Shown here: piece after piece, positions 1 to 49,902 of the stretch | Layout of the letters: each line of letters opens with the position of its first letter | Numbering within the stretch: position 1 is the stretch's first letter | Source of the DNA: Escherichia phage Tls | Reading direction: 5' to 3' (one strand) | Sequence record: AY308796.1 | DNA: 49,902 nt | Program-made: the position numbers and the translations under genes | Notes under the pieces: model-generated | Told to the model about the DNA's origin: nothing | Database searches by the model: none | Seen by the model: only the letters and a program-made list of their open reading frames with translations

Positions 1-60
1 AGATTTTGTGATTGAAATTGATTTGATTTGATTAGATTTGAGTAGTGAGTGAGTAGAAAT
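1..60. repeat. short iterated GATT/GAGT units at window start (gattgaaattgatttgatttgattagatttgagtagtgagtgagtag)
   Basis: Read directly; low-complexity tandem 4-6 nt units in non-coding DNA, continuous with GAT-rich window end if the genome is circular or terminally redundant. Confidence 0.5.
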
Positions 61-129
61 AATCACACCTTGCCGATCTCGTGAAAACTTTCCTGCAAAA
101 CAATCCTCCCTGGCTGGCGCTTGTATCTT

Positions 130-450
130 TTCGTTCTCGACCGTTCACGAATCCATCCGGCGTAGTTCTCCGACGGTGTTTCGCGTTAGCCACACAAAAA
201 GAACAAAATTATACCCTATATAATAATAATTAAAACAATAGGTTAGTTATATATATTAATTTATATGTTCTTTTATGTATAGCGTGTTCCATAGGGTATG
301 TGGTAGGGTGTGTATGATTGATATTGCTGTCTGTATATTATTTAGCCAATTGGGATTGATTTTGGTATTTGGCTTCAAAAATGTATATATGTATATAAAC
401 CCGCGAAAAATCGTGAACACGTGAACAGCGATGGAACAAGAATTTATTTT
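130..450. repeat. AT-rich non-coding element, copy A (homologous to 28760-29020)
   Basis: Shares ordered blocks with copy B: gttcac..gaatccggcgta, acaaaaagaacaaaatta, GT-rich gtgg tract, gtatatatg, cgtgaaca(x2), atggaaca; no credible ORF or RBS. Confidence 0.6.
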
Positions 451-522
451 CAGGAAAATCATCGACTTGAAATTTAATTTTGTGTGAGCGTGGGTATGGA
501 ACGTTAGCACACAAAAAACTAC

Positions 523-551
523 TTGACGAGAACAAACGGCGGCGATAATAT
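523..551 (+). promoter_or_regulatory. sigma70-like promoter TTGACG-N17-TAATAT
   Basis: -35 TTGACG at 523-528, 17-nt spacer, -10 TAATAT at 546-551, about 40 nt upstream of first gene. Confidence 0.55.
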
Positions 552-588
552 GCCTCCACCAACTAACCAAACAGGAGGATAACCAATC

Positions 589-1038
589 ATGGCAACTACC
601 AAAGAGTTTTGCGACAGCTTGCGGTTGCTGGCTAAAAAGCTGGCAGACGGAGAGCTACAGGAATTCGTCATCACTGACGCAACCATTACCGATAACCTGG
701 ATGAAGATGACCAGAAGAAGATTAACGCTTCATACATCCGCACGATCATGAATCGTGTTCCAGAGGTGAAGGAGATCGGAACGGTTTCAATTACTCGCAC
801 TGATCCGGTTGAGGAAGCGCCAGGTTTTAAGGTGGCAATCAACCGCGAGGCAAAGCGACAGGTATTCACAAAAAATGATATTCCGGCACTGGAAAAGCGG
901 ATCGGTGAGCGAATCGCCAAACGACTGCTAAACACAATGCCAAATATCACGGATCTGGAAGGTGAACAACTCCAGGGCGCGGCAATCGGAATTAAGCGTT
1001 ATCAGGATCTGATTAAGTCATTTGCAACGGGGGAATAA
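589..1038 (+). CDS. hypothetical early protein (149 aa)
   Basis: ATG with SD aggagg 8 nt upstream; first gene after promoter. Confidence 0.6.
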   Translation: MATTKEFCDSLRLLAKKLADGELQEFVITDATITDNLDEDDQKKINASYIRTIMNRVPEVKEIGTVSITRTDPVEEAPGFKVAINREAKRQVFTKNDIPALEKRIGERIAKRLLNTMPNITDLEGEQLQGAAIGIKRYQDLIKSFATGE

Positions 1039-1041
1039 GCC

Positions 1042-1290
1042 ATGAAATACGAAACCAAAGAGAAGATCGCAAAGGTTATTGTTGATGAGTTTGGACGCGT
1101 CGAACTAACACAGGAACAATGGGAGGAAATCAAAGAGGCACACAGACACATGATTTCACCACGCGTGATTGTCAGATCTGGAGGCAGTGAATTTAAATAC
1201 GTGGCTGATTCTCCAGCGCTTAAAACGGCTGTTAACGTACTGCTTAATAGTGGCGAAGAATTCGAAGTTGTCAAGGAGCGCGTAGATTGA
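1042..1290 (+). CDS. hypothetical protein (82 aa)
   Basis: ATG 3 nt after previous stop; ORF-track ORF. Confidence 0.55.
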   Translation: MKYETKEKIAKVIVDEFGRVELTQEQWEEIKEAHRHMISPRVIVRSGGSEFKYVADSPALKTAVNVLLNSGEEFEVVKERVD

Positions 1291-1302
1291 AAGCATTCGC
1301 CT

Positions 1303-1500
1303 TTGTCGCCGCAATGTGGTGTGTTGTTATTGATAGTCCTGGCGTGGCGCTGGTTGTGTTGGGTCTTATTTTATTGGGGGTGTTTGATGAATAAGAAACT
1401 TTTAGATCATGCCGTGGTGTTCTTTATCGCTGCTGCTGGATTTTCGCTGTTGTCAATTGCTTTTTCAATCCTTGCTTTTGCCGTGTCAATGCTGAAATGA
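1303..1500 (+). CDS. small hydrophobic membrane protein; start uncertain (TTG 1303 or ATG 1387)
   Basis: ORF-track start is TTG; in-frame ATG at 1387 has SD ggggg; product is almost entirely hydrophobic. Confidence 0.4.
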   Translation: MSPQCGVLLLIVLAWRWLCWVLFYWGCLMNKKLLDHAVVFFIAAAGFSLLSIAFSILAFAVSMLK

Positions 1501-1520
1501 CGGATTACATCCTGATTGGT

Positions 1521-1566
1521 AAATAGCACTTTTTGTTAAAACTCAATTGGGGTGGTTTGACATAAT
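1521..1566 (+). promoter_or_regulatory. motif promoter: AAATAGCACTTTTTGTTAAAAC + 18 nt + TGaCATAAT
   Basis: 22-nt conserved motif 1521-1542; TGn-extended -10 CATAAT at 1561-1566. Confidence 0.55.
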
Positions 1567-1597
1567 TACCCCATTGAAACGAAATGAGGAAAATAAA

Positions 1598-1855
1598 ATG
1601 TTTGAACTGAAACGCGTAACTGTTGAGATCCTGAATGATGGCTCTTATGACGGCATGAAACACTTAACCTTCCCGATCCGCATTGAGAATTGCATTGATT
1701 ATGGGATTGAAGTTGGAATGGTTGACGTTCCGCTTGATGCACTTATCGCGGCTGGCTATGACAAAGAGAAAGGCCAATGTGCCGATATACCGGATAGCTA
1801 TGAAAGCGACACACATTTCCCGTTCACATATGGCGAATGCCGGATTGTTGATTGA
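1598..1855 (+). CDS. hypothetical protein (85 aa)
   Basis: In-frame ATG with SD gagga; ORF-track start 1547 is TTG lying inside the promoter. Confidence 0.55.
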   Translation: MFELKRVTVEILNDGSYDGMKHLTFPIRIENCIDYGIEVGMVDVPLDALIAAGYDKEKGQCADIPDSYESDTHFPFTYGECRIVD

Positions 1856-1864
1856 GGTTATAAA

Positions 1865-1945
1865 ATGAGCAGTTGGCACAATGAGCACGTAATGCAATTC
1901 TACCGACACAGAATAAAGAAAATGCTAAATAGCACGAATTGCTAA
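1865..1945 (+). CDS. possible micro-ORF (26 aa) ending ...NSTNC inside promoter motif
   Basis: ATG 1865 with SD gagg; stop TAA is the TTGCTAA of the motif; below ORF-track size cutoff. Confidence 0.25.
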   Translation: MSSWHNEHVMQFYRHRIKKMLNSTNC

Positions 1946-1972
1946 AACTAAATCAGGGGCATTTGTTATAGT
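1927..1972 (+). promoter_or_regulatory. motif promoter: AAATAGCACGAATTGCTAAAAC + 18 nt + TGtTATAGT
   Basis: Motif 1927-1948; -10 TATAGT 1967-1972. Confidence 0.55.
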
Positions 1973-2006
1973 GTCCCTAGTTTAGTTAAGCAAAGGAGAA
2001 TCAACA

Positions 2007-2573
2007 ATGTTAAGCATCGAAAAAATCAACTTCCCGATCACCTTTAAATTCTATCAGCCTGACATGCAAGTTACCTTCACCAGTAAAACGCGCGGAGAGT
2101 GGAAAGGTGGTGGAATAACAGGATTTAAACTTGAGTATTTCGTTAACAAGCACAACAACAAAAATCCAGATAATATCCCTGGCAAAGATGGGTATTACAT
2201 AATGGCGGCTTGTGGCAAAGAAGAAAAACGCGAGGATAACGATCTGTTAGACGCTTTGAAATATTTAAATATCAAGCCTGGCCAGGTCAATTTAAACGGT
2301 GCTGTATTCACTGCGTCAGTAGGTGCTAAAGATTACGATTACATTTGCAATGTTGAAAATATGCCAGTTGGCGCAACGCTGTTAGGTGTTCAGCGTGAAA
2401 ATGGCGAATGGGACGAGTTGAAATTTAAACCGCGCCGCATTGAAGTACACGACGATGTTATTTGCTTGCTTTCCGGTTATGCTGGTGGCTACAAGAGCGG
2501 TAATAATTACGGCGCTGAAATCAACATTAAGATCGGTACTAACGTAAAAATCAAAAACAGCACGAATTGCTAA
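2007..2573 (+). CDS. hypothetical protein (188 aa)
   Basis: ATG with SD aaaggag; stop codon TAA lies inside next motif copy. Confidence 0.6.
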   Translation: MLSIEKINFPITFKFYQPDMQVTFTSKTRGEWKGGGITGFKLEYFVNKHNNKNPDNIPGKDGYYIMAACGKEEKREDNDLLDALKYLNIKPGQVNLNGAVFTASVGAKDYDYICNVENMPVGATLLGVQRENGEWDELKFKPRRIEVHDDVICLLSGYAGGYKSGNNYGAEINIKIGTNVKIKNSTNC

Positions 2574-2600
2574 AACAGAATTTTGGGCTTGCTGTATAGT
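2555..2600 (+). promoter_or_regulatory. motif promoter (variant AAACAGCACGAATTGCTAAAAC) + 18 nt + TGTATAGT
   Basis: Motif 2555-2576 overlapping stop of upstream gene; -10 TATAGT 2595-2600. Confidence 0.5.
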
Positions 2601-2633
2601 AAGCTCATACCAAACAACGAAAGGGATCAAAAA

Positions 2634-2948
2634 ATGGAATTAGCACGTAACGCGGTTTATGGCTTACACCTCAAAGGCGGTAAAGGTTCAACATATGCGC
2701 ACCTGTTTCATGTTAACGAGCGCGGCCAGGTTGATATCGCAATGCATGTTGACCAACTGGTTAAAGGTAGTGAGTCCGACAAATTCAGACCGGATTTAAT
2801 TGAATATGATCACGCGTACAGCCACGACCACTGGCTATATGGTTATAAGTTTACAATGCTGGATAGCCATGTTATTGACACAAGCAAGTTAACAAAACGA
2901 GACTATAAGCGCATGGCTCGCAAAATCTTGAAGCAGAAAGCGCAATAG
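2634..2948 (+). CDS. hypothetical protein (104 aa)
   Basis: In-frame ATG with SD aaaggga; ORF-track start 2583 is TTG. Confidence 0.55.
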   Translation: MELARNAVYGLHLKGGKGSTYAHLFHVNERGQVDIAMHVDQLVKGSESDKFRPDLIEYDHAYSHDHWLYGYKFTMLDSHVIDTSKLTKRDYKRMARKILKQKAQ

Positions 2949-2988
2949 CACGAAATGTTAAGCGGTCATGTGTGCTGATTGGTACAAT
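2944..2988 (+). promoter_or_regulatory. degenerate motif promoter (AATAGCACGAAATGTTAAG) + TACAAT
   Basis: Partial motif overlapping stop of upstream gene; -10-like TACAAT 2983-2988. Confidence 0.4.
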
Positions 2989-3020
2989 GACCGCATCAAC
3001 CAACAAGAGAGGATAGAAAA

Positions 3021-3128
3021 ATGTCAAAAGAATCAATTAAGCAGTTTCTGAAATACGGCTCTATGATTGTGCTCGCTACCGTTGTGCTGGCTGGCATCGC
3101 GTATAGCATTATTGAGTTTGCGGGGTAA
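3021..3128 (+). CDS. small membrane protein (35 aa)
   Basis: ATG with SD gagagga; hydrophobic core IVLATVVLAGIAY; stop abuts next start. Confidence 0.4.
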   Translation: MSKESIKQFLKYGSMIVLATVVLAGIAYSIIEFAG

Positions 3129-3131
3129 TTG

Positions 3132-3695
3132 ATGTTTACGATCAACTTGTGGGGAAGGGATTATGTTAATCCCTATGTTGCGACAAAACAGCGTTTCGTT
3201 ATTTTCGACCTAGACGGCACATTGTCAAATGGTGAGCACCGCTTGCACCTGTTGCCAACAGTTGATTTGCATCTTACTGAAAGCTGGAGTGAGTTTAATC
3301 GCGCCGCAAAGGATGATTTACCATTCATGGATAACATAGCCGTTTGCAATGCCATGTTTGATGCCGGATACCTGGTTATCATCCTAACTGGTCGGAGTGA
3401 TGAAGTTGAGGCAGAAACGCGAGCATGGTTAGCTGAAAACGGCGTTTCTTTCGATTGGCTGATTATGCGCCGCGCGGAGGACAACCGGAAAGATACCGTG
3501 ATCAAAGAGGAAGTTTTACGGACTATCGGACTTGATCGCATTGTCGCATGTTGGGATGACTCACCAAACGTTATTTCACACCTGCGCGGCCTGGGCTTGA
3601 CTGTTTACCAGGTCATTGAATACGGCGAGCAGTTACACGATCACTTAAAGTCTCACGGCGTGGAGGAATTGAGCAATGACAGCAAAGTTAATTGA
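3132..3695 (+). CDS. HAD-family phosphatase resembling the 3'-phosphatase domain of T4 polynucleotide kinase
   Basis: HAD motif I FDLDGTL; downstream blocks ILTGR, RKDTVIKEE, WDDSPNV resemble Pnk phosphatase domain (from memory, not searched). Confidence 0.65.
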   Translation: MFTINLWGRDYVNPYVATKQRFVIFDLDGTLSNGEHRLHLLPTVDLHLTESWSEFNRAAKDDLPFMDNIAVCNAMFDAGYLVIILTGRSDEVEAETRAWLAENGVSFDWLIMRRAEDNRKDTVIKEEVLRTIGLDRIVACWDDSPNVISHLRGLGLTVYQVIEYGEQLHDHLKSHGVEELSNDSKVN

Positions 3696-3864
3696 AGATC
3701 GGCATGGTGATAATGTGCTGATTTACAAAAAAGGTGAATCAGTGTGGATTGATTGCAAACATTGGGATGATACAAATTTGCAGTTTCGCGGAATCTTTGA
3801 CAAGAAAGGCGCGTTGGAGTTAGCGGAGCACATCAAGCGGATTGCGGAAGAATTACCAGAATAG
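3676..3864 (+). CDS. hypothetical protein (62 aa)
   Basis: ATG overlapping previous gene end. Confidence 0.5.
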   Translation: MTAKLIEDRHGDNVLIYKKGESVWIDCKHWDDTNLQFRGIFDKKGALELAEHIKRIAEELPE

Positions 3865-3874
3865 AGGGTTTATT

Positions 3875-4060
3875 ATGTTGACTTTTATCTTGATCGCTAT
3901 CGTTTTAATTCTGTATGTTTGCGGCGCTTTCCTGATGCGAGCGCTACTAAAAGAGGCTGACGCTGATGATAAGGATAGTTGGAAGCCGATTGTTTTGTGG
4001 CCTGGCTATATCATCGTGCCGATTTACGAACTAATCCGCGATGGTGAGTTTAAGTGGTAA
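3875..4060 (+). CDS. small membrane protein (61 aa)
   Basis: In-frame ATG with SD agaggg; TM segment LTFILIAIVLILYVCGAFL. Confidence 0.5.
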   Translation: MLTFILIAIVLILYVCGAFLMRALLKEADADDKDSWKPIVLWPGYIIVPIYELIRDGEFKW

Positions 4061-4104
4061 ATAGCACTTTTTGCTAAAACTTGCTAAGGCACATTTGATA
4101 AAGT
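4059..4104 (+). promoter_or_regulatory. motif promoter: AAATAGCACTTTTTGCTAAAAC + 18 nt + TGaTAAAGT in hairpin loop
   Basis: Motif 4059-4080; perfect 8-bp inverted repeat aaggcaca/tgtgcctt (4086-4111) flanks -10 TAAAGT 4099-4104. Confidence 0.55.
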
Positions 4105-4137
4105 GTGCCTTGTCGAGACAAGCAAGGAGAATGACAC

Positions 4138-4392
4138 ATGAAACATTACAGGTGCGGCAGTCTTATTTATCGTGACGATGGGGTTAATATTTTTGTTGCA
4201 TATTATGACAAGATGGAATTTTTTGAATCCATTTACACAAGGCGCGTTTTTAATTCAATGGTTGATGCCGGATTCATGAAAGAGTGCGAGCCACCAAAAG
4301 CGAAGCCGTTTTATAAAAATGTTGATTTCTGGCATAACGCCGTATTGATCACAATTCTGTTAATTCTTTCTATGGTGTTTATTTTCTTATGA
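4138..4392 (+). CDS. hypothetical protein with C-terminal TM segment (84 aa)
   Basis: ATG with SD aaggaga; C-terminal hydrophobic tail. Confidence 0.55.
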   Translation: MKHYRCGSLIYRDDGVNIFVAYYDKMEFFESIYTRRVFNSMVDAGFMKECEPPKAKPFYKNVDFWHNAVLITILLILSMVFIFL

Positions 4393-4571
4393 TGCTTGAT
4401 AACCGTAAAGAGACTGAAAAAACGATCAGCTATCTGCGTGAGCTTGCCGATAGACTGGAAAACGGCGAAGTTGGATTAAATGATATTACTATTGAAGCGC
4501 GTAATATTTGTTGGAACGTTGAAGAAGAAACATTAACACTACAAACTGTTAAGGCGGTAAACAATGGCTAA
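4389..4571 (+). CDS. hypothetical protein (60 aa)
   Basis: ATGA start-stop overlap with upstream gene. Confidence 0.45.
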   Translation: MMLDNRKETEKTISYLRELADRLENGEVGLNDITIEARNICWNVEEETLTLQTVKAVNNG

Positions 4572-5139
4572 AATTATCATCCTAAATGCGCCTCCTGGTG
4601 CTGGTAAAGACACTATCGGCAAGATGATTTCTTTCTATTCGCCTGGTGAGCAATGCCGAATCATTAGCTTTAAAGAGCCAATGTTTGATATTGCATTGGC
4701 TATCCTGGGTAAAGAGAACTATCAGCGTTTCATGTTGGCTTATAATGACAGAGGGAAAAAAGAAAGGCCGCAAACATTCCTGATGGGTATGTCACCGCGT
4801 GAGTTCATGATCTGGATTAGCGAGGATGTAATCAAACCTAAATTCGGCAAGGATTATTTCGGCGTAAGGTTTAACCAGAAAGTAAAAGAGTGTGATGCTC
4901 CTGTTGTTTGCACTGATGGTGGTTTTCCAGATGAAATTATCGCTCTAATCAATGCTGGTAATGAGGTGAAGCTATGCCGCTTGCATCGCGACGGGTTCAC
5001 GTTTGCAGGTGATAGCCGCAACTACATTCGAATCAACCCCTATTACCATAAAAACGGATATAGCGAGCACGATTTTTATTTGACCGATAACAAGCCAATG
5101 GGAACCGTTAACACGATTATCAACATGTTCCTAAAATAG
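4564..5139 (+). CDS. P-loop kinase, dNMP-kinase-like
   Basis: Walker A NAPPGAGKDT near N-terminus, resembling phage deoxynucleotide monophosphate kinases; stop TAG inside next motif. Confidence 0.55.
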   Translation: MAKIIILNAPPGAGKDTIGKMISFYSPGEQCRIISFKEPMFDIALAILGKENYQRFMLAYNDRGKKERPQTFLMGMSPREFMIWISEDVIKPKFGKDYFGVRFNQKVKECDAPVVCTDGGFPDEIIALINAGNEVKLCRLHRDGFTFAGDSRNYIRINPYYHKNGYSEHDFYLTDNKPMGTVNTIINMFLK

Positions 5140-5179
5140 CACGAATTGCTAAAAATTACGCAAGGCCATTTGATATAGT
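5134..5179 (+). promoter_or_regulatory. motif promoter: AAATAGCACGAATTGCTAAAAA + 18 nt + TGaTATAGT in hairpin loop
   Basis: Motif 5134-5155; hairpin aaggcca/tggcctt; -10 TATAGT 5174-5179. Confidence 0.55.
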
Positions 5180-5219
5180 GGCCTTATTCAAGAGAAGCAA
5201 CCAATCAGAGGAATAAGCG

Positions 5220-5417
5220 ATGAAAATTAAATGCACAAAATCAAACACCATGAATCTGACAGTTGGCGCGATTTACCATATGGAAGAAGGTGTAAACGGG
5301 TTTAGCCCAACTGTTACGCATGAATACGGCGGTCAATTCTTCTTAAACGGTAAAGACGGATTATCTGTAAATGTTGGCTCTTTCGTACTTGCAGAGTTTG
5401 AGATCATGGAGGAATAA
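5220..5417 (+). CDS. hypothetical protein (65 aa)
   Basis: ATG with SD gaggaa. Confidence 0.5.
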   Translation: MKIKCTKSNTMNLTVGAIYHMEEGVNGFSPTVTHEYGGQFFLNGKDGLSVNVGSFVLAEFEIMEE

Positions 5418-5418
5418 A

Positions 5419-5583
5419 ATGTTCTGGATTCATTCGCCGCAAGGATTGCTTTATGTGCCTGGCGTTGAATTGGAAGAACGACGCGACGGCGACACGGTAA
5501 ACATCATAACGAAGGATTCAAAAGGCCATACGCTTAAAACGTATGTTTTTAACACTCCGGTTAAGGTTGAAAAAGATGATTAA
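5419..5583 (+). CDS. hypothetical protein (54 aa)
   Basis: In-frame ATG with SD ggagg directly after previous stop; ORF-track start is an upstream extension. Confidence 0.45.
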   Translation: MFWIHSPQGLLYVPGVELEERRDGDTVNIITKDSKGHTLKTYVFNTPVKVEKDD

Positions 5584-5719
5584 GATGTGGTTAATATTTA
5601 TCCTGCTTGTCATAATTGGCAATATTTTGATTGTCGCTGATTGTGTTCCTTTTGGTGGCACTGTTTTGGGTATGGCTGGTTATTACGTTGGGTATAAAGG
5701 GAATAAATTAGATGAATAG
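5576..5719 (+). CDS. possible small membrane protein (47 aa)
   Basis: ATG 5576; strongly hydrophobic; overlaps neighbours by 8 nt each; not in ORF track. Confidence 0.3.
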   Translation: MIKMWLIFILLVIIGNILIVADCVPFGGTVLGMAGYYVGYKGNKLDE

Positions 5720-5957
5720 AAAAATGCTGGTACGCGCATTCGCAAAGATTGCTAAAAGATGGGGTGATTCAGCTAAAACGCCTTACACGTTTAGCATGTA
5801 CGGTTACAAGAATGCTCGCGCATGGGGTCGCATCATTGCAGATAACTATGAATCCGAAATGCTGGAGGATTACGCAAGCTTGATTGATACGCCGCTAAAT
5901 GAATGGGGCCAGGCTGAATATGATTGTTTCGCAGAAGAAGAAATTTCTTGTTGGTAA
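5712..5957 (+). CDS. hypothetical protein (81 aa)
   Basis: ORF-track ORF with ATG. Confidence 0.5.
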   Translation: MNRKMLVRAFAKIAKRWGDSAKTPYTFSMYGYKNARAWGRIIADNYESEMLEDYASLIDTPLNEWGQAEYDCFAEEEISCW

Positions 5958-5968
5958 GGAGAATTAAC

Positions 5969-6481
5969 ATGATTGCTAAAAATAACCTTCACAACCTTTT
6001 AACTAGTGGTAATGATTATCAGGTACTGAATAGCACAAAAGACCGTTATTTTATAGAATGTGATAATGGTGATCGCATGTGGTTGCGTAAGGATTTTTTC
6101 GAAAGCGAACACCTAAGCAATGCAAAGCGGATCGCAGATGAAGCAAGCGCATTAGCAGAGCGTGAACGAATTCGCGATATAGTAGCGGAGCAGGTTAGAA
6201 ATTCTTGCTTGCCTGGTGGCGATATCTTCAAATCAATGCGCGGTGAAATGACGGTTGGAATTCAAGATCGCGTAATTGAAAAATCAGTTGATTATGTAAT
6301 TGAGAATGCGAAATTCAATGCGTTGATTGACTCAGAGCATAACGAATACGTCAAAGTATTAGAGCAACTGCGTGAAGTGCTGCGAGTGCCGGAAGGTGAA
6401 AATATTGTGACTCATGCAAAGGTTGTAAGAGCGTTGGCTGATGCTTTGCTTGACGTTTACCCAGGAATGAAGTGCAAATAG
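5969..6481 (+). CDS. hypothetical protein (170 aa)
   Basis: In-frame ATG with SD aaggag; stop TAG inside next motif. Confidence 0.55.
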   Translation: MIAKNNLHNLLTSGNDYQVLNSTKDRYFIECDNGDRMWLRKDFFESEHLSNAKRIADEASALAERERIRDIVAEQVRNSCLPGGDIFKSMRGEMTVGIQDRVIEKSVDYVIENAKFNALIDSEHNEYVKVLEQLREVLRVPEGENIVTHAKVVRALADALLDVYPGMKCK

Positions 6482-6521
6482 CACTTTTTGTTAAAACTTC
6501 CGCGAGGGCATTTGTTAAAGT
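6476..6521 (+). promoter_or_regulatory. motif promoter: AAATAGCACTTTTTGTTAAAAC + 18 nt + TGtTAAAGT
   Basis: Motif 6476-6497; hairpin gagggca/tgtcctc; -10 TAAAGT 6516-6521. Confidence 0.55.
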
Positions 6522-6555
6522 GTCCTCATTGAAGCGAAACACGGAGATTTAGAAA

Positions 6556-6765
6556 ATGGCTGTATACACTGGAAAGATGTTTGAAAGCGAAAACCCTATT
6601 TACGGCGGCACTTATGAGCTAATCATTGATGAAGATCGCGTAATTCTGGCTGATGACGATAACCAGGAATATTACGAAGTAGAAGCCGATAAATGGGATA
6701 ACGACGTTATGTTTCTTGTTGATAATAGTCGCATCAAGTTTTATGCAGTGGAGGAGGAAGAATGA
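6556..6765 (+). CDS. hypothetical acidic protein (69 aa)
   Basis: ATG with SD ggag. Confidence 0.5.
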   Translation: MAVYTGKMFESENPIYGGTYELIIDEDRVILADDDNQEYYEVEADKWDNDVMFLVDNSRIKFYAVEEEE

Positions 6766-7013
6766 TCACAATTAACCTATCAGAAGAACAAGCGAAATCA
6801 TTGTTGCGCGGCCTTGGCTGGCGAATGGGTAGCGGTAGCGAGGCGGTTGTAAACATCAAAGAGGAAGTAGCAAGAGAGCTTTTTGCACAGCTTGAGCATA
6901 AACTGATGCCAGCCTCAACAAGCGCGGCGGAGTTGGCTGTGTGGAGGCATGAAAACGGCCTTAATGAAATGGATGTTGAGAAGTGGAAGCGTAAAAACGA
7001 GGTGTTAGCATGA
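6762..7013 (+). CDS. hypothetical protein (83 aa)
   Basis: ATGA overlap with upstream gene. Confidence 0.5.
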   Translation: MITINLSEEQAKSLLRGLGWRMGSGSEAVVNIKEEVARELFAQLEHKLMPASTSAAELAVWRHENGLNEMDVEKWKRKNEVLA

Positions 7014-7348
7014 TTTACATTCACTCTTACGGAGTTGGCAAGTTTGGCAACAAACAGATCCGAAATATTCACGACACGCTCGATGAAGCAATTTCACAGC
7101 AACGCGTTTCAGGTGGAGTGGTTCAGGCGTTTGAGTCAGTGGAAAACTTAGAAAGCGAATGGATGGATCGCGAGCATATAAAGGATCTGATTGTTGATGA
7201 GGTGTCATGCCTGATTGACGATCTCACAACTGACTCGCCAGGGTCGCCGAGAAACTATGAGCCAGGCTCAACGCAATGGGATTGCTGGAAGGTCAAAACG
7301 CTAAGCAACATCCGTGATATTCTGGACGGAAAATTTAACGAAAATTGA
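7010..7348 (+). CDS. hypothetical protein (112 aa)
   Basis: ATGA overlap with upstream gene; followed by terminator. Confidence 0.55.
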   Translation: MIYIHSYGVGKFGNKQIRNIHDTLDEAISQQRVSGGVVQAFESVENLESEWMDREHIKDLIVDEVSCLIDDLTTDSPGSPRNYEPGSTQWDCWKVKTLSNIRDILDGKFNEN

Positions 7349-7357
7349 TAGCTTTTA

Positions 7358-7394
7358 AAGCGCCTCAATCGCATTCTAAGAGGCGCATTTTTTG
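7358..7394 (+). terminator. rho-independent terminator
   Basis: Stem aagcgcctc/gaggcgc followed by ATTTTTT. Confidence 0.6.
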
Positions 7395-7407
7395 GAAAGG
7401 TGATTCT

Positions 7408-7536
7408 ATGCCTGAATACATAAAACCGTCGCAGTGGTGCGCACAGAAGCAAGAGGAAGCGTTAGAGCGCGGCGACACTGACACGGCGTTGCACTACTTT
7501 GAAATGTTTCAACTTTGGAAATCAAGAGGACTGTAA
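7408..7536 (+). CDS. small hypothetical protein (42 aa)
   Basis: In-frame ATG with SD aaagg; ORF-track N-terminal extension would run through the terminator. Confidence 0.35.
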   Translation: MPEYIKPSQWCAQKQEEALERGDTDTALHYFEMFQLWKSRGL

Positions 7537-7537
7537 A

Positions 7538-7765
7538 ATGTTTGGACTTAATGAGGCTGAATATAACATTGTTAAACGTGCTGCAAAAGAGTGCATGAAG
7601 GATCTGAAAGTTGAAGTGACAAGCGGCAACAAATACGATCATATTGCGGCTGGAATTATCACCAAACATCACACGCCAATTTCTACCCTAATCACTCGAA
7701 CAAAGTTTGTATGGCTTGCTGGCTATATTGCTGGTCGATGGGGTAAGCCTGGCGAGTATGAATAA
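7538..7765 (+). CDS. hypothetical protein (75 aa)
   Basis: ATG with SD agagga, 1 nt after previous stop. Confidence 0.5.
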   Translation: MFGLNEAEYNIVKRAAKECMKDLKVEVTSGNKYDHIAAGIITKHHTPISTLITRTKFVWLAGYIAGRWGKPGEYE

Positions 7766-7787
7766 TAAGCACTTGAATCAATGAAGG

Positions 7788-7816
7788 TTGACGGCGTGTT
7801 GTCTGATTGGTAGATT
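7788..7816 (+). promoter_or_regulatory. sigma70-like promoter TTGACG-N17-TAGATT
   Basis: Read directly; followed by CGTGAACA box and a GC-rich ~130-nt leader before gene at 7948. Confidence 0.45.
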
Positions 7817-7947
7817 AAACGCCGTGAACATAAGAGACTCAATAGAGCAAAGCGCGGCGCGTTAGCCGTAAAGCCAAATCGGATGGGATTGCATTGCAAA
7901 TGACCGTCGCGGGAGCCGTAACCCGCAACCACTCAGGAGATTAATTT

Positions 7948-8157
7948 ATGAAATACACTTTGCTTTTCAAAGAAAGAGTTTTGCACCCTGGTAGCGAACT
8001 TCTTGTTAATCGCGTCATTGTTTCAGAAAAAGATTTCGATATTGATGTTCAAAGGAATGGTGTCATAATCTCAAACAAAGAAGATACAAAGGCGTTTTCA
8101 TTCCCCAAACACAACATCATCCAGATTATCGCAGAGGAAGAAAATAATGCAGAATAA
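7948..8157 (+). CDS. hypothetical protein (69 aa)
   Basis: ATG with SD aggaga. Confidence 0.5.
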   Translation: MKYTLLFKERVLHPGSELLVNRVIVSEKDFDIDVQRNGVIISNKEDTKAFSFPKHNIIQIIAEEENNAE

Positions 8158-8308
8158 AGAGATTGCAAAGGTAACTATCATCATTGAACGTGACGGCAAG
8201 AAAACGCGATACAAAAAGCGTTTTGCAAAAGGCGAGGCGGTATTAGGCAGGATCGGTGATTTTATGGTGAAATTGCAAGAGGATAAGCCGGATGGTGTTC
8301 AAAGTTAA
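8147..8308 (+). CDS. small basic protein (53 aa)
   Basis: ATG with SD gaggaag; not in ORF track (below 60 aa). Confidence 0.4.
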   Translation: MQNKEIAKVTIIIERDGKKTRYKKRFAKGEAVLGRIGDFMVKLQEDKPDGVQS

Positions 8309-8474
8309 TTTAACTATCAGGCGCATGGGTCGCAATTGCGGATCATGTAAGCAAGAATTTGAAACGGTTGTTACAGCATGTAGCGCTGAAATGGCTGTAA
8401 GATTTGCTAAAGAATATTCTGGAGCAGATCCAGAAACGCACCAATTTTCAATCAATTATGTGAGGGCTATATAA
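8292..8474 (+). CDS. hypothetical protein (60 aa)
   Basis: ORF-track ORF with ATG. Confidence 0.45.
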   Translation: MVFKVNLTIRRMGRNCGSCKQEFETVVTACSAEMAVRFAKEYSGADPETHQFSINYVRAI

Positions 8475-8704
8475 TGCTGATGTTTATTGCTGGTTTTGGT
8501 TTTTGTGCGCTGATTTGTTTTGTTCTTTACCTTTGCTTTTCGTGGTGTGCTCTTGGAAGAATTAAAGAAAACGAGCTTGTGATCGCGTCTTACAAAAACA
8601 AAAGCGATGTTTGGGAAATTACACGAAATTACGAAAAGATTGCTGATGAAATTGCATTCAGTCGCAAGTTTGGCAAGCCTGGAAGCATCAAGTATATTGA
8701 TTGA
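8474..8704 (+). CDS. membrane protein (76 aa)
   Basis: N-terminal TM segment MLMFIAGFGFCALICFVLYL; last gene of early block. Confidence 0.5.
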   Translation: MLMFIAGFGFCALICFVLYLCFSWCALGRIKENELVIASYKNKSDVWEITRNYEKIADEIAFSRKFGKPGSIKYID

Positions 8705-8721
8705 TTCAACGCAAAAAGATA

Positions 8722-8746
8722 ACCCGCCTTGCGCGGGTTTTTTTGT
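8722..8746 (+). terminator. rho-independent terminator (aacccgccttgcgcgggttttttt)
   Basis: GC stem plus T7 tract; near-identical paralogue at 24857-24880. Confidence 0.7.
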
Positions 8747-8791
8747 GTCTGCAATTTAGCTATAATCACGCCTCAACAGGAGGATTTTATT

Positions 8792-9316
8792 ATGGCTAAA
8801 AAAACAGAAGCGCCAGCGGCGGAAAGTCTAAACTTTAAAAAGTTATGGAATAAGCGATATTCCGATCTGGTAGGTAGTGAGATTGATAAACGCGCAACGC
8901 TAACGCCGGAACAAGTCATGAACCTGATTGTTCAGTATTTTGAGTGGGCGGAGCTAAACGCCATTAAAGCAGGTGAAACGGCATCATTTCAGGGTCGAGT
9001 GTATCAGGATACGATTCACAAGCCGCGTATTTTTACATGGGAAGGGTTAAAGCTGTTTTGCGGTTTTTCCGGCACAGCACTAGCAAAGTGGAAACTTAAA
9101 CCAGGCTATGATGTTGTTATTGAGTTTGCGGAATCGGTAATCAAAGAACAAAAATACCAGTTAGCTGCAAACGGAATGATTAACAGCACCATGATCGCAA
9201 AAGAGCTTGGCATTGATAAAGGCGACACGTTCAATATTAGCGCCAACGCAAAAGAGCAAGACAATACAGAAGAAGCGATGAAAAACGCAGTCGCAAGCGT
9301 CCTAAGCAAGATTTAA
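8792..9316 (+). CDS. terminase small subunit (putative)
   Basis: 174-aa gene immediately upstream of terminase large subunit; ATG with SD aggagg; ORF-track start is an extension into the terminator. Confidence 0.55.
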   Translation: MAKKTEAPAAESLNFKKLWNKRYSDLVGSEIDKRATLTPEQVMNLIVQYFEWAELNAIKAGETASFQGRVYQDTIHKPRIFTWEGLKLFCGFSGTALAKWKLKPGYDVVIEFAESVIKEQKYQLAANGMINSTMIAKELGIDKGDTFNISANAKEQDNTEEAMKNAVASVLSKI

Positions 9317-9327
9317 AGGTGAATGCT

Positions 9328-10899
9328 ATGTTGATTTGGGAAGATTTAACAAAACTTGAAAAGCTGGCTATTAAGGAATTAAGCACACACGATTTTGATA
9401 CTTTCGTTAAAATCTGGTTCCCGATCCAGCAGGGCGAAAAATGGATTCCTAACTGGCATCACCTTTATATTGCAAGGGCAATTGATGAAATTATTGAAGG
9501 TGTGCGCAAAGATACCATTTTTAACGTAACGCCAGGCTCAGGCAAAACCGAATTGCTTTCGATCCACTTTCCGCCTTATTCATATTTGAAATTGAACAAG
9601 GTGCGAAATCTGAATATTTCTTTTGCTGATACACTGGTTAAACGTAACAGCAAGCGTGTGCGAGATCTGGTTAACTCGCGAGAATGGCAAGAGCTTTACC
9701 CCGCAAAAACTGGTACAAGCAAGGATGATGAATTCCAGATCCTTAATGACGCTGGCAAAGTTCGCCTGGAAATGATTAGTAAATCAATGGGAGGTCAGAT
9801 TACTGGTAGCCGTGGCGGTTACATCACGCCTGGCGTTTATTCCGGTTGTGTGACGCTTGATGATCCAGAAAAGCCGGATGATATGTTTTCGAAGGTGAAG
9901 CGTGAGCGCGGTCAAATGATCGCAAAGAACACCATTCGATCACGTCGCGCACATTCAGAAACGCCGATTATCGTTATTCAGCAGCGTCTACACGCGCAGG
10001 ATATGACCTGGTTTCTGATGAATGGCGGAATGGGTATTGAATTTGATCAGATATCAATTCCGGCGATGGTTACAGAGGAATACGGGAAATCGCTTCCTGA
10101 TTGGTTACAGCCTCATTTTGAAAAAGATGTGCTTTCGTCTGAATACATCGTTATTGACGGCGTGAAGTATTATTCTTTTTGGCCTAGCAAGGAAAGCATT
10201 CATGATCTTAAAGCGCTACGCGATGCGGATTTGTACACGTTCCTTTCTCAGTATCAGCAAGAGCCAATTGCTCTTGGCGGTAACGCAATTAACGTTGGAT
10301 GGTTCCAGTATTACGGAACCGGAGAAAAATCAACGATGCCAAAACCGGATCGCTTTGATTATACGTTTATTACAGCAGATACCGCTCAGAAAGAAGGTGA
10401 GCTAAACGACTACAGCGTTTTATGTTATTGGGGCATGTTCAAAGGCCGTATATATTTTATTGACGGTGTGCGCGGAAAATGGGAAGCGCCAATGTTAGAA
10501 ACGCAGTTTAAAGCGTTTGTTAAACAGTGCTGGAACCGTAACAAAGAATGCGGAAACTTGCGTAAAATTTACGTGGAAGATAAAGCGAGCGGTACAGGTT
10601 TGATCCAGAATTGCCGCAAAGCATTTCCGATAGAAATTACGCCAGTGCAACGCGATAAAGACAAAGTAACGCGCTGCATGGACGCACAGCCAGTGATCAA
10701 GAATGGTTATGTTGTATTGCCTGAATCGCATCACATGCTTGCTGAATTTCTGGCAGAGGCGGCGGCATTCACTTATGATGATAGCCATCCTCATGATGAT
10801 ATTATGGATAACCTTTTTGATGCGGTTAATATTGAGCTTAACCTTGCTGATAATGCGGTTGATAGAATGAAGCGTTTAGCTGGATTAGCGAAGCGTTAA
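9328..10899 (+). CDS. terminase large subunit
   Basis: About 520 aa; Walker A TPGSGKTEL; acidic nuclease-like C-terminal region; position before portal; start ATG 9328 (or GTG 9319). Confidence 0.85.
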   Translation: MLIWEDLTKLEKLAIKELSTHDFDTFVKIWFPIQQGEKWIPNWHHLYIARAIDEIIEGVRKDTIFNVTPGSGKTELLSIHFPPYSYLKLNKVRNLNISFADTLVKRNSKRVRDLVNSREWQELYPAKTGTSKDDEFQILNDAGKVRLEMISKSMGGQITGSRGGYITPGVYSGCVTLDDPEKPDDMFSKVKRERGQMIAKNTIRSRRAHSETPIIVIQQRLHAQDMTWFLMNGGMGIEFDQISIPAMVTEEYGKSLPDWLQPHFEKDVLSSEYIVIDGVKYYSFWPSKESIHDLKALRDADLYTFLSQYQQEPIALGGNAINVGWFQYYGTGEKSTMPKPDRFDYTFITADTAQKEGELNDYSVLCYWGMFKGRIYFIDGVRGKWEAPMLETQFKAFVKQCWNRNKECGNLRKIYVEDKASGTGLIQNCRKAFPIEITPVQRDKDKVTRCMDAQPVIKNGYVVLPESHHMLAEFLAEAAAFTYDDSHPHDDIMDNLFDAVNIELNLADNAVDRMKRLAGLAKR

Positions 10900-10911
10900 T
10901 GTGTAAAATCA

Positions 10912-10938
10912 AAGGCTGGAATATTCCGGCCTTTTTAT
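10912..10938 (+). terminator. hairpin plus T-tract (aggctggaatattccggccttttt)
   Basis: Read directly; paralogous element at 14520-14546. Confidence 0.5.
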
Positions 10939-10951
10939 TATGGGGGTATTT

Positions 10952-12247
10952 ATGAGCGACAAGGTAAAGGCCATTACTAAAGAAGATGGTTACAACGAAA
11001 TTTTCGGATCTAAAGATGGAACGTTTAGGCCAAATGCTTTTTACATGCAAAGAGCGGCATTTAAAGCGTTATCGCAATTTTATGAAGAAGATGGAATGGC
11101 GCGGCGCATTGTCGATGTTATTCCCGAAGAAATGGTAACGCCTGGTTTTAAAGTTGACGGCGTGAAAAATGAAAAGTCTTTTAAATCTCGTTGGGATGAA
11201 TTGCGATTAAACGCTAAAATTATTGATGCGCTTTCATGGTCGCGTTTATTTGGCGGTTCTGCAATTCTTGCTGTTGTTGCTGATAACAAAATGCTGAAAT
11301 CACCTGTAAAGCCTGGTGCACAACTTGAAGATATTCGCGTATATGATCGCTATCAGATCACCATTCATGAACGTGAAACTAATGCGCGGAGTGTTCGTTA
11401 CGGTGAGCCAAAACTTTATAAGATCTCACCTGGCGGAGATATACCGGAATTCTTTGTTCATTACTCGCGTATTTGCATCATTGATGGTGAGCGCGTATCG
11501 AATGAAAAACGCCGTCAAAATGATGGTTGGGGCGCAAGTATTTTAAACAAGCGTTTGATTGAGGCGATTGTTGATTATAACTATTGCCAGGAATTAGCAA
11601 CGCAATTGCTACGCCGAAAACAACAAGCAGTATGGAAAGCGCGTGATCTGGCTTTGATGTGCGACGATGAAGAAGGGCGCTATGCGGCGCGTTTGCGTTT
11701 GGCTCAGGTTGATGACGAAAGCGGAGTTGGTAAGGCAATTGGTATTGATGCCACCGATGAAGAATATGAGGTTCTCAATTCTGACGTTTCCGGCGTTCCA
11801 GAGTTCTTACAGGAAAAGATTGATCGAATTGTTGCACTAACTGGCATTCATGAAATCATCATCAAAAATAAGAACACTGGCGGCGTTTCAGCGAGTCAAA
11901 ACACGGCGCTAGAGACTTTCTATAAGTTGATTGATCGCAAGCGCGTAGAGGATTACAAGCCGATTCTTGAATTCCTTTTGCCGTTCATGATCTCAGAAAC
12001 AGAATGGTCTATTGAATTCGAACCGTTAAGCGTTCCGAGTGATAAGGACAAAGCTGAAATTATGGCTAAGAACGTTGAATCTGTTGTAAAATTGAAAGCT
12101 GAACAGGCAATTAATCTCAAAGAAACAAGAGACACTTTGCGATCCATTTGTCCAGATCTTAAAATTATGGACAATGACAACATTGAATTGCCAGAGCCGG
12201 AAGATTTAGATCCAGAGCCAGGGCAGGAGGGAGGATTGAATAAATGA
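10952..12247 (+). CDS. portal protein
   Basis: About 430 aa directly after TerL; acidic C-terminus; ATG 10952 with SD ggggg (alternative ATG 10940). Confidence 0.8.
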   Translation: MSDKVKAITKEDGYNEIFGSKDGTFRPNAFYMQRAAFKALSQFYEEDGMARRIVDVIPEEMVTPGFKVDGVKNEKSFKSRWDELRLNAKIIDALSWSRLFGGSAILAVVADNKMLKSPVKPGAQLEDIRVYDRYQITIHERETNARSVRYGEPKLYKISPGGDIPEFFVHYSRICIIDGERVSNEKRRQNDGWGASILNKRLIEAIVDYNYCQELATQLLRRKQQAVWKARDLALMCDDEEGRYAARLRLAQVDDESGVGKAIGIDATDEEYEVLNSDVSGVPEFLQEKIDRIVALTGIHEIIIKNKNTGGVSASQNTALETFYKLIDRKRVEDYKPILEFLLPFMISETEWSIEFEPLSVPSDKDKAEIMAKNVESVVKLKAEQAINLKETRDTLRSICPDLKIMDNDNIELPEPEDLDPEPGQEGGLNK

Positions 12248-12915
12248 TGTTTCCCGATATGACAGAGAGCGACGTTGAAAAGGCGCTTAATGATCTGGCG
12301 GTTGATATCACTGAAAACAATGCTGATGTAGAGGCGGCAATTGCCGCCTTTATGTTGCTGGTTTACGGGTTCGCCGTTAGTGCATACAAATACCACACTC
12401 GCCAATTTATCAGAATGGCAAAGCAAACAGGAGGAGCAAATAATCGATCCGTTATCCTTCTGATTGGTGGCGTTTACGGAAATATGAATGAACGTTGGTT
12501 CAATTCAAAATACATAACCTGGCGATCACTTATTGAGGCATCCGTAAGGAAATTTGCGTATAATGTGCTTGATGATTGGGAAGTGCAACAGCGTTTAAAT
12601 GAGTTACGCGAGCAAGCAGAAACAAGAGCGCAGATCCGAAAGCGCCTAAGAAAATATAAGGCGTGGGCTAAAAATAGGGCGTCTGGTTTTGTTGGTTCGT
12701 GGTATTCCGTGTTAATGTATCAACGCGTGGTTGATACCGGAGTTACCCATTATATTTGGCGAACTCAGGAAGATAACAGGGTTAGACCTGAACACGCTAA
12801 ATTGGACATGAAACGGATCTCATTGGCAATAAAGCACATATTCCCAGGGCAGGAATATAATTGTCGTTGTTGGGCGCAACCGGATTGGGAAACAGAGCAA
12901 GAGGTATATTTATGA
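12244..12915 (+). CDS. head morphogenesis / minor head protein
   Basis: ATGA overlap with portal; conserved position after portal. Confidence 0.6.
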   Translation: MMFPDMTESDVEKALNDLAVDITENNADVEAAIAAFMLLVYGFAVSAYKYHTRQFIRMAKQTGGANNRSVILLIGGVYGNMNERWFNSKYITWRSLIEASVRKFAYNVLDDWEVQQRLNELREQAETRAQIRKRLRKYKAWAKNRASGFVGSWYSVLMYQRVVDTGVTHYIWRTQEDNRVRPEHAKLDMKRISLAIKHIFPGQEYNCRCWAQPDWETEQEVYL

Positions 12916-14021
12916 AGAAGGTGCAACGTTTTGATAGTGTCAGAGTAAAGGCGCATTTTGATGAACACGGCTTTTTAGTGGATCGGCCTATTGTGGCGCG
13001 AATTGGTTTGCAGATTTATCAAACGCCATACGGCGAGCGTAGAGAATTTAGGCCAGCAAGTGAAGTGTTTAAAGCTGATAGCCTGGCGACTTACGCAGGG
13101 AAACCAATCACAGTAGGTCACGTCACCGTAACGCCGGAAAATGCGCGTGATGTTGTAGTTGGTACTTGTTCAGGCGCTGGCATTCCAAATGGGATCGGAG
13201 TTGAAGCACCTTTGAATATTTACGCAAAGGATGCAATTGAAAGCGCGAAGAAAAAACAAACGGCTGAAATTAGCGTTGGTTATACGTCGATTGATATTGA
13301 TAAGCCTGGTTATGGATCTAATGAAAATGGTGAATACATCTTTGAAGAAGATCTAAAAGAAGATGAACAGCCGCCTGAAGGATGGGTAAAATTTGATGCG
13401 CTGCAAACAAGCATTAGTGTTAACCATATTGCGTTAGTGTTTAAGGGTCGCGCTGGCATTGCAAAATTGAATCTTGATAGCGAGCAAGAATTCCCGTATG
13501 ATATCGACGTTAAATTAAATAAAGAGGACGAGGTTATGACCGTTAAAATTAAACTTGATGGTGCTGTTGAATTTGACGTACCAAAAGAAGTTGCTACTTT
13601 TATCGAAACCGTGAAAGCAGACGCTACAGCGGCAAAAACTAAAGCCGATAGCCTGGAAGCAGAGCGCGATGCTCTACAGGCGAAAGTTGACGGCATTCCG
13701 GCGCAGATTGAAGAAGCCGTGAAAAAAGCAAAAGCTGACGCTGATGAACATGCCGCACTGGTAGCTACCGCTTCCGAAGTTGGCGTAAAATGCGACGGCC
13801 TAACAGCCAAAGAAATTAAGATCGCATATGTGAAAGAGGTCATGGGTAATGACATTAGCGCAAAGGCTGATGCATATATTGATACCGCTTTTGATATCGC
13901 AAAAGAATCTGATAAAATGGCGGCTCAACGTATCGCATTAAAAGGCGATGCAGCAAAAAACAAACAGGATGCAGCGGAAACCGCTCTTGATCCTTCCGCA
14001 CGTCTGAATAAAGCTAAGTAA
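12912..14021 (+). CDS. putative prohead protease / scaffolding protein
   Basis: Position before capsid gene; Ala/Lys/Glu-rich predicted coiled-coil C-terminal half; ATGA overlap with upstream gene. Confidence 0.55.
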   Translation: MKKVQRFDSVRVKAHFDEHGFLVDRPIVARIGLQIYQTPYGERREFRPASEVFKADSLATYAGKPITVGHVTVTPENARDVVVGTCSGAGIPNGIGVEAPLNIYAKDAIESAKKKQTAEISVGYTSIDIDKPGYGSNENGEYIFEEDLKEDEQPPEGWVKFDALQTSISVNHIALVFKGRAGIAKLNLDSEQEFPYDIDVKLNKEDEVMTVKIKLDGAVEFDVPKEVATFIETVKADATAAKTKADSLEAERDALQAKVDGIPAQIEEAVKKAKADADEHAALVATASEVGVKCDGLTAKEIKIAYVKEVMGNDISAKADAYIDTAFDIAKESDKMAAQRIALKGDAAKNKQDAAETALDPSARLNKAK

Positions 14022-14033
14022 GGAGAAAATATT

Positions 14034-14513
14034 ATGGCTCAGATTTCAGCAAGTTATCATGTTGCAATGGCTCGCGCCTTGCCTGGTCAAGTTTCTGACA
14101 CTTCCGCGTATAACATCGACGGCGCTTGTGTTCTTGATGGTGATGCCGGATCAACAATTTATGTTGGCGTTGGTGTTCAACATGGCGGAGTTAGCGCAAG
14201 CGGTGAGAAATTAATTAAGGCTATGGCGGAGTCTGGTAATGCTTATGGTGTTGCTATTCGATCCAACTTCCAGACCACATCTAAAGATGGTCGCATGGTT
14301 TATGAGGCTGGTAGCGGAATTAACGTAATGACTAAAGGGCGCGTTTGGATGTTATCTGTAGAATCAGAAGCGCCAGCATTCAAAACACCTATCAAACTTG
14401 ATAATTCAGGACAGGTTGATTTAACGTCTGGATCAATTGAAACTACTTGGATCGCAACTGGAGACTTTACGGAATTCCAAGGTCTAAAACTCGTTGAGGT
14501 TCAACTGGTATAA
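14034..14513 (+). CDS. structural protein, paralogue 1 (possible decoration protein)
   Basis: Shares YNIDG...G[RK][IV]W...SG...W..TGE[FY] pattern with the next gene; strong SD aaggag. Confidence 0.5.
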   Translation: MAQISASYHVAMARALPGQVSDTSAYNIDGACVLDGDAGSTIYVGVGVQHGGVSASGEKLIKAMAESGNAYGVAIRSNFQTTSKDGRMVYEAGSGINVMTKGRVWMLSVESEAPAFKTPIKLDNSGQVDLTSGSIETTWIATGDFTEFQGLKLVEVQLV

Positions 14514-14519
14514 TAATAA

Positions 14520-14546
14520 GGCCGGATTATTCCGGCCTTTTATATA
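14520..14546 (+). terminator. hairpin plus T-tract (aaggccggattattccggcctttt)
   Basis: Read directly; paralogue of 10912-10938. Confidence 0.5.
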
Positions 14547-14556
14547 TGGTGGTTTT

Positions 14557-14997
14557 ATGTCTGATTACGGTTCTATAATAGGTATAGTTGAAAATGGGTG
14601 CTTGGTAGATTCAAGCCTTTATAATATAGATGGCTCGCCAGTTATGGATGTTTCAGCCGTGATAGGTAAGGCCGTATGTGTTGATCGCATATCTTGCGGT
14701 TACAAAATAATCAGCCACAATTTTAATGAAAAATCAAAGCATTACGGAATCGTTACGCGTGATTATATGGATTTTTGCAAAGAATATTACGACGCCGGAG
14801 ATCCGGTTAACGTAATAACTCATGGTCGAATTTGGGTAATCACTCAGGACGAACATGATATTCCATCGTATAAAGATCCTGTTTTTGTTAAAGACAATGG
14901 CTCTATATCAACAAGTGGATTTCCTACCAGTTGGTTTTTTACTGGCGAATACGTAAGATATTCACACGGATATATTTTACTATCAGTTCAGTTGTAG
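14557..14997 (+). CDS. structural protein, paralogue 2
   Basis: In-frame ATG with SD ggtgg; sequence similarity to 14034-14513. Confidence 0.5.
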   Translation: MSDYGSIIGIVENGCLVDSSLYNIDGSPVMDVSAVIGKAVCVDRISCGYKIISHNFNEKSKHYGIVTRDYMDFCKEYYDAGDPVNVITHGRIWVITQDEHDIPSYKDPVFVKDNGSISTSGFPTSWFFTGEYVRYSHGYILLSVQL

Positions 14998-15020
14998 CGT
15001 GCTAACACAAAAAACACTTG

Positions 15021-15043
15021 AACGTTTAACAAAAAATGCTATA
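15021..15043 (-). promoter_or_regulatory. degenerate reverse-oriented copy of the 22-nt motif inside the late region
   Basis: Plus strand cgtttaacaaaaaatgctatatt resembles the reverse complement of AAATAGCACTTTTTGTTAAAAC; no clear -10. Confidence 0.3.
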
Positions 15044-15046
15044 TTA

Positions 15047-15070
15047 AAGCCGTTATTATGACGGCTTTTC
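15047..15070 (+). terminator. weak hairpin (aagccgt/acggctt) with short T run
   Basis: Read directly. Confidence 0.35.
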
Positions 15071-15086
15071 TATGAGGGGAAATATT

Positions 15087-16061
15087 ATGTCTAAAGAAAT
15101 GAAATATGATGAGTTTGAAGCAAACGTGATCGCCAACCATATGCAGTTACGCGGCGCTAAAAACGACGCATCTGATATGGGTATTTGGACGTCTCAAGAG
15201 CTTCATAAAATTAAGGCTCAAGCCTATGAGAAAGAATATCCGGCAGGTTCCGCGCTGCGTGTATTCCCTGTAACGTCCGAACTTTCTGATACAGATAAAA
15301 CCTTTGAATATCAGACTTTCGACAAAGTAGGACACGCAAAAATCATCGCTGATTACACTGATGATCTGTCAACTGTTGACGCGCTGATGACTTCTGAATT
15401 CGGTAAAGTGTTCCGCCTTGGTAATGCGTTCCTTATTTCCATTGACGAAATCAAAGCAGGTCAACGCACTGGCAAGAGCCTTTCCACTCGCAAGGCCAAC
15501 GCCGCACAGAATGCGCATGATCAGCTTGTAAATCACCTGGTTTTCAAAGGTTCTAAACCGCATAAAATTATCAGCGTGTTTGAACATCCAAACCTGACAA
15601 CTATCAACTCCGCAGGTTGGAACAACGCCGCAGGTACTGGTAAAAAGCCGGAAACCGCACAGGATGAATTAGAGCAAGCGATTGAAAAAATCGAAACGCT
15701 GACAAACGGGCAGCACCGCGCTAATATGATCCTGATTCCGCCGTCAATGCGTAAAGTTCTGATGGTTCGTATGCCGGAAACCACCATGAGCTATCTTGAT
15801 TATTTCAAGCAGCAGAATGGCGGTATCACTATCGAATCCATTTCCGAGCTTGAGGATATCGACGGTGCAGGCACTAAAGCGGCGCTGGTTTACGAAAAAG
15901 ATCCGATGAACATGAGCATTGAGATTCCAGAAGCGTTTAACATGCTTACCGCTCAACCTAAAGACCTGCATTTCAAAGTGCCTTGCACCTCTAAATGTAC
16001 TGGCCTGACGATTTACCGTCCGTTGACGCTTGTTCTGATTAAAGGTCTTGTAGTAGGCTGA
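15087..16061 (+). CDS. major capsid protein (putative)
   Basis: 324 aa; strong SD gagggg; position after protease/scaffold; followed by strong terminator. Confidence 0.65.
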   Translation: MSKEMKYDEFEANVIANHMQLRGAKNDASDMGIWTSQELHKIKAQAYEKEYPAGSALRVFPVTSELSDTDKTFEYQTFDKVGHAKIIADYTDDLSTVDALMTSEFGKVFRLGNAFLISIDEIKAGQRTGKSLSTRKANAAQNAHDQLVNHLVFKGSKPHKIISVFEHPNLTTINSAGWNNAAGTGKKPETAQDELEQAIEKIETLTNGQHRANMILIPPSMRKVLMVRMPETTMSYLDYFKQQNGGITIESISELEDIDGAGTKAALVYEKDPMNMSIEIPEAFNMLTAQPKDLHFKVPCTSKCTGLTIYRPLTLVLIKGLVVG

Positions 16062-16077
16062 TAATTCAATTAATATA

Positions 16078-16104
16078 GGGAACCGTTAAAGGTTCCCTTT
16101 TTTA
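16078..16104 (+). terminator. rho-independent terminator (gggaacc gttaaa ggttccc ttttttat)
   Basis: Perfect 7-bp stem plus T6. Confidence 0.75.
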
Positions 16105-16121
16105 TATCTGGAGAAAAGCAA

Positions 16122-16394
16122 ATGGCTAAAGAAAAAGAAATTACACTGGTAAACACTGGCGTTGCACTGATTATTATTGATCGCGTTGACGTTATGCCAG
16201 GTAAAGAAATTACCGTTTCGGAAAGCGTGTTAGAACGGCAGGGTACAAAATCGCTGGTTGCCCAGGGCAAGCTAACCGTAAAAGATAACAGCGAGCTAAA
16301 CGATAAGATCATTGAAGCGTTCAACGAAAAACGCAAGCCAAACCCAACCGAAGGCAAAAGCAAGGCACAGCTTGAGGAAGGCGGCGAGTATTAA
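16122..16394 (+). CDS. hypothetical structural protein (90 aa) flanked by terminators
   Basis: ATG with SD ggagaaaag; single-gene unit. Confidence 0.5.
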   Translation: MAKEKEITLVNTGVALIIIDRVDVMPGKEITVSESVLERQGTKSLVAQGKLTVKDNSELNDKIIEAFNEKRKPNPTEGKSKAQLEEGGEY

Positions 16395-16401
16395 TTAGAA
16401 A

Positions 16402-16427
16402 GGGCGCTCATGTAGCGCCTTTTTTAT
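16402..16427 (+). terminator. rho-independent terminator (ggcgct catgt agcgcc tttttt)
   Basis: Read directly. Confidence 0.7.
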
Positions 16428-16442
16428 TATGGAGAATACACC

Positions 16443-16847
16443 ATGAATGATATTGAGATCCTAGAGCAAATTTATAAAATCGCGCCAGCATTCAAGAAAG
16501 TTGATCCTGAATTGATTCAGGCATGGATTGAACTGGCTAAAGATTTCGTTTGCGAAAAGCATTTCAAAGACAAATATTTCCGCGCTGTTGCTCTTTACAC
16601 TTTGCACCTTATGACTCTTGACGGAGCTATGAAACAGGAAAGTGAGAGCGTAGAAAGCTACTCGCACCGTATAGCGTCATTTTCCCTGACTGGTGAGTTT
16701 TCGCAAACGTTCAGCAAAGTTAGCGACGACACAAGCGGTAACACGTTGCGCCAAACTCCGTGGGGTAAAATGTACGAAGTTCTCAACAAGAAAAAAGGCG
16801 GCGGATTTGGCCTTACAACTGCATTTCATCGGAGGTGCTCACGATGA
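16443..16847 (+). CDS. putative head-tail connector / head completion protein
   Basis: Position between capsid and tail genes; ATG with SD ggag. Confidence 0.45.
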
Positions 16848-17215
16848 ATTATGAACAAATCAGATCTATGGCATCGGCTGGAATTAATTTTTTTAGCGAT
16901 GGAACGGGTGAATTTGATTGCATTACTCAACCTGGAAGCGTTGAAATTGTTGGCGGTATTGAGGTTGAAAAACCCGAAATAAAGGTGAAGATTAAAGGTC
17001 TTGTGAGAGCACCACGGACGCGAGAAGTTGACGGAGAGGTAATTAGAGTTACCGACAAGTTAGGCGTTTTTAATGCTGATGTAGAGCTTAAAAACGGATA
17101 TCAGATTGATATAGACGGCGAGCGTTATGTTATGGTTGAAACAAGACCAATCAGACCAACAAGCATTACCGTTGCTTACCGTCCAATAATGCGGAGGGTT
17201 GCGGTTCATGGCTGA
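16844..17215 (+). CDS. putative head-tail joining protein
   Basis: ATG with SD ggagg; overlaps neighbours. Confidence 0.45.
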
Positions 17216-17648
17216 TTATTCGATCCGAGAATTTCATGGAAATGTTGACAAATGGATCGAGCAAGTAGAAAGCGGATTGAATGACGTGATTCAGATTTTT
17301 GGTGAAAAGGTTCACGGCGCATTAGTTGATATTGCGCCAGTGGACACAGGACGATTCAAAGCCAATATGCAGATCACAGCAAACAAGCCGCCTCTTTACG
17401 CGCTCAATCAATATGATCCTGATGGTGAGAAAATAAAGGCGGAAGGTCGCAGGACGCTTTATGCTTTATTGCATGGCGGCGGCGCTATTAAATCAATATA
17501 CTTTTCAAATATGCTGATTTACGCTAATGCTCTTGAATATGGTCATTCAAAGCAAGCGCCAGCGGGGGTATTTGGTATCGTTGCGATCCGGTTGCGCTCT
17601 TACATGGCGGAAGCGATAAGGGAGGCGAGAAAGAAAAATGCACTATGA
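17208..17648 (+). CDS. putative neck / tail completion protein
   Basis: Position; overlapping starts typical of morphogenetic modules. Confidence 0.45.
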   Translation: MADYSIREFHGNVDKWIEQVESGLNDVIQIFGEKVHGALVDIAPVDTGRFKANMQITANKPPLYALNQYDPDGEKIKAEGRRTLYALLHGGGAIKSIYFSNMLIYANALEYGHSKQAPAGVFGIVAIRLRSYMAEAIREARKKNAL

Positions 17649-18030
17649 ATTATCTGTTGCGGCAAGAATGGCGCTGGCTCAAGAATATGAAAGCGAATAT
17701 ATGATCGCTTATGAAAACGTTGAATTTACGCCACCAAAAGGCGGCGGCATTTGGCTGAAATATGACTACAAAGAAGCAGATACAATAATTCATGATCTTA
17801 AAAGGAAATGCATTAGCTATATTGGAATGGTTCAGATCGGAATTGAATTCCCACCAGGATCAGGAATTGATAAGGCTCGCAAGCTGGCAAAAAATATTGC
17901 TGATTTCTTTGAAGATGGTAAAATGCTTTCGAATGGCTATATTTCAGAAGGTGCAAAAGTGCATCAAGTTCAGAAATCAGAATCAGGCTGGTTTTATCCA
18001 GTACGTTTTTATGTTCGTTATGATGGTTAA
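17638..18030 (+). CDS. putative tail completion protein
   Basis: Position upstream of major tail gene. Confidence 0.45.
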   Translation: MHYELSVAARMALAQEYESEYMIAYENVEFTPPKGGGIWLKYDYKEADTIIHDLKRKCISYIGMVQIGIEFPPGSGIDKARKLAKNIADFFEDGKMLSNGYISEGAKVHQVQKSESGWFYPVRFYVRYDG

Positions 18031-18044
18031 TAAAGGGGGCTATT

Positions 18045-18707
18045 ATGCACTTACCTAACGGAGCACAGATTTTTATTGAGAATACTCGCGCACAGGCAGT
18101 AAGCGCAACCAACGTAAGCAATGCAACCAAACCTGAATTCACGCTTGAAAGCGGCGGCGATGCATTCAATAAAGGTGATTACATTATCGTTACCGCATCA
18201 AGTTGGGGTAAATTGCTTGATCGCGTTCTACGTGTGACGGAGGCTGAATCAACTAAGGTTACTGTTGAAGGTATCGACACAACCGATACTAACGTTTTTC
18301 CGGCTGGATCTGTAACTGCGAGCTTTGCAAAAATCAACGGTTGGACAGAGATTCCATGCGTACAGGACTTGGGGCAGGACGGCGGCGAGCAGCAGTATTA
18401 CAATTACCAGTGCTTAAGCGATGACCAGGAGCAGCAGTTACCAACCTATAAAAGCGCGGTATCACTGACTTACACATTTGCGCATGAATACGATAACCCG
18501 ATTTATCCGCTCTTGCGTAAGGCTGACGAATCCGGCGACGTTAAAGCATTGCGCATGTATGTACCAAAAGCGAAAGAAATGCGCCTTTGGGCTGGTGTGC
18601 TTTCTTTCAACGAGATCCCACAAACGGCGGTAAACGAAATGGAAACCGTTTCTTTGTCGGTATCCCTGAAAGGTCGCTTTACTTTCCTCCCTGCTAACCA
18701 GGATTAA
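18045..18707 (+). CDS. major tail protein (putative)
   Basis: 220 aa; strong SD aaaggggg; immediately upstream of chaperone and tape-measure genes; followed by terminator. Confidence 0.6.
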   Translation: MHLPNGAQIFIENTRAQAVSATNVSNATKPEFTLESGGDAFNKGDYIIVTASSWGKLLDRVLRVTEAESTKVTVEGIDTTDTNVFPAGSVTASFAKINGWTEIPCVQDLGQDGGEQQYYNYQCLSDDQEQQLPTYKSAVSLTYTFAHEYDNPIYPLLRKADESGDVKALRMYVPKAKEMRLWAGVLSFNEIPQTAVNEMETVSLSVSLKGRFTFLPANQD

Positions 18708-18712
18708 TATTA

Positions 18713-18738
18713 AGGGGCGCATTGCGTCCCTTTTTTAT
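18713..18738 (+). terminator. rho-independent terminator (aaggggcgc attgc gtccc ttttttat)
   Basis: Read directly. Confidence 0.65.
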
Positions 18739-18778
18739 TTGATGTAATATCACCTCAATATTTAACCACTCAGGAGAA

Positions 18779-19099
18779 ATGACAATGGCTAAAATGAAAT
18801 TGACTCTTGCCCCGCTTCCAGATTTCAAACTTCCAGTTAAATTTGTATTGCCGGATGGTAACGAGCAGAAAATTGTGTTACCGTTTAAGCATAAAAAGGC
18901 CAGCGAGATTCAAGAGCTTTACCAGAAAGAAGGTATTAAAGATCCTGAATTCATCATGAATGTTGCCGTTGGTTGGGATCTGGAAGAAGAATTCAACGAA
19001 GAAAACGCTCAACTGTTAGTTGATTATTATCCTGGCGCGGCGCTGGCTCTTATGGGATCTTATTTAAGTGCGCTGGCAGGGCAACGCGTAAAAAACTAA
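18779..19099 (+). CDS. tail assembly chaperone (lambda gpG-like)
   Basis: Position before tape measure; ends at slippery heptamer A AAA AAC followed by hairpin. Confidence 0.65.
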   Translation: MTMAKMKLTLAPLPDFKLPVKFVLPDGNEQKIVLPFKHKKASEIQELYQKEGIKDPEFIMNVAVGWDLEEEFNEENAQLLVDYYPGAALALMGSYLSALAGQRVKN

Positions 19100-19416
19100 A
19101 ACGGGCGGTTTATCTGTATTACCAGAAACCGCCGACAGATGCAGAATTGCAAGCCGTAGGATTAACCCGCGCAGACTATGAAGGAGAAGATCCGCCAGAG
19201 GTCATATTTGATGAAAGTATGATGCAATCATGGGATATATTTTGCGCGATGGGTACACAGTGGCGTAGTGCTGGCGCTGGTGCTTACGGTTTTGATTATA
19301 ATGTTTTGCCTATGTTATTCAGAATCTATAAAATAGACGATGAAGAAATGGCCTTAAATGACTTGCGCATCATGGAACAAAAAGCACTGGAAATGATGCA
19401 AGCAAATAACAAATAA
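18779..19416 (+). CDS. tail assembly chaperone, frameshift-extended isoform (gpGT-like)
   Basis: A -1 slip at 19090-19096 continues in the frame of ORF 19147-19416, which has only a TTG start. Confidence 0.5.
19090..19133 (+). other. programmed -1 ribosomal frameshift signal (slippery A_AAA_AAC 19090-19096 plus hairpin 19104-19133)
   Basis: X_XXY_YYZ heptamer in zero frame 6 nt before stop; 8-bp stem ggcggttt/aaaccgcc; -1 frame opens into ORF 19147-19416 with no stop. Confidence 0.6.
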
Positions 19417-19440
19417 AGCGCCTACGGGCGCTTTTTTTAT
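19417..19440 (+). terminator. rho-independent terminator (agcgcc tac gggcgct ttttttat)
   Basis: Read directly. Confidence 0.65.
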
Positions 19441-19526
19441 GAGGGTAAAATATATGGCTGAACAATTTGCAGGTTTAACACTTGGCGTTAACGTCGAGCA
19501 GTTAAACAGGGCTGTAAAGTCATTGC

Positions 19527-22364
19527 ATGACTTTTAAAAAAGCAAACGACGAAGCAAAGAAAGGCGTTGAGAGCTTTGTTAATGAGGAAGAAATTGCAAA
19601 GCAAAGAGCAAAACAATTAGCTGATGAATTGGCGAAACAGAGCCGTGAATTTAAACGCATTCAGGACACTGTTGATCCGACAGCGGCGAAAATGCGCAAG
19701 CTATCCCAGGCCGCAAGTGATCTTGATAAGCTATGGCAAAAGGGAATTGTTCCCGATGAAACGTTTTTCCAGTTGGGGAGTATGCTGGAAACTCAGATCA
19801 GTAAGCTGGAGCGTAATAAAAAGGCGTTAACGGAAGAAGGCCGCGCAGCACTTGAGGAATCAAAAGCCAAAGAGAAAGCAGCGTTAGCCGGAAAAACTTT
19901 CCTTGCGGATCTGGAATCGCAAGCCGCCGCTCTTGGAAAAACAAAAGCCGAATTGCTGGAAATGAAAGCGGCGCAACTTGGCGTAAGTGCTCAGGCAGCG
20001 CCATTTATCGCACAGCTTAAAGCGCAAGAAAAACAGATGAAGTTAACCGGAATTAGCGCGGGGCAATATAACCAGGCCATGCGAATGCTTCCGGCTCAGA
20101 TCACTGACGTTGTAACGTCGCTGGCTTCCGGTATGCCTGTTTGGTTGGTTGCAATCCAGCAGGGTGGACAGATTAAAGATTCTTTCGGCGGTGTTGGTAA
20201 TACGTTTAAAGCGCTGTTGTCGTTTCTGAATCCGGTAAACGTTGGCCTTGCCGCATTAGCCGTTTCAATGGGTGCTCTTGTTAAGGCTGGTTATGATGCG
20301 TATAAATCGCAACGTGACTTGCAAGAGGCGTTGGTGCTGACTGGTGGATATGCTGGCACAAGCGGCGCACAGTTCGATAAGCTGGCGCAGGACATTAATA
20401 ACAGCACTGATGCGACGATAGGAAACATCCGATCTATCGCAACAGAGCTTGCAAAATCCGGCAAGTTCACGATTGATCAGATTAAAGCAATCACGAAGAC
20501 TACCGCTCAGTGGTCAACTGTAACTGGTGAATCAAGCGACAAGATAACCGATTACTTTAATAAGATTGCTGGCGATCCGGTTAAAGGTCTTGCAGAGCTA
20601 AACGAGCAATTCAACTTTTTAAGCGAAGGGCAGTTAACTTATATTGCAGACCTGGAGAAAACGAAAGGCAAAACGGAAGCGGTAACGGCGGCGACAAAGT
20701 TATTTGCTGATGTTATGGATCAGAGATTAGCTAAACTGGCAGACTCCGCAACGCCATTAGAAAAGATGTGGACGAACATTAAAAAATGGGCGTCAGATGC
20801 ATGGGGTTGGGTTGGGGATCATACGCTGGCGGCGCTTAACCTGATTATTGACGTTGTAGCCGGAACCGTTGAGCAGGTTCGTTACTTGCTTAATCAGGGT
20901 GATATTCTCATTGGTGAGTTTATCGTGTCTGCAACAAAGGCTATGCAAAAAATACCTGGTCTTGATGGAGTTGGTGATTCAGTAATTGCACAGCAGCAAC
21001 AGATCATTAATAAATCAAAAGAGCAAAACAAGGAGTTATTAAAATCAATTGCCGAACGTAACGAGCGAGTCAAAAAAGGCGAGCAAGGTTACATTGACAT
21101 GATGAAAAATCGTGCGGCGGTTGAACAGCAATATGCTACTAAAACAAAGGAGAATATCAGGAAGGAAGCCGAGGAATTAGCCAAACGCGATAAAAAGCAA
21201 AAGGCTGAAAAAGTTAAAGTATCGGCTGGCGATAAGCTGGAAGAACAATATCAGCGTGATATCCTGGCTTTAGAAACTCAATTAAGAGTTTTGAAAGAGC
21301 ATAAGACGATCACTGATACCATAAGCCAGCAACGTAAATCTTTATGGGCTGAACAAGCTAAAATTCAGATTTTGCAAGAAGCCTCAACAAAGCGGCAACT
21401 TACTGATGAAGAAAAAAGCATTTTAGCCAACAAAGATAAGATCCTGGCGATGGCTGAACAAAAAGCCATTTTAGGCGATCAGATTGTTGCACAAACGCGC
21501 CTTAATCAGTTGCAAGATAGCTCAATCAAGTTTATCCAGCAGCAGAAAGCAGCAACGGAAGCACTAGCAAAAACCAGAGGGTTAAGCGAGCGTGAAGCAG
21601 CAAGAGAGGCGGAACGTGCAAAGGTTGAATCTGATTATCTTGCTAAGGGAGGACAGAAAGAAGATCCGCAACTTAAAGCCATGATGGATGCCTTAGACAA
21701 CCGATATAAAGAGGAAGATGCTAAACGCGCTGATTGGTTATCTGGCGCTAAAAATGCCTTTGCGGAGTATGGCGAGGAAGCAATGAACATGTATGATAAT
21801 ATCGGCAACATTGCGAGCCAGGCGCTAAACGGCCTATCGCAACAAATGGCTGACTTTTTGACTACTGGACAAGCCAACTTTAAAGACTTTGCAAAATCGA
21901 TCATTAGCCTTATTGTTCAGATGATCACAAAGATGATTATCTTCAATAGCATTTCCGGCATGATGGGCGGCTCAACCTGGACGCTTGGAAGCCTTTTAAG
22001 CGGTGCTGGTTTTGCTGGGGGCGGTTATACTGGCGACGGTGGCAAATATGATCCGGCTGGCGTTGTTCATAAGGGTGAGTTTGTTTTCACCAAAGAGGCA
22101 ACGCAAAGAATCGGAGCTAAAAACCTGTATCGCATGATGCGAGGTTATGCAAACGGCGGTCAAGTAGGAAGCGTGACAACTGGCGGCGCTGGCATCAATC
22201 GCGGCGCATCTCAATTTGCGTTTGGTGATATCAACGTTAACATTGACAACGGTCAAGATCCAAAAGGGATGGAAACTGGTATTAAGATGATTTTCACCGA
22301 AATGATTCAACGTTCATGCTCGCAAGGTGGCGAGGTTTATAATTTTGTTCATGGGAGGGCTTAA
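19527..22364 (+). CDS. tail tape measure protein
   Basis: 945 aa; Ala/Gln/Lys-rich helical N-terminal two thirds; Gly-rich hydrophobic C-terminal region; follows G/GT chaperones. Confidence 0.85.
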   Translation: MTFKKANDEAKKGVESFVNEEEIAKQRAKQLADELAKQSREFKRIQDTVDPTAAKMRKLSQAASDLDKLWQKGIVPDETFFQLGSMLETQISKLERNKKALTEEGRAALEESKAKEKAALAGKTFLADLESQAAALGKTKAELLEMKAAQLGVSAQAAPFIAQLKAQEKQMKLTGISAGQYNQAMRMLPAQITDVVTSLASGMPVWLVAIQQGGQIKDSFGGVGNTFKALLSFLNPVNVGLAALAVSMGALVKAGYDAYKSQRDLQEALVLTGGYAGTSGAQFDKLAQDINNSTDATIGNIRSIATELAKSGKFTIDQIKAITKTTAQWSTVTGESSDKITDYFNKIAGDPVKGLAELNEQFNFLSEGQLTYIADLEKTKGKTEAVTAATKLFADVMDQRLAKLADSATPLEKMWTNIKKWASDAWGWVGDHTLAALNLIIDVVAGTVEQVRYLLNQGDILIGEFIVSATKAMQKIPGLDGVGDSVIAQQQQIINKSKEQNKELLKSIAERNERVKKGEQGYIDMMKNRAAVEQQYATKTKENIRKEAEELAKRDKKQKAEKVKVSAGDKLEEQYQRDILALETQLRVLKEHKTITDTISQQRKSLWAEQAKIQILQEASTKRQLTDEEKSILANKDKILAMAEQKAILGDQIVAQTRLNQLQDSSIKFIQQQKAATEALAKTRGLSEREAAREAERAKVESDYLAKGGQKEDPQLKAMMDALDNRYKEEDAKRADWLSGAKNAFAEYGEEAMNMYDNIGNIASQALNGLSQQMADFLTTGQANFKDFAKSIISLIVQMITKMIIFNSISGMMGGSTWTLGSLLSGAGFAGGGYTGDGGKYDPAGVVHKGEFVFTKEATQRIGAKNLYRMMRGYANGGQVGSVTTGGAGINRGASQFAFGDINVNIDNGQDPKGMETGIKMIFTEMIQRSCSQGGEVYNFVHGRA

Positions 22365-22711
22365 TGTTAGATGAATTTACTTGGTGTACGCAGATTCAGA
22401 GCGGCGGCGGTGTAATGACAACCACCAATAACGACAGGGAAGTTGTTTTTGGTAACGGTTATCGCCAAAAGGCATCTTCTGGATTTAACACGGAGCGGAG
22501 GGAGTTTTCTATTGTTTACGCTGGCACTGATTATAAAAAAGTGAAAGCGTTCATGACGGATCACAGATTAAAGCCTTTCTTGTGGAGGATGCCGGATGGT
22601 GATTTAGGGTTGTTTACGGTTAAAGCCGGAACGGTAGGGCTAACGCCAATAAGCCCAACCGCTCAGGAAGTCAAAGCAACATTCACGGAAGAATTTACAT
22701 CCATGCGATAA
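22364..22711 (+). CDS. minor tail protein, lambda gpM-like
   Basis: 115 aa; FxW...VVFGNGYRQKA pattern matches the gpM family as I recall it; directly after tape measure. Confidence 0.75.
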   Translation: MLDEFTWCTQIQSGGGVMTTTNNDREVVFGNGYRQKASSGFNTERREFSIVYAGTDYKKVKAFMTDHRLKPFLWRMPDGDLGLFTVKAGTVGLTPISPTAQEVKATFTEEFTSMR

Positions 22712-22716
22712 ATCAA

Positions 22717-22741
22717 AGCCGCCATTGTGCGGCTTTTTTAT
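22717..22741 (+). terminator. rho-independent terminator (aagccgc cattgt gcggctt ttttat)
   Basis: Read directly. Confidence 0.65.
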
Positions 22742-22778
22742 TGTGTCTATAATGGTGCTTTATTGGAGGGCATAGAAT

Positions 22779-23537
22779 ATGGCTGAAAAACAGATCAAAA
22801 AGACTTTTGAAAATTGTCTGCAATCGCTTTTCCCTGGTGAAATAATTACGCTTGTTGAGGTTGACGGCACAAAATTTGGTGCGCAGGTTTACCGCTTTCA
22901 TGCTGAAAATATCGCGTACACTCCAGAGGAATTAATGCAAGCGCGTGAAACTGGAATATTGCCTCCGAAAGATATTAAATTTCGTGGCGAGGTTTACGGG
23001 GCGCGGCCTTTTGGGATTACTGGTATTGGCTTTACAAGTAACGGAAAGGCAGAGAAACCACAATTAGCGCTTTCAAATTTAGATAGCCGCGTATCTGCAT
23101 TAATCAGATCATATAATGGAATGATGCAAGCCAAAGTAACAATTTGGGTTACATCGGGTGATTTAATTGATGAAGAAGGAAACGTGGAGGACGGCGCATA
23201 TAGAAAGTTTGTTTATTATATTGAGCGTCCAAATTTTGTTAATCAGACAGTTGCACGTTTTGAATTAACATCACCTTATGATATGGATGGAATTATGATC
23301 CCGCCACGACTCACGCAAAGCGTTTGTTATTGGGCGCAAAGGGGATGGTATAGAAGCGGGAAAGGTTGCGGATATAACGGATCGGCAATGTTCGATAAAG
23401 ACAATAATCCGGTAACAGATCCGAGCAAGGATTATTGCGCCGGAACAGTGACAGCCTGTAAATTGCGCTTTGGCGCTCAAAATGAATTAGATTTCGGCGG
23501 TTGCGCGGTTGCATCACTATTGAGGAAAAACCAATGA
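22779..23537 (+). CDS. minor tail protein, lambda gpL-like
   Basis: 252 aa; C-terminal Cys cluster (CYW...CGYNG...C...C) as in gpL; synteny. Confidence 0.75.
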   Translation: MAEKQIKKTFENCLQSLFPGEIITLVEVDGTKFGAQVYRFHAENIAYTPEELMQARETGILPPKDIKFRGEVYGARPFGITGIGFTSNGKAEKPQLALSNLDSRVSALIRSYNGMMQAKVTIWVTSGDLIDEEGNVEDGAYRKFVYYIERPNFVNQTVARFELTSPYDMDGIMIPPRLTQSVCYWAQRGWYRSGKGCGYNGSAMFDKDNNPVTDPSKDYCAGTVTACKLRFGAQNELDFGGCAVASLLRKNQ

Positions 23538-24256
23538 TTAACGCAAAAATTAAACTTGAAATTATGCGCCATGCCAATGACGTTTACCCTAATGAATGTT
23601 GCGGCCTGGTAACTCAAAAATCACGCGTACAGAAATATCACCGGATCGACAACGTAAGCAAGGAGCCGGAAAAACATTTTGAAATGGACGCTGAACAATA
23701 TGCGGAAGTTGAGGACGGCGGCGCTGATATCATAGCGATAGTTCACAGCCACACAGGGGAAGGGGCAACAACAATCCCTAGCGCACACGATTTGTGCATG
23801 TGTGATGAAACTTGTGTTTCTTGGGTTATCGTTTCGATACCAGAAGGAGACATGAGAATCATAGAGCCACAATCACGGCCTTTGATTGGTCGCCCCTGGT
23901 CGCTTGGCGCTTATGATTGTTGGGGTCTTATTATGGCCTGGCATAAAGAGCAAGGCGTGATCCTGAATGATTTCAGAAAGCCTTATGAATGGTGGAAACC
24001 TGAATTTGGTGAAAACCTATATCAAGACAATTATTTGAAAGAGGGTTTTGTTGAAACTGGCGAACAACCAAAACACGGAGATATGATCATAATGCAGCTT
24101 CAAGCGCCAGTATGGAACCATGCCGGAATTTATTTAGGCAACAATCAACTATTACATCATGCATTCGGCAAGTTGTCGCGGGTTGATTTATATTCTGGAT
24201 GGTATCAGGAACACACAACAATGATTTGCAGACATAAGGATCTTAAAAATGAATAA
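23534..24256 (+). CDS. tail assembly protein, lambda gpK-like (JAB/MPN plus NlpC/P60)
   Basis: JAMM-like HSHTGEGATTIPSAHD; C-terminal Cys-containing DCWGL; ATGA overlap with gpL. Confidence 0.8.
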   Translation: MINAKIKLEIMRHANDVYPNECCGLVTQKSRVQKYHRIDNVSKEPEKHFEMDAEQYAEVEDGGADIIAIVHSHTGEGATTIPSAHDLCMCDETCVSWVIVSIPEGDMRIIEPQSRPLIGRPWSLGAYDCWGLIMAWHKEQGVILNDFRKPYEWWKPEFGENLYQDNYLKEGFVETGEQPKHGDMIIMQLQAPVWNHAGIYLGNNQLLHHAFGKLSRVDLYSGWYQEHTTMICRHKDLKNE

Positions 24257-24848
24257 TGTGATTAACGTAAAATTATCTGGCTCATTGGGTCGCCGCTTTG
24301 GTGTTTTCCATAAATATGCTGTTGATAGTTGGCCTGAATGCGTAAGGGCATTATCAAGCCAGGTTGAAGGATTCAAAGAATTTATGCAAAGTGAAATCGG
24401 ATCAAAGATGAAATTTGCAATTTTCGTTGATGGTAAAAATGTTGGCCTGAATAATGATAGCGAATGGCGTTGCGCTCGTGAGGTTAGAATCGTTCCAGTT
24501 CCAACCGGTTCAAAATCTGGAGGCTTATTTCAAGTTGTATTAGGAGCTGTAATTATGGTTGCTGCATTCTATACTGGTGGCGCTTCACTTGCTGCAATGG
24601 GGGCTTTTTCTTCATCAGCTTTTATGATGGGCGGTGCTATGGTTCTTGGCGGAGTAATGCAGATGATTAGCCCACAACAGGGAGGCATAAGAATGGAGAG
24701 TCAAAGCGCTGAAAATAAACCATCATATGCGTTTGGTGGTGCTGTTAATACTACGGCGGCAGGTTATCCGGTATGTTTACCATATGGTTATAGAACGGTT
24801 GGCGGCGCTGTATTCAGTGCTGGCTCATACGCAGAAGATAAACTTTAA
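24249..24848 (+). CDS. tail assembly protein, lambda gpI-like
   Basis: Position between K and J; Gly/Ala-rich hydrophobic C-terminal half. Confidence 0.6.
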   Translation: MNNVINVKLSGSLGRRFGVFHKYAVDSWPECVRALSSQVEGFKEFMQSEIGSKMKFAIFVDGKNVGLNNDSEWRCAREVRIVPVPTGSKSGGLFQVVLGAVIMVAAFYTGGASLAAMGAFSSSAFMMGGAMVLGGVMQMISPQQGGIRMESQSAENKPSYAFGGAVNTTAAGYPVCLPYGYRTVGGAVFSAGSYAEDKL

Positions 24849-24856
24849 TTATATAA

Positions 24857-24880
24857 ACCCGCCGTTGCGCGGGTTTTTTG
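24857..24880 (+). terminator. rho-independent terminator (aacccgccgttgcgcgggtttttt)
   Basis: Read directly; paralogue of 8722-8746. Confidence 0.7.
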
Positions 24881-24905
24881 TTACATGTACAATGGCAGCA
24901 CGTTT

Positions 24906-24927
24906 AAATAGCACAAAAGGTTAAAAG
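24906..24927 (+). promoter_or_regulatory. motif-like sequence AAATAGCACAAAAGGTTAAAAG overlapping the RBS of the J gene
   Basis: Matches the 22-nt motif in both half-sites but lies 3 nt from the start codon, so cannot be a promoter for J. Confidence 0.3.
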
Positions 24928-24929
24928 CT

Positions 24930-27900
24930 ATGATCAAAAATATGATAACTGGCAGTAAGGGCGGTTCTTCAAAGCCTCATACACCTGTTGAAATGGAAGA
25001 TAACCTAATTTCAATCAACAGGATCAGAATTCTTTTAGCCGTTTCTGATGGTGAAGTTGATCCAAACTTTTCATTGAAAGATTTATATTTTGATGACGTT
25101 CCGGTTATGAATCAGGATGGTTCACTAAACTTTCAGAATGTTAAGGCAGAATTCAGACCAGGGACGCAAACGCAGGATTATATTCAGGGCTTTACTGATA
25201 CAGCCAGCGAAGTTACTGTTGCTCGCGATCTGACAGCCGCAACGCCTTATATTATTTCTGTTACCAATAAAAACCTTTCTGCGATCCGTATTAAAATTTT
25301 AATGCCTCGCGGGGTTACTCAGGAAGATAACGGAGATCTAACAGGTGTTCGCGTTGAATATGCTGTTGATATGGCTGTTGATGGTGCTGAATATAAAGAG
25401 GTTTTGCATGATGTAATTGAAGGTAAAACAATGAGCGGTTACGACAGAAGCCGCAGAATTGATTTACCTGCTTTTAATGAGCGTGTTTTATTGCGCGTCC
25501 GTCGCCTGACAGATAGCACGTCAGCAAGGGTAACGGATCTGATTAAAATGCAAAGCTATGCGGAAGTTGTAGACGCTAAATTTCGTTACCCACTGACTGG
25601 TTTAGTCTACGTTGAATTTGATAGCGAATTATTCCCTAATGCGTTACCGAATATCAGCATTAAAAAGAAATGGAACATCATAAATGTTACGTCGAATTAC
25701 GATCCGATTAGCCGCACCTATTCAGGGGCATGGGATGGAACCTGGAAAAAAGCCTGGTCTAATAATCCGGCTTTTGTACTGTATGATTTAATTACCAATC
25801 AGCGTTACGGACTCGATCAAAGAGAGTTAGGCATCGCGCTTGATAAATGGAGCATTTACGAATGTGCGCAGTATTGCGATCAGATGGTTCCAGACGGTAA
25901 AGGCGGAACAGAGCCGCGATATCTTTGCGACGTTGTGATCCAGAGCCAAGTAGAAGCGTATCAGCTTGTGCGTGATATTTGTTCAATCTTCCGTGGCATG
26001 AGCTTTTGGAATGGTGAGAGCCTTTCAATCGTGATCGATAAGCCTCGCGATGCGTCATACATCTTTACTAATGACAACGTGGTTAACGGTGAATTCACTT
26101 ACACGTTTGCCAGCGAAAAAAGCATGTACACGCAATGCAACGTGACTTTCGACGACGAACAAAACATGTATCAACAGGATGTTGAGGGAGTTTTCGAAAC
26201 GGAGGCGGCGTTACGCTTTGGCTATAACAGCACGTCAATTACTGCGATTGGATGCACACGACGCAGCGAAGCCAACCGCCGTGGACGCTGGATTTTAAAA
26301 ACCAACGTCAAGAGCACAACGGTAAACTTTGCTACAGGTCTGGAAGGTATGATCCCAACCGTAGGAGATGTGATTGTTGTATCTGATAACTTTTGGTCAA
26401 GTGCTCTAACGCTGAATCTATCAGGTCGCTTGATGGAGGTTAGCGGGTTGCAGGTGTTCACGCCGTTTAAGGTAGACGCAAGAGCAGGTGATCGCATTCT
26501 GGTAAATAAGCCGGATGGTAAGCCAGTTGGTCGAACCATTGCGCGTGTGAGTGATGACGGTAAAACGCTAACGCTAAACACGACATTTGGTTTTGACGTT
26601 CAGCCGGATACCATTTTTGCAATTGAGCGAACCGATATTGCACAGCAACGATATGTTGTAACCGGAATCACTAAGGGTGACGGTGATGAAGAATTTACCT
26701 ACAACATAACGGCTGTTGAATACGATCCGAACAAATACGATGAAATTGATTATGGCGTAAACATTGATGACCGTCCGACTTCAATCGTGCAGCCTGACAT
26801 TTTGCCAGCACCGCAAAACGTCAAGATCGAATCTTATTCGCGAGTTGTCCAAGGCGCGAGCGTGGAAACAATGCATGTTTCATGGGATAAGGTTGAATAT
26901 GCAAGCCTTTATGAAATGCAGTGGAGAAAAGACAATGGCAACTGGAACAACACGCCGCGCACAGCCAACAAGGAAACGGAAGTTGAAGGAATTTATGCTG
27001 GTAACTATCACGTAAGGGTTAGATCTGTTGCAGCGAATGGTTCAGCGTCTGGATGGTCTGCAATCGTAAGTGCAGGATTAACCGGAAAAGTTGGAGAGCC
27101 GGAAAAGCCAATTAACCTTACAGCGTCTGACAATGAAGTTTTCGGAATTCGCGTAAAATGGGGTATGCCAGAAGGAAGCGGAGACACGGCCTATATAGAG
27201 TTGCATCAAGCGCCAAACGGTTCTGATGGTCATCCTATTGTTGATGAAGCAACGCTCTTAACGCTGATACCGTTCCCGCAATATGAGTATTGGCATTCAA
27301 TACTGCCAGCGGGTCATGTTGTCTGGTACAAGGCAAGGGCAGTTGACAAAATCGGTAACGTTTCTGATTGGACTGATTTTGTGCGCGGCATGGCTTCCGA
27401 CGATACGAGCATTATCACGGATCATATTAAGGTCGATATTGAAAATTCTGATGGCTATAAGTGGTTGCAGGAAAACGCAATAAAGACCAATGATAAGATC
27501 CACAGCACAGCGGAATCAGTGATTGAAAACGCATTAGCTAATGATAAAGATGTTCGACGTATGCGAGTTGAAAACGGAAAGCGTAAAGCGGAGTTCTTGC
27601 AATCGCTGAAACTCATTGCAGACGAAACAGAAGCCAGGGTAACACAGGTCACTCAAATGAGTGCGCAATTTGACGAGAAATTAACGGCTCAAAATAGCGA
27701 GTTGAGAGAGGTAATTGCTAACAGCACTGAAACCATTAGCCAAAGGATTAATCAGCTTACAGCTACGTTTGAGAGTGAAATTGATGGGGTTAAGCAGGAT
27801 ATCAAAGCACAGATAACTGATGTTAACCAGGCAATCACTAATGAAGCGGAAGCGCGAGCGTCAGCGGATAGGGCGTTATCAACTCAAATTGGAGATACCC

Positions 27901-28706
27901 AATCAGCAGTGAATCAGAAACTTGATTCTTGGGTTAATGCCGATAGCGTTGGTGCGATGTACGGCGTTAAGTTGGGGATCAGGTATAACGGGCAGGAATA
28001 TAGCGCAGGTATGGCGCTTTCTCTTGTCGCTGATGGTGGCGGAGTTAAATCACAATTCCTGTTTGATGCAGGACGATTCGCGATCATCAACAATGCTCAA
28101 AGCGGAGCCTTTACATTGCCGTTTGTTGTTGAAAATAATCAGGTGTTTATCAATAGTTTGCTTGTTAAAAATGGTTCTATCGGTAATGCACAGATTGCTA
28201 ACTTCATCAACTCTAACAACTGGCAGAGCGGGGTTGCAGGATGGGCTATTAACAAAGATGGTTACGCAGAATTTAACCAGATAACGGTAAGGGGTACTGT
28301 TTACGCAAACGCCGGTTCATTCACTGGTAACGTTTACGCTACTGATGGTTGGTTTAGGGGTACTGTTTACGCTGAAAAAATTGAGGGTGACGTTGCAAAG
28401 GCTGTTGTCCTTCCGTTTAACGGATCGGTTCACATTCCGGCGGTTAACTACAACAGACATCTTGTGATCCCTTATGTTGGTATTCACGGGTACACATATT
28501 CAGGTGGTACATGGGGCAGAGGTACTGTTTGGGTTGATTCAACATATGGCGGTCGCCTTGCTAACGTTCAGGCAACTGCAATGCATGGCGGATCAAGTGG
28601 TTATGTTCTGTTGCCAGCAGGTAACGCAACCACGCTTTCATATGGTGGAGATCTAAACCACGCAAACGCAGTACCGATCTTAACAGTTCTGCTATTCAAA
28701 GCATAA
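24930..28706 (+). CDS. central tail fibre / host specificity protein, lambda gpJ-like
   Basis: 1258 aa; N-terminus GSKGGSSKPHTPVEMEDNL resembles gpJ; FN3-like segment; position after gpI. Confidence 0.85.
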   Translation: MIKNMITGSKGGSSKPHTPVEMEDNLISINRIRILLAVSDGEVDPNFSLKDLYFDDVPVMNQDGSLNFQNVKAEFRPGTQTQDYIQGFTDTASEVTVARDLTAATPYIISVTNKNLSAIRIKILMPRGVTQEDNGDLTGVRVEYAVDMAVDGAEYKEVLHDVIEGKTMSGYDRSRRIDLPAFNERVLLRVRRLTDSTSARVTDLIKMQSYAEVVDAKFRYPLTGLVYVEFDSELFPNALPNISIKKKWNIINVTSNYDPISRTYSGAWDGTWKKAWSNNPAFVLYDLITNQRYGLDQRELGIALDKWSIYECAQYCDQMVPDGKGGTEPRYLCDVVIQSQVEAYQLVRDICSIFRGMSFWNGESLSIVIDKPRDASYIFTNDNVVNGEFTYTFASEKSMYTQCNVTFDDEQNMYQQDVEGVFETEAALRFGYNSTSITAIGCTRRSEANRRGRWILKTNVKSTTVNFATGLEGMIPTVGDVIVVSDNFWSSALTLNLSGRLMEVSGLQVFTPFKVDARAGDRILVNKPDGKPVGRTIARVSDDGKTLTLNTTFGFDVQPDTIFAIERTDIAQQRYVVTGITKGDGDEEFTYNITAVEYDPNKYDEIDYGVNIDDRPTSIVQPDILPAPQNVKIESYSRVVQGASVETMHVSWDKVEYASLYEMQWRKDNGNWNNTPRTANKETEVEGIYAGNYHVRVRSVAANGSASGWSAIVSAGLTGKVGEPEKPINLTASDNEVFGIRVKWGMPEGSGDTAYIELHQAPNGSDGHPIVDEATLLTLIPFPQYEYWHSILPAGHVVWYKARAVDKIGNVSDWTDFVRGMASDDTSIITDHIKVDIENSDGYKWLQENAIKTNDKIHSTAESVIENALANDKDVRRMRVENGKRKAEFLQSLKLIADETEARVTQVTQMSAQFDEKLTAQNSELREVIANSTETISQRINQLTATFESEIDGVKQDIKAQITDVNQAITNEAEARASADRALSTQIGDTQSAVNQKLDSWVNADSVGAMYGVKLGIRYNGQEYSAGMALSLVADGGGVKSQFLFDAGRFAIINNAQSGAFTLPFVVENNQVFINSLLVKNGSIGNAQIANFINSNNWQSGVAGWAINKDGYAEFNQITVRGTVYANAGSFTGNVYATDGWFRGTVYAEKIEGDVAKAVVLPFNGSVHIPAVNYNRHLVIPYVGIHGYTYSGGTWGRGTVWVDSTYGGRLANVQATAMHGGSSGYVLLPAGNATTLSYGGDLNHANAVPILTVLLFKA

Positions 28707-28719
28707 AAGGAGGTAAATC

Positions 28720-28760
28720 AATGCCCTGGCTTAACGGTCGGGGCATTTTGTTTTCTTTTG
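28720..28760 (+). terminator. hairpin plus T-rich tract after J
   Basis: Stem aatgccc/gggcatt with 14-nt loop, then TTTGTTTTCTTTTG. Confidence 0.5.
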
Positions 28761-29020
28761 TTCCACGATGTTCACAACCGAATCCGGCGTAAAATTGAAA
28801 ACGTCTTGATAACAAAAAGAACAAATTAAATATCTATATAATACATACACTTAGAGTTAATTATTATTATATATATCTATTTGTATCCTTATTGTTTCCA
28901 TTGTTCTATATGGTTTGTGGTGGTTGTGTGTTTTGTATTGGTTGATGGTTATATATCACATGGTATGTATTTATATATGGTATGCAGCGTAAATGCGTGA
29001 ACAATGGAACACAAAAACAA
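28760..29020. repeat. AT-rich non-coding element, copy B (homologous to 130-450)
   Basis: Shares the same ordered sequence blocks as copy A. Confidence 0.6.
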
Positions 29021-29109
29021 CAATTAGTAAAATCATAAACTTACGATGTGATTTTGTTTTCAATGCTAGTTGTAAACGTATTCAAAACAAAAAGAATACT
29101 TAAATGGTA

Positions 29110-29137
29110 TTGACTACATGAAACAAAGACATATAAT
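29110..29137 (+). promoter_or_regulatory. near-consensus sigma70 promoter TTGACT-N16-TATAAT
   Basis: -35 TTGACT 29110-29115; -10 TATAAT 29132-29137; about 30 nt upstream of exonuclease gene. Confidence 0.65.
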
Positions 29138-29165
29138 GCAGACATACCAACGAGAGGATGACAAA

Positions 29166-30221
29166 ATGAGCGATTTTAAAGTTTACACCTTTGACCAGTT
29201 AACCAATTATGAATATCACGATCCTAAAGGTTGGGCGGCTGAATACGTTAGCGGTTCAAGCCTGGCAGAAATCTTTGCAAGTTGTCCGGCAGCATGGAAA
29301 TACAGACCACGCGAGGAAAGCAAAGCGCTTGTTTTCGGTACGCAGTCACATACAAACTTTCAAAGCAGTGAGTTGTTCGCAAAAGAGTACCGACGAGCGC
29401 CAGCGCCGGAAGATTACGAAAACTTAATCACAAGCCAAACGGCATTAGCCAGCAAGTTAAAATCTTTTGGCCTGACTGGTGCAAGCGGGAAAACTTATCC
29501 AGACCTGATAAAAATGATGGTTGATTGTGGTGAGGATCTTAATGTTCAGTGGCTTATTGAAATGATCGCAGAGAGCCAGGCGCGAGCGGATAACGTTGAA
29601 TTGGTTCCGGCTAAAGATTACGACGCTTGCGTTACCATGCGCCGCGTACTGGAAAACATACCGGAACACAACGCTTGCATGAATAGCCCAACAGCACAAC
29701 GCGAGCTATCAATTTTCGGCACTATCAAAGGCGTGAAAGTCAAAGTAAGGATTGACCATGTTGATATTTGCAAGGATGTGCTTGCAACAGTGATTTCCGG
29801 CTATGATGGTGATGGTAATCCGGTATATGAAACAACGCGATTTGATGAAGCGATTGTGATCACGGATTATAAAACAACGTCAAGCGCTAACCCGTCAGAG
29901 TTTGCAAGGCTGGCATTCAATCATGGCTACTACTTGAAAATGGCATTGCAGCATGACCTATTCAAGAAAGCGTATCCAGAAGAAACACGCCCCGTAGTAG
30001 TCAGATTGCTGGCGCAGGAAAAGAAAGAGCCTTATTTACCGATTGCATACCGCATGACGGATGAACAATTGAAGATCGGACGGCTTCAATACATGAGTGT
30101 GATAAACCAGTTTGCAGAATGCCAGGCAAATGACAGTTGGCCTTCATACGCAAACGGAGAGCCTGAAATTGATCTTCAAACGCCTGATTGGGTTCGTCGT
30201 CAATACAAAGGTTTTTTATAA
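29166..30221 (+). CDS. PD-(D/E)XK-family recombination exonuclease (putative)
   Basis: ITDYKTT block consistent with a D/E..K nuclease core; followed by Erf and SSB; ATG with SD gagagg. Confidence 0.55.
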   Translation: MSDFKVYTFDQLTNYEYHDPKGWAAEYVSGSSLAEIFASCPAAWKYRPREESKALVFGTQSHTNFQSSELFAKEYRRAPAPEDYENLITSQTALASKLKSFGLTGASGKTYPDLIKMMVDCGEDLNVQWLIEMIAESQARADNVELVPAKDYDACVTMRRVLENIPEHNACMNSPTAQRELSIFGTIKGVKVKVRIDHVDICKDVLATVISGYDGDGNPVYETTRFDEAIVITDYKTTSSANPSEFARLAFNHGYYLKMALQHDLFKKAYPEETRPVVVRLLAQEKKEPYLPIAYRMTDEQLKIGRLQYMSVINQFAECQANDSWPSYANGEPEIDLQTPDWVRRQYKGFL

Positions 30222-30264
30222 ATAGCACTTTTTGCTAAAAAAGCCATTCGATGCGTGGTATACT
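30220..30264 (+). promoter_or_regulatory. motif promoter: AAATAGCACTTTTTGCTAAAAAAG + TATACT in hairpin loop
   Basis: Motif 30220-30241; hairpin gatgcgtg/cacgcatc; -10 TATACT 30259-30264. Confidence 0.5.
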
Positions 30265-30298
30265 ACACGCATCAACCAACGAGAGAGAGGAAATAAAA

Positions 30299-30589
30299 AT
30301 GGAACAGCAATTCAATGAACAAGAAATTCAAGATGTGCGCGATCACGTAGGCGGATTTGTAAACGCATTAGGAATTATGCAACGCCAGTTCTTGCGCGTA
30401 ATTGATCCAAGCGAATCACCGGAAACTCTTGAATATGTTCGCAAGGTTGCATATTCGATTGATAACGTTGTGTTAACGGTTCTTCAAATGGAAAATAACG
30501 AAGAACATCGCAAGATGATTAATCAGGCAAGTGAAATCATGATCCAGAATTTGATTGATTATCACAACGAGAACGAAGAAAAGCATTAA
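30299..30589 (+). CDS. hypothetical protein (96 aa)
   Basis: In-frame ATG with SD gagagagg. Confidence 0.5.
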   Translation: MEQQFNEQEIQDVRDHVGGFVNALGIMQRQFLRVIDPSESPETLEYVRKVAYSIDNVVLTVLQMENNEEHRKMINQASEIMIQNLIDYHNENEEKH

Positions 30590-30635
30590 TTAACACGGCG
30601 GCGCAAGCCGCCATTATTAAACCGGAGTCAATGAA

Positions 30636-31298
30636 ATGAAATTTTCCGAACAAAACGCAAACGTAATTAAGGCATTGTTTGAGGCGCGTCAATTATTCAC
30701 CAAAGTAAAAAAGGATAAGCAAAACACGCACCTGAAAAATAAATATGCAACTCTTGACAGCGTTCTTGATGCTATCATGCCTGGCCTTACTGATAAGGGT
30801 TTATTCCTTACTCAAGATCAGAAAGTTGGCGAAGATTTGAAATCAATGACGGTTTTAACTCGCTTCATTCACGTTGAATCAAATGAATGGGTTGAATATA
30901 GTTTCACGTTGCCAATGCAGAAATTAGATCCACAAGGCGGCGGCTCAACAAACAGCTATGCGCGACGTTATGCTCTTTGCACGGCTCTTGGCCTGGCAAC
31001 GGCTGACGATGACGCAAATCTTGCCACCAAAAACGCGCAGGATTGGAAAAAAGATCTTGATGCTTGCGATAACCTTACAGACTTGCAAGAAACGTTTAAA
31101 ACTGCTTACAAGCAATCTGACGCAGCAAACCGCCGAATCATTAAAGAGCATTACGACAAGCTGAAAGCTAAAATGGAAATCGGAAAGGCTCGCGGCTTTA
31201 ATCCGGCTGAACCAGCGGCGAATGTTGCAAAGAATGAAAAGGTTGAAAAGGAACCGCAACAGGAAGTAAAATCACAGTCTATCACTGACTTTGAATAA
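30636..31298 (+). CDS. erf: Erf-like single-strand annealing protein
   Basis: N-terminal KYATLDSVLDAI block typical of Erf-family recombinases; next to SSB and exonuclease. Confidence 0.65.
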   Translation: MKFSEQNANVIKALFEARQLFTKVKKDKQNTHLKNKYATLDSVLDAIMPGLTDKGLFLTQDQKVGEDLKSMTVLTRFIHVESNEWVEYSFTLPMQKLDPQGGGSTNSYARRYALCTALGLATADDDANLATKNAQDWKKDLDACDNLTDLQETFKTAYKQSDAANRRIIKEHYDKLKAKMEIGKARGFNPAEPAANVAKNEKVEKEPQQEVKSQSITDFE

Positions 31299-31335
31299 TA
31301 ATTTGCGGGGCGTAATGCCCCGATAAGGAAAAATA

Positions 31336-31761
31336 ATGCACGTTATCACTGGTGAAATTCGCAAAGAGCCTTTTGTTAAGCAAGGGCAAAACGGCACACT
31401 TTATATTGTTGAGCTTTCAGAATCATATAAAGATCGAGAGGGTAACAGACAATACACAAATTACAAATTCTTCTTTAATGCAAAAAGCGAGGGAATGAAT
31501 AATTGGTATCGTGAGGCATTCCAGCAGGGTAAAATTATTTCTGTATCTTGCGACCAGTTGCGCATTGATAGCAGCGAATATAACGGGCAGATTTATAACA
31601 CTCTAACAAGTGCCGGATTTGCTAACTTGCAATTTAGCCAGCGCGGTGAAAGTCAAGCACCACAACAGCAACGACCACCTCAGCAACAGCCACAACCGAA
31701 ACAACAAGCACCACAAAACAACGAGCCTCCAATGGATTTTGACGACGATATTCCATTCTAA
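31336..31761 (+). CDS. ssb: single-stranded DNA-binding protein
   Basis: Gln/Pro-rich linker and acidic C-terminal tail MDFDDDIPF characteristic of bacterial-type SSB. Confidence 0.85.
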   Translation: MHVITGEIRKEPFVKQGQNGTLYIVELSESYKDREGNRQYTNYKFFFNAKSEGMNNWYREAFQQGKIISVSCDQLRIDSSEYNGQIYNTLTSAGFANLQFSQRGESQAPQQQRPPQQQPQPKQQAPQNNEPPMDFDDDIPF

Positions 31762-31766
31762 AAATA

Positions 31767-31788
31767 AAGGGGCTTGCGCCCCTTTTCC
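31767..31788 (+). terminator. rho-independent terminator (aaggggc ttgc gcccctt tt)
   Basis: Read directly. Confidence 0.6.
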
Positions 31789-32017
31789 ACTTTCTTTGAT
31801 ACCCAAAACAGCAATTACCTTAACTGCGATCCGGCTTGCAAGTTCAAGCTGTTGTGCGTTAAGCGTTCCTGTATTCATGATAGACAACAGTCCAGACATA
31901 GAGCCAAGAGCTTTAAAATCAGTAAAGGCTGATTTCATAATATCCATTTGTTGATGACCATCATTCACAATCGCTTGTGCGCCTTATTCACGCAATAGAT
32001 ATTGGTTCATTGTAAAG

Positions 32018-32044
32018 AATTGGTAAATAAAAAAAGGAGGCGTT
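32018..32044 (-). terminator. rho-independent terminator for the minus-strand tail fibre gene
   Basis: Minus strand reads ggaggcg caa cgcctcc followed by TTTTTTT. Confidence 0.7.
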
Positions 32045-32059
32045 GCGCCTCCCTTTGTA

Positions 32060-34084
32060 TTATGGTAGTTCTGGAATCGTTTCGGCATTACCTCCAGCCA
32101 ATCCAGCAACCATTTTTTTTAATTGTTCAATATCAGCTTTTAAACTTGAAACTTCACTTTCTAACGCTTCATTTTTACCCTGCAACTCTTGAACAACAAC
32201 AATAAGATCAGAAATAACGGCGCGATCATTAACGTTCATGATTTCGAATTCATCACCGTTTTCATCTGTTGCAGTGCCGCCAAAGAAAACGTAAGTGTCG
32301 TCTATTTCAGCCATTTGTTGCGCAAGGTATCCACGCTGCAAAACATGGTTTCCCTTATAATAAAACTCCATAACACCAATCTGTTTAACGCGATCCCATG
32401 CGCCAGGCTTAGGAGGTTCAAATCTATCCTTAATGCGAACATCAGATCCTTGAATAGCGCATCGCCCCTCTGGTGTATAGAATCCATTATCGTTTCTCAT
32501 TGAATACCATACGACATTACCGCCGAATGTGTTAAAAGACCAAACATATTGATACGCCTGCCCAGGAGTACCAACCAAATAATTTTGAATTCCGAACCAT
32601 GAGTTCTCAATATACGTAAGAAGGTTTGAGCCATCGCTTGCTTGCTGTGATTTCTCCTTTATTACAGCAGCAGTCCAAGCGCCGCCTTGACCGTAATAAG
32701 CCTTAGCCCATACCGCATTAAATGTAACATCCTGATCAATTCCAACCCCTAAATTTCGTCTTGCTTGAGCTACATTATCAGCACCAGTGCCACCAGATAC
32801 GATTGGTAGCGCCTTTCTTACTCCAGCGGAGCGATCAAAAACCCCCCAATCACCAGCGCTGTAAACGAAGAAATAAGTGTCTTTATCAGGTGCCCAAAGT
32901 AACGTTTGTTCTCCAAGTCTATCAACCTGGTCAACAAGCAGGTTTTCACGAGCTTTTGCAACAGTTGTTGCACCAGTACCACCTTGCTCAATACCTAGAG
33001 CCGACCAACCTTTTAGATCGCGATTGAACATACCCCATGTGCCATCATTCCTTACAGATATCTCTTTTAAACCATCTGGAGAAAGCATTGACGTAAAAAC
33101 AGAATCCTGAATTATTCTATCAACTTGCAAATTTATTTTTGCTTGCGTAACGTTTTCAGCACCAGTTCCGCCAGCGCCAATAGAAAGTGCCGATGTGCTG
33201 TTGTTGTCATTACGTGCAACTCGCCATTCTCCATTGTTAGCGATCCGCAATTCATAAGTCCATGCAGGATTTCGGAAAGAGTTGTAAGCGCCAGTATCTT
33301 GATCTTTTACAGAATTAACAGCCTCAACTTTCAAAGCTTCCCTTGCAAGGTCTTTGTTTGCAAGATCATTAAGGTTTTGATCCTTATGCAGCAGATTTTC
33401 AGGTTGCACCTGTTGCGCCCATTGGCGAGCTTCATCACGCGCGTCTAACGCTTCATTTTTAATTACGGTTATCTCAGTAACGGCAGAATCCTTAATCTGT
33501 TGCGTTTGGTTTTTTATTGCGTCCGTGTCTGCCTTAATCTGATTGGTTTCAGCAACAGCGGCATCTTTAATCCGTTGCGTTTCATTAACAGCGGTATCCT
33601 TAATCTGTTGCGTTTCAGTAACAGCGTCATCCTTTATTGTTTGCGTGTCGTTTTTTAATTGTTCAGTCGCGGCTCGGTCTGCATCAGTTTTTTGCGCGGA
33701 AGCCTCAGCGCGAGCAACAAGATCCTGTATTGTTTTTAAATCAAAGTTTTTGAAAAATTCAATCGCTTCCTCAATAACAGTTTCTTTACTTTGGTAATAA
33801 CGCAGCGTTTCCGCTACATCTTGCGCCATTCCATCGACAGTTAGCGAGTCATTCAACAGGATCACATAATTTCCGTTTTCTACTGGCTCGCCGTCAGTCT
33901 GGATCGCTTTCATTTCCGTGTCGCTTACAATATCGCTAATCACAGCCAATTTAAGAGGCGATGTGAGAAATACGATTGTTGCGCCAGTACGGATAAGAGA
34001 AAGAGGATCACGCCATTTTGTGCCAGTACCAATAATAACGCCTTGCGCGTCCATTGCAGCCGTACCAGTTCGATATAAAGCCAT
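32060..34084 (-). CDS. side tail fibre with repeated GGTGA motifs and C-terminal intramolecular-chaperone-like domain
   Basis: 674 aa; five GGTGA..A.AR.NL repeats; C-terminal DRAVISDLIVVVQELQ... coiled-coil tail; SD gaggtg. Confidence 0.7.
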   Translation of the reverse strand: MALYRTGTAAMDAQGVIIGTGTKWRDPLSLIRTGATIVFLTSPLKLAVISDIVSDTEMKAIQTDGEPVENGNYVILLNDSLTVDGMAQDVAETLRYYQSKETVIEEAIEFFKNFDLKTIQDLVARAEASAQKTDADRAATEQLKNDTQTIKDDAVTETQQIKDTAVNETQRIKDAAVAETNQIKADTDAIKNQTQQIKDSAVTEITVIKNEALDARDEARQWAQQVQPENLLHKDQNLNDLANKDLAREALKVEAVNSVKDQDTGAYNSFRNPAWTYELRIANNGEWRVARNDNNSTSALSIGAGGTGAENVTQAKINLQVDRIIQDSVFTSMLSPDGLKEISVRNDGTWGMFNRDLKGWSALGIEQGGTGATTVAKARENLLVDQVDRLGEQTLLWAPDKDTYFFVYSAGDWGVFDRSAGVRKALPIVSGGTGADNVAQARRNLGVGIDQDVTFNAVWAKAYYGQGGAWTAAVIKEKSQQASDGSNLLTYIENSWFGIQNYLVGTPGQAYQYVWSFNTFGGNVVWYSMRNDNGFYTPEGRCAIQGSDVRIKDRFEPPKPGAWDRVKQIGVMEFYYKGNHVLQRGYLAQQMAEIDDTYVFFGGTATDENGDEFEIMNVNDRAVISDLIVVVQELQGKNEALESEVSSLKADIEQLKKMVAGLAGGNAETIPELP

Positions 34085-34150
34085 AATTACACCTCATTTT
34101 ATTCATTGAAACAGTGTAGTGATTATGCGATATTGCTATGTTACATGCAA

Positions 34151-34173
34151 TAAAAACCCCGCCTTAGCGGGGT
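34151..34173 (-). terminator. rho-independent terminator after primase gene
   Basis: Minus strand ccccgc taag gcgggg followed by TTTTT. Confidence 0.6.
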
Positions 34174-34238
34174 TCGTCAACTACAACGAGAAGTCAATGA
34201 AACAGATTCATCGAAAAGTGTTAGTAGCAGGATTAATA

Positions 34239-35165
34239 TTATAATAAGTCACTTGCCTTGTAAAGTCTCCGCTCTATTCCATTTTTGAATTTACCGTTAA
34301 CTGGTAACATTACGTCTAATTCGCGATCATCGGCAGCAATCAAAGTATCGCGATCATTAGCATGGCACACAACGCGCATTTTACGATCTCCTTTGTATCT
34401 GTATGCAACAATTTCAAGATTTGAAGGTGAGAAACACGCCCATACTTCTTGCCCCGTCGCCAGGTGTATATGTTGCGCATCAATCCAATCAACGCAAAGG
34501 TAAATTGTTTTGTCAGTCTTGCCAGTTACCGCAACGCTTCCTCGCGTGTAATCTTTCGCGTAAAAACTGCTTTTACCTTCCTCGTTGACGAAAAGAATAT
34601 TGCACATATCATCATCCAATTCATCACTATGCACCAGGTGGCAAGGAATGGCGTGTATATGCTCGCAATATCCATTGTCATGAGTTTTTACGCCAACTTG
34701 ATACGATTCGCCGTCTAATGGATAAAACGCCTCAAAAACGCTTAGATTTGTTATTTCCATGCGTTCAGTTTTATCCATCACCTCAACACATTTTTCATGT
34801 GGTGCTTGCGATCCGAAATTGTAACCTGAGTCACGTTTTGCCGCTTTGTTAGCCTTGTTGACAACCTCAACAGGAACCAAGTTTAACCATTCGCCTAGAG
34901 TGTCGATTGCTTCACTGTAATTTTCACCACGTATGCGCATGAATAATCCGATCCCTGAATCATTCCCGCATTGGTTGCAAATGTTGCCGCCGTCGCCTTT
35001 CTCGTTGATTTTGTCAGTCCAACGAAAGCGATCTTTACCGCCGCAATAAGGGCAAGGCTGATGCTTTCCGTTAAAGGTTAATTGAGGAATATCGCAAAGT
35101 TTCATTAATGCCGCTTGCCACATGCCGCGCATCTTTGGGATTACTTCTTCTTTTTGATAATGCAT
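34239..35165 (-). CDS. DNA primase (zinc-ribbon type)
   Basis: N-terminal CPYCGG...CNQCG zinc-binding motif; acidic core; SD ggagg; adjacent to helicase. Confidence 0.6.
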   Translation of the reverse strand: MHYQKEEVIPKMRGMWQAALMKLCDIPQLTFNGKHQPCPYCGGKDRFRWTDKINEKGDGGNICNQCGNDSGIGLFMRIRGENYSEAIDTLGEWLNLVPVEVVNKANKAAKRDSGYNFGSQAPHEKCVEVMDKTERMEITNLSVFEAFYPLDGESYQVGVKTHDNGYCEHIHAIPCHLVHSDELDDDMCNILFVNEEGKSSFYAKDYTRGSVAVTGKTDKTIYLCVDWIDAQHIHLATGQEVWACFSPSNLEIVAYRYKGDRKMRVVCHANDRDTLIAADDRELDVMLPVNGKFKNGIERRLYKASDLL

Positions 35166-35181
35166 TTCTCAACCTCCAAAT

Positions 35182-35214
35182 AAAAAACCTGGCACGATGA
35201 TAAACCATGCCAGG
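35182..35214 (-). terminator. hairpin plus T-tract between regulator and primase genes
   Basis: Stem cctggca/tgccagg with T6 on minus strand. Confidence 0.5.
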
Positions 35215-35223
35215 CCGGAATTT

Positions 35224-35832
35224 TTAGCAATCAGTGCTATCGACGGAAATCACAACGCGTTTCTTCTGATTGGCTTCCTTTGCTTTGCGCCGTTCTTCTT
35301 TCGCCTTTTCGCGTTCAGCTTTGCGCCGCGCTTTCTCCTTCTCGCGTTCTTCTGGACTCATAGACCGCAACGGATCGTAAGGCCGCACAAATCCTCTTGC
35401 TTCCGCTTCCTCTTTGGTTACAAATCGCATCAGCTTTCTGTTGCTGCAACGATTCTCTAATGGCTTGCCGTTATTATCAAATTTGATATCTGGACGGCAA
35501 TATGAAGCGCGGAAGCCGTTAAAACCTTTGCGTCGGTAATCTTTCTGGATCAGTTCAGCGCCTTTAGTTGAAATCATTCCGCGCTCTTTCCATCCCCATA
35601 CTGTTTTAAGGTTAACGCCAATTTCACGAGCCAGGGCAGCGCAACCGCCGTAAGCGTTGACAACTTCATCAAGCCGCGCTTTTAATCCTGCTCTTACTTC
35701 TTCCTTTAATACAAGATAACCGCTAACAGGTGCGCGACGTTTACGATCTTTACCACGTCTTACGCCGTTGTTACCATTGATTGTGCGTTTGTCGATTTCG
35801 CCAGTTGAGGAAGCAATTTTGATTTCGCTCAT
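35224..35832 (-). CDS. HTH DNA-binding protein (putative transcriptional regulator) with Lys/Glu/Arg-rich C-terminal tail
   Basis: Helix-turn-helix-like AALAREIGVNLKTVWGWKERG; divergent from helicase operon; SD aggtga. Confidence 0.55.
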   Translation of the reverse strand: MSEIKIASSTGEIDKRTINGNNGVRRGKDRKRRAPVSGYLVLKEEVRAGLKARLDEVVNAYGGCAALAREIGVNLKTVWGWKERGMISTKGAELIQKDYRRKGFNGFRASYCRPDIKFDNNGKPLENRCSNRKLMRFVTKEEAEARGFVRPYDPLRSMSPEEREKEKARRKAEREKAKEERRKAKEANQKKRVVISVDSTDC

Positions 35833-35840
35833 ATTTTCAC

Positions 35841-35885
35841 CTATAGCACTTTTTGCTAAAAAACTTGATTAAGTTTGTGTATGAT
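35841..35885 (+). promoter_or_regulatory. motif promoter: TATAGCACTTTTTGCTAAAAAAC + TATGAT
   Basis: Motif 35841-35864; -10 TATGAT 35880-35885, which overlaps the -10 of the divergent minus-strand promoter. Confidence 0.5.
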
Positions 35886-35909
35886 ATGCCGCAAATGGCA
35901 TTTAGTCAA
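35881..35909 (-). promoter_or_regulatory. sigma70-like promoter on minus strand TTGACT-N17-TATCAT for the HTH regulator gene
   Basis: Minus-strand -35 at 35904-35909 and -10 at 35881-35886. Confidence 0.45.
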
Positions 35910-35920
35910 AAGGATAAAAA

Positions 35921-37894
35921 ATGATTCCTAACATTGAAAAGCAGATTGCAGATCTGGGAGAGGAAAGAATTAAGGCAATCCAGAAGCGTTTCACGGTTGG
36001 TGAGATTGTCCCGTATGAATACCAATGCGTTGCTTACGCTGAAATTGCAAAGCGCTTGAGCAAGTATGTTGATCCGTTTTTCGTTAAAGCGGCGGTGTCG
36101 GCAGGTAAAACAATCATCTTTGCTATGGTTGCGGCTCAGTGCAGGAAAATGGGATTGAAAGCGTTATTTCTGGCGCGTCAATCTGAAATTGTGGATCAGG
36201 ATTCAAAAGAGATTAGCGCCTTTGGTGTTCCGAATTCCGTTTATTGCGCTGGCCTGAATACCAAAAGCGCTTATTTCCCGATTGTTGTCGGATCGGAAGG
36301 TACTGTAATTGGCGGATTGAATAAGGCGTTAGGTGATTACGTCCCACAGGTTTTAGGTATAGATGAATGTCATCAAGTCAACTGGAATGATATTGTTGAA
36401 GCCGAGGAAAACGGCGAAAGCATAGAGCAGATGATGACGCCGAAAGGTGAACCAGTTGAAGGGAATCCGTTGCTGATTGGTTCAGGCCGCGCACAATACA
36501 CCATTATCATTGCAGAAATGCGCCGCCGTTGTCTTGAGACTTACGGTCATCAGTTGCGTATATTTGGAATGACCGGATCGGAATATCGCGGAATTGAGCC
36601 GATACTTGTCGAAGATAAAAGAATTCCTGGGTTTTGGCGTGAGCAGATCACAAACATTGATACTGATTACCTGGTAAAATTTGGTTCAGTTGTTCCCACT
36701 TATTTTGGCAATGTTGGTGATTTGGGTTACGACTTATCAGAATTTACGCCAGTGCATGAATTTGGCGTTGCTGATTATGACCAGAAGCAATTAAAGGCCA
36801 TGAGTGACAAGATTCACCAATCAGGAACAATGACGCAGAAAATAATGCAGATGGTTCACGAGGTGATGAAAAACCGCTTGTGCGCTCTTGTTACTTGCGC
36901 TGACGAAAGGCACTGCAAAGAGGCGGCGGCGGCGCTTCCGTCTGGCACGAAATATCACATTATTACCGGAAAAACTGGAGAGAAACAGCGGCGCTTATGG
37001 CTTGATGATGCCTATGAAGGGCGAGTGAAATATATTTTCCAGGTTCAGGCGCTAACAACTGGCGTTAACGTTCCGCCGTGGGATACCTCTGTTATTTTGC
37101 GCAAGATCGGAAGTCTTACGCTATTAACTCAGCTTTTGGGTCGTGGTATGCGTCAATTAAAGACTTACCACAAAGAAGTTTTGGGAATGCACAAAACAGA
37201 TCATCTTGTTTTGGACTTTTCCGGCACGATGTTTGAAATGGGTAATTTGTATTTCGATCCAATGCTTGAGCAAGCGCAATTCCAGTTGCGTAAATCGCAG
37301 GATAAAGATCCGAAATTTTGCCCGATTTGCGGAACGGAAAATTCATTCTATGCGCGGCGTTGCATTAATGAGGATGAAAACGGAAATCGTTGTGAGCACT
37401 TTTGGACGTTCCAGGAATGTGAGGATCAGATTGATGAACGTACAAAGAAAGTTATTGTAAAAGGTTGCGGCGCAAAAAATGACGTTGCGGCGCGTGTATG
37501 CCGTTGCTGTAATGTTCAGTTACGAGATCCAAATGATAACTTATCCGGCAAGATGTACCGTAAAAACGATTGGTGCGACGTGTTAGATTTTAATGTGACG
37601 CTGACAAAAAACCAGGCTGGCGTAATATTCTGCTACACGTTGCGTGATAGTGGCGGCGTAGAATTCAGAGCATACGAAAAATATTTCCCTGAATCAGAAC
37701 ACAAGATATGCAAAACGCTTTGGACAAAGGCGGTTAGAACTCACGTTGTAGATCGACAGGCTGCAAACTATATGATCACTTGCCGCAACGCAATTAAGAT
37801 CATGAGTTATGCGGCGCAAATATTGCCACCGAATCGCGTTACGCATCGCAAGAACACAAAGAAAGAAGATTTAATAGCACAGAAGGAATTTTAA
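35921..37894 (+). CDS. SF2 DNA helicase (DEAH-box)
   Basis: Walker A SAGKTII, DEAH box GIDECHQV, C-terminal Cys clusters; 657 aa. Confidence 0.8.
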   Translation: MIPNIEKQIADLGEERIKAIQKRFTVGEIVPYEYQCVAYAEIAKRLSKYVDPFFVKAAVSAGKTIIFAMVAAQCRKMGLKALFLARQSEIVDQDSKEISAFGVPNSVYCAGLNTKSAYFPIVVGSEGTVIGGLNKALGDYVPQVLGIDECHQVNWNDIVEAEENGESIEQMMTPKGEPVEGNPLLIGSGRAQYTIIIAEMRRRCLETYGHQLRIFGMTGSEYRGIEPILVEDKRIPGFWREQITNIDTDYLVKFGSVVPTYFGNVGDLGYDLSEFTPVHEFGVADYDQKQLKAMSDKIHQSGTMTQKIMQMVHEVMKNRLCALVTCADERHCKEAAAALPSGTKYHIITGKTGEKQRRLWLDDAYEGRVKYIFQVQALTTGVNVPPWDTSVILRKIGSLTLLTQLLGRGMRQLKTYHKEVLGMHKTDHLVLDFSGTMFEMGNLYFDPMLEQAQFQLRKSQDKDPKFCPICGTENSFYARRCINEDENGNRCEHFWTFQECEDQIDERTKKVIVKGCGAKNDVAARVCRCCNVQLRDPNDNLSGKMYRKNDWCDVLDFNVTLTKNQAGVIFCYTLRDSGGVEFRAYEKYFPESEHKICKTLWTKAVRTHVVDRQAANYMITCRNAIKIMSYAAQILPPNRVTHRKNTKKEDLIAQKEF

Positions 37895-37895
37895 T

Positions 37896-38303
37896 ATGGT
37901 TACTGATAAAGGTGATTATCTGGAGTATTACGACAAGTCAGATCCAGACGATAGAAAGGAGGAATCGCACCAGGTTGATTCTTATTCATGGCTAACATAT
38001 GAGTTTCCCATGTGGCTTGTTTGGCACACTAAAAACGAGGGGAAGAAAACCATAGGCACAGCCGTAAAGGATCAGCAAGCGGGTGTGAAGAAGGGAGTTA
38101 GCGACATTCTAATCCTGACTGGTTTTATTGGCTGCAAGTATTCATTTATAGCCATTGAGCTTAAACGCGCCAACAAGAAAGGCACGAAGGTAAGCGACGA
38201 ACAAAAGGAATTCTTGCGACGTGTCAGAGAGTGCGGAGGATTTGCCGCCGTATGCTATGGAGTAGAGCAAGTAAAATTGGCTATCGCAGACGCTACAAAA
38301 TAG
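37896..38303 (+). CDS. VRR-NUC domain nuclease
   Basis: Pattern DILILTG...IAIELKRANKKGTKVSDEQKEFLRRV...GGFAAVCYG typical of VRR-NUC (D..E.K core); stop TAG inside next motif. Confidence 0.6.
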   Translation: MVTDKGDYLEYYDKSDPDDRKEESHQVDSYSWLTYEFPMWLVWHTKNEGKKTIGTAVKDQQAGVKKGVSDILILTGFIGCKYSFIAIELKRANKKGTKVSDEQKEFLRRVRECGGFAAVCYGVEQVKLAIADATK

Positions 38304-38343
38304 CACTTTTTGTTAAAACAGGCGCAACGGAATGCGCCATAAT
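38298..38343 (+). promoter_or_regulatory. motif promoter: AAATAGCACTTTTTGTTAAAAC + 18 nt + CATAAT
   Basis: Motif 38298-38319; hairpin ggcgca/tgcgcc; -10 CATAAT 38338-38343. Confidence 0.55.
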
Positions 38344-38374
38344 GCACCCATCAGAACGAAACGGAGAATTAACC

Positions 38375-38653
38375 ATGAAAAAGATGTTATCAGTAGTTGC
38401 TTTATCACTTGCTCTTGTCGGTTGCATGGATAAACCCAAAACATATATTTGCGGAAATGAAGCGTTTGAGGTTACAAGCGACTATATGAAAGTTGTGCAA
38501 GGCAAAAGCACAGGCGTTGTAATGGATAATATCAGCAAAAATCAATATAAGTTGTTTACGCCAATTGGAACGGCTTTCTACACAGTTAATGAAAACACAA
38601 TTGATATTAAAGTTGGCGTTTATCAGAACACTCTAACTTGCGAGGTAAAATAA
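38375..38653 (+). CDS. small lipoprotein (92 aa); candidate superinfection-exclusion protein
   Basis: Signal peptide MKKMLSVVALSLALVGC with lipobox LVGC; SD ggagaa; ORF-track start 38231 is an extension. Confidence 0.6.
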   Translation: MKKMLSVVALSLALVGCMDKPKTYICGNEAFEVTSDYMKVVQGKSTGVVMDNISKNQYKLFTPIGTAFYTVNENTIDIKVGVYQNTLTCEVK

Positions 38654-38654
38654 A

Positions 38655-39395
38655 ATGGCTAAAGATATTCAGGACAAAACCACAATTGACACTTTCGCAC
38701 AGGAAATGGATTTTCATGAACTGCAACACGGCAGATATTCAGATATTGCGTTGCGTTCAGGTGGTCATTATCAGCCAGTTAGAGAAAACCCAATGTTCAA
38801 GGTTAGCGGCAACCGTTATGCAGGAAGTAAAACGCCGGACGTTGTGCGCGACTTGTGGGAAACTCCAGATGAAATTGTTGAATACCTTGCTGAACGTTAC
38901 GGCAAATATGATCTTGACGCAGCAGCAACGGAAGATAATAAAAAATGCGATAAATTTTACAGCAAAGAAACAAACTGCTTAAAGCGTTGGTGGGGTAGCA
39001 ATAAGCACGTTTGGTTAAATCCACCATACAGCAATCCAGATCCATTTATCAAAAAAGCAATTGAGCAGATGGAACACGGAAACCAGATTGATATTTTACT
39101 TCCGGCTGATAATTCAACTGCATGGTTTAGTGACGCACAAAAACACGCGGCAGAAATTATCTGGATTACTGGTGAAACCTGGAAGGATGAAGAAGGTCGC
39201 GAATATTCCCGAACTGGTCGAGTAGCGTTTATTTCTGGCATGACAGGTGAGCCAGTTAGCGGAAACAATAAAGGTAGTGTAATTTTTATCATGCGCCAAT
39301 TGGAAGAAGGTGAGCAACAGCAAACGCACTATGTGAAGATTAGCGACATTTGCCCTTCCGTAAAAAATAAACGAGCCAAAGCGCGGAGTATTTAA
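38655..39395 (+). CDS. dam: DNA N6-adenine methyltransferase (Dam-like)
   Basis: Catalytic motif WLNPPYS (motif IV D/NPPY); 246 aa. Confidence 0.75.
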   Translation: MAKDIQDKTTIDTFAQEMDFHELQHGRYSDIALRSGGHYQPVRENPMFKVSGNRYAGSKTPDVVRDLWETPDEIVEYLAERYGKYDLDAAATEDNKKCDKFYSKETNCLKRWWGSNKHVWLNPPYSNPDPFIKKAIEQMEHGNQIDILLPADNSTAWFSDAQKHAAEIIWITGETWKDEEGREYSRTGRVAFISGMTGEPVSGNNKGSVIFIMRQLEEGEQQQTHYVKISDICPSVKNKRAKARSI

Positions 39396-39396
39396 A

Positions 39397-39627
39397 ATGA
39401 GCATTCGATTAGCCGATCACATGAAATGGGATTTATTTGTCGGTATGACAATTCGCTTACTTGATAAGCATGGTTATAACGCTGATAAAATGGAGTTGAT
39501 AAACTGCCTGGATATGACATTTGACGAAATCAAAGTTGCTCCTTTGTACATGTGGGAAAGAAAAATTGAGCACGACCTGATACAATACAAACGCAGAGAG
39601 GGCGCACGATTTTTTAATGTGAAATAG
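39397..39627 (+). CDS. hypothetical protein (76 aa)
   Basis: ATG 1 nt after Dam stop; stop TAG inside next motif. Confidence 0.5.
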   Translation: MSIRLADHMKWDLFVGMTIRLLDKHGYNADKMELINCLDMTFDEIKVAPLYMWERKIEHDLIQYKRREGARFFNVK

Positions 39628-39667
39628 CACTTTTTGTTAAAACCCGCTACGGCGGGTTTTGTATTAT
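39622..39667 (+). promoter_or_regulatory. motif promoter: AAATAGCACTTTTTGTTAAAAC + terminator-like hairpin + TATTAT
   Basis: Motif 39622-39643; hairpin cccgc tac ggcggg TTTT (39644-39660); -10-like TATTAT 39662-39667. Confidence 0.5.
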
Positions 39668-39698
39668 GTTCTTAACGGAAAACAAGAGGATTTCAAAA

Positions 39699-39863
39699 AT
39701 GAAAATCGTAAACGTCGAATACTTCAAAGATGCGCAATGGCTGGCTAAAGAATCATTATTTATGCTTGATCGCAAAAATCCAAAGGTTATTGCACAAATA
39801 CTTTGGAATGACGCAATGGAGTTACTTAAAAAGGCTTACGGTTATGAAAGTGACAAAAGGTAA
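39699..39863 (+). CDS. hypothetical protein (54 aa)
   Basis: In-frame ATG with SD aagagga. Confidence 0.45.
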   Translation: MKIVNVEYFKDAQWLAKESLFMLDRKNPKVIAQILWNDAMELLKKAYGYESDKR

Positions 39864-40086
39864 AAAGGAAACTTGGGAGTTAGCGAAAAAAGGCGGTCTT
39901 GATGAGGGGATCGCCAAAATAGCGCAATATTTCGATATCAAAGACGTGTGCGTTATTGTCGGTAATGAAATGGCATATGTGGAAGAAAAGCCGCGCAAGG
40001 TTCATCGCGTTCCGGCAATTCCGACAACAATCGACTATAAAGAAGTTATTAACAAAACTAAAGAGCAAAAGAAATATTTCAAATGA
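39844..40086 (+). CDS. hypothetical protein (80 aa)
   Basis: In-frame ATG; ORF-track start is an upstream extension. Confidence 0.4.
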   Translation: MKVTKGKKETWELAKKGGLDEGIAKIAQYFDIKDVCVIVGNEMAYVEEKPRKVHRVPAIPTTIDYKEVINKTKEQKKYFK

Positions 40087-40159
40087 GATACATTTACGTT
40101 ATTATATTTCCTCCTGTTATAGCTTGGGTTATTGTTTATTTTTTAGTTATGGGGTTGTC

Positions 40160-40636
40160 ATGAACTATAATGATTTATTTTCATATGAAAATGGAGCGCT
40201 TACAAGAAAGGTGGCGAAATCTAAAAGATGTAGGATTGGCGATCCTGTTGGATGGATCAACGGAAATGGTTACTTGCAAACAAGTGTATCAGGTAAAAAT
40301 GTTCTTGTTCATCGTATAATATGGGAAATGCACAACGGGAAAATTCCAAATGGAATGGAAATTGATCATATAAATCACGATAGAACTGATAACAGGATTG
40401 AAAATCTAAGAATTGTTAATCACAAAGATAATCATAAAAACGTATCAATGCAATCAAATAATAAAACTGGGGTTTGTGGGGTCTGCTTTATAGAAAGATG
40501 CAATAAGTTCAGAGCATCAATAAAGGTTGACGGGGTAACTATATATTTGGGATACTTTAGCAGCATTGATGATGCTAAAAATGCAAGAAAGAAAGCAAAT
40601 GATAGATTTAATTTTCACAAAAACCACGGAGTTTAA
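40160..40636 (+). CDS. HNH homing endonuclease with AP2-like DNA-binding domain
   Basis: HNH core EIDHINHDRTDNRIENLRIVNHKDNHKN plus C-terminal GV.GV......KF.A.I AP2-like region; SD ggggt; paralogue of 47608-48120. Confidence 0.8.
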   Translation: MNYNDLFSYENGALTRKVAKSKRCRIGDPVGWINGNGYLQTSVSGKNVLVHRIIWEMHNGKIPNGMEIDHINHDRTDNRIENLRIVNHKDNHKNVSMQSNNKTGVCGVCFIERCNKFRASIKVDGVTIYLGYFSSIDDAKNARKKANDRFNFHKNHGV

Positions 40637-40639
40637 TAA

Positions 40640-41755
40640 ATGACTGCTAAAAAAATTACGGATGAGCAATTGATTGCAGAGCGCGAAGCGGGTTTAAAGT
40701 TGCGAGAGATTGCTGAAAAGTACGGAATGAGCTTACGCCAGGTTGAGCACCGTCACAGCAAATTGGCTAAGCGTGGCGAAATCTCAACTATCGGATCACC
40801 TGGCTTTGCGGTAATTGGTGAATCGCAGCTTAAACGTGCTAATGGTGAGGTTGTAATTACTTGGACCAAAACGCATAAGGATAAAGAGCAATTAGAAGCA
40901 ATTATGCAAGCGGCTATGGATGCATTTTCGGAAGAAGTGCCGCGCATTAAGCCGCAACCGGAAAAAATTACTGATTACTCGCAAACGCTGGCGCTATATC
41001 CGATCTTTGATATTCACATTGGCGCAATGGCTCATAAGCATGAAAGCGGTGAGAATTACGACACGGCAACGGCGGAAAACGTCATGAATGAGTTTTTCGA
41101 TTATGCAGTTGATAAAGCGCCCAATAGCGAAAAGGCTGTATTGCTGATTGGTGGTGATATGATTCACAGTGACGGTCTGGAGGCTGTAACACCTGCAAGC
41201 GGTCACGTTTTGGATCAAGATAGCCGTTACGCAAAACTTGTTTATGTTGCTATCCGCGCCACGCGTCGAGCAGTAAGCAGAATGCTGGAAAAACATAAAG
41301 AGGTTGAATTGCAGATCATTGAAGGTAATCACGACCAATCAGGAATGATCTGGCTGCGTGCTGCAATGGCGGCGGCGTATGAGAATGAGCCACGCGTAAA
41401 GGTTGATGTTTCTCCGCGTGTCGTGCATCACACGCAATATGGAAAAACGTTCCTGGCTTATCATCATGGTCACACTGTACGCAAGCCAGAAACGCTTTTA
41501 ATGATGTGTGCAGCGGATTGGCGGGAAGATTTCGGAAACTCCAATTCAATGTATGCGCATGTAGGGCATTGGCATCACCAGACTGTTACAGAAACGAGCC
41601 TTGGCATTGTTGAGGTGCATAGCACTATGGCGGCTAAAGATGCTTATGCCGCGCGTGGCGGTTGGCGTTCACGCCGTCGAGCGGCGGTAATTATCTATGA
41701 TAAGGAATATGGCGAGATAGGGCGCTTTATGTTCTACCCTGAAATGATTGCATAA
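40640..41755 (+). CDS. HTH-domain plus calcineurin-like metallophosphoesterase fusion protein
   Basis: N-terminal HTH-like LKLREIAEKYGMSLRQV; phosphoesterase motifs DIHIG, GGDMIHSD, EGNHDQ, GHWHH. Confidence 0.6.
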   Translation: MTAKKITDEQLIAEREAGLKLREIAEKYGMSLRQVEHRHSKLAKRGEISTIGSPGFAVIGESQLKRANGEVVITWTKTHKDKEQLEAIMQAAMDAFSEEVPRIKPQPEKITDYSQTLALYPIFDIHIGAMAHKHESGENYDTATAENVMNEFFDYAVDKAPNSEKAVLLIGGDMIHSDGLEAVTPASGHVLDQDSRYAKLVYVAIRATRRAVSRMLEKHKEVELQIIEGNHDQSGMIWLRAAMAAAYENEPRVKVDVSPRVVHHTQYGKTFLAYHHGHTVRKPETLLMMCAADWREDFGNSNSMYAHVGHWHHQTVTETSLGIVEVHSTMAAKDAYAARGGWRSRRRAAVIIYDKEYGEIGRFMFYPEMIA

Positions 41756-41772
41756 TTAAATTATCACCTAAA

Positions 41773-41802
41773 AAGGCTAGCTAAATGCTAGCCTTTTTTT
41801 GT
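41773..41802 (+). terminator. rho-independent terminator (ggctagc taaat gctagcc ttttttt)
   Basis: Read directly. Confidence 0.7.
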
Positions 41803-41867
41803 TTTTGTCGTTAACATAATCAGACTATTTTTGACATTGACATTTTAATTAAACTGAGGATCAGATC

Positions 41868-42092
41868 ATGAGGGACTTTCTTTTAATGGCGCAAAACTCT
41901 TTCGGAGGTGCAACGGTAGTTGGAACTTTTACTGGTGAGTTTTTGCTTGCACTTGCTACGTTTATTTTGTTCGCTATTTTCGGCTGTTGGGGCGCATGGC
42001 TGAAATGGCGTGATAGTAAAGCGATCCGAGAGGCTTTAGATTCAGGGGATTTAAAAACGGCGCTTAATCTACGGCAGAAAGAGAGGGTGTAA
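41868..42092 (+). CDS. holin (probable pinholin)
   Basis: 74 aa with TM segments and charged C-terminus; immediately upstream of SAR endolysin; SD gagga. Confidence 0.6.
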
Positions 42093-42586
42093 TGACAATC
42101 AAGAAAGGTATAGCCGCCACCGTCACAGGGGCGGCTTTAATGTTGGCATCGCCTTTGATTGAAGAAATTGAAGGCGTAAAGTATAAGCCTTACAAGGATA
42201 TTGCTGGTATCTGGACTGTATGCCACGGCATCACAGGAAATGATGTGATTCTTGGAAAGGAATATACCAGGCGAGAGTGTGACGCGCTATTAGCAAAGCA
42301 TATGAAAGTAGCGGCTGACGCTGTTGATAAAGCTGTTAAGGTTGATATTCCTATTTCTATGCGAGCGGCTTTGTACTCATTCACATTCAACGCCGGAACA
42401 GGGGCATTCAGGAAATCAACCATGTTGAAGAAGATCAATAATGGTGATCTGTATGGTGGTTGTGGCGAGCTTTGGAACTGGACATATTACCGGAACCCGA
42501 AAACGGGCAAAAAGGAAAAATCAAAGGGATTGAAGAATCGCCGCGCTGTTGAATATAAATATTGTGTAATGGATCTGAATAAATGA
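42092..42586 (+). CDS. SAR endolysin (T4-type lysozyme, GH24-like)
   Basis: N-terminal signal-anchor-release segment [18 protein letters not shown]; catalytic E/D/T pattern [21 protein letters not shown]. Confidence 0.75.
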
Positions 42587-42972
42587 AAAGAAAATTACTG
42601 GCTATTATGATGTGCATTGCTCTTTCTGGTTGTTCAGCTTCAAGCGTGTTACCTGGTCTGATTGGTAGCAAGCCTGATATAACGGCACAGGCTGGAGCGG
42701 AGAATGTGAAACAGACTGTTGGTGTAACCGCAAAGCAGGATACATCAAGCAAGCAGGAAACCACATTCAAAGAATCGGAAGTTGGTCAAGTTGACACATC
42801 CAATAAAAAGCAGGTGAGTACCTCAAGCATCAAGGCTGATAACATTACGGCGGAAAGAATAGAAATTCGCAATAATGACGGCCTTAACGTTCCGGCAATC
42901 GCAATGGGTATATTGATGTTCATTGCTGGTATGCTGGCAGGTTGGACGCTAAAACGTAATAAGGCGGCATAA
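42583..42972 (+). CDS. unimolecular spanin (u-spanin)
   Basis: N-terminal lipoprotein signal with lipobox LSGC and C-terminal TM anchor [17 protein letters not shown]; overlaps endolysin stop. Confidence 0.65.
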
Positions 42973-42989
42973 GCCGCCTTTTCTTTTAC
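42961..42989 (+). terminator. rho-independent terminator containing the spanin stop codon
   Basis: Stem aaggcggc/gccgcctt followed by TTCTTTT. Confidence 0.55.
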
Positions 42990-43123
42990 TCAAATTTTCT
43001 AACATGAATTAGCAATTCACCATCATGATTTGTCAGTTGATGCTCTTGATCCAAAAATGCTCGCATATCGCTGTAAAGCAACAGCATTAACGCATAGACA
43101 AAATCATCATGCGGAATTTGCAT
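42986..43123 (-). CDS. small hypothetical protein (45 aa; ORF track extends to 43183)
   Basis: In-frame ATG 17 nt before upstream stop; the longer 65-aa version would overlap 43107-43499 by 77 nt in another frame. Confidence 0.3.
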   Translation of the reverse strand: MQIPHDDFVYALMLLLYSDMRAFLDQEHQLTNHDGELLIHVRKFE

Positions 43124-43499
43124 TGCTGAACTTTCTTTCAAAATAAGATCTATCAAATGCTGGCTTGCTGAATAATTCTTCATCGCTCATTTTCTCAATG
43201 TTCATCATCTCCCACACATAACGATTGGAATCACCTTCCAGGCTATGCAACTCAAAATTAAACGGCCTTTTCATCTTGTTTTTGCACCAGTACACGCAAT
43301 GAACGCCGTCAAGATATCCATAACCCATCATTCGCGCTATAAACTCTTTGCTTGAGCTTGAAGCGAAATAGCGGGGCGTTACCCCCGCATTTTTGGCGAG
43401 CCTTTCACATTCACGGTGACGGAATATAAATCTTGCTAACTCCTGGCGGTTGAATTTCTCGCGAGACTCGCAAAAGCGATACAGATCTAATAAGAACAT
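43107..43499 (-). CDS. hypothetical protein (130 aa)
   Basis: ATG with SD ggggt. Confidence 0.5.
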   Translation of the reverse strand: MFLLDLYRFCESREKFNRQELARFIFRHRECERLAKNAGVTPRYFASSSSKEFIARMMGYGYLDGVHCVYWCKNKMKRPFNFELHSLEGDSNRYVWEMMNIEKMSDEELFSKPAFDRSYFERKFSNANSA

Positions 43500-43501
43500 G
43501 A

Positions 43502-45082
43502 TTACCCCATTAACGCCGGATTTACATAAACAAATTTACCAACGCTGCAAACATAATTCTTTTCTTCAAGCATTGGCAATAATTGTTCCTCAATTCGTTT
43601 CATCACGCCTGATTGACCTGTAAACGGCTTAACCTTACGCGCACTTTCATAGATAGCTCTTGCATTGGTAACGCCTTTATTTTGACGTGAGATCTTAATG
43701 ATGATTTCAATTAACTTGCTCATTTCGGCATCATCGCCAGCGTGACCGGAAGCATTCGCGGCGTTGATATATGTTTTGCTTAATTCGCTGAACATCACCA
43801 AAGCCTCTTGCATTGTCTCAACTTCAATTTCTCGCGACTTTTGCGGCGTACCGTTTGGATTAAACCAATTGCGGATCGTGTGCAATACTGACGCAATGCG
43901 GATCACTTGCTTATCCATTTTACCCAAAGCACCACGCAACATTGTATGTGAATATTTCCCGCCGTCTGCTAAATCTGGCTCTAATTGCTGGCGAGCAATA
44001 TTAAGAACACGCATTGCAGACCGTGACGGCTTCAATACAACATTTTGCTCAGTCATGATGTTATGAATCAACTGGAAATATTGCGCCTTTAATTCTTTAT
44101 CAACTGGCGTGTAATCAAGATCACCATTTTCATCAATAAATACACGCTCGCCTAACATTGTTTTTTCACGTACAAGCAAGAAACGTTCACTAACACCGAT
44201 ACCCCGCGCCCCTGCATCCATGATCCCTTTTATCGTTTCATCCTGGGCAATTACGCTCATGCAGCCCAACGCAACAAAACTCATATTGTTTTCAGAGTTG
44301 GCGCGAGCTATTGAAACGTGTCCGGCGTCCCATGCTTTTAGAACCAATTCGCTGTTAGTCTTGCGATCACTATTAGCGTAAGTCAATCCGAGTAAGCTGT
44401 TGATGCTTGTTGCTTCATCGGAAATGACAGCAAAGTTACCCTGGCGATTGTTGATCTTTGCTAACCCTTCCGGCGTGGTGTCTGATACCGGAAAAACGAT
44501 ATCGCACATTTTTTCTAACTTTTCCTCTAATTCCTCCTTTTCCTCAAACAACGCCGCTAACTCAGTGCCGGAACGTTCAGCTTTCAATTCCTTTTCAACG
44601 CCTTTTAATTTAGCTGCGATCTTCTTTCGCTCTTTCTTGCGTTGTTCGTTGATTCGCTCAACTTCACAGACCATTGGCGCAATAGCAAGGCTGTTGATTG
44701 CTGATTTACCAGTTGACGGAGGCTGACTGGTTACAACATAAAGCGCAGTTGGTTGTTCAGTGCCGTGGTACTCAACCTGGAAACGTCCAACCATAGCGGC
44801 GGAAACGCAACCAATGAAATGCATATAGGCCGATGATTCAGGAAATTGAACAGATTGCGCAATGCTACGTGACAGTTTACCCACAACATCAACATCATTA
44901 CCCAAAGAGATCACAGGATAGCGGTCATTAGCGCCGTTGATATCCTTTACAGGTTCCCAAAAGCTGGACGATTGGCGGTATCCGTTAGACTGAATAGCAA
45001 CGCGAAGCGGCGATGTTCCCTGCGATTCTGCAATGGCTATAACTTGTTGAGGTGTCAATTTGTTGGTGTCAAAGTCAAACAT
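43502..45082 (-). CDS. large P-loop NTPase-like protein of unknown function (526 aa)
   Basis: Walker A-like QPPSTGKSA; Lys/Glu-rich coiled-coil insert; perfect SD aaggag; first gene after a motif promoter. Confidence 0.6.
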   Translation of the reverse strand: MFDFDTNKLTPQQVIAIAESQGTSPLRVAIQSNGYRQSSSFWEPVKDINGANDRYPVISLGNDVDVVGKLSRSIAQSVQFPESSAYMHFIGCVSAAMVGRFQVEYHGTEQPTALYVVTSQPPSTGKSAINSLAIAPMVCEVERINEQRKKERKKIAAKLKGVEKELKAERSGTELAALFEEKEELEEKLEKMCDIVFPVSDTTPEGLAKINNRQGNFAVISDEATSINSLLGLTYANSDRKTNSELVLKAWDAGHVSIARANSENNMSFVALGCMSVIAQDETIKGIMDAGARGIGVSERFLLVREKTMLGERVFIDENGDLDYTPVDKELKAQYFQLIHNIMTEQNVVLKPSRSAMRVLNIARQQLEPDLADGGKYSHTMLRGALGKMDKQVIRIASVLHTIRNWFNPNGTPQKSREIEVETMQEALVMFSELSKTYINAANASGHAGDDAEMSKLIEIIIKISRQNKGVTNARAIYESARKVKPFTGQSGVMKRIEEQLLPMLEEKNYVCSVGKFVYVNPALMG

Positions 45083-45109
45083 CTAAAAATCTCCTTCTTG
45101 TTGCCGCTA

Positions 45110-45155
45110 ATTATAACGGCAACATTCTACAGCCTTTTAGCAATTCGTGCTATTT
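45110..45155 (-). promoter_or_regulatory. motif promoter (minus): AAATAGCACGAATTGCTAAAAG + 18 nt + TATAAT in hairpin loop
   Basis: Motif reverse complement at 45135-45155; -10 at 45110-45115; hairpin gttgccg/cggcaac. Confidence 0.55.
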
Positions 45156-45395
45156 GATCGGCTCAACCCTGGCTAATAACTTTCCGTCTATAATGCTATG
45201 ACATTCAAGAGTTTTAGGATCGAATGCAAGCGAACGATGGAACGTATGACCAATCAGCAACTTACCAGGCTTTTCCCTCACCTTGTAAACCTCATCGCCA
45301 GGTTTAAACATTGCCGAGTCGCTGTAAACGACTTTATACCGGAATTCGCGCATCGCTTTTGGGATGTGCCTTGTATATTCAACGCCTTTAATCAT
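45150..45395 (-). CDS. hypothetical protein (81 aa)
   Basis: ATG with SD aagga. Confidence 0.5.
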   Translation of the reverse strand: MIKGVEYTRHIPKAMREFRYKVVYSDSAMFKPGDEVYKVREKPGKLLIGHTFHRSLAFDPKTLECHSIIDGKLLARVEPIK

Positions 45396-45754
45396 TTGTA
45401 AAGTCCTTCAAACAGATAAGCGCCACCAGCGGCAGAGAATCCGACTTCCTCACGATACAGCGTGAAACGGTCGCCGTTTTCGTCGAACACATATCCAGCA
45501 ACAGCACCTAACACTCGGCCTTGTTCGATTTGGTAACGCTTATCAGCTTTGAAAGTTTTCTTGATCTGCATGGAATGGTTTACCCATGTGCATTTAATGG
45601 TTTTGGTCTTAACATTTCGGAATGTTAATCCGGTTAAGTTGGCGTGAATCCATTTCCCATCTAACTTAACGAAAGTATCATCATTTTCGTCTACCCGCGC
45701 TTTGTATAGGCGGTTATCAGATCCGATAAGTTTGATTGATTTGAATTTAGCCAT
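45392..45754 (-). CDS. hypothetical protein (120 aa)
   Basis: ATG with SD aaggag; ATGA overlap with downstream gene. Confidence 0.5.
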   Translation of the reverse strand: MAKFKSIKLIGSDNRLYKARVDENDDTFVKLDGKWIHANLTGLTFRNVKTKTIKCTWVNHSMQIKKTFKADKRYQIEQGRVLGAVAGYVFDENGDRFTLYREEVGFSAAGGAYLFEGLYK

Positions 45755-45786
45755 TTGATTTATCTCCTTTTGTTTTCGTTGAAAGC

Positions 45787-45832
45787 ATTATGCCGGATAC
45801 GTGATCCGGCGTTTTAACAAAAAGTGCTATTT
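45787..45832 (-). promoter_or_regulatory. motif promoter (minus): AAATAGCACTTTTTGTTAAAAC + 18 nt + CATAAT
   Basis: Motif reverse complement 45811-45832; hairpin gccggat/atccggc; -10 at 45787-45792. Confidence 0.55.
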
Positions 45833-46522
45833 CTGATTTGCCAGGCATACAGCAAGCGCAAAGCCGCGCGGAGTGAGTGAGCGGATCAGCTTTGTTCGCT
45901 TAGACTTACCTCCTAGCTTTTGCCAGCCTGGATTGTTGTTCCCTGTTGGCAATACTGCGTTTGTATCCGGCATCACAAAACCGTTACCCGTCCAAAGGCA
46001 AGTTTTTTTGGTGTACGCATCGCGAGCAGGAATGATTTCAGGAAAGTGAGGATGTTTATCATCTTCCGGCAACAGACCGCCAAACGCGCAAGGATGAAAT
46101 ATAAAATCGGGTTGCCGCCACATCGACGACAGGACGCTAACAGGATTCTCGATCACGTATGGCACATTGAACCAATCCGCAATTTCAGCCGCAATCTTGC
46201 ATGTTGAAACTGCCTTATCCTGGAATAGCGGATCACGTTCACGCTTTGCGGAAAAGTGACGCGAACCGCTAACAGCTAAATCAGTGCATGGAGGAAACGC
46301 GATCACAAAATCAGGCTTGCCGTAAACCTCATTGCGAGCCTTAAAGCTGAAATCTGAATCAATCCAAACGTTCACATACTCAATGTTGGGATGACTTACG
46401 CGCACTGAATGGTAATCACCATGATCGGCATCATCATAATTGAAACAGATTACTTTGTGACCACGTTCAGCCCACGGCAACGCATCATAACCGGAACCGC
46501 TAAAAAGAGAAAAAACTAACAT
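45827..46522 (-). CDS. compact DNA cytosine-5 methyltransferase-like protein
   Basis: Motif I-like FSLFSGSGYD, motif IV-like FPPCTDLAVSG (Pro-Cys), motif VI-like YVIENP; ATG 46522 with SD aaagga; ORF-track start 46606 is an extension. Confidence 0.55.
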   Translation of the reverse strand: MLVFSLFSGSGYDALPWAERGHKVICFNYDDADHGDYHSVRVSHPNIEYVNVWIDSDFSFKARNEVYGKPDFVIAFPPCTDLAVSGSRHFSAKRERDPLFQDKAVSTCKIAAEIADWFNVPYVIENPVSVLSSMWRQPDFIFHPCAFGGLLPEDDKHPHFPEIIPARDAYTKKTCLWTGNGFVMPDTNAVLPTGNNNPGWQKLGGKSKRTKLIRSLTPRGFALAVCLANQK

Positions 46523-46630
46523 ACTTAAATCCTTTGTGTATGGCCTTGTGAGGCGTTTTGTTTGTGGTGTCGCAACTGTATTGGCTACGGCCTGAAATCG
46601 CGCCATAATGCGAAACAGGCCGCTATTTTT

Positions 46631-46708
46631 TTACTTACAGAATGGGCATGTTGTTTTATCCCCGCTTCCGCCGTGTTTTGGACAGCAAATTTTTTCGATA
46701 GGTGTCAT
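46631..46708 (-). CDS. micro-ORF, 25-aa Cys-rich peptide (MTPIEKICCPKHGGSGDKTTCPFCK)
   Basis: Perfect SD aaggag 7 nt upstream of ATG; CC...CPFC spacing resembles a zinc ribbon; not in ORF track. Confidence 0.35.
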   Translation of the reverse strand: MTPIEKICCPKHGGSGDKTTCPFCK

Positions 46709-46720
46709 TTTAAATACTCC

Positions 46721-46945
46721 TTAGAATGGGAAACAACGCTTGCAAGATGGATCGAAGTTACAACCGCAATCATTGATTATTGCGTTAGGATCAGCAAGCA
46801 TCACGCTACTTTCTTGATCCATATCCATAGCGCCTAATGCATCATCAAGCGTCATTTCAAGATAGGCAACTTTAAGCGCCCATTCCTTGTTGAGTCCAGC
46901 CGCCTCCGCTTCATGTAGGCGAGCAAAGAAAGCATCTTGAACCAT
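46721..46945 (-). CDS. hypothetical protein with Cys-rich C-terminus (74 aa)
   Basis: In-frame ATG; C-terminal DCGCNFDPSCKRCF. Confidence 0.45.
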   Translation of the reverse strand: MVQDAFFARLHEAEAAGLNKEWALKVAYLEMTLDDALGAMDMDQESSVMLADPNAIINDCGCNFDPSCKRCFPF

Positions 46946-46946
46946 A

Positions 46947-47168
46947 TCAACCCCACTTCTCAATAAACATGCTCATTTCGTCAATCATCGCGTAAGCATC
47001 GCTTTCAGTCATGCGGCGTATTTTTCCGCCTGGGTGTTCGCCAACAGCGTAACCAGTTTTTACGCGGGTAATCGTTAACTGATGGAATCCAGAAGCGCGA
47101 TCCATTTTCAAAACTACTTTCCCGTGAGCTTTGACAATGTTCATGATGGATTCAGTTTTCAGTTTCAT
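46947..47168 (-). CDS. hypothetical protein (73 aa)
   Basis: ATG with SD ggaga; first gene after motif promoter. Confidence 0.5.
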   Translation of the reverse strand: MKLKTESIMNIVKAHGKVVLKMDRASGFHQLTITRVKTGYAVGEHPGGKIRRMTESDAYAMIDEMSMFIEKWG

Positions 47169-47199
47169 TTTTGATTCTCCATTTTGTTTATGTGAAAGT

Positions 47200-47245
47200 A
47201 TGATACCAATCAGAGCGATATCGTTTTTAGCAATTCGTGCTATTT
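47200..47245 (-). promoter_or_regulatory. motif promoter (minus): AAATAGCACGAATTGCTAAAAAC + TATCAT
   Basis: Motif reverse complement 47224-47245; -10 at 47200-47205. Confidence 0.5.
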
Positions 47246-47394
47246 ACGGCGATAAACGGATATCCTGTTAAATCTGCATTTCTATAACGTGCAGACCTAA
47301 CCCAACAGCCGCCTTTGCTCATAATTAAAGCGTTTTTATTGCGAATGTTCACGCGGTAAATTCTTCCGGTTTTTATGTTTTTGAAATATGTCAT
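47227..47394 (-). CDS. small hypothetical protein (55 aa) ending ...NSTNC inside promoter motif
   Basis: ATGA overlap with upstream gene; stop codon is the TTGCTAA of the motif; not in ORF track. Confidence 0.4.
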   Translation of the reverse strand: MTYFKNIKTGRIYRVNIRNKNALIMSKGGCWVRSARYRNADLTGYPFIAVNSTNC

Positions 47395-47636
47395 AATTTA
47401 ACCTCATGATATTCTATGAATTCTTGCACATATGCGCATTCGCGCGGCGACTCCTGGACTTTTAGGACTTCACAGCCACCATTAAACAGATAGCAATGAT
47501 GGCAAAGGTTGCCGCCTACGTTTTCCTCAGCGATCTGAATTCCGGTACACAAACCGCCACCAAACCTATGAACGAAATGATAAGCGGAACACCTGCAATT
47601 AATTTGCCTACGCTTTCTTTTTGCCGTGGTTTTCAT
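47391..47636 (-). CDS. Cys-rich hypothetical protein (81 aa)
   Basis: Cys pairs CRC...C and CHHC...C; overlaps HNH gene end. Confidence 0.5.
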   Translation of the reverse strand: MKTTAKRKRRQINCRCSAYHFVHRFGGGLCTGIQIAEENVGGNLCHHCYLFNGGCEVLKVQESPRECAYVQEFIEYHEVKL

Positions 47637-48120
47637 GAAAACCCCTGTTTATTTTTTCTCTCTCAATAGCCATGCCAGCTAATTCAGAAGAATCAAAAAG
47701 ACCAATATGGATTTCTTTTCCGTCTACTTTTAATCTTGCTCTCCATTTTTTAGCTACGGAATGCCACGACACACCGTTAAACCCTGATTTATTTGCTTTG
47801 CAATATGATTGATTTTTCCCGTTTTCATTTGCACTAACAAGGCGTAGATTTTCTATCCTGTTATCAGTTCTATCGTGGTTTATATGATCAATCTGCATTC
47901 CATCTGGAATTTTGCCATTATGCATTTCCCAAACGATTCGATGCGCAAGATAACTTTTATCATTCAGAGATATCTCTATGTATCCATCATTTCTTATGCT
48001 TCCGGCAACCTTTCCAGCCCATTTTTTATTCCATGCAGAGTCCCTATATGATCTTATGTTTGTGCGCGGCTTTCTTATAAGATTTCCGCAATCATATATA
48101 AAAAAGTCGTGCCAATTCAT
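47608..48120 (-). CDS. HNH homing endonuclease with AP2-like domain (second copy)
   Basis: Core QIDHINHDRTDNRIENLRLVSANENGKN and AP2-like GVSWH....KWRARLKVDG; SD ggag; paralogue of 40160-40636. Confidence 0.8.
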   Translation of the reverse strand: MNWHDFFIYDCGNLIRKPRTNIRSYRDSAWNKKWAGKVAGSIRNDGYIEISLNDKSYLAHRIVWEMHNGKIPDGMQIDHINHDRTDNRIENLRLVSANENGKNQSYCKANKSGFNGVSWHSVAKKWRARLKVDGKEIHIGLFDSSELAGMAIEREKINRGFHENHGKKKA

Positions 48121-48151
48121 TTCAAATTCTCCGGTTAGTTTCGATGAATGT

Positions 48152-48197
48152 ATTATGCCAAAACAAACCGGATCGCTTTTAACAAAAAGTGCTATTT
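48152..48197 (-). promoter_or_regulatory. motif promoter (minus): AAATAGCACTTTTTGTTAAAAG + CATAAT
   Basis: Motif reverse complement 48177-48197; -10 at 48152-48157. Confidence 0.55.
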
Positions 48198-48390
48198 AGT
48201 CAGATTCCATTACGATTACTGGTTCCAAACGCTCTAGCACAACCTTGAAATCTGCAAAGAAAGTCGGACGTCGCTTTGTCAATTCCTCATAGGTATCAGT
48301 TGCAATGCAAGCGCGATCACCTTCATAGCACACAACGCGTTTACTATTTGCGCGACTAATTGCAACAACTCGATAAGTATTCTTGATCAT
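48196..48390 (-). CDS. hypothetical protein (64 aa)
   Basis: ORF-track ORF with ATG; ATGA overlap with upstream gene. Confidence 0.45.
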   Translation of the reverse strand: MIKNTYRVVAISRANSKRVVCYEGDRACIATDTYEELTKRRPTFFADFKVVLERLEPVIVMESD

Positions 48391-48623
48391 TTCATCACCT
48401 CAATTGAATAAACATGTTCAACGCCTGGCGCGTATACCCGATTTTTATCATCAGTTACGCAAAGGCAAAGAGGCAAGCCGCGATTGTCTGTAATATGCAA
48501 GTGATTTTGTTTATCCATCAAAATTTCATATTCGCGATCTTCATCAAAGCGCCAAACGCTCAACATACCATCGCCCAGCATTTTTATTTTTGCTTTCTTG
48601 CCTACAAATTTTTGACCGATCAT
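48387..48623 (-). CDS. hypothetical protein (78 aa)
   Basis: ATG directly after upstream stop. Confidence 0.5.
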   Translation of the reverse strand: MIGQKFVGKKAKIKMLGDGMLSVWRFDEDREYEILMDKQNHLHITDNRGLPLCLCVTDDKNRVYAPGVEHVYSIEVMK

Positions 48624-48845
48624 TTATTTATCCTCCACAGTTTCAAATACGGTATTAAATGCCAGAAGTTTAAATTTCTTTCCAGGCTCAACCACTGCGA
48701 TATTCCAGGTAATTCCGCTGTGATATGCAACCATATCATCAATATCGACGGTGATTTGTGCGCCCTTCTTGAATAAGCCTTTTTCATGGCTCGCATCGCG
48801 TACAGTAACCACAGTTTCGAATTGCGTTTGTTGTTCAAAGTTCAT
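48624..48845 (-). CDS. hypothetical protein (73 aa)
   Basis: ATG with SD aggag; first gene after motif promoter. Confidence 0.5.
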   Translation of the reverse strand: MNFEQQTQFETVVTVRDASHEKGLFKKGAQITVDIDDMVAYHSGITWNIAVVEPGKKFKLLAFNTVFETVEDK

Positions 48846-48875
48846 CGTTGATTCTCCTGATTGGTTGATGTGTGT

Positions 48876-48921
48876 ATTATGCCGGAATAAGATCAGGCAC
48901 GTTTAACAAAAAGTGCTATTT
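48876..48921 (-). promoter_or_regulatory. motif promoter (minus): AAATAGCACTTTTTGTTAAAC + CATAAT
   Basis: Motif reverse complement 48901-48921; -10 at 48876-48881. Confidence 0.55.
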
Positions 48922-49060
48922 CAAAACACAAAAGCCCTGGCGCTAAAAGTATTATCTTTGACTATTTGCCGCGCCTCCAGGCAACGAGCTTTGCTGTGAA
49001 ATTCTTGCGTTGTTACCGCCTCACCTTGCATTGTTTGAAGCGCAATAATTAGCACGTAAA

Positions 49061-49279
49061 TCATTTTTCCTTTCCTTCATTGTATGCAAGGTTAATGTGA
49101 ATTGATGCACTTCCGACAATTTCAGCGGTTCCAATCTCAACCATGTATATCAATTCATGGCGGCTAAATGATGTGTATGCATGGAATCCGTTAACAATGC
49201 GCATAACCGGAAGTTCACTGTATTTTGTGTTAGGCACTGCATATTCATTGCCAGTGCTCTTAATGCGTATAAGAATCAT
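49061..49279 (-). CDS. hypothetical protein (72 aa)
   Basis: In-frame ATG with SD gggaga; ORF-track start 49300 is TTG. Confidence 0.45.
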   Translation of the reverse strand: MILIRIKSTGNEYAVPNTKYSELPVMRIVNGFHAYTSFSRHELIYMVEIGTAEIVGSASIHINLAYNEGKEK

Positions 49280-49280
49280 T

Positions 49281-49565
49281 TTATTCTCCCACGATCCCAA
49301 AGATAGAAATTATTGAGTTTGTACGACTCCGGCGATACTTGCGAATAACAACCGTTAAGTTTTCGCCTTGCTGATGACCTAACGTGATCGGCATTTCAGA
49401 ACCATCACCGAATTCATCACCAACCTTTTTGGGCTTTTCTCGCCACGCGCAAATGAAACCAAATTTATCACGCGTGATATAGCGGTATATGTTAGGAAGG
49501 GGAATCTTAACCCCTTCAAAGTCTACCGTTTGCGTGTAACTGCGGAAACTAAGCGTGGAATTCAT
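49281..49565 (-). CDS. hypothetical protein (94 aa)
   Basis: ATG with SD ggagagg. Confidence 0.5.
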   Translation of the reverse strand: MNSTLSFRSYTQTVDFEGVKIPLPNIYRYITRDKFGFICAWREKPKKVGDEFGDGSEMPITLGHQQGENLTVVIRKYRRSRTNSIISIFGIVGE

Positions 49566-49707
49566 AAATCACCTCTCCAAATTCTCCGATTACTTGCGCC
49601 TTGTAATATCCTCCGCGATTAGCCAACAAATACGCCTGGCTCAGTGTTTCAAGCGAGCGGGTTACTGGCTGGCTGTTTTCGTGTTCCCAGGTAATCAAGG
49701 TAGTCAT
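49549..49707 (-). CDS. small hypothetical protein (52 aa)
   Basis: ATG with SD gagga; first gene after motif promoter; not in ORF track. Confidence 0.4.
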   Translation of the reverse strand: MTTLITWEHENSQPVTRSLETLSQAYLLANRGGYYKAQVIGEFGEVIYEFHA

Positions 49708-49738
49708 TGCTAAATCCTCAGTTCATTTCAATGAAGTA

Positions 49739-49784
49739 ATCATAGCAATTCGTGGCTGATTGGTTTTAGCAAAAAATGCTATTC
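49739..49784 (-). promoter_or_regulatory. motif promoter (minus, variant): GAATAGCATTTTTTGCTAAAAC + 18 nt + TATGAT
   Basis: Motif reverse complement 49763-49784; -10 at 49739-49744. Confidence 0.5.
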
Positions 49785-49794
49785 ATGCGATAGA

Positions 49795-49902
49795 CCGATT
49801 GGTCTAGACCGATTGGTCTAATGAACACATCGTTTTCTGTATCGAACGCATTCACGATCCTGTTACGTGATCGTTATATGATCAGATGATGATTGATGTG
49901 TG
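49795..49902. repeat. non-coding window end with tandem direct repeat gaccgattggtcta x2 and GAT-rich tail
   Basis: Read directly: tagaccgattggtctagaccgattggtcta at about 49795-49822, then gatcagatgatgattgatgtgtg. Confidence 0.5.

Follow-up and report, generated by a model that had tools for sequence, protein, structure and literature searches.

The window analyzed here, 49,902 nucleotides, is the complete genome of phage TLS (AY308796.1), and its coordinates agree with the published tables. Regions A and B of this genome are homologous, noncoding modules of ~400 bp built from short boxes, GC clamps, an AT-rich core, and a GT-rich tract (Table 1).

Table 1. Features of modules A and B and candidate trans factors in the TLS genome
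Feature	Position	Strand	Evidence or remark
Element A, whole module	114-518	+	Match to B-type profile; alignment with B
A left-arm boxes GTTCTC (133-138), GTTCAC (143-148), TGTTC orientation	133-148	+	Sequence; aligns with B left arm
A left GC clamp CCGGCGTA	157-164	+	Block CCGCA/CCGGCG conserved in A- and B-type elements
A box ACAAAAAGAACAAA (194-207), then conserved TATAAT (219-224)	194-224	+	14-mer has no exact copy outside A and B
A AT-rich core, candidate DNA unwinding element	208-283	.	Duplex stability
A middle boxes TGTTC (266-270), TGTTCCAT (285-292)	266-292	+	
A GT-rich tract, sequence variable, composition conserved	293-345	+	Skew over 38 elements
A right GC clamp CCCGCGAAAAAT; right-arm boxes CGTGAACA (412, 420), ATGGAACA (431)	400-438	+	
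Promoter P01, TTGACG-N17-TAATAT, 9/12	523-551	+	Drives gp01 at 589
Terminator T50 of tail-fiber gene, directly left of B	28723-28754	+	
Element B, whole module	28745-29105	+	93-97% identity across ~45 phage records; profile match
B left-arm boxes TGTTCC (28759-28764), TGTTCAC (28769-28775)	28759-28775	+	Complementary to right arm
B left GC clamp CCGGCGTAAAAT	28784-28795	+	
B box ACAAAAAGAACAAA (28812-28825), conserved TATAAT (28837-28842)	28812-28842	+	
B AT-rich core, candidate DNA unwinding element	28823-28892	.	Duplex stability
B middle boxes TGTTTCC, TGTTC	28893-28906	+	
B GT-rich tract	28910-28950	+	Base composition
B right GC clamp GCAGCGTAAAT; right-arm boxes CGTGAACA (28996), ATGGAACA (29004), AAAAACA	28984-29019	+	
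IHF-like site AATCATAAACTTA (WATCAANNNNTTR with one mismatch)	29031-29043	+	
Promoter-proximal A-rich box AAAACAAAAAGAATAC, second AACA-N5-AACA copy	29084-29099	+	Conserved in B-type elements
Promoter P51, TTGACT-N16-TATAAT, 11/12	29110-29137	+	Drives exoVIII/Erf/SSB
Primase, homologous to N-terminal primase domain of P4 alpha	34239-35165	-	Zn_Ribbon_Prim; BLASTP
Candidate trans factor gp57, Cro-fold HTH protein	35224-35832	-	Structure matches
DUF3987 helicase as candidate trans factor; AAA+ fold resembling MCM, winged helix at the C-terminus (residues 449-520)	43502-45082	-	Pfam, model, Foldseek

Homology and promoter context of the two modules

The local alignment of A with B scores 63 (z = 12.9), whereas 500 dinucleotide shuffles give 23.3 +/- 3.1 and at most 43; this bears out the homology claimed in an earlier note. 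B is the best partner of A genome-wide. A profile HMM derived from 16 B-type elements of other phages matched A at 114-518 in an nhmmer search (E = 8e-32, HMM positions 37-390). It found no forward-strand copy in the window beyond A and B, its sole other match being weak, on the reverse strand, and inside B itself. Every ordered block named in the note occurs in both regions, including gttcac..ccggcgta (143-164 and 28770-28791), acaaaaagaacaaa (194-207 and 28812-28825, with no other exact copies in the genome), cgtgaaca (412 and 420 in A, 28996 in B), and atggaaca (431 and 29004). The limits given in the note, about 130-450 and 28760-29020, underestimate the size of the elements (~114-518 and 28745-29105). 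In A, the right-arm boxes, with two CGTGAACA copies in tandem, are inverted relative to the left arm. Neither plasmids nor E. coli genomes yielded a blastn match to A or B. A scan of viral contigs with ACAAAAAGAACAAA was dropped, having returned unrelated contigs because the complexity of this pattern is too low.

Each region is followed, as had been proposed, by an early sigma70 promoter, A by P01 and B by P51. Both are already published as such and have -35 and -10 hexamers with a spacer of 16 to 18 bp, but the description "near-consensus" suits P51 (11/12) and not P01 (only 9/12). P51 is conserved in 16 phages, with TTGAC invariant, and in T1. The modules each end, in constant orientation, at one of the only three sigma70 promoters of the genome, whereas the third early promoter, P57, has no A/B-like module. 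A GAACA-like box in the P01 and P51 spacers was dropped, since it is not conserved in other phages.

Duplex stability, boxes, and coordinated change across lineages

Among 60-bp windows of the TLS genome, duplex stability is lowest at 216-275 in A, at -0.942 kcal/mol per step (genome-wide mean, -1.347; SD, 0.079), and second lowest at 28823-28882 in B, which also contains the least stable 100-bp window (28810-28909). In each of TLS, T1, Rtp, and Henu8, the cores of A and B take the first two ranks of instability among both 60- and 100-bp windows, ~5 SD from the genome mean and with the third-ranked window well behind; such AT-rich DNA beside repeated boxes is what the unwinding element of an iteron-type origin would be. 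Most B-type elements retain the TATAAT block at the left core edge, some carry variants of it, and the block is also present in T1, Rtp A, L150, L151, and L153; in TLS it has no recognizable -35 or TGn. Across 38 elements the GT tract has a mean GC skew of +0.40 and a mean TA skew of +0.43, and in B the 94-nt segment spanning the middle boxes and the tract (HMM columns 189-283) contains G24 C6 A16 T48.

If the internal TATAAT drove expression of a small RNA or of a small hydrophobic peptide, this would fit the conservation of the perfect hexamer and the open frames of 30 to 50 hydrophobic codons that span the GT tract in many elements. We nevertheless hold such a product to be very improbable. 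Among 16 sequences RNAalifold detected not one conserved pair, folding of the single sequences gave z-scores of -1.2 and -0.8, Rfam at gathering thresholds gave no match, a tRNA search gave no RNA signal in the elements, and neither element contains a terminator, which leaves the small-RNA locus suggested in the note without signal. The hydrophobic frames lack a coding signature, in agreement with its view that neither region has a credible ORF: variable sites are distributed 8/10/4 by codon position with no third-position bias, one relative carries a frameshifting 1-nt indel, no Shine-Dalgarno was seen upstream, frames and lengths are inconsistent between lineages, and the A-poor composition alone removes stop codons.

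Comparison with related phage genomes, also proposed in the note, located the pair in T1, Rtp, and Henu8; it therefore occupies the same two places in 4/4 genomes examined, which represent three Drexlerviridae subfamilies. The cores are flanked by short (5-8 bp) inverted boxes whose word depends on the lineage, namely GTGAACA/GGAACA in TLS, TGTAACA in T1, and CCGCGG in Rtp. All six genome copies of TGTAACA in T1 and all three of CCGCGG in Rtp lie within A/B, as do four of the eight GTGAACA copies in TLS, which is only a moderate enrichment. Five of six copies of GATTAACA in T1 are in A, and the T1 words largely differ between A (GATTAACA) and B (GTGTAACA). Clusters of repeated short sites, enriched in or exclusive to A/B, are likewise a hallmark of iteron-type origins. 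Across 16 phages, 86.5% of cells show reverse complementarity between the boxes of the left and right arms, compared with 44-55% for slid partners. Arm covariation scores 0.160 versus 0.104 +/- 0.017 in shuffles (reached by 0/500), a difference that shared ancestry could also explain.

The lineage dependence of the words bears on two further proposals. An array of host-factor sites is not supported because the words differ though T1, TLS, and Rtp all infect E. coli; of the roles listed in the note, this one and the small-RNA locus lack support, and an origin and a phage-regulator array remain as the two best readings. A box was indeed found near 7788-7830 (CGTGAACA at 7823), but it is one isolated copy that lies outside any A/B-like element, with no profile match and no counterpart of the T1 words. 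Since TGTAACA occurs in T1 only in A and B, there is no support for a third site, and we rejected it.

Sequence comparison indicates concerted evolution of the two modules within a genome. Paralogues within one genome are more alike than orthologues across subfamilies: the A-B alignment scores 66 in T1, versus 37 and 37 for the TLS orthologues, and 141 in Rtp. The order of the blocks is the same in all three subfamilies, although the words of the boxes change together; in TLS-like phages, the box, TATAAT, and core blocks are invariant despite variable flanks. All of this, together with shuffles that preserve dinucleotides and never come near the observed score, speaks against a relic duplication or compositional drift of an AT-rich spacer whose function is limited to carrying a promoter. 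AT-rich intergenic DNA is easily aligned, and the number of promoter-like matches in the A/B regions does not exceed that in shuffles, but we give this explanation hardly any credence.

Candidate binding proteins and possible nonreplicative roles

The DUF3987 helicase (a Pfam match) yielded a model with a pLDDT of 89 and a C-terminus of topology H-S-H-H-S-S; Foldseek returned MCM matches (E 1.5e-5 to 7e-4) and weaker Orc1/Cdc6 matches (E 1.2e-3 to 4e-2). The winged helix is among its least conserved parts (column identity, 0.43-0.57). The fold of gp57 matches Xfaso1 and N15 Cro (TM 0.67-0.71), and its recognition helix varies by lineage. Helix and box type gave no clear correlation, because TLS-like and L140-like phages share the GTGAACA box despite different recognition helices. 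Palindromic 21-nt direct repeats, TAGCA-N5-TGCTA, are identical in T1 and TLS though the gp57 helix differs, and would be a more natural target of a Cro dimer than the GAACA boxes. The link between gp57 and the boxes that the note proposed is tentative, and the helicase with its variable winged helix would be an equally good candidate box binder. A sliding identity comparison of TLS and T1 replication proteins revealed no sharp specificity domain; somewhat lower identity was seen at the two ends of the helicase and at the N-terminus of TerS, the latter being the most divergent DNA-binding region compared (17-30% identity).

A and B could act purely in transcription, as operator/enhancer arrays like lambda OL/OR with no replication role, where a regulator such as gp57, together with IHF and A-tract/UP-like DNA, would boost and later shut off P01 and P51. 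The ending of each module at a sigma70 promoter, the Cro fold and lineage-variable helix of gp57, the A-rich AACA-N5-AACA box just upstream of the -35, and the IHF-like site ~75 bp upstream of P51 are consistent with this, and concerted evolution is compatible with a shared regulator. Most boxes, however, are 100-380 bp away from the promoters on the upstream side, none overlaps the -35 or -10, the promoter-spacer box is not conserved, P57 does without a module, and the TAGCA-N5-TGCTA repeats are better Cro-dimer targets. Left unexplained are the cores as the two least stable duplexes in four genomes, the conserved internal TATAAT, and the constrained composition of the GT tract. Operators alone are, in our estimate, rather unlikely, yet they are the main rival to origins. 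That the modules always stand directly before a sigma70 promoter, in one orientation, is accounted for equally well by transcriptional control alone and by an origin.

The divergence of the TerS N-terminus would also fit a role in packaging, in which the boxes are TerS sites beside the pac cut (compare lambda cosB/cosN and SPP1 pacL/pacR) and B is a noncut or secondary copy. A lies within ~100-500 bp of mapped pac, its left end ~100 bp to the right of where pac was published; from the HindIII (5876) and EcoRV (2733) sites and the fragments of 6 kb and 2.7 kb in the literature, pac comes out at ~1 +/- 150. The T1 and Rtp records likewise begin just left of their A elements. B, in contrast, lies mid-genome yet has every feature of A, keeps its place upstream of exoVIII in all lineages examined, and has no reported end fragment. 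A pac at B predicts a sharp 4.5-kb HindIII fragment, whereas only a sharp 6-kb band and diffuse 5- and 4-kb bands were reported, and the pac region has separate GATTKG repeats at 1-45. We consider packaging improbable.

Putative origins in early-promoter control regions and their closest relatives

Most likely, A and B are candidate T1-family replication origins or early-control regions. We tentatively prefer, at slightly less than an even chance, to see them as two copies of one cis-acting module where a protein-DNA complex would assemble, i.e., putative iterons plus an unwinding element forming origins embedded in early-promoter control regions. For such origins we infer four steps. First, a phage-encoded sequence-specific protein would bind the short boxes (GTGAACA/GGAACA in TLS), inverted on either side of the core; the variable C-terminal winged helix of the MCM-like helicase would be the best binder, with Cro-fold gp57 as the alternative. 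Second, the core, the least stable duplex of the genome, would open, perhaps aided by negative supercoiling behind the outward-firing P01 or P51, by leftward divergent transcription at A (and at B in many relatives), and at B by a possible IHF-type bend. Third, the helicase and the P4-alpha-like primase would load and replication would start. Fourth, the TATAAT at the left core edge followed by the GT-rich nontemplate tract may add an R-loop primer in the manner of T4 oriF/oriG. The most specific version, in which dual putative origins are read and opened by the MCM-like helicase through its winged helix, primed by an R-loop from the internal promoter and GT tract, and kept alike by gene conversion or helicase coevolution, is a doubtful one, which if true would give a bacterial virus an Orc1/MCM-style initiator-helicase at dual origins inside early-promoter control regions.

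The position of the IHF-like site is kept in 24 of 26 distinct B-type elements, nine of them exact, and in one of 10 A-type elements (TLS only), the motif being frequent elsewhere in these AT-rich elements; its absence from most A-type elements is a point against origins. The elements contain no clustered GATC sites and, by eye, one DnaA-box-like site with one mismatch (TTAGCCACA at 186-194).

For T1, which belongs to the classical set of seven T phages, no origin or early-transcription logic is known. No origin was found in TLS (PMC11447400) or in phage SU57 (PMC7718038), and the 2024 TLS re-annotation reported no origin-like repeats anywhere in the genome. The literature that we searched for T1-family origins, transcriptomes, and P4 iterons, not counting the genome papers of T1 (Virology 2004) and Rtp (J Bacteriol 2006), neither describes the A/B pair nor contains Drexlerviridae transcription-start or replication data. 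The present analysis supplies two precise ~400-bp candidate loci per genome, definable box mutations, and two candidate binders. Should the modules be origins, a phage helicase of the MCM type would gain a defined target on DNA, and a simple model would be at hand in bacteria for how winged-helix AAA+ helicases recognize origins. Should they be operators, they would constitute the early on/off switch of a phage family that is relevant both for contaminating laboratories and fermentations and for its candidacy in therapy.

P4 ori and crr resemble A/B in being two separated cis elements with a common short repeat in tandem and inverted copies, in P4 the binding site of the alpha primase-helicase, and the P4 repeat GGTGAACAG (NC_001609) contains the TLS heptamer GTGAACA. 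Against the P4 type 1 repeat TGTTCACC, however, the four GTGAACA copies in TLS A/B are preceded by C, not G, and T1 and Rtp have other words. The primase of TLS and the primase domain of P4 alpha are homologous (BLASTP to alpha residues 30-261, E = 5e-14), this being the only domain in common, and both helicases end in a DNA-binding-type domain. Unlike the P4 alpha primase-helicase, TLS has separate primase and helicase genes, and its helicase is DUF3987/MCM-like, whereas P4 alpha is D5-type with a Pox_D5 origin-binding domain. Tblastn in TLS and T1 detected no homologue of that domain, and the shared GTGAACA may therefore be coincidence. The TLS modules also differ from P4 in their large AT core, GT tract, and terminal sigma70 promoter, and in a spacing of 21-29 kb versus ~4.7 kb.

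In SaPIs, iteron specificity pairs with a helicase. PICI/SaPI origins have two short-iteron sets, different between elements, flanking an AT-rich putative melting site (PMC6092414). They are like A/B in the short repeats around an AT-rich segment and the element-specific words, but have one origin per island, adjoining rep, and no sequence similarity to A/B. T4 oriF/oriG and the T7 primary origin consist of a promoter followed by an AT-rich unwinding element and use R-loop priming. As in TLS, a -10-type element sits directly upstream of the most easily melted DNA, and more than one origin per phage genome would match a putative pair in TLS; unlike in TLS, there are no flanking inverted box arrays, and the TLS TATAAT stands without a recognizable -35/TGn. 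The SV40/polyomavirus core origin has inverted box pairs beside an AT tract, recognized by an initiator-helicase, inside the early-promoter control region, so that one element serves replication and transcription. It differs from TLS in its SF3 rather than MCM-like AAA+ helicase, unrelated proteins, eukaryotic host, and single origin. Lambda OL/PL and OR/PR are, like A and B, two homologous noncoding regions at early promoters in a genome encoding a Cro-fold protein, but their operators are 17-bp palindromes overlapping the promoters, whereas the TLS boxes are 5-8 bp and lie mostly far upstream, around a large AT core.

Paired elements at the early promoters

The window is the whole TLS genome: its length (49,902 bp) and all published coordinates agree with the 2024 re-annotation of TLS (PMC11447400), a phage classified in Drexlerviridae, Tempevirinae, Tlsvirus. 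Its non-coding elements A and B (see the table) are homologous. All of the blocks named in an earlier note were found in both, in identical order, and the pairwise alignment by which the note had suggested checking them (120-520 vs 28740-29110) scored 63, against 23.3 +/- 3.1 (maximum 43) in 500 dinucleotide-preserving shuffles (z = 12.9). The best match to A genome-wide is B, the 14-mer ACAAAAAGAACAAA has exactly two genome copies, one per element, and a profile HMM of 16 B-type elements from other phages recovered A at 114-518 (E = 8e-32). The same profile found no further forward-strand copy in the window, its only other match being weak, on the reverse strand and within B; the reverse complement of B aligned with A at a score of 50, which gave an early hint of dyad symmetry inside the elements. 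The box noted near the promoter at 7788-7830 gave no support to a third site: the CGTGAACA there (7823) stands alone, with no A/B-like element around it. The description of both terminal promoters as near-consensus suits P51 (11/12) and not P01 (9/12 only).

Element A falls within a divergent region of ~0.9 kb between leftward early genes (ending at 49565) and gp01 (589), with pac directly to its left and direct repeat DR18 on the left side of the region. B has the terminator of the J-like tail-fibre gene on one side and the exoVIII/Erf/SSB operon on the other; a reverse-oriented direct repeat lies directly left of B in many relatives, which puts B, like A, between transcription units that diverge. 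The re-annotation assigns position 1 to pac, lists 18 direct repeats and only three intergenic sigma70-like promoters (P01, P51, P57), reports origin-type repeats to be absent "anywhere else in the genome", and does not mention A and B (PMC11447400). P01, P51 and the terminator are thus already published, and the literature searched, which lay outside the T1 and Rtp genome papers, held no mention of the paired modules, their conservation in the family, their lineage-specific boxes or their extreme instability.

Coordinates of features in the TLS genome (AY308796.1)
Feature	Coordinates	Strand	Remark
Element A	114-518		Non-coding, ends at P01
Element B	28745-29105		Homologue of A, ends at P51
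P01	523..549		Promoter (PMC11447400)
P51	29110..29137		Promoter (PMC11447400); extended early consensus
T50	28723..28754		Terminator (PMC11447400)
DR18	49764-49784		Direct repeat
pac repeats	1-60, 49880-49902		Short GATTKG/TTGAT repeats
Tandem repeats at pac	18-45		Tandem Repeats Finder, periods 5 and 10
gp57	35224-35832	-	YdaS/P22_Cro-type HTH model matches
gp56	34239-35165	-	Primase
Annotated DNA helicase	43502-45082	-	526 aa, DUF3987 protein
21-nt direct repeat, examples	1521-1585, 1927-1991, 4059-4123, 5134-5198, 6476-6540, 38298-38362		
21-nt direct repeat, examples	45812-45832, 48177-48197	-	
Extended early-promoter site	35881-35909	-	
Inverted repeat arms	40294-40447, 47806-47959		154 nt, 79% complementary
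HNH endonuclease gene	47608-48120		Holds one inverted repeat arm
33-nt in-frame repeat (family D4)	33457-33652		Four copies
Gene holding the 33-nt repeat	32060-34084	-	Peptidase_S74 domain

Of 98 phage records with a match to B, about 45 show 93-97% identity; A is more variable, with ~77% identity to U136B, Stevie and Sazh. Loci of relatives collected through the anchors exoVIII and gp01 (44 B-side, 8 A-side) yielded A- and B-type elements whose alignment to the profile shows one common architecture: two TGTTC-type boxes and a CCGC-type GC clamp; the box AACAAAAAGAACAAA, TATAAT and an AT-rich core; two further TGTTC boxes; a tract of ~95-130 nt, variable in sequence and constrained to a GT-rich composition; TATATAT and another GC clamp; GAACA-type boxes, two or three in number and oriented opposite to the TGTTC side; an IHF-like site in B-types; and an A-rich AACA-N5-AACA box before the promoter. 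Averaged over 38 elements, skew in the GT tract is +0.40 for GC and +0.43 for TA. The module pair is present in all four genomes examined, namely, TLS, T1 (Tunavirinae), Rtp (Braunvirinae) and Henu8 (Hanrivervirus), and at the same two map positions. blastn of A and B against plasmid and E. coli genome collections gave no match, and the modules appear undetectable beyond the T1-like phage family. In a 53-kb relative (L168 2214-2815), an insertion of ~210 bp interrupts the GT-rich spacer of a B-type element between profile positions 248 and 267. Records of 47-50 kb labelled Campylobacter or Streptococcus phage (MG065663-MG065675, MG065636, OR786094) also match the TLS elements, a Streptococcus-labelled one at 94% identity to B, which suggests T1-like coliphage contaminants or mislabelled hosts.

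The elements had also been put forward as small-RNA loci. We rejected structured RNA: there were no Rfam matches to A or B at gathering thresholds, folding was no better than in shuffles (z of -1.2 and -0.8), and RNAalifold on 16 sequences found no conserved pair. The earlier view that neither region has a credible ORF was borne out. Hydrophobic ORFs do cross the GT tract (39 codons in B, 49 in A), where an A-poor composition by itself eliminates stop codons. A gene there was rejected on these grounds: no Shine-Dalgarno sequence was seen upstream by inspection, the variable sites in TLS-like phages number 8/10/4 at codon positions 1/2/3, a deletion shifts the frame in one relative, and frames and lengths are inconsistent beyond TLS-like phages.

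Unstable cores and lineage-specific boxes

Nearest-neighbour free energies place the A and B cores as the two least stable duplex segments genome-wide, with both 60- and 100-bp windows and in all four genomes; they are also the two least stable at 200 bp in TLS and T1, for which that window was computed. At ~5 sd from the genome mean, the cores leave a clear gap to the window ranked third, which is more stable.

The boxes around these cores differ between lineages. TLS has GTGAACA/GGAACA (four of the eight genome copies of GTGAACA are in A/B), T1 has TGTAACA (6/6 copies in A/B, p = 6e-11), with five of the six copies of GATTAACA in A, three tandem 9-mers among them, and Rtp has the palindrome CCGCGG (3/3 in A/B), to which GTTAC-type boxes, as judged by eye, may be added in both elements. 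By sequence inspection, the boxes of one further relative (L151) are GTAATC/GATTAC. Since T1, TLS and Rtp share E. coli as host and yet differ in their box words, the suggested array for a host factor is not the explanation; the natural inference would be recognition by a phage-encoded protein of diverging specificity.

Across 13 positions in 16 B-type elements, left-arm boxes are the reverse complement of the right arm in 86.5% of cells (44-55% in a slid-partner control), and four positions change on both sides. The arm covariation score (0.160 vs 0.104 +/- 0.017 shuffled, reached in 0/500) is supportive only, because the shuffle control leaves shared ancestry in. In an 8 x 8 similarity matrix, paralogues within one genome are often closer than orthologues across subfamilies: A and B score 141 in Rtp (z above 30), 93 in Henu8 and 66 in T1, where comparison with the TLS orthologues gives 37 and 37. 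Within a genome, the two copies are thus kept similar, either through gene conversion or through selection exerted by a shared binding factor.

Candidate roles and trans-acting proteins

Inverted, lineage-specific box arrays surround the DNA that melts most readily in the genome, the core has GC clamps on either side, B carries an IHF-like site, a strong promoter fires outward from alongside, and the two copies evolve in concert; the phage also encodes a helicase with a variable winged helix and a P4-type primase. On these grounds we tentatively read A and B as replication origins embedded in early-promoter control regions. The main rival, a purely transcriptional role as operators or enhancers, seems somewhat less likely, and the two roles are not mutually exclusive. 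Origins that combine iterons with an unwinding element are known, as are operator arrays; as judged by sequence, A and B appear unrelated to known examples and distinctive in their pairing, GT-skewed spacer and terminal early promoter.

T4 and T7 origins consist of a promoter plus an unwinding element, and the TLS succession of conserved TATAAT, core and G-rich non-template tract recalls them. The P4 genome, inspected directly, has two separate cis elements, ori (9310-9413) and crr (4291-4590), both bearing tandem as well as inverted copies of the type 1 repeat (GGTGAACAG/CTGTTCACC); this repeat contains GTGAACA, a heptamer also found in the TLS box. However, other Drexlerviridae use other box words, and neither TLS nor T1 has a sequence homologue of the P4 alpha origin-binding domain (Pfam Pox_D5), which argues for functional analogy rather than membership of the P4 system; at the sequence level the resemblance is possibly coincidence.

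For the proposed origins, the primase gp56 is homologous to the P4 alpha primase domain (E = 5e-14), and a high-confidence prediction makes the helicase an MCM-like AAA+ protein whose C-terminus forms a winged helix. Its model (pLDDT 89, pTM 0.87) shows helix-strand-helix-helix-strand-strand topology at residues 449-520 and matches MCM subunits (Foldseek E 1.5e-5 to 7e-4) and, more weakly, archaeal Orc1/Cdc6 on origin DNA (E 1.2e-3, probability 0.82; 4e-2, probability 0.41), at low TM-scores (0.32-0.37), which is the expected outcome when multi-domain proteins are aligned. Few parts of the protein are less conserved than the winged helix (column identity 0.43-0.57 vs 0.66-0.74 in the ATPase core).

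The HTH protein gp57 is a weak candidate for binding the boxes. Residues 43-100 adopt an all-alpha Cro fold (AlphaFold model, pLDDT 79.5) neighbouring Xfaso1 Cro and N15 Cro (TM 0.67-0.71; Foldseek E weak, 0.015-0.15), and the recognition helix varies between lineages. The link is weakened by the published 21-nt direct repeat, whose near-perfect palindrome (TAGCA-N5-TGCTA) would be a more natural target for a Cro dimer than the boxes. The protein also has a disordered, basic N-terminal arm (highly conserved STGEIDKRTINGNNGxRRGKD), a small region with Cys and a long helix at the C-terminus (159-197), the last present in TLS-like phages and missing from T1.

A packaging role is possible for A only and would leave B unexplained. 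TLS has two HindIII sites (5876 and 33334) and its first EcoRV site at 2733; the reported 6-kb pac-HindIII and 2.7-kb EcoRV fragments (PMC11447400) therefore place the cut at about 1 +/- 150, directly left of A, in a region with its own GATTKG repeats. A pac at B would yield a sharp 4.5-kb HindIII fragment, whereas the reported bands are a sharp one of 6 kb and diffuse ones of 5 and 4 kb. The pac repeats are kept in CF1 DK-2017 (L171 1180-1200), have similar counterparts at the ends of the T1 genome, and may be what the small terminase recognises. The TLS genome is strongly depleted of HindIII sites (2 vs 21.6 +/- 5.1 expected), and EcoRV sites are in excess (22 vs 10.0 +/- 3.2, a count reached in no shuffle).

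Direct repeats and other features

The published direct repeat aaATAGCACnnnTTGnTAAAA has 19 copies in the window, 11 of them followed by a -10-like hexamer (CATAAT, TATAGT, TAAAGT or TATAAT), with exactly 38 nt from the A of ATAGCAC to the hexamer start; a TGn extended -10 at +34/+35 is present in six copies. The 22 nt between TTGYTA and the -10 are too long for a sigma70 -35, so the repeat looks like a fixed-distance upstream site. It may lie at roughly -51 to -31 in promoters of a phage-specific class that is probably activator-dependent, and dimers of the Cro type, gp57 for instance, would fit its palindromic core. Early sigma70 promoters across Drexlerviridae have the extended consensus TTGACTAAAyGC..AATgGCTAyAAT in common, with homologues at loci from other phage records (L133-L165, L150-L153, L163); TLS P57 (ttgactaaatgccatttgcggcatatcat) resembles it.

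Since one arm lies within the HNH gene, the long inverted repeat probably reflects paralogous gene segments. The gene holding the 33-nt repeat probably encodes a side tail fibre; its counterpart in T1 carries a tail-fibre annotation.

Follow-up and report, generated by a model that had tools for sequence, protein, structure and literature searches.

Direct repeats of phage TLS match the host marbox and may form the upstream half of class II promoters

Introduction

At the class II promoters activated by MarA, SoxS and Rob a forward box overlaps the -35 position, its sites clustering near -41; the -35 itself is unrecognisable, the -10 and the start are canonical, and region 4 of sigma is occluded from the -35. 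The marbox of E. coli micF, the model promoter of this class, is oriented as CACT-7X-AAA, and the marbox has been defined as 5'-gcannwwntgnnaaa-3' (PMC12052159) and as 5'-GCAHWWWWTGYYAAA-3' (PMC6900184). In phage TLS (Drexlerviridae), German et al. (2024; PMC11447400) described 18 intergenic 21-nt direct repeats with the consensus aaATAGCACnnnTTGnTAAAA, co-oriented with transcription and about 76 nt from start codons, whose function was posed as a question, the candidate roles being a stoperator, an enhancer site or an UP element. Only three promoters were reported in the TLS genome by the same authors. The motif dealt with in this work is the same element as those repeats and, having been published in 2024, is not itself new, whereas its fixed distance to a -10, its marbox and its hairpin are described here and are not mentioned in PMC11447400. 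Our additions to the published repeat are the marbox match, a micF-like layout, a reciprocal matrix test, the occurrence of the cassette in four genera and the lack of a phage MarA homologue.

Results

The window analysed was the complete 49,902-bp TLS genome. The 22-mer motif occurs in it 18 times at up to three mismatches, against 0.12 expected, a number reached in none of 100 shuffles, and AAATAGCAC has 14 exact occurrences (0.83 expected). A previous sequence-only reading had listed 17 copies, all of which were recovered; three of its minus-strand starts were 1 nt off, and its copy at 2944 is degenerate and was placed at 2943 instead. An additional copy, at 35242(-), is DR10 of the 2024 TLS paper, and the one at 38298 is absent from the published list. 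Positions A5, T13, T17 and A21 are nearly invariant, more tightly so than in the marbox consensus, the position counts being inflated by the score threshold that collected the sites.

The proposal that motif and -10 make up one promoter unit devoid of a -35 is supported by their fixed 18-nt spacing, a conserved C-A start 7 nt past the hexamer, the conserved leader that follows and the co-orientation with the downstream gene. In the general layout, an asymmetric marbox of 20 bp (ATAGCAC-KWW-TTGYTAAAAC, positions 3-22 of the motif) is joined by exactly 18 bp of spacer to a -10 hexamer, which in many copies has TGn ahead of it; the conserved C-A start 7 nt past the -10, an A-rich leader of 24-29 nt, a Shine-Dalgarno sequence and the ATG come next. 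In 15 of the 18 copies exactly 18 nt separate the motif from the best -10 hexamer, and in two the spacer is 17 nt; the copy at 24906 lacks a -10. T1-like IMG/VR contigs supplied 286 non-identical cassettes, of which 204 have their best -10 at 18 nt and 87% carry G at -14. C at -1 and A at +1 are conserved and, taking this A as +1, the box extends from -50 to -31 with its centre at about -40.5 and no -35 hexamer. No -35 is present at 17 nt, as had been noted, and a standard -35/-10 scan of positions 1-9000 recovered none of the cassettes, its 15 sites being fewer than the 21 +/- 4.4 of shuffles. Of 17 copies, 9 have a true TGn, and three others have a TG directly adjoining the hexamer. The search of related phages advised at that time returned the same consensus and spacing in four Drexlerviridae genera, Tlsvirus, Tunavirus, Webervirus and Veterinaerplatzvirus, and the early proteins of the phages with this common cassette are mostly not shared. 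On the other hand, nothing in our analysis shows the distinct temporal promoter class that had been suggested.

On the plus strand, the gp04 cassette (1521..1573) comprises the motif at 1521-1542, the 18-nt spacer, TGa-CATAAT at 1561-1566 bracketed by a hairpin, a predicted +1 A at 1573 and an ATG at 1598. It is followed by the cassettes of gp06 (1927..1979; motif of the GAA type at 1927-1948, TGt-TATAGT 1967-1972, ATG 2007) and gp07 (2555..2607; motif 2555-2576, TATAGT 2595-2600, ATG 2634), by the degenerate copy of gp08 (2943..2995; CAATAGCACGAAATGTTAAGCG, 18 nt, TGg-TACAAT 2983-2988, ATG 3021), and by those of gp12 (4059..4111; motif 4059-4080, TGa-TAAAGT 4099-4104, ATG 4138), gp15 (5134..5186; motif 5134-5155, TGa-TATAGT 5174-5179, ATG 5220) and gp20 (6476..6528; motif 6476-6497, TGt-TAAAGT 6516-6521, ATG 6556), the final such promoter ahead of the structural operon. 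Also on the plus strand lie the cassettes of gp52 (30220..30271; motif 30220-30241, 17-nt spacer, TGg-TATACT 30259-30264), for which the fitting start codon is at 30299, of the helicase gene gp58 (35841..35892; motif 35841-35862, 17-nt spacer, ATG 35921), whose TATGAT at 35880-35885 overlaps the -10 of P57, a divergent promoter of the canonical kind, of gp60 (38298..38350; motif 38298-38319, CATAAT 38338-38343) and of gp63 (39622..39674; motif 39622-39643, TATTAT 39662-39667), the spacer of the latter holding a terminator-like hairpin that is the published T62 (39643-39660).

On the minus strand, the cassette of the primase gene gp56 (35190..35242; motif 35242-35221, ATG 35165) has a TATCAT (35202-35197) that lies within the loop of T57, a terminator already published. 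The remainder belong to gp71 (45103..45155; motif 45155-45134, TATAAT 45115-45110, ATG 45082), gp73 (45780..45832; motif 45832-45811, CATAAT 45792-45787, ATG 45754), gp76 (47193..47245; motif 47245-47224, TGg-TATCAT 47205-47200, ATG 47168), gp79 (48145..48197; motif 48197-48176, TGg-CATAAT 48157-48152, ATG 48120), gp82 (48869..48921; motif 48921-48900, CATAAT 48881-48876, ATG 48845) and gp86 (49732..49784; motif 49784-49763, TGc-TATGAT 49744-49739, ATG 49707), the opening promoter of the right arm, where no clear hairpin is seen. The tail NSTNC noticed in three upstream ORFs was confirmed for gp05, gp06 and gp77, which stop within the motifs at 1927-1948, 2555-2576 and 47245-47224, respectively. 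Gp57 and gp70 are conserved DNA-binding candidates. The near-absence of the motif from the late operon also stands, the sole copies there being one without a usable -10 at 24906..24927(+), 2 nt ahead of the tail-fibre start codon at 24930, and an antisense one at 15023..15044(-), between gp35 and the major capsid gene, to which a T1 copy (15088-) corresponds in place and orientation.

The inverted repeat formerly assigned to the 18-nt spacer is real and covaries, but only in a subset does it lie wholly within the spacer, as do GCCGGAT/ATCCGGC in the gp73 cassette and GGCGCA/TGCGCC in that of gp60. In the commonest form the arms occupy -24..-18 and -7..-1, the 3' arm being past the -10 hexamer and the extended -10 lying in the loop; the covarying hairpin of the gp12 cassette at 4086..4111(+) (AAGGCACA / TGTGCCTT) is an example, with the extended -10 inside the loop and the end of the 3' arm at -1. 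G-U pairs are tolerated on the sense strand only, sense-strand folding of the cassettes is better than composition predicts, the cassettes at 49784 and 47245 have no hairpin, and Rfam gave no match. Since its 3' arm ends at -1, the hairpin cannot belong to the RNA started at its own promoter and could form only in read-through RNA, where it may serve in termination, 3'-end stabilisation or insulation of the transcript coming from the upstream gene.

The TLS repeat fits both published marbox definitions, and the first of them, gcannwwntgnnaaa, has 19 exact matches in the genome against 2.0 expected, 17 of the 19 being repeats. The marbox is also described by the 20-mer consensus AYnGCACnnWnnRYYAAAYn, for which 21 matches at up to one mismatch were found (1.5 expected). 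The motif has the CACT-7X-AAA orientation of micF, which in E. coli (NC_000913.3) presents the box ACAGCACTGAATGTCAAAAC, 18 bp, TAGAAT and an RNA start 8 nt further on, so that the distance from box to hexamer, 18 bp, is the same in phage and host. A matrix built from 17 TLS repeats only gave its top score to the true marbox both in the micF region (8.2 bits; runner-up -8.9) and in the marRAB region (12.4 bits; runner-up -3.9), scores of this level falling at 1-3 x 10^-5 of positions in a control genome; upstream of fumC and inaA its first or second match was 17-18 nt from a -10-like hexamer. Host boxes scored from -8 to 12 bits and phage copies from 26 to 37. A search of four phages for MarA/SoxS/Rob homologues, run on their six-frame ORFs, found none (best E = 0.18), and neither gp70, a winged helix, nor gp73, which is all-beta, has a MarA-like fold.

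Discussion

Because the motif equals a marbox in sequence, direction and position at promoters lacking a -35, T1-like phages probably borrow host stress regulators to switch on their early genes. On balance, and with some reserve, we therefore favour the view that the repeats are the upstream half of sigma-70 class II promoters activated by host MarA/SoxS/Rob (RamA). By analogy with micF and related promoters, one monomer of an AraC-family host activator would bind the box, the candidates being Rob, which is constitutively made, MarA or SoxS if induced, and RamA in Klebsiella and Salmonella. Of the two helix-turn-helix motifs of this monomer, the first would be placed on the distal GCAC and the second on the proximal TAAA, and contacts with the alpha C-terminal domain and with region 4 of sigma-70, kept off the -35 position, would recruit RNA polymerase to the -10. 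Given that such an activator is present at injection, the cassettes would be early promoters with no need of a phage protein, and their strength would track the mar/sox/rob state of the host as set by bile salts, salicylate or oxidants. Against this reading, unstressed cells contain little MarA and SoxS and their Rob is mostly inactive, yet T1-like phages grow well in plain broth. Our literature search retrieved no binding, transcription or start-site data for any T1-like phage. When Keio single knockouts were screened with LL5, whose identity to TLS exceeds 90%, the genes recovered were limited to receptor/LPS genes, secB and ppiB; rob, marA and soxS were not among them, so that no single host activator is essential for plating. 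This outcome could be explained by redundancy of the three activators or by basal activity of the extended -10, and it is equally predicted by a phage-encoded factor.

That the repeat is read instead by a phage-encoded DNA-binding protein, be it gp57 (Cro/C1-type HTH), gp70 (winged helix) or an unrecognised one, appears possible but rather unlikely. Such a protein would either activate the cassettes as a middle class or later shut them off as a stoperator-like repressor, the marbox likeness being mimicry or coincidence. As expected of an immediate-early regulator, gp57 lies behind P57, one of only three canonical sigma-70 promoters, whose -10 overlaps that of the motif promoter at 35841; gp57 is conserved in T1, as are gp70 and gp73, and the LL5 screen yielded no host transcription factor. 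The invariant motif positions likewise exceed the marbox consensus, a constraint that could stem either from selection of very strong sites or from another protein reading the motif. The partial palindrome TAGCA-N5-TGCTA, centred at about -42, would suit a dimer, but the motif differs from a dimer site in its strict orientation and in that the palindrome is broken (TGTTA) in about half of the copies. However, the marbox is matched not only in sequence but also in asymmetry, in orientation and in lying exactly 18 bp from the -10, with a chance probability that we roughly estimate at about 10^-5, and the motif is unchanged across subfamilies despite diverged proteins. A role restricted to repression would leave promoters devoid of -35 and TGn, such as 38298 and 45832, without RNA polymerase recruitment, and most small early-type genes of both arms, lying behind these promoters, would be obliged to wait for a phage protein.

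We regard as improbable an activator-free mode in which RNA polymerase itself, through alpha and sigma-70, would recognise the repeat as a bent-DNA or UP-like element, or as a -35 out of its normal place (TTGYTA), and extended -10 promoters would thereby be strengthened. UP elements were suggested by the TLS authors (PMC11447400), A/T tracts are phased some 10 bp apart, about half of the copies have TGn, and 87% of the cassettes have G at -14. Nevertheless, the invariant G6, C7, C9 and G15 are foreign to UP elements, the T tract is absent from GAA-type copies, the element extends from -52 to -31, where -59 to -38 would be expected, and TTGYTA, 22 bp from the -10, is displaced by half a helical turn from the register of sigma region 4. 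Contrary to the earlier suggestion, the upstream element is neither UP-like nor evidently phage-specific, in view of these G/C positions and of its agreement with the host marbox, which takes in sequence, asymmetry and orientation as well as the spacing from the -10.

Still less credit is due to the notion that motif and hairpin are an RNA signal of polycistronic transcripts, for processing, termination or nut-like antitermination, with an incidental -10. It would account for the covariation, the sense-strand G-U pairs and folding, and the coincidence of two hairpins with published terminators, but not for the conserved C-A start and G at -14, the missing Rfam match or the cassettes free of hairpin (49784, 47245). 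Moreover, the exact 18-nt distance is held whether the hairpin sits in the spacer or around the -10, which points to a constraint on DNA geometry, not on RNA structure. Another host regulator such as Lrp is hardly to be expected, for its SELEX consensus YAGHAWATTWTDCTR, a string confirmed in the literature, fits motif positions 4-18 with 13 of 15 matches by our own count in the TTT/TGCTA form but just 11-12 of 15 in the GAA and TGTTA forms, strict orientation, invariant C9 and the fixed class II distance are left unexplained, and lrp was absent from the LL5 recoveries.

Among known systems, the T4 middle promoters, served by the MotA box and AsiA-remodelled sigma-70, are likewise a phage class with a normal -10 and an activator box replacing the -35, and the MotA box contains TGCT, as the TLS motif does. 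The centre of the MotA box is at -30, some 12 bp from the -10, whereas the TLS TGCTA is 23 bp away, and the sole trace of MotA similarity was a non-significant fold match (E = 1.6). Mor- and C-dependent promoters of Mu, with an activator site from about -51 to -33 and no -35, resemble the cassettes in the position of that site, but their sites are dyad-symmetric and bound by phage-encoded dimers of which no homologue is annotated in TLS. The stoperators of mycobacteriophage L5, a comparison raised in PMC11447400, are also many oriented asymmetric copies spread genome-wide; they differ in requiring a phage repressor and in their location inside transcribed regions, where the distance to a -10 is not fixed as it is in TLS. 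The class II MarA/SoxS/Rob(RamA) promoters of Enterobacteriaceae (micF, inaA, fumC, lpxC P2) share with the phage an asymmetric 20-bp box in forward orientation, with distal GCAC and proximal YAAA, which overlaps the -35 position with its centre near -41, an unrecognisable -35, a normal -10 and start and, in micF, the 18 bp to the -10 hexamer. In contrast to these host promoters, the TLS cassettes sit in a virulent phage, often carry TGn or G at -14, usually have their -10 enclosed by a covarying hairpin, and amount to some 17-22 nearly identical, near-consensus copies per genome, where host boxes are single and degenerate.

Repeated promoter cassettes in the TLS genome

The repeated motif noticed in the sequence-only reading is real: in the TLS window the 22-nt element occurs 18 times at ≤3 mismatches against 0.12 expected, its 9-mer core occurs 14 times against 0.83 expected, and a weight matrix added two more copies, one degenerate (2943) and one antisense (15044). 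This confirms an observation that is not new, the motif having been reported when TLS was re-annotated in 2024 (German, DeGiulio, Ramsey, Kropinski and Misra; PMC11447400) as a 21-nt direct repeat, aaATAGCACnnnTTGnTAAAA, found in 21 places, 18 of them intergenic. The same work lists only three sigma-70-like promoters, proposes that the repeats are stoperators, enhancer sites or UP elements, and counts their function among the open questions on T1-like phages (PMC11447400). Our literature searches found neither start-site mapping for T1-like phages nor a link between their repeat and the marbox, the DNA site of the host activators MarA, SoxS and Rob. The 49,902-bp window is 92-97% identical to the Tlsvirus phages LL5, Sazh and U136B. 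Near-identical genomes also appear in public records as 'Streptococcus phage MBBL140' (97% identity, 92% query coverage), and records named Campylobacter and 'Vibrio phage Vc1' match TLS as well; the hosts given there are probably erroneous, as would be expected if T1-like phages are common laboratory contaminants.

The proposal that the motif and a -10 hexamer at fixed spacing form a promoter was correct in outline. The best hexamer lies exactly 18 nt past the motif in 15 of the 18 copies and 17 nt past it in two, copy 24906 having none; a TGn extension is present in 9/17 copies, and all 18 promoter copies face the core promoter with AAA, GCAC lying on the far side. The absence of a -35 at 17 nt also held, the sequence 17-18 bp upstream of the -10 being AAAACn. 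The distance from TTGYTA to the -10 is 22 bp, and no alternative -10 exists 17 bp after TTGYTA. Scanning the left arm for generic -35/-10 pairs recovered no cassette (motif, 18-nt spacer, -10 and predicted start) and returned 15 sites, fewer than the 21 ± 4.4 obtained in shuffled sequence. The upstream gene's stop codon falls in or just before the motif, and the shared NSTNC tails of gp05, gp06 and gp77 are likewise genuine. The C-terminus of gp57, DSTDC, is a variant of this tail, its stop codon lying inside the motif copy of the primase promoter (35224-35242, minus strand).

Conservation of the cassette in related phages

Scanning IMG/VR for the exact core retrieved 118 stretches, the multi-copy ones from contigs of ~27-53 kb, which together with phage T1 yielded 286 non-identical cassettes; the best -10 was found at 18 nt in 204 of them. 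A column profile built from the 227 cassettes with a -10 at this distance revealed G at -14 in 87%, the hexamer consensus yATAaT, a conserved C-A exactly 7 nt past the hexamer, which we took as -1/+1 of a predicted start, and a leader beginning AUCRAAAC. With the conserved A as +1, the 22-mer reaches from -52 to -31. On this numbering the predicted starts in TLS are, to within 1 nt, 1573, 1979, 2607, 2995, 4111, 5186, 6528, 30271, 35892, 38350 and 39674 (plus strand) and 35190, 45103, 45780, 47193, 48145, 48869 and 49732 (minus strand). Copies number 16-22 each in T1 (Tunavirinae), Klebsiella phage cp5 (Webervirus) and a Veterinaerplatzvirus (Braunvirinae), with a common consensus, ATAGCAC-KWW-TTGYTAAA, and identical spacing. 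As a negative control, Erwinia phage phiEt88, an unrelated temperate myovirus sharing only head genes with these phages, gave a single marginal match to the motif. The discriminator is C-rich, with CCCC ahead of the start (cassette positions 47-63, e.g. 1567-1583 in the window), and the predicted transcripts share an A-rich, G-poor leader of 24-29 nt with the conserved AUCRAAAC.

An inverted repeat overlapping the core promoter

Motif positions 20-62 fold with a mean energy of -11.4 kcal/mol, compared with -5.3 for shuffles and -7.7 kcal/mol for chimeras whose 5' and 3' halves come from different cassettes. Folding is more favourable for the sense than for the antisense strand, the opposite of what base composition alone predicts. 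This strand bias emerges when folding energies are set against those of shuffles, and again in the aligned helix, whose G-U pairs become A-C mismatches if read on the opposite strand; G-U counts in minimum-free-energy stems show no difference between strands. The loop TTTGWTAWAG is common to 15 cassettes; pairing across their 7-bp helix reaches 96%, with compensatory changes in 6 of the 7 pairs, and its covariation score of 0.644 was reached by 0 of 500 shuffles (0.224) and approached by no slid register (≤0.22).

The helix arms occupy -24 to -18 and -7 to -1. The 3' arm thus ends one base before the predicted start, so RNA begun at that promoter cannot carry the hairpin, which could form only in read-through RNA from the upstream gene. 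In other cassettes the hairpin lies inside the spacer and the -10 serves as its A/U-rich tail, two of these being the published terminators T57 and T62. Intrinsic terminators pair a G+C-rich stem-loop with an immediately adjoining U tract; here the next 8 nt contain an average of 3.3 T after spacer-confined hairpins and 1.1 after hairpins bracketing the -10. We infer that the hairpin terminates, stabilises or insulates the upstream transcript. The motif itself would act on DNA, since its 18-nt distance to the hexamer is kept whatever the location of the hairpin. Shortening of the spacer by a cruciform was discarded as geometrically impossible.

Gene starts, orphan copies and late transcription

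The annotated starts of gp52 (30251), gp60 (38231) and gp63 (39666) lie upstream of the transcription starts predicted for the cassettes of these genes. The usual leader and Shine-Dalgarno spacing is found for in-frame codons at 30299, 38375 and 39699, and the three proteins are therefore probably shorter than annotated. At 35841-35909 the canonical sigma-70 promoter P57, which serves the helix-turn-helix regulator gp57 on the minus strand, and the plus-strand motif promoter of the helicase gene have overlapping, near-palindromic -10 hexamers (TATGATA/TATCATA), an arrangement also present in T1 at 36442-36511. These two promoters should compete for RNA polymerase and could constitute an early switch.

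Orphan copies with no usable -10 occur in the late operon of TLS at 15023-15044 (minus strand), antisense and just before the major capsid gene, and at 24906-24927 (plus strand), a few bases before the tail fibre start codon. T1 has such copies at 15088 (minus strand), in the late operon and antisense ahead of the major capsid gene as in TLS, at 18852 (minus strand), also in the late operon, and at 8360 (plus strand), ~14 nt before the small terminase start codon. If bound by an activator, they could be roadblocks rather than promoters. No motif promoter and no listed canonical promoter serves the structural and lysis genes (8.8-28.7 kb and 41.8-43.0 kb), and the published table places many terminators in these regions; read-through from the promoter at 6476 and antitermination are both possibilities for late gene transcription.

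The upstream element as a probable class II marbox

The marbox, binding site of MarA, SoxS and Rob (and of RamA), which are monomeric activators of the AraC family, has been defined as 5'-gcannwwntgnnaaa-3' (PMC12052159) and as 5'-GCAHWWWWTGYYAAA-3' (PMC6900184). Exact matches to the former number 19 in the window against 2.0 expected, 17 of them being the repeats, and the TTT-type copies match the latter exactly. The classical 20-mer consensus is AYnGCACnnWnnRYYAAAYn. It has 21 matches at ≤1 mismatch in the window against 1.5 expected, and every promoter copy falls within this limit. Class II mar/sox/rob sites overlap the -35 position and cluster near -41 (micF at -41.5), and their promoters keep a canonical -10 and start site and are missing a recognisable -35, the activator blocking access of sigma-70 region 4 to the -35 DNA. 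The phage motif is asymmetric, strictly oriented and invariant at G and C positions; it carries the GCAC element, the A/T-rich 7-bp spacer, the TG and the YAAA element of such boxes, and its centre lies at about -40.5 if the conserved A is +1. Box sequence, orientation, overlap with the -35 position, spacing to the -10, lack of a -35 and cross-recognition all agree with class II promoters. The upstream element is best explained as a host-type marbox in class II position, and we consider it somewhat probable that the motif promoters are activated by host MarA, SoxS or Rob.

A phage-encoded protein could work through the same site, a reading to which we give a rather low probability. Its candidates are two conserved, putative DNA-binding proteins. 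The first, gp57, has a Cro/C1-type helix-turn-helix (phrog_2856) with a YdaS-like match below the Pfam cut-off; this weak Cro-like domain was the only one that Pfam and PHROGs searches found among 20 conserved or candidate proteins, and no helix-turn-helix family emerged for ten conserved small proteins other than gp57, gp70 and gp73. The second, gp70, is modelled by AlphaFold as a single winged helix (pLDDT 90) with no significant match in the PDB, and the model of gp73 is all-beta; PDB sequence searches with gp70 and gp73 came back empty. The gp70 family is confined to T1-like phages, and within 43107-45082 (minus strand) the gp70 gene lies immediately downstream of that of the DUF3987 ATPase gp71. 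A profile built on MarA, SoxS and the N-terminal domain of Rob retrieved no MarA homologue from six-frame ORFs of TLS, T1, cp5 and the Veterinaerplatzvirus, the best score in the four phages being E = 0.18 without a consistent locus. In a Keio screen of LL5, whose identity to TLS exceeds 90%, no genes emerged other than LPS genes, tolC, secB and ppiB. The failure of any single activator gene to appear counts against strict dependence on one essential factor; it fits redundancy of the three host activators or basal activity of the extended -10, and fits a phage factor equally well. What favours the conserved host proteins is that the motif is unchanged across subfamilies and sits in exact class II geometry. 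MarA and SoxS are the inducible members of the group. Rob is constitutively expressed and is itself responsive to signals (PMC12052159).

Other readings fared worse. The SELEX consensus of Lrp fits 13/15 positions of one subtype and leaves orientation, C9 and spacing unexplained. UP elements consist of A/T only, occupy -59 to -38 ahead of the -35 hexamer and are read by the alpha C-terminal domain; the UP-like element suggested in the sequence-only reading had to be abandoned, as G6, C7, C9 and G15 are invariant, the motif spans -52 to -31 and there is no -35. Sigma-54 promoters (TGGCAC-N5-TTGCW) have GG-N10-GC spacing and start ~12 nt after the GC; the motif, TAGCAC-N3-TTGC, falls 2 nt short of this and carries AG for GG, and a conserved -10 and start lie a further 18-30 nt downstream. 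The T4 MotA box is centred at -30, 11-13 bp from the -10, and the TGCTA of the phage motif ends 22 bp ahead of the hexamer. A nut-like RNA signal failed on spacing, composition or orientation, and comparison with CRP/FNR, Fis, IHF, OxyR, ArcA and boxA/nut sites gave no match.

Implications

Activation by host MarA, SoxS or Rob offers a specific and testable answer to the question that the TLS authors left open, and supplies ~18 promoters with predicted start sites where three had been given in the whole genome. It is conceivable, although we hold this only tentatively, that throughout the virulent phage family Drexlerviridae nearly all early and replication-gene promoters are wired to the stress regulators MarA/SoxS/Rob/RamA and so read the host state. 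If so, phage development would respond to bile, salicylate, oxidants and some antibiotics, early expression would be tied to the regulators of multidrug resistance, and each replicating genome, with its ~20 near-consensus marboxes, could draw the regulators away from efflux and porin genes by titration. In TLS and U136B, whose receptor TolC belongs to the same regulon, receptor supply and phage expression would come under one host switch. The tie to multidrug-resistance regulators would have consequences for phage-antibiotic combinations and for TolC-targeting phages such as U136B. Compact, strong MarA/SoxS/Rob-responsive promoters would be a further product. Should host activators not be used, a phage protein must copy marbox geometry, which would itself be of interest.

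Comparison with chromosomal marboxes

The E. coli K-12 micF promoter consists of ACAGCACTGAATGTCAAAAC, 18 bp, TAGAAT and an annotated RNA start 8 nt on. Its box is oriented CACT-7X-AAA towards the promoter, the same orientation as the phage motif, and its distance to the hexamer is identical to that of the phage cassettes. Of the 20 positions in the marRAB box, which reads ATGCCACGTTTTGCTAAATC on the reverse strand, 15-16 are shared with the phage forms. In a reciprocal test, a matrix made from the 17 TLS repeats alone was run over both strands of the two regions and ranked the true marbox first in each, with 8.2 bits against -8.9 for the next site at micF and 12.4 against -3.9 at marRAB; in a control genome, a fraction of 1-3 x 10^-5 of positions reach such scores. 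At fumC and inaA, the first- or second-ranked upstream match to this matrix in the orientation of the gene lies 17-18 nt from a -10-like hexamer, as judged by sequence.

What the first reader, a model, noticed from the sequence alone, without database searches (positions are those of the whole stretch)
3132..5139. Stand-alone Pnk-like 3'-phosphatase separated from a P-loop kinase
Gene 3132-3695 encodes a HAD phosphatase resembling the 3'-phosphatase domain of T4 polynucleotide kinase but has no kinase domain. A separate P-loop kinase (4564-5139, NAPPGAGKDT) lies three genes downstream. No RNA ligase is recognisable. This could be a split nucleic-acid end-healing system or a nucleotide-metabolism pair.
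Basis: partly seen in the sequence, partly recalled or inferred. Interest (0 to 1): 0.45.

Follow-up and report, generated by a model that had tools for sequence, protein, structure and literature searches.

The report
Phage phosphatase–nucleotide kinase–phosphoesterase gene cassette
The stand-alone Pnk-like phosphatase and the P-loop kinase of this T1-like phage are real and functionally linked, but they belong to a dispersed three-gene cassette (with a metallophosphoesterase) whose kinase resembles phage dNMP kinases, so nucleotide salvage is more likely than a split T4-style RNA-repair system.

Summary
Both genes are present as described. The window is a complete Tlsvirus-type T1-like genome, probably phage TLS itself.

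ORF 3132-3695 is a stand-alone HAD phosphatase of the Pnkp type. All nine residues I recall as essential for T4 Pnk phosphatase are matched, and there is no kinase domain. ORF 4564-5139 is a P-loop kinase. Its fold and profile match phage dNMP kinases (T4 gp1, T5-type Dnk), not the Pnk kinase domain. No ligase is detectable.

New here: the two genes are almost always linked. In 76 of 80 kinase-seeded loci and 80 of 80 HAD-seeded loci they are co-oriented neighbours. In three rare protein clusters they are fused into one protein. In many phages of at least three lineages they form a compact operon, metallophosphoesterase→HAD→kinase. The window carries that third gene at 40640-41755.

Best reading (about 0.5): a cassette for nucleic-acid breakdown and dNMP salvage. 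Main rival (about 0.25): a non-canonical DNA end-healing module that relies on host ligase.

The pair is already annotated, partly wrongly, as "polynucleotide kinase" and "dNMP kinase". The adjacency has been mentioned in one paper. The fusion and the spread across phage families appear undescribed. Interest is moderate.

The parts
3132..3695 (+). Stand-alone Pnkp-type HAD phosphatase (TLS/LL5 gp09, usually annotated 'polynucleotide kinase'). No kinase domain.
   Evidence: Pfam HAD_PNKP E 6.8e-19. phrog_415 E 7e-69. Family profile against PDB: Pnkp1 4xrp E 6e-18, T4 Pnk 1ltq E 7e-11. D26, D28, R37, T86, R88, D121, K125, D142 and D143 align to T4 D165, D167, R176, S211, R213, D254, K258, D277 and D278.
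4564..5139 (+). P-loop kinase of the T4 gp1 / T5 Dnk (dNMP kinase) lineage, with a 'GAGKDT' P-loop (TLS/LL5 gp14).
40640..41755 (+). Metallophosphoesterase with an N-terminal HTH (phrog_704, 'DNA repair exonuclease'). This is the third member of the cassette, relocated in this genome to sit next to the lysis genes.
   Evidence: phrog_704 E 1.6e-150. 45% identical to the gene that immediately follows the HAD-kinase fusion in L004. Invariant motifs DxHxG, GDxxH, GNHD, HGH and GHxH. Directly precedes HAD and kinase in 22 of 80 kinase-seeded loci and 34 of 80 HAD-seeded loci.
3676..4571 (+). Four small ORFs of unknown function between the HAD and the kinase (3676-3864, about 3875-4060, 4138-4392, 4389-4571). 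They are not conserved members of the cassette.
   Evidence: PHROGs of unknown function only. The HAD-to-kinase gap ranges from -1 to 2158 bp among relatives.
2944..2961 (+). Copy of the 18-bp palindromic early-promoter-associated motif, upstream of the transcription unit that contains the HAD gene.
   Evidence: 9 copies against 0.06 expected. Each is followed at a fixed distance by a TGnTATAGT-like extended -10 element, an RBS and an ATG.
4060..4077 (+). Copy of the same motif (3 mismatches), upstream of the transcription unit that ends with the kinase.
5135..5152 (+). Exact copy of the same motif, overlapping the kinase stop codon. It marks the start of the next unit.
1865..1945 (+). 26-aa Stp-like peptide (MSSWHNEHVMQFYRHRIKKMLNSTNC). 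Context only, not a conserved cassette member.

Best explanation
The two genes are parts of a conserved three-gene phage cassette. Its members are a metallophosphoesterase with an HTH (MPE, here at 40640-41755), a Pnkp-type HAD 3'-phosphatase (3132-3695) and a gp1/Dnk-type P-loop nucleotide kinase (4564-5139). In many phages the three form one tightly packed operon. In this Tlsvirus genome the cassette has been pulled apart. HAD and kinase sit in two consecutive early transcription units that use the same promoter type, and the MPE sits next to the lysis genes. Proposed mechanism: T1/TLS-type phages degrade the host chromosome and rebuild their DNA from the products. The MPE acts as a DNA-directed nuclease or phosphodiesterase. 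The HAD enzyme removes 3'-phosphates from DNA ends, oligonucleotides or mononucleotides that would otherwise block exonucleases or be unusable. The kinase converts the released dNMPs to dNDPs, and host NDP kinase then supplies dNTPs. Shown here: family membership of all three proteins, conservation of the phosphatase catalytic residues, gene linkage, the fusion, and the absence of a ligase. Inferred: the substrates of all three enzymes and the salvage role.
For: 1. HAD-kinase linkage. A HAD gene lies co-oriented within about 2.2 kb upstream of the kinase in 76 of 80 kinase-seeded viral loci, and abuts it (35 bp or less) in 23. The kinase lies downstream of the HAD in 80 of 80 HAD-seeded loci.
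2. Fusion. Three protein clusters (P0259 403 aa, P0389 413 aa, P0264 461 aa) are 37-74% identical over their full length and sit on independent contigs up to 60 kb. Each carries HAD_PNKP at the N-terminus and this kinase at the C-terminus.
3. MPE linkage. The MPE abuts the HAD in 21 of 80 kinase-seeded loci and precedes it in 34 of 80 HAD-seeded loci. It immediately follows the fusion gene in two different phage backgrounds. The same order is seen in Kagunavirus P AB-2017 and in the T7-like Aeromonas phage CF7, next to exonuclease and endonuclease VII. In phiR8-01 it is MPE then kinase.
5. Context of distant homologues. They sit beside ThyX and NrdA in Vequintavirus and beside DNA polymerase, DNA ligase and dUTPase in Chaseviridae.
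6. Literature. T1 and TLS degrade host DNA and reuse its nucleotides, and the responsible genes are unidentified (PMC11447400). PMC13164509 independently guessed 'nucleotide supply' for the PNK/dNMP-kinase genes that follow the exonuclease.
Against: No substrate has been tested for any member of this kinase clade. The link to characterised dNMP kinases is remote: about 15% identity to gp1, and hhalign to gp1 reaches only 54%. The D-[VT]-R motif after strand 3, present in gp1 and Dnk, is D-G-G-F in this family, so one conserved arginine is missing. The acceptor chemistry could therefore differ. A phosphatase fused to a kinase is the classic architecture of end-healing enzymes (T4 Pnkp, mammalian PNKP). 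It is not an obvious design for a salvage pathway, where a phosphatase and a dNMP kinase could work against each other. It is unknown which nuclease, if any, produces 3'-phosphate ends during T1/TLS infection. MPE nucleases of the Mre11/SbcD type leave 3'-OH ends (established knowledge).
Confidence: 0.5

Rival explanations
1. Non-canonical DNA end-healing module. The HAD removes 3'-phosphates and the gp14-type kinase phosphorylates 5'-OH ends of broken DNA, as a functional analogue of PNKP built with a non-orthologous kinase. The MPE trims damaged ends, and host NAD-dependent ligase seals the nick.
For: The HAD is a true Pnkp-type phosphatase with every T4 catalytic residue I recall. The rare fusion has phosphatase then kinase, the same order I recall for mammalian PNKP. 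The cassette includes an HTH-bearing MPE with Mre11/SbcD-like motifs, annotated as a DNA repair exonuclease. In Chaseviridae a DNA ligase gene overlaps the start of the kinase gene. The missing D-x-R arginine separates this clade from characterised dNMP kinases.
Against: The kinase fold and profile point to dNMP kinases, not Pnk. In the hhalign alignment to T4 Pnk only the P-loop matches. The position of the Pnk general base D35 is hydrophobic in this family, and R38 aligns to K37. Distant homologues sit with ThyX, NrdA and Dut. No source of 5'-OH/3'-P DNA breaks is known in these infections.
Confidence: 0.25
2. T4-like tRNA/RNA repair. Stp activates a PrrC-type anticodon nuclease, HAD plus kinase heal the cleaved tRNA, and a host or unrecognised ligase seals it.
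For: A 26-aa Stp homologue lies 1.2 kb upstream of the HAD. The HAD's closest solved relatives are RNA-repair enzymes, Pnkp1 and T4 Pnk.
Against: No ligase is found in the window or near the fusion genes. E. coli RtcB joins 3'-P or 2',3'-cyclic-P ends to 5'-OH ends, so healing would destroy its substrate (established knowledge). Stp is present in only 16 of 88 sequences examined, whereas HAD plus kinase are near-universal. The kinase is not Pnk-type.
Confidence: 0.07
3. Nucleotide-pool sanitising or counter-defence. The HAD dephosphorylates modified or signalling mononucleotides released by host-DNA breakdown, such as m6dAMP, the trigger of the Metis defence. The kinase channels canonical dNMPs onward.
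For: Metis pairs a calcineurin-like phosphoesterase (MisA) with a HAD phosphatase (MisB) that hydrolyses m6dAMP, and it senses phage-induced genome degradation (bioRxiv 10.1101/2025.11.05.686725). The HAD family has a conserved 15-aa insertion at the flap/cap position that T4 Pnk and Pnkp1 lack, which could narrow the active site. It also has a weak Pfam match to class B acid phosphatases, which I recall as nucleotidases.
Against: The similarity to Metis is at superfamily level only. MisB is reported as PF13419, whereas this protein is HAD_PNKP, and there are no PADLOC hits. There is no experimental link of Metis to T1-like phages in the text I read. This is pure analogy.
Confidence: 0.1
4. 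The two genes have unrelated functions and are merely neighbours in the early region.
For: In this window they are separated by four ORFs and a promoter-like motif.
Against: Linkage is near-obligate in both directions, translationally coupled operons are found in three phage lineages, and gene fusions exist.
Confidence: 0.05

Closest known systems
T4 polynucleotide kinase-phosphatase (Pnkp/PseT), C-terminal HAD 3'-phosphatase domain, and Capnocytophaga Pnkp1
   Same: Same HAD subfamily (Pfam HAD_PNKP). The DxDxT nucleophile motif and the counterparts of R176, S211, R213, D254, K258, D277 and D278 are all present. Profile E-values are 6e-18 to Pnkp1 and 7e-11 to T4 Pnk.
   Different: It is stand-alone, with no N-terminal Pnk-type kinase. 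It has a conserved 15-aa insertion after the R176 equivalent (LHLLPxxDLHLTESWxEFN). Its partner is a gp1/Dnk-type kinase and an MPE instead of an RNA ligase.
T4 gene 1 dNMP kinase (PDB 1dek) and T5-type dNMP kinase (Dnk)
   Different: It is shorter, 191 aa against about 240 aa. The D-[VT]-R motif after strand 3 is replaced by D-G-G-F. A GDSR motif sits in the lid where gp1 and Dnk have a His. It is obligately linked, and sometimes fused, to a Pnk-type phosphatase. Its substrate is untested.
Mammalian PNKP and bacterial Pnkp (Clostridium thermocellum Pnkp/Hen1 system)
   Same: They combine a kinase with a phosphoesterase for end healing. Mammalian PNKP has the phosphatase-then-kinase order seen in the rare fusions, and C. 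thermocellum Pnkp uses a calcineurin-type MPE as its phosphatase. These comparisons rest on my own knowledge.
   Different: The kinase here is not of the Pnk/AAA_33 type. There is no ligase or adenylyltransferase domain and no Hen1. The MPE is a separate protein with an HTH.
Metis defence system (MisA calcineurin-like phosphoesterase plus MisB HAD phosphatase)
   Same: It pairs an MPE with a HAD phosphatase and concerns mononucleotides released by host-genome degradation.
   Different: It is bacterial rather than viral, uses a different HAD subfamily, has no kinase, and gives no sequence-level match.

Membership tests
Pnkp-type HAD 3'-phosphatase (Pfam PF25109 HAD_PNKP), tested on ORF 3132-3695 | Score above the Pfam gathering threshold for HAD_PNKP | tested here: met
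   68.9 bits against a cut-off of 27.6, E 6.8e-19
Pnkp-type HAD 3'-phosphatase (Pfam PF25109 HAD_PNKP), tested on ORF 3132-3695 | HAD motif I DxDxT, plus the T4 Pnk phosphatase residues I recall as essential: R176, S211, R213, D254, K258, D277, D278 | tested here: met
   D26, D28, T30, R37, T86, R88, D121, K125, D142 and D143 align to the T4 residues. The list of essential T4 residues is from my memory of the Shuman-lab mutagenesis.
Pnkp-type HAD 3'-phosphatase (Pfam PF25109 HAD_PNKP), tested on ORF 3132-3695 | 3'-phosphatase activity on polynucleotide ends | not testable with these tools
   Needs an enzyme assay.
Bifunctional T4-type Pnkp (kinase plus phosphatase in one protein) | N-terminal Pnk-type P-loop kinase domain (AAA_33 type) fused to the HAD domain | tested here: not met
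   The 187-aa protein has no P-loop. The top 120 close homologues are 160-264 aa and carry only HAD-family Pfam domains.
Pnk-type polynucleotide 5'-kinase, tested on ORF 4564-5139 | Closest structural and profile similarity to Pnk kinase domains, with a general-base Asp (T4 D35) at the end of strand 2 | tested here: not met
Phage dNMP kinase family (T4 gp1 / T5 Dnk), tested on ORF 4564-5139 | gp1-like fold | tested here: met
Phage dNMP kinase family (T4 gp1 / T5 Dnk), tested on ORF 4564-5139 | Sequence-profile homology, including the GKD[T] P-loop and the acceptor-side motifs | tested here: met
   hhalign Prob 97.2, E 4.4e-11 to a T5-type Dnk. Prob 54, E 1.3e-4 to gp1. phrog_139 E 5.9e-49.
Phage dNMP kinase family (T4 gp1 / T5 Dnk), tested on ORF 4564-5139 | D-[VT]-R motif after strand 3 (SDVRFENE in Dnk, PDTRQDHE in gp1) | tested here: not met
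   The family has the invariant sequence T/S-D-G-G-F-x-x-E and no arginine at that position.
Phage dNMP kinase family (T4 gp1 / T5 Dnk), tested on ORF 4564-5139 | dNMP to dNDP phosphotransfer activity | not testable with these tools
   Needs an enzyme assay.
T4-type RNA repair pathway (Pnkp plus Rnl1/Rnl2) | An RNA ligase encoded by the phage | tested here: not met
   No ligase in the LL5 annotation. No ligase among the Pfam or PHROG hits of the unassigned ORFs. The KxDG sweep was negative. None lies near the fusion genes.
Calcineurin-like metallophosphoesterase superfamily, tested on ORF 40640-41755 | Motifs DxH, GDxxD/H, GNH[DE], H and GHxH in that order | tested here: met
   D124-x-H126, G172-D173-x-x-H176, G229-N-H-D232, H276-G-H278 and G309-H310-x-H312 are invariant in 11 homologues. 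Pfam PF00149 itself was not reached.
Metis defence system (MisA/MisB) | Sequence-level homology to MisA or MisB, or to known defence models | tested here: inconclusive

The most novel reading that the evidence does not exclude
The MPE-HAD-kinase cassette is a previously unrecognised, widely mobile phage module. In it a Pnk-type 3'-phosphatase has recruited a dNMP-kinase-fold enzyme as a polynucleotide or 3'-nucleotide 5'-kinase. That would make it an independently evolved, ligase-less end-healing or nucleotide-reprocessing machine. It would either repair phage DNA nicked by host defences or convert otherwise unusable or immunogenic breakdown products (3'-phosphorylated or methylated nucleotides) into substrates, thereby also blinding nucleotide-sensing defences such as Metis.
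Probability: 0.2. Interest if true: 0.7.

Novelty: new variant of a known kind. Interest (0 to 1): 0.42.

Why it matters
Hundreds of T1-like, Kagunavirus and T7-like phage genomes carry a gene labelled "polynucleotide kinase" that has no kinase domain. The label hides the fact that this phosphatase always travels with a gp1/Dnk-type kinase and often with a metallophosphoesterase.

T1 and TLS are known to recycle the host chromosome, yet the genes responsible have not been identified (PMC11447400). This cassette is a concrete and testable candidate for part of that pathway.

If the kinase instead acts on polynucleotide ends, the cassette would be an independently assembled end-healing system. 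If the phosphatase clears modified dNMPs, it would bear on newly described nucleotide-sensing immunity. Either way the annotation should be corrected, and simple enzyme assays would settle the question.

Tried and rejected
2. Pfam and NCBIfam gave nothing above threshold for the kinase.
3. The 386-aa ORF next to the fusion gene was examined as a possible hidden ligase. It turned out to be the phrog_704 metallophosphoesterase, with no PDB sequence match.
A profile search of the MPE against PDB found only the HTH. The MPE subfamily (nuclease or phosphatase) therefore remains unresolved. I ran no further search on a single-sequence model, since no fold search was left.
5. The PADLOC scan for defence-system homology was negative.
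6. A simple sigma-70 promoter and terminator scan of 1800-5400 was uninformative. The repeated motif was instead characterised by direct alignment of its nine copies.
7. The retron Eco2 paper mentions PNK only as a laboratory reagent. Literature searches found no biochemical work on these Drexlerviridae proteins.
8. The 188-aa ORF at 2007-2573 was considered as a possible 2H/LigT-type enzyme and rejected: it has no Pfam hit and no HxT/S motifs on inspection.
Full report
**What the window is**

The 49,902-bp window is a complete T1-like siphovirus genome of the Tlsvirus type (Drexlerviridae, Tempevirinae). Its best DNA matches are Stevie_ev116, LL5, Stevie and CF1, at about 90-93% identity. A 2024 paper gives the genome of phage TLS as exactly 49,902 bp and names Gp09 "polynucleotide kinase" and Gp14 "deoxynucleoside monophosphate kinase" (PMC11447400). 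The gene order and numbering fit, so the window is probably TLS itself. I could not confirm this by sequence identity, because no record at 99% or above was in the phage collection.

**Observation check**

Both ORFs exist at the stated coordinates. Each has hundreds of homologues, almost all on contigs of about 50 kb. Four small ORFs lie between them, corresponding to LL5 gp10-gp13, so "three genes downstream" is slightly off.

**The HAD protein (3132-3695)**

- It passes Pfam HAD_PNKP (E 6.8e-19) over residues 22-162, and nothing else in its 187 residues resembles a kinase.
- A profile built from 19 family members hits Pnkp1 (4xrp, E 6e-18) and T4 Pnk (1ltq and 5uj0, E about 1e-11) and no other solved protein below 0.01.
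- Residue mapping to T4 Pnk is D26/D28 to D165/D167, R37 to R176, T86-G-R88 to S211-G-R213, D121 to D254, K125 to K258, and D142/D143 to D277/D278. As far as I recall the Shuman-lab mutagenesis, that is the full set of residues essential for T4 3'-phosphatase activity.
- One family-specific feature is a conserved 15-residue insertion after R37 (LHLLPxxDLHLTESWxEFN). Both T4 Pnk and Pnkp1 lack it.
- The top 120 close homologues are 160-264 aa and carry only HAD-family Pfam domains. The common annotation "polynucleotide kinase" is therefore a misnomer, since the protein is only the phosphatase half.

**The P-loop protein (4564-5139)**

- Pfam, NCBIfam and PDB sequence searches give nothing significant. 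PHROGs places it in phrog_139, "dNMP kinase" (E 5.9e-49).
- An AlphaFold2 model built on a 25-sequence alignment is confident, with mean pLDDT 92.9.
- Against predicted viral structures, the hits after close family members are mostly proteins annotated as dNMP kinases. They include the Dnk of the T5-like Pantoea phage AAS21 (TMq 0.74). No polynucleotide kinase appears.
- Profile comparison gives 97.2% probability (E 4.4e-11) to that T5-type Dnk, with shared GAGKDT, SFxEP..A.AILG and NRxTKE.
- The match to a T4-type gp1 is 54% (E 1.3e-4) over the same motifs.
- The match to a T4-type Pnk is confined to the P-loop. The position of Pnk's D35 is hydrophobic in this family, and R38 aligns to the invariant K37.
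- One caveat: the D-[VT]-R motif that follows strand 3 in Dnk (SDVRFENE) and gp1 (PDTRQDHE) is T/S-D-G-G-F-x-x-E in this family. The family belongs to the gp1/Dnk lineage but is not a typical member.
- An exhaustive profile search shows the family is large, with 3,763 cluster representatives at 50% identity and E of 1e-3 or better. Most are stand-alone proteins of about 190 aa.

**The two genes are a functional pair**

*Fusion.* Among the longer members of the kinase family, P0259 (403 aa) and P0264 (461 aa) carry an N-terminal HAD_PNKP domain, and its sequence is plainly orthologous to gp09. A third fusion, P0389 (413 aa), also exists. The three are 37-74% identical over their full length and lie on independent contigs of up to 60 kb.

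*Linkage.* I built HMMs of the three proteins and scanned the fetched loci.
- Of 80 viral contigs fetched with the kinase profile, 76 have a gp09-type HAD co-oriented within about 2.2 kb upstream. In one of the four exceptions only 473 bp of upstream DNA was available.
- The HAD-to-kinase gap is 35 bp or less in 23 loci, 36-250 bp in 15, 251-1000 bp in 22 and over 1 kb in 16.
- In the reverse direction, all 80 contigs fetched with the HAD profile have the kinase downstream.
- The two samples overlap, and both are biased toward relatives detectable with the peptide patterns used.

**A third partner**

In both phage backgrounds that carry the fusion, the next gene is a 386-aa protein of phrog_704, "DNA repair exonuclease". 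The window's ORF 40640-41755 (371 aa) is 45% identical to it.

The family has the five calcineurin-type metallophosphoesterase motifs as invariant residues (DxHxG, GDxxH, GNHD, HGH, GHxH) and an N-terminal HTH. Its divergence keeps it below the Pfam threshold.

Gene order across phages:
- In 22 of the 80 kinase-seeded loci and 34 of the 80 HAD-seeded loci the order is MPE→HAD→kinase. Stops and starts overlap or abut, for example 8386-9510, 9507-9998 and 10001-10537.
- In Kagunavirus P AB-2017 the three genes form an isolated plus-strand island among minus-strand tail genes.
- In the T7-like Aeromonas phage CF7 the order is exonuclease, endonuclease, MPE-like ORF, HAD, kinase, RNA polymerase.
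- In Yersinia phage phiR8-01 the MPE and the kinase remain and the HAD is replaced by a 36-aa ORF.

The Tlsvirus arrangement in the window is therefore a dispersed version of a compact, mobile cassette. A 2026 paper noted in passing that "polynucleotide kinase" and "dNMP kinase" genes most often follow the "DNA repair exonuclease" in Drexlerviridae lacking an SH3 gene, and guessed that they enhance nucleotide supply (PMC13164509).

**Local anatomy**

An 18-bp palindromic motif, AATAGCACGAATTGCTAA (TAGCA-N5-TGCTA), occurs nine times against 0.06 expected. Every copy is co-oriented with the local genes. Each copy is followed at a fixed distance by an extended -10-like TGnTATAGT element, then an RBS and a start codon.

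Copies at 2944, 4060 and 5135 bracket two consecutive units. The first contains the HAD gene, and the second ends with the kinase. This suggests co-regulated early expression, which is an inference.

**Ligase**

No ligase was found by any of these routes:
- annotation in LL5;
- Pfam and PHROG scans of the larger or unassigned ORFs;
- a KxDG motif sweep;
- inspection of the genes around the fusion genes.

**Mechanism**

Four points favour nucleotide metabolism.
1. The kinase's nearest relatives in fold and profile are dNMP kinases.
2. Distant homologues sit with ThyX and NrdA (Vequintavirus) or with DNA polymerase, DNA ligase and dUTPase (Chaseviridae).
3. In T7-like phages the cassette lies beside the nucleases that, in T7, break down host DNA (my knowledge).
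4. T1 and TLS rebuild their DNA from host nucleotides, and the genes responsible are unknown.

I therefore propose that the MPE cuts DNA, the HAD clears 3'-phosphates, and the kinase makes dNDPs. I put this at about 0.5.

The main rival is DNA end healing with a non-orthologous kinase and the host ligase, at about 0.25. It is kept alive by the fusion architecture, by the fact that the phosphatase is a true Pnk-type enzyme, by the Mre11-like flavour of the MPE, and by the missing D-x-R arginine.

T4-style tRNA repair is unlikely, at about 0.07. There is no ligase. Host RtcB needs the very ends that healing would remove (my knowledge). The Stp-like peptide is present in only 16 of 88 sequences examined.

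A more speculative reading, at about 0.1, is that the HAD clears modified or signalling mononucleotides. It is prompted by the Metis defence, which pairs an MPE with a HAD that hydrolyses m6dAMP. There is no sequence-level support for it.

**Novelty and score**

The two genes are already annotated, and their adjacency has been mentioned in the literature. I found no prior description of the following:
- the natural HAD-kinase fusion;
- the near-obligate two-way linkage;
- the three-gene operon recurring in Drexlerviridae, Guernseyvirinae and Autographiviridae;
- the point that the kinase partner is gp1/Dnk-type and not Pnk-type.

I rate it a new variant of a known kind, with moderate interest.

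Noticed in passing
window 1865-1945 (+): An unannotated 26-aa ORF, MSSWHNEHVMQFYRHRIKKMLNSTNC. It is 13/18 identical to the Stp peptide of T4-like phages, annotated there as 'activator of host PrrC lysyl-tRNA endonuclease'. U136B annotates it as putative Stp, whereas LL5 and CF1 leave it unannotated. It was found in 16 of 88 sequences examined, always upstream of the HAD gene. The phage thus has the PrrC trigger and a Pnk-type phosphatase but no RNA ligase.
   Followed up: partly
window 1928, 2556, 2944, 4060, 5135, 30221 (+); 35224, 45137, 47227 (-): An 18-bp palindromic motif, AATAGCACGAATTGCTAA (TAGCA-N5-TGCTA), occurs 9 times with up to 3 mismatches, against 0.06 expected. Every copy is co-oriented with the local genes and is followed at a fixed spacing by a TGnTATAGT-like extended -10 element, an RBS and an ATG. 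It is probably a family of phage early promoters with a shared operator.
   Followed up: partly
window 1943, 2571, 47230 (-); also homologues P0078 and P0110: Unrelated ORFs end in the same residues, '...NSTNC', because the promoter-associated motif overlaps their 3' ends (AAT AGC ACG AAT TGC TAA). Examples are Stp, ORF 2007-2573, a 56-aa minus-strand ORF, and some kinase homologues in other phages.
   Followed up: partly
window 40640-41755 (+): The ORF annotated 'DNA repair exonuclease' (phrog_704) has all the calcineurin-type metallophosphoesterase motifs plus an N-terminal HTH, yet it falls below Pfam's Metallophos threshold and has no PDB sequence match. Whether it is a nuclease or a phosphatase is unknown. 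PMC13164509 reports it in 508 of 522 Drexlerviridae.
   Followed up: partly
public records OR786094.1, MG065670.1, MG065680.1 (hits H2/H26, H31, H32): Records named 'Streptococcus phage MBBL140' and 'Campylobacter phage A121/A113' are T1-like genomes of 48-50 kb. MBBL140 matches this window's 2500-6000 region at 93% DNA identity. The A121 and A113 records carry kinase homologues at about 53% protein identity. The host labels look wrong, possibly through laboratory contamination by T1-like phages.
   Followed up: no
window 39956-40636 (+) and 47608-48120 (-): Two HNH_3 homing-endonuclease-like ORFs. The second also has a weak AP2 domain match. The first directly precedes the MPE gene and, at 226 aa, is longer than its 160-aa LL5 counterpart.
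   Followed up: no
L092 (Escherichia phage SKA49, Chaseviridae) 2235-3609: A LigD-type DNA ligase gene overlaps by 8 bp the start of a homologue of the kinase, and a dUTPase gene follows. This is the only context I saw where this kinase family sits next to a ligase.
   Followed up: no
P0382 (363 aa, metagenomic): A kinase-family member with an N-terminal extension of about 170 aa containing an HTH. It recalls the HTH at the N-terminus of the MPE. The meaning is unknown, and a mis-called start or a fusion is possible.
   Followed up: no

Follow-up and report, generated by a model that had tools for sequence, protein, structure and literature searches.

Divergent genes can be transcribed from bidirectional promoters, in which divergent start sites flank or lie within a shared −10 element, most commonly 18 bp apart (Warman, Grainger, PMC12825309). 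At basal activity the two directions interfere little with each other; once one of them is activated, the other is repressed, usually by RNA polymerase competition, and an activator site at −40.5 also activates one direction and represses the other (PMC12825309). At Escherichia coli PacrA/acrR, SoxS bound to a marbox switches acrA on and, by polymerase competition, silences the divergent acrR; elongation is not blocked by the bound protein (Warman et al., NAR 2026, PMC12825309).

The marbox is the non-palindromic site of MarA, SoxS, and Rob, 5′-gcannwwntgnnaaa-3′, which at class II promoters is oriented forward and overlaps the −35 (Grainger laboratory, PMC12052159). Within the 20-bp box, GCAC forms the A site and CAAA the B site; in the class II promoter of micF the box is centered at −41.5, where Rob makes contacts at −47G and −45A and dislodges sigma region 4 from the −35 (PMC9638938, PMC9178005). 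Class II sites in Salmonella are forward and near −41, with no recognizable −35 and a canonical −10 (PMC10268841).

The gp57/helicase gap of phage TLS

The window analyzed here, a stretch of 49,902 bases, is the genome of a T1-like siphophage, Escherichia phage TLS (Drexlerviridae, Tlsvirus), and agrees with the 2024 TLS re-annotation in genome length and feature coordinates (German, Kropinski, Misra and co-authors, PMC11447400). By sequence comparison, the gp57/helicase region shares 97 to 99% identity with many Tlsvirus records. A minus-strand helix-turn-helix (HTH) open reading frame, gp57, is separated from the plus-strand helicase open reading frame, gp58, by an intergenic gap of 88 bp. 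The features in and around this gap are as follows:

35178-35214, minus strand: terminator T57, the end of the gp57 unit, overlapping the next motif promoter (DR10)
35242-35222 (repeat) and 35202-35197 (−10 TATCAT, inside the T57 loop), minus strand: the DR10 promoter
35224-35832, minus strand: gp57, "transcriptional regulator" of 202 aa (open reading frame and TLS annotation)
35830-35832, minus strand: gp57 start codon
35833-35920: the intergenic gap
35837-35842, minus strand: gp57 ribosome-binding site AGGTGA (from sequence), kept beside the repeat in all lineages
35874 (gp57, minus strand) to 35892 (helicase, plus strand), both approximate: the 18-bp interval between predicted start sites, inferred from the −10 positions
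35880-35885, plus strand: helicase promoter −10 TATGAT, 17 nt past the 20-bp candidate marbox, with no −35 hexamer
35881-35886, minus strand: −10 TATCAT of the published promoter P57, sharing 5 bp with the plus-strand −10
35904-35909, minus strand: −35 TTGACT of published P57, separated from its −10 by a 17-nt spacer and invariant in Tlsvirus
35910-35914, plus strand: helicase ribosome-binding site AAGGA (from sequence; phage U136B has an annotated ribosome-binding site in the corresponding position)
35921-37894, plus strand: gp58, DNA helicase of 657 aa, ResIII/Helicase_C (open reading frame, domains, and TLS annotation)
37896-38303, plus strand: gp59, VRR-NUC nuclease, after gp58 (TLS annotation)
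38300: the next motif promoter beyond the helicase

The plus-strand TATGAT and minus-strand TATCAT overlap by 5 bp within the common sequence TATGATA, so that only one RNA polymerase at a time could use this site. With start sites predicted from the −10 hexamers by the usual 7-nt rule, the conserved box upstream of the helicase −10, a candidate marbox, spans approximately −49 to −30 of the predicted helicase start and approximately +13 to +32 of the gp57 transcript, and the −35 of P57 falls at approximately +12 to +17 of the predicted helicase transcript. The gap has two of the features by which Warman and Grainger define a bidirectional promoter, namely, a shared −10 and additional elements specific to each direction: TTGACT serves the minus direction only, and the conserved box serves the plus direction only. 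We consider it quite probable that the gap contains a real bidirectional promoter pair. Because −10 hexamers are near-palindromic, the second −10 is partly automatic, and the A required after the hexamer is also present in 6 of 17 other TLS cassettes.

P57 is listed in the TLS paper at 35881-35909 on the minus strand (PMC11447400). Its overlap with the promoter of DR11, the repeat copy in the gap, was previously undescribed, both elements having been published separately; that paper contains neither this overlap nor the fixed −10 downstream of the repeat, a marbox, or a host factor (PMC11447400). A sequence-only reading of this DNA had placed both −10 hexamers and TTGACT-N17-TATCAT in the 88-bp gap and noted that the −10s overlap, and every coordinate was confirmed. 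It had also described the motif as abutting the regulator start codon, which was inexact: the motif ends 8 nt away, and the 21-nt repeat overlaps the gp57 ribosome-binding site by 2 nt. A literature search for published start-site, RNA-seq, or binding data on T1-like phages found none.

In a consensus scan, P57 (TTGACT-17-TATCAT) matched the sigma-70 consensus at 10 of 12 positions. It has what a sigma-70 promoter should have, that is, both hexamers, a 17-nt spacer, and a downstream gene with its own ribosome-binding site, and the predicted gp57 leader is approximately 42 nt long and carries AGGTGA. The chance of a 10/12 match on the correct strand in the 88-bp gap is approximately 1%. Genome-wide, 12 matches of this quality were found versus 17.5 ± 4.1 in shuffled sequences; since such matches are no commoner than in shuffles, the P57 hexamers alone are weak proof, and the case for a minus-strand promoter rests on context and conservation. 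With regard to context, gp57 forms a single-gene unit, P57-gp57-T57, with a divergent upstream neighbor and a strong terminator after gp57; downstream, the DR10 motif promoter drives the primase gene gp56. All genes from the helicase (35921) through gp69 (end at 42972) are annotated in TLS on the strand opposite gp57, so gp57 transcription must start within or just beyond the gap.

With regard to conservation, we compared the gap in nine sequence-divergent lineages: Tlsvirus, T1-like, W011D-like, Rtp-like, Rogue1/C119-like, one further IMG/VR lineage, Webervirus NJS1, Vilniusvirus HazelMika, and Henuseptimavirus AS5. Across all nine of these Drexlerviridae lineages, the repeat adjoins the gp57 ribosome-binding site, the helicase −10 follows the repeat by 18 to 19 nt, and the −10 of the best gp57-direction promoter overlaps the helicase −10. 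Eight lineages have the overlapping −10s offset by 1 nt (TAnnnTA), the Rtp-like phages by 4 nt. The gp57-direction promoter reads TTGAAT-17-TATAAT in T1, TTGTCA-16-TATAAT in Klebsiella phage NJS1 (11/12), TTGAGG-16-TATAAT in HazelMika, and TTGTCT-17-TACAAT in Rtp; some lineages have a weaker −35 (TTTAAT, TTAACG). No variation occurs within Tlsvirus in the repeat, TTTGTGTATGATAT, or GCAAATGGCATTTAGTCAAAAGG; substitutions are confined to the spacers. Homologues of gp57 were present in 823 phage records.

This arrangement resembles acrA/acrR, where divergent genes also share a −10, with an HTH regulator on one side and "work" genes on the other, and where a marbox, like the candidate box of TLS, lies inside the transcribed region of the regulator. 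The two loci differ in that the marbox of acrA/acrR lies in a distal, class I-type position in backward orientation, overlapping the start codon of acrR, whereas the candidate box in TLS is forward, in the class II position, and without a −35. AcrR, a TetR-type repressor, has a known operator, whereas gp57 appears to be Cro-like and has no known site. Finally, the acrA/acrR mechanism has been shown experimentally, whereas the TLS case is a predicted one in a virulent phage.

The 21-nt repeat and its promoter cassette

The TLS paper lists 18 intergenic copies of a 21-nt direct repeat, among them DR11 (35841-35861); the copies are oriented along transcription, lie approximately 76 nt before start codons, and occur also in T1, Rtp, and Rogue1 (PMC11447400). 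The TLS authors offered a stoperator, an enhancer-binding site, or a UP element as options (PMC11447400), and our literature search turned up no second paper describing it. In the gap, the motif ATAGCAC-N3-TTGYTAAAA lies at 35843-35861; the window contains 19 such motifs versus 0.2 expected.

Copies of the repeat from TLS, T1, and Rtp were aligned, with up to 3 mismatches allowed (n = 67). In 55 of the 67 copies, a −10-like hexamer lies 37 to 39 nt, nearly always 38 nt, from the first A of ATAGCAC. These hexamers, typically TATAGT, CATAAT, or TATAAT, score 4 to 6 of 6 and are followed by a leader of approximately 35 to 45 nt, a ribosome-binding site, and ATG. The spacing from box to −10 is 18 nt in most copies and 17 nt in the helicase copy of TLS and Rtp, and approximately 10 of 17 TLS copies (~60%) carry the extended −10 TG at −15/−14. 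Because the −35 position reads AAAAnn (TAAAAA in the helicase copy, 3/6), the cassettes are without a −35, and the consensus promoter scan called no plus-strand promoter in the gap. The cassette copies have a conserved leader in common as well, and the −10 is often flanked by inverted repeats.

The repeat is identical in T1, Rtp, and TLS and invariant across three subfamilies, all with enteric hosts. In a scan of IMG/VR, multi-copy matches were all on contigs of approximately 45 to 53 kb or fragments thereof, and single matches elsewhere look like chance; the scan did not separate the repeat from gp57. Judged by its position and spacing, the repeat is the upstream half of a predicted promoter used for most non-structural genes of T1-like phages.

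Several other identities of the repeat were considered and rejected. TTGYTA as a −35 would leave a spacer of 22 nt, which is too long. TAGCAC-N3-TTGC resembles the sigma-54 pattern TGGCAC-N5-TTGC, but AG replaces GG, the two halves stand 2 bp too close, and at a fixed distance there is a −10 of the sigma-70 type. A UP element would be an A/T tract recognized through the minor groove, whereas the repeat has invariant G/C positions (GCAC, TG). A stoperator does not accord with a −10 held at 37 to 39 nt in 55 of 67 copies. The dyad TAGCA-N5-TGCTA at −42, as the site of a dimeric class II activator, is short and is imperfect in half of the copies, and the repeat is strictly oriented; this reading was dropped for an asymmetric marbox.

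Candidate readers of the repeat

The helicase copy of the repeat contains the parts of a marbox in the following places:

35843-35862, plus strand: DR11 as a candidate 20-bp marbox in forward orientation, ATAGCACTTTTTGCTAAAAA (consensus match, micF register, and enrichment over shuffles)
35846-35849, plus strand: marbox A site GCAC
35856-35860, plus strand: marbox B site CTAAA

The repeat, GCA-CT-TT-T-TG-CT-AAA (GCACTTTTTGCTAAA), matches gcannwwntgnnaaa with 0 mismatches. Exact matches to this 15-mer numbered 19 in TLS, 20 in T1, and 14 in Rtp, versus 1 to 2 in dinucleotide shuffles (TLS expectation, 1.9). With AYnGCACnnWnnRYYAAA, from the 20-mer marbox consensus AYnGCACnnWnnRYYAAAYn, there were 17 matches in TLS, 15 in T1, and 13 in Rtp, versus approximately 0.1 in shuffles; the 15-mer is the published form (PMC12052159), and the boxes of micF, mar, and acrAB were verified. 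The box of the mar operon, ATGCCACGTTTTGCTAAATC, is very close to the phage repeat. The orientation and position are also those of a class II marbox, with GCAC distal and AAA proximal to the −10, the center near −40, within the range of approximately −36 to −55 for such sites, no −35, and a canonical −10.

A close counterpart is micF, the model promoter of the class II MarA/SoxS/Rob type. The E. coli micF promoter consists of ACAGCACTGAATGTCAAAAC followed by 18 nt, TAGAAT, 7 nt, and the first MicF base, and the phage cassette consists of ATAGCACnnnTTGYTAAAAn followed by 18 nt and the −10 hexamer. The register is identical: in each, the G of GCAC precedes the −10 by 35 nt. micF shares with the phage cassette a 20-bp forward box, the GCAC and (C/T)AAA sites, 18 nt to the −10, and the lack of a usable −35. 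It is a single host gene, whereas the phage has approximately 17 to 25 near-identical copies per genome, and its 18-nt spacing compares with 17 nt in the TLS helicase copy.

Conserved boxes that replace the −35 upstream of a normal −10 are found in other phages at the Mor/C-dependent promoters of Mu and the MotA/AsiA middle promoters of T4, and in phi29 one bound activator, p4, turns one promoter on and the divergent one off (A2b/A3). The reader is phage-encoded in Mu, T4, and phi29, whereas the TLS box matches a host factor site; the MotA box lies near −30 and the TLS box near −40.

Since the repeat matches a marbox in the class II position, a host factor is a likelier reader than a phage regulator. 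Our assessment leans modestly toward MarA, SoxS, or Rob (RamA in Klebsiella and Salmonella) reading the conserved box as a class II marbox. No paper connecting T1-like phages with marboxes or with MarA, SoxS, or Rob came up in the literature search. Conservation of the repeat exceeds what the degenerate marbox calls for (for example, ATA before GCAC, and TTG), which could mean a different, more specific reader.

The phage itself encodes a potential reader, gp57, a member of phrog_2856 ("transcriptional regulator") whose residues 54 to 91 give a weak, below-cutoff match to Pfam YdaS; precomputed Pfam matches of its homologues include P22_Cro and YdaS. The AlphaFold2 model (mean pLDDT, 84.7; >90 over residues 41 to 140) contains a helical core at residues ~44 to 101, possibly a Cro-like HTH, for which the best Foldseek matches were Xfaso1 Cro, N15 Cro, R-M controller proteins such as C.Esp1396I, and YdaS, all weak (best E value, 0.02; TM score, 0.7 over ~63 residues). 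Homologues conserve an N-terminal arm (DKRTINGNNG..R) and the C-terminal part. The predicted recognition helix differs among the T1, Rtp, and TLS homologues (NLKTVWGW, SNQTVQGW, and TPQAVEEW) and among wider homologues (KTVWGW, QTVQGW, QAVEEW, GTVRHW, and others). Because this helix varies and the repeat is invariant, we count the variability against gp57 as the reader; a varying gp57 helix facing an invariant repeat is the pattern expected of a conserved host reader. The invariance of the repeat also made co-variation of repeat and helix unusable as a positive test. TLS has a second HTH protein, gp70. An AraC-type phage protein was found neither among 10 further small TLS proteins by Pfam scan nor in the published annotation.

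No candidate gp57 operator was found in the gap. Relatives with a 93 to 99% identical gp57 have uncompensated breaks in the small palindromes AACTT/AAGTT and ATGCC/GGCAT, which were rejected as operators or hairpins because they are not conserved among Tlsvirus relatives. The regulatory claim of the sequence-only reading was accordingly split by these data. Mutual exclusion of the divergent promoters is favored by the geometry, its conservation, and the precedent of bidirectional promoters. Autoregulation of the HTH protein through the 22-nt motif found no support among the sequence data, which instead show a variable recognition helix beside an identical motif, unconserved palindromes, and a motif that matches the host marbox.

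One competing explanation keeps gp57 as an immediate-early master activator that binds the 21-nt repeat, activates the helicase and the other cassettes, and thereby represses its own promoter. It has in its favor that gp57 is the sole annotated regulator and a single-gene unit, that its promoter is of the sigma-70 type, unlike those of most non-structural genes, that its predicted Cro/C-protein-like fold belongs to a family that includes autoregulators, and that the short dyad TAGCA-N5-TG(C/T)TA is centered near −42, a position suiting a dimeric class II activator. That dyad, however, is only 5 bp long and imperfect in half of the copies of a strongly asymmetric and strictly oriented repeat, which agrees, in register and at all specified positions, with the site of a monomeric host factor carrying two HTHs. 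The predicted base-contacting helix positions vary widely among homologues while the repeat stays identical, and it would be awkward for every early gene to await a phage protein, given the very short latent period. We therefore judge this explanation doubtful. A further explanation, which we hold to be unlikely but worth keeping in view, accepts both promoters as real and competing and has host polymerase use the cassettes unaided, with a good and often extended −10, the repeat as an upstream enhancer, and the likeness to a marbox coincidental or vestigial. Unstressed cells contain little MarA and SoxS, and Rob reportedly stays largely sequestered unless an inducer is present; T1-like phages nevertheless multiply rapidly in ordinary laboratory cultures, so the cassettes may work without an activator. 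The −10 hexamers are indeed strong (TATAGT, CATAAT, TATAAT), approximately 10 of 17 TLS copies have the TG at −15/−14, and a UP-like enhancer was suggested by the TLS authors (PMC11447400). Against an unaided promoter, the invariant G/C positions (GCAC, TG) are placed exactly as in the two recognition sites of a marbox, and a chance match to approximately 20 bits of consensus together with the orientation and the micF spacing is very unlikely.

Both of those explanations retain two working promoters. The gap might also contain a single functional promoter, with P57 an unused by-product of −10 symmetry and a chance −35, and with gp57 transcribed from elsewhere or very weakly. Any TAnnnT hexamer followed by A automatically yields a reverse −10, and the 10/12 matches across the genome are no commoner than chance. 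However, the opposite orientation of the genes from the helicase to gp69 places the start of gp57 transcription within or just beyond the gap. A −35-like hexamer has also been kept at 16 to 17 nt in all nine lineages despite divergent spacers, the matches reach 10 to 11 of 12 in T1, TLS, NJS1, and HazelMika, and TTGACT does not vary in Tlsvirus. We regard an idle P57 as highly improbable.

A proposed switch between regulator and replication genes

The explanation we prefer overall, with a probability of roughly 55%, is a bidirectional promoter whose helicase side is activated through the marbox and whose gp57 side is shut off by polymerase competition. P57 would be available to host polymerase upon phage entry and, because it has a −35, should win on naked DNA. 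The helicase promoter, which has none, would depend on, or be strongly helped by, MarA, SoxS, or Rob at 35843-35862. Polymerase recruited rightward would then occupy the shared −10, and we infer that gp57 transcription would fall by polymerase competition. The activity of the host stress regulators would thus set the ratio of gp57 to helicase. Were the marbox reading to fail, an ordinary overlapping divergent promoter pair would remain, each member of which is already annotated.

For the family, the gp57/helicase locus would represent a conserved viral bidirectional promoter with the same logic as E. coli acrA/acrR. Extended from this locus to the whole set of cassettes, the sequence comparisons raise the possibility, to which we give slightly less than even odds, that T1-like phages (Drexlerviridae) drive most of their non-structural genes from approximately 15 to 25 near-identical class II marbox promoters per genome, using the antibiotic and oxidative-stress activators of the host, MarA, SoxS, and Rob (RamA in Klebsiella and Salmonella), in place of a phage activator or sigma factor, with the gp57/helicase promoter acting as a stress-set switch between regulator and replication. 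T1 is a classic coliphage without an RNA polymerase or sigma gene. The 2024 re-annotation of TLS lists three ordinary promoters only and left the 21-nt repeat unexplained (PMC11447400). The class II marbox reading offers a concrete and cheaply testable answer to the question of T1 transcription control, and, of these findings, it is the proposed identity of the repeat as a marbox throughout the family that merits experiments. If true, it would tie phage gene expression to the host regulators of drug efflux and of TolC, the TLS receptor, a link that matters for phage-antibiotic combinations.

Repeat copies and the architecture of the cassettes

Sequence comparison showed that the 21-nt direct repeat published for T1-like phages (motif ATAGCAC-N3-TTGYTAAAA) matches the consensus of the E. 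coli marbox, the binding site of host MarA, SoxS, and Rob. Across TLS, T1, and Rtp, 55 of 67 repeat copies lie upstream of a -10 hexamer in the class II register of micF. The TLS window contains 19 copies of the repeat:

1523, 1929, 2557, 4061, 5136, 6478, 24908, 30222, 35843, 38300, and 39624, forward strand, repeat sites
15042, 35240, 45153, 45830, 47243, 48195, 48919, and 49782, minus strand, repeat sites

In many cassette promoters (repeat plus -10 hexamer at a fixed distance, without a -35), inverted-repeat arms flank the -10, which would therefore sit in the loop of a predicted hairpin:

Window 1540-1575, 4080-4110, 5155-5185, 30240-30275, 45110-45135, and others, inverted repeat flanking the -10
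T1 (L002) 36463-36500, inverted repeat flanking the -10

The longest perfect arm averaged 5.24 nt in cassette promoters (4.00 ± 0.12 nt with permuted partners), and arms of at least 6 nt were found in 23 of 55. Arm sequences differ from copy to copy, so the inverted repeat does not represent one shared protein site. The T1 helicase promoter carries one (arms ACGTTTAC/GTAAACGT), unlike its TLS counterpart, from which the inverted repeat is absent.

Ahead of the ribosome-binding site, transcribed cassette leaders have a C/A-rich motif in common, approximately CATCGAAACGAAAC, which is missing from the helicase leader. The motif may serve as an element for translation or stability, or it may be a sign that cassettes are mobile.

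Window 1566-1580, 38350-38365, and 48140-48155, examples of the C/A-rich leader motif, with many more in T1 and Rtp

Repeat copies in other settings

These copies lie at the following positions:

Window 24908-24926, plus strand, repeat copy ATAGCACAAAAGGTTAAAA before tail fibre gene gp50
Window 15024-15042, minus strand, antisense copy upstream of the major capsid gene
T1 (L002) 15086 and 18850, minus strand, antisense copies

The gp50 copy lacks a -10. It stops 3 nt short of the ATG of this large tail fibre gene and thus takes in the ribosome-binding site. It is kept at the same place in T1 (L002 25021-25039), and a protein bound there could act on translation or read-through rather than initiation. 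The antisense copies, conserved in position between TLS and T1, lie directly upstream of highly expressed late genes, namely, the major capsid gene and, additionally in T1, the tape-measure chaperone gene. Neither capsid-gene copy (TLS or T1) has a -10, and the best available to the T1 18850 copy is a weak TAAGAT (4/6).

Cassettes are also interleaved with terminators:

Window 35178-35242, minus strand, terminator T57 of the HTH regulator gene gp57, interleaved with the primase gene promoter

The primase -10, TATCAT (35202-35197), falls inside the T57 hairpin loop, directly after repeat copy DR10. Terminator T62 overlaps a cassette in a similar way at window 39624-39665.

A separate feature was observed within gp55, a tail-fibre-like gene of 674 aa, where 33-nt tandem repeats specify a repeated unit of about 11 residues (e.g., TQQIKDSAVTE):

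Window 33457-33652, minus strand, 33-nt tandem repeats inside gp55

Genes behind the cassettes

One cassette promoter lies inside an annotated gene:

Window 38231-38653, plus strand, gp60, annotated start 38231, overlapping gp59

The promoter (box at 38300, -10 CATAAT at 38338-43) and an accompanying ribosome-binding site point to a gp60 start at 38375. The predicted 92-aa product, with N terminus MKKMLSVVALSLALVGC, a typical lipoprotein signal, is possibly a superinfection-exclusion protein.

Genes behind cassettes are early, replication, and accessory genes; the structural gene block has no cassettes in front. Within the structural region of Rtp, cassettes also precede HNH endonuclease genes that are insertions there, as well as small additional genes:

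Rtp (L003) 6316, 8425, 16303, and 21393, cassette promoters within the structural region

These Rtp copies suggest that mobile or accessory genes take the cassette along with them.

Follow-up and report, generated by a model that had tools for sequence, protein, structure and literature searches.

A small predicted outer-membrane lipoprotein encoded beside dam in phage TLS: a Cor/Llp-type assignment is not supported and a periplasmic binding role is possible

Two groups of small proteins serve here as the closest described counterparts of a phage-encoded lipoprotein. Llp of T5 and Cor of T1, phi80 and N15 are superinfection-exclusion lipoproteins of siphophages. One short helix and four strands, the latter arranged as two sheets, make up Llp, which has a C11-C58 disulfide; models of Cor look alike (bioRxiv 10.64898/2026.03.26.714494). 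Genes of the Cor/Llp type occupy the receptor-binding locus, beside gpJ or, in T5, beside pb5 (PMC8594841). The other group is the MliC/PliC family, whose lysozyme-binding motif, SGxxY, inserts into the lysozyme active site (PMC8334348). PhiA, a flattened eight-stranded barrel with one disulfide (Cys76-Cys154), has the typical MliC/PliC fold; it lacks SGxxY and gave no inhibition in vitro, and genetic data led to the proposal that it restrains a T4-lysozyme-like muramidase (PMC8334348).

Phage TLS belongs to the genus Tlsvirus (Drexlerviridae, Tempevirinae), and its nearest annotated records are LL5, DanielBernoulli and U136B. TLS, LL5 and DanielBernoulli are TolC-dependent (BASEL paper, PMC8594841), as is U136B according to the U136B papers, and TolC phages such as TLS and U136B are investigated as a means of driving bacteria away from antibiotic efflux. 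The TolC phages are without the usual gpJ-adjacent RBP/exclusion locus (PMC8594841). A re-annotation of TLS published in 2024 mentions neither the lipoprotein nor superinfection exclusion (PMC11447400). A first-pass annotation of the TLS genome (AY308796.1; the window referred to here is the whole stretch of 49,902 nucleotides) had singled out a small lipoprotein gene as a candidate exclusion factor of the Cor/Llp kind, and we followed this up computationally.

The gene lies on the plus strand at 38375-38653 (ATG at 38375, TAA at 38651-38653), comprises 92 codons plus the stop and corresponds to PHROG 7420. A Shine-Dalgarno sequence, GGAG (38363-38366, plus strand), is found 8 nt 5′ of the ATG, and an ACGGAG Shine-Dalgarno is kept in most aligned lineages. 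The product had been described at the outset as a 92-aa protein adjoining Dam. Indeed, a gene for a Dam-type N6-adenine methyltransferase (38655-39395, plus strand; Pfam PF05869, E 2.3e-62) starts 1 nt past the lipoprotein TAA, and the gene order was identical in every locus examined. The two genes are probably co-transcribed. A functional partnership between the lipoprotein and Dam was considered and rejected, as only adjacency and probable co-transcription speak for one. The ORF itself is a genuine gene, judging by its full-length match to phrog_7420 (residues 1-92, E 1.6e-53; a PHROG family of unassigned function), the 216 phage records with a homologue, the invariance of G16, C17, C26 and C89, and dN/dS values of 0.08-0.21.

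Some existing gene calls hide the signal peptide of this protein. The UniProt entry A5PJ18 ('Uncharacterized protein [Escherichia phage Tls]'), found by structure search, is 100% identical; this original TLS entry is 140 aa long and begins at a GTG (38231), a start inside VRR-NUC that buries the signal peptide. Some metagenomic gene calls (133 aa) likewise begin inside VRR-NUC and mask it. The LL5 record carries a doubtful antisense ORF of 44 aa at 38549-38683 (minus strand) that spans the promoter region.

The protein begins with MKKMLSVVALSLALVGC, which contains two Lys residues, a 10-residue hydrophobic core and the lipobox L14-V15-G16-C17 (38414-38425), and continues as MDKPKTYICGNEAFEV...TLTCEVK. 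The predicted signal peptide (residues 1-16) and lipid-modified Cys17 together span 38375-38425 on the plus strand. Across 32 close and 14 divergent sequences G16 and C17 never vary and, with the two Lys and the hydrophobic core, they confirm the classic lipoprotein signal peptide with lipobox LVGC reported by the first-pass annotation. A six-frame scan of TLS gave 1,468 start-stop combinations (minimum 35 aa), of which a relaxed lipoprotein filter retained three; among these, 38375-38653 alone carried a signal peptide typical of lipoproteins. The filter overlooked the u-spanin (42583-42972), the sole other lipoprotein in TLS, which has an LSGC lipobox and a C-terminal transmembrane helix and is located after the holin and endolysin. 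By its predicted signals, then, the 38375-38653 product is the only exported non-spanin lipoprotein of the TLS genome. A spanin identity for it was rejected, because it has no transmembrane helix and its gene precedes the holin, the first gene of the lysis cassette, by 3.2 kb.

Under the Lol '+2 rule', a residue other than Asp at position +2 leads to outer-membrane sorting, Asp being the inner-membrane retention signal. The +2 residue of the TLS allele is Met, not Asp, and outer-membrane sorting is therefore expected. The residue is of the outer-membrane type in all alleles except the P-K7R type. It should be noted that this allele type (C-D-N; 41029-41295 in Klebsiella phage P-K7R and 6001-6264 in loci L039-L044 of our collection) has Asp at +2, a Lol-avoidance signal, and is predicted from this residue to be retained in the inner membrane. 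If function survives the change of membrane, the target would more likely be soluble or envelope-spanning than the face of an outer-membrane receptor.

All 216 phage records with a full-length homologue were at least 60% identical to the TLS protein by tblastn, with hosts that included Klebsiella (168), Salmonella (16), Citrobacter (14) and Escherichia (13). A search of 5.8 billion proteins returned only 34 clusters, nearly all of ~92 aa, and the long contigs were ~50 kb phage contigs. An exhaustive profile search of 1.84 billion representatives returned only 11 proteins (E ≤0.001); the nine that were retrieved (88-115 aa) all share the lipoprotein architecture, and one match was a 3231-aa protein with 13 matched stretches. 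The same search yielded a handful of diverged members, 26-51% identical to the TLS protein, which retain the lipobox, a Y-x-C-G motif, Y58 and a cysteine near the C-terminus, and it yielded no cellular homologue with a transferable function. The mature domains of divergent alleles match phrog_7420 at E 1.3e-5 to 1.3e-25, so that all tested types belong to this family, although membership names the TLS gene without explaining its function. No relatives of alleles P0036 and P0037 were found in IMG/VR. With 14 members, Pfam gave lipid-attachment motifs only at E ≤5, NCBIfam gave nothing beyond such motifs and one weak NF047972 match, and a PDB-sequence profile search gave nothing relevant.

In every locus inspected (Tlsvirus, Henuseptimavirus, Webervirus, Nouzillyvirus and unclassified Tempevirinae) the gene sits between helicase/VRR-NUC and dam. 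T1 is empty at the equivalent position, and its cor adjoins the gpJ cassette instead. Pairwise dN/dS against orthologues with dS of 0.15-1.6 was 0.08-0.21, and by this measure the gene is under purifying selection. A metagenomic Webervirus orthologue (L038, 8001-8276) has an in-frame stop at codon 32, which is either a sequencing error or a sign of dispensability. A further feature concerns the C-terminus: the TLS protein ends in Lys92 (codon 38648-38650), and in a comparison that took in P0035-P0041, a C-terminal Lys is present in six of eight diverged allele types (p ~8e-4 vs. an 18.6% background), with tails of 3-6 residues past the last Cys. An Lpp-like peptidoglycan tether via this Lys was rejected, since the stapled termini adjoin the membrane in the model described below.

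Upstream of the gene we found what is probably its own promoter. One copy of the 21-nt TLS direct repeat, aaATAGCACnnnTTGnTAAAA, lies at 38298-38318 (plus strand), where it contains the VRR-NUC stop (TAG, 38301-38303) and a -35-like TTGTTA (38310-38315). A -10-like hexamer, CATAAT (38338-38343, plus strand), starts exactly 22 nt after TTGTTA, in a position kept in orthologous loci, and the spacer between repeat and hexamer is occupied by a hairpin (GGCGCA-ACGGAA-TGCGCC, 38321-38338, plus strand; -11 kcal/mol) whose arms show compensatory changes in related phages (GCCGGA/TCCGGC, CCCGGC/GCCGGG and GCCGCA/TGCGGC). The repeat family has been described in TLS, with its function listed as an open question (PMC11447400). 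We counted 24 matches with up to two mismatches in the genome vs. 4.2 expected. Exact copies start at 1525, 1931, 2559, 4063, 5138, 6480, 30224, 35845, 38302 and 39626 on the plus strand and at 35238, 45151, 45828, 47241 and 48193 on the minus strand, and three near-exact variants are found at 15040, 48917 and 49780 (minus strand). A TATAAT-like hexamer, often with an upstream TG (TGn), follows the repeat's TTGYTA by 21-22 nt in 17 of 18 intergenic copies. From this arrangement the repeat resembles the 5′ half of a phage-specific promoter whose spacing is non-canonical, and not a 'stoperator'; with the repeat, the hexamer at 38338-38343 is a probable promoter for the lipoprotein-Dam unit. The spacer between repeat and hexamer often forms a hairpin, and in early-region copies the loop encloses the -10-like element.

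The repeat upstream of the lipoprotein gene was conserved in all lineages examined, and the repeat, hairpin, -10-like hexamer and Shine-Dalgarno persist even where the lipoproteins are only 26% identical. Because of this conservation, the lipoprotein-dam pair looks like a transcription unit of its own. In T1, the genes at both genome ends form the early regions. The repeat element also precedes genes clustered at both ends of the TLS genome and, by analogy, we infer that the lipoprotein and dam would be expressed early. A (T)5-to-(T)4 deletion in the lipoprotein-upstream repeat was present in 100% of reads from one population in a U136B evolution study (PMC10304864); the T5 run occupies 38307-38311 in TLS, equivalent to U136B 38,211-38,215. 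The deletion may have a regulatory effect, may have hitch-hiked or may be an artefact of the homopolymer.

An AlphaFold2 model built on the family alignment (mean pLDDT 85.9, ~95 for residues 21-92) predicts an eight-stranded antiparallel beta-barrel for residues 22-88 (38438-38641, plus strand), with Cys26 (38450-38452) and Cys89 (38639-38641) flanking the first and last strands. Both cysteines are invariant in the 32 close and 14 divergent sequences and, in the model, a Cys26-Cys89 disulfide probably joins these two strands. The modelled tether between lipid anchor and barrel is only ~4 residues long. Foldseek gave no match at E ≤0.001 in the PDB and nothing besides the protein's own family in BFVD; the best PDB match was PhiA (E 0.13, TM ~0.5). 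SGxxY is absent from the 32 close and 14 divergent sequences, in which the nearest conserved string is G65-x-A67-x-Y69. The TLS family also fails to match the Pfam MliC family (PF09864), and no sequence relationship was detectable. The resemblance to MliC/PliC/PhiA, with scores that go no further than the level of the fold, is one of predicted fold only.

We then asked how the protein compares with Cor and Llp. The full-length TLS protein does have a weak match to the Cor family phrog_1119 (E 3.6e-4), covering residues 1-43. Upon removal of the signal peptide, however, none of five mature allele types matched phrog_1119 at E ≤1 and all matched only phrog_7420, whereas mature T1 Cor, our positive control, matched phrog_1119 at E 3.1e-19. 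The weak match, which is lost in the mature domains, thus comes from the signal peptide. Consistent with this, alignment of Cor with the TLS family by hhalign was confined to the signal peptide and tblastn with T1 Cor matched residues 1-22 only. NF047972 (Cor, NCBIfam) matched one of the 14 members, at E 0.089, which is unlikely to reach the model cutoff. The predicted eight-stranded barrel also differs from the Llp/Cor fold (PDB 7QJF and 8A60), and neither Llp nor Cor ranked at the top when the TLS model was matched to the PDB and BFVD. The view that the product is of the same kind as Cor and Llp did not survive these comparisons, its mature domains matching only phrog_7420 and no Cor profile.

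The position of the gene and its distribution among phages with different receptors point the same way. Within the replication module, the gene is separated from the upstream gpJ (24930-28706) by ~9.7 kb. The lipoprotein is 96-100% identical to that of TLS in the other TolC phages, 86% identical in IsaakIselin, which uses YncD (13 differences, largely conservative), and 66% identical in Klebsiella phage GH-K3, which has OmpC as a secondary receptor. On these comparisons the lipoprotein does not track the terminal receptor of the phage (TolC, YncD or OmpC); the periplasmic faces of the three are unrelated, so a single barrel cannot plausibly plug them all. In IsaakIselin a gpJ-adjacent cassette that encodes a signal-peptide protein, bas10_0024, is retained as well. 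The genes directly 3′ of gpJ in IsaakIselin (bas10_0024; L005, 5099-5431) and in K50PH164C1 (LOCUS23; L045, 21093-21359) encode proteins whose signal peptides are of the ordinary cleavable kind and have no lipobox, and this suggests that some receptor-linked exclusion candidates of Drexlerviridae are soluble periplasmic proteins and not lipoproteins. Downstream of gpJ in TLS there was no Cor homologue, no exported ORF and no alternative exclusion gene. With no exclusion locus at gpJ, a lipoprotein-type exclusion factor of TLS, if there is one, can only be the 38375-38653 product. Homology to Cor/Llp, or a shared mechanism, is not supported by these sequence comparisons, and a broader, receptor-independent exclusion is possible. 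What stands of the exclusion-factor idea is the small lipoprotein of outer-membrane type; the Cor/Llp-like mechanism fell on the sequence, fold, locus and receptor tests.

Labels of orthologues in public records are inconsistent, being either 'Cor superinfection exclusion protein' or 'putative adhesin' (OY979435.1 (K54lambda2), OL539465.1 and OL539462.1). The Cor label appears to stem from a profile match driven by the signal peptide. The negative Cor result is of practical value, since the 'Cor' label, carried by at least one public genome, and the 'putative adhesin' label are both unsupported. A separate labelling matter is OR786094.1, 'Streptococcus phage MBBL140', which shares 95.8% identity with TLS across 86% of the right 20 kb; it is a Tlsvirus genome, and the Gram-positive host label is almost certainly wrong.

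The lipoprotein diverges on a schedule of its own compared with the genes around it. In Webervirus loci, the helicase, VRR-NUC, Dam and exonuclease are 54-62% identical to those of TLS vs. 64-80% for the lipoprotein, while in Citrobacter phage Sazh identity reaches 93-99% for the flanks and only 85% for the lipoprotein. Other Tempevirinae have a backbone as close to TLS as that of IsaakIselin (helicase 68%, Dam 76%, exonuclease 80%, endolysin 71%); despite this, their lipoprotein is 40% (P-K7R type) or 26% (K50PH164C1 type) identical. To look for a partner, we compared 77 proteins of LL5, a near-identical relative of TLS, with six genomes, and the lipoprotein was by far the most discordant gene. 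It was the best-conserved protein between LL5 and the Klebsiella Webervirus RCIP0001 (80% vs. 33-71% for the other matched proteins), and among the least conserved between LL5 and P-K7R or K50PH164C1, where capsid proteins are 83-85% identical. No co-varying phage partner emerged from this whole-proteome comparison of 77 proteins and six genomes; a polynucleotide kinase and one small ORF lean weakly toward the lipoprotein's pattern, and no other gene does. The decoupling of allele type from backbone indicates that the slot holds interchangeable alleles that move horizontally; by these identities it acts as a cassette open to exchange, of which several deeply divergent allele types exist. Since no phage gene co-varies with it, an allele-specific phage protein, the endolysin included, is an unlikely partner.

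Several explanations could account for a gene with these properties. A chance ORF, or a decaying remnant without function, would fit its absence from T1, the orthologue with an in-frame stop and the want of any known domain; it is nevertheless hardly credible, given dN/dS values of 0.1-0.2, a lipobox and two cysteines that are invariant down to 26% identity, a conserved Shine-Dalgarno and promoter-like elements, a confident fold prediction and a presence in more than 200 phage genomes. The protein might instead act as Cor and Llp do, binding the periplasmic side of its own receptor, TolC, and blocking further TLS particles. The protein looks like a small, early lipoprotein of the outer membrane and has a cysteine towards each terminus, as do Llp (C11-C58) and Cor, its short tether would keep it close to the inner surface of that membrane, the place beside gpJ is vacant of exclusion genes in the TolC phages and of Cor or exported ORFs in TLS, and one public record even calls an orthologue 'Cor superinfection exclusion protein'. 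We consider this improbable all the same. The mature domain has no Cor similarity, fold and locus both differ, phages that depend on YncD or OmpC have copies at 86% and 66% identity, respectively, and one of them (IsaakIselin) keeps its own gpJ-adjacent cassette, and one allele type (P-K7R) is predicted to be in the inner membrane. Moreover, TolC has no plug domain, and the known allosteric mechanism of Llp on FhuA acts via the plug. A different role would be one in lysis: an inhibitor anchored in the outer membrane could mop up premature SAR endolysin of the T4-lysozyme type and so sharpen lysis timing, given that PhiA is proposed to restrain a T4-lysozyme-like muramidase and that the TLS endolysin is a SAR enzyme of the T4L type (PMC11447400). 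Yet T1, whose SAR endolysin is 61% identical, has no such lipoprotein gene, and the endolysin is 68-72% identical where the lipoprotein is 86, 40 or 26% identical, with no co-variation; in Webervirus the values are 61% for the endolysin vs. 66-80% for the lipoprotein. With SGxxY absent and the gene outside the lysis cassette, a regulator of the phage's own lysis is quite unlikely.

A host-directed envelope function unrelated to exclusion is harder to set aside, and we regard it as a genuine, if doubtful, possibility. Such a protein could bind a conserved outer-membrane machine or lipoprotein, alter the linkage between membrane and peptidoglycan through its conserved C-terminal Lys, limit the trapping of progeny by vesicles and debris, or counter an envelope-based host defence. 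When phages of E. coli are compared with those of Klebsiella, the lipoprotein is better conserved than flanking core genes, and this suggests a target conserved throughout the Enterobacteriaceae; the lack of a co-varying phage gene and the short membrane tether fit as well, as does the C-terminal Lys, kept in six of eight allele types despite varying tail length (p ~8e-4 vs. 18.6%). On the other hand, deeply diverged alleles on similar backbones are unexpected for one conserved host target, the termini are stapled at the membrane so that the Lys is unlikely to reach peptidoglycan, and Pfam, NCBIfam and PDB-sequence profile searches revealed no homology to any host-modulating protein. We tentatively favour another reading, which is possible without being probable: by analogy with proteins of similar fold, the lipoprotein may be a periplasmic binder or inhibitor of a non-receptor target, possibly one that excludes rivals after adsorption.

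The 92-aa prolipoprotein is strongly predicted to be exported by Sec, lipidated at Cys17 and sorted to the outer membrane, where its predicted disulfide-stapled eight-stranded barrel would be held within a few residues of the membrane. We propose that, tethered there, it could work in the periplasm as a binding or inhibitory module with a structure like that of MliC, PliC and PhiA. Neither the terminal receptor that the phage itself uses nor any allele-specific phage protein would be the target; the likeliest candidate would be a factor, either of the host or foreign, that is active in the periplasm or passes through it, for example a muralytic enzyme or a component by which a rival phage or a bacteriocin enters the cell. 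An infected cell would then be shielded once adsorption has taken place, along the lines of T4 Spackle and not of Cor/Llp. Taken further, the protein might be the founding member of a second, receptor-independent class of siphophage exclusion lipoproteins, MliC/PliC-fold barrels that neutralise some component of incoming competitors active in, or passing through, the periplasm and are traded as cassettes within Drexlerviridae. This extension is speculative and we think it rather unlikely; if true, the second class would explain how TolC phages without gpJ-linked Cor/Llp-type genes protect the infected cell. The family is widely conserved and horizontally exchanged, nothing unusual has been evidenced for it so far, and it is a reasonable experimental target. 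As the one exported non-lysis protein of TLS, and the most conserved vs. Webervirus RCIP0001, it would, once its function is defined, have a bearing on hundreds of therapeutic-candidate phages.

Set beside the described systems, the TLS protein shares features with each. In common with Llp and Cor, it is a small siphophage lipoprotein with a lipobox, a beta-rich mature domain (58-76 residues across the three) and a Cys near each end, and it faces the periplasm from the outer membrane, as predicted or shown; its mature chain is longer, with 76 residues vs. ~58-62 in Cor and Llp. With the MliC/PliC/PhiA/ACP family it would share a flattened eight-stranded barrel and a cysteine pair (C26/C89 in the model). 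MliC is also lipid-anchored, and a lipid anchor is predicted for the TLS protein too, although this protein is phage-encoded and its tether is much shorter. Spackle (Sp) of T4 is an exclusion protein of the periplasm, where it inhibits the tail lysozyme of T-even phages that are entering the cell. It is helical and not a lipoprotein, and similarity to the TLS protein was neither found nor expected, so that the likeness would be a functional analogy, offered as a hypothesis only. Both are small exported proteins of virulent phages and, like Spackle, the TLS lipoprotein could act after adsorption whatever the receptor.
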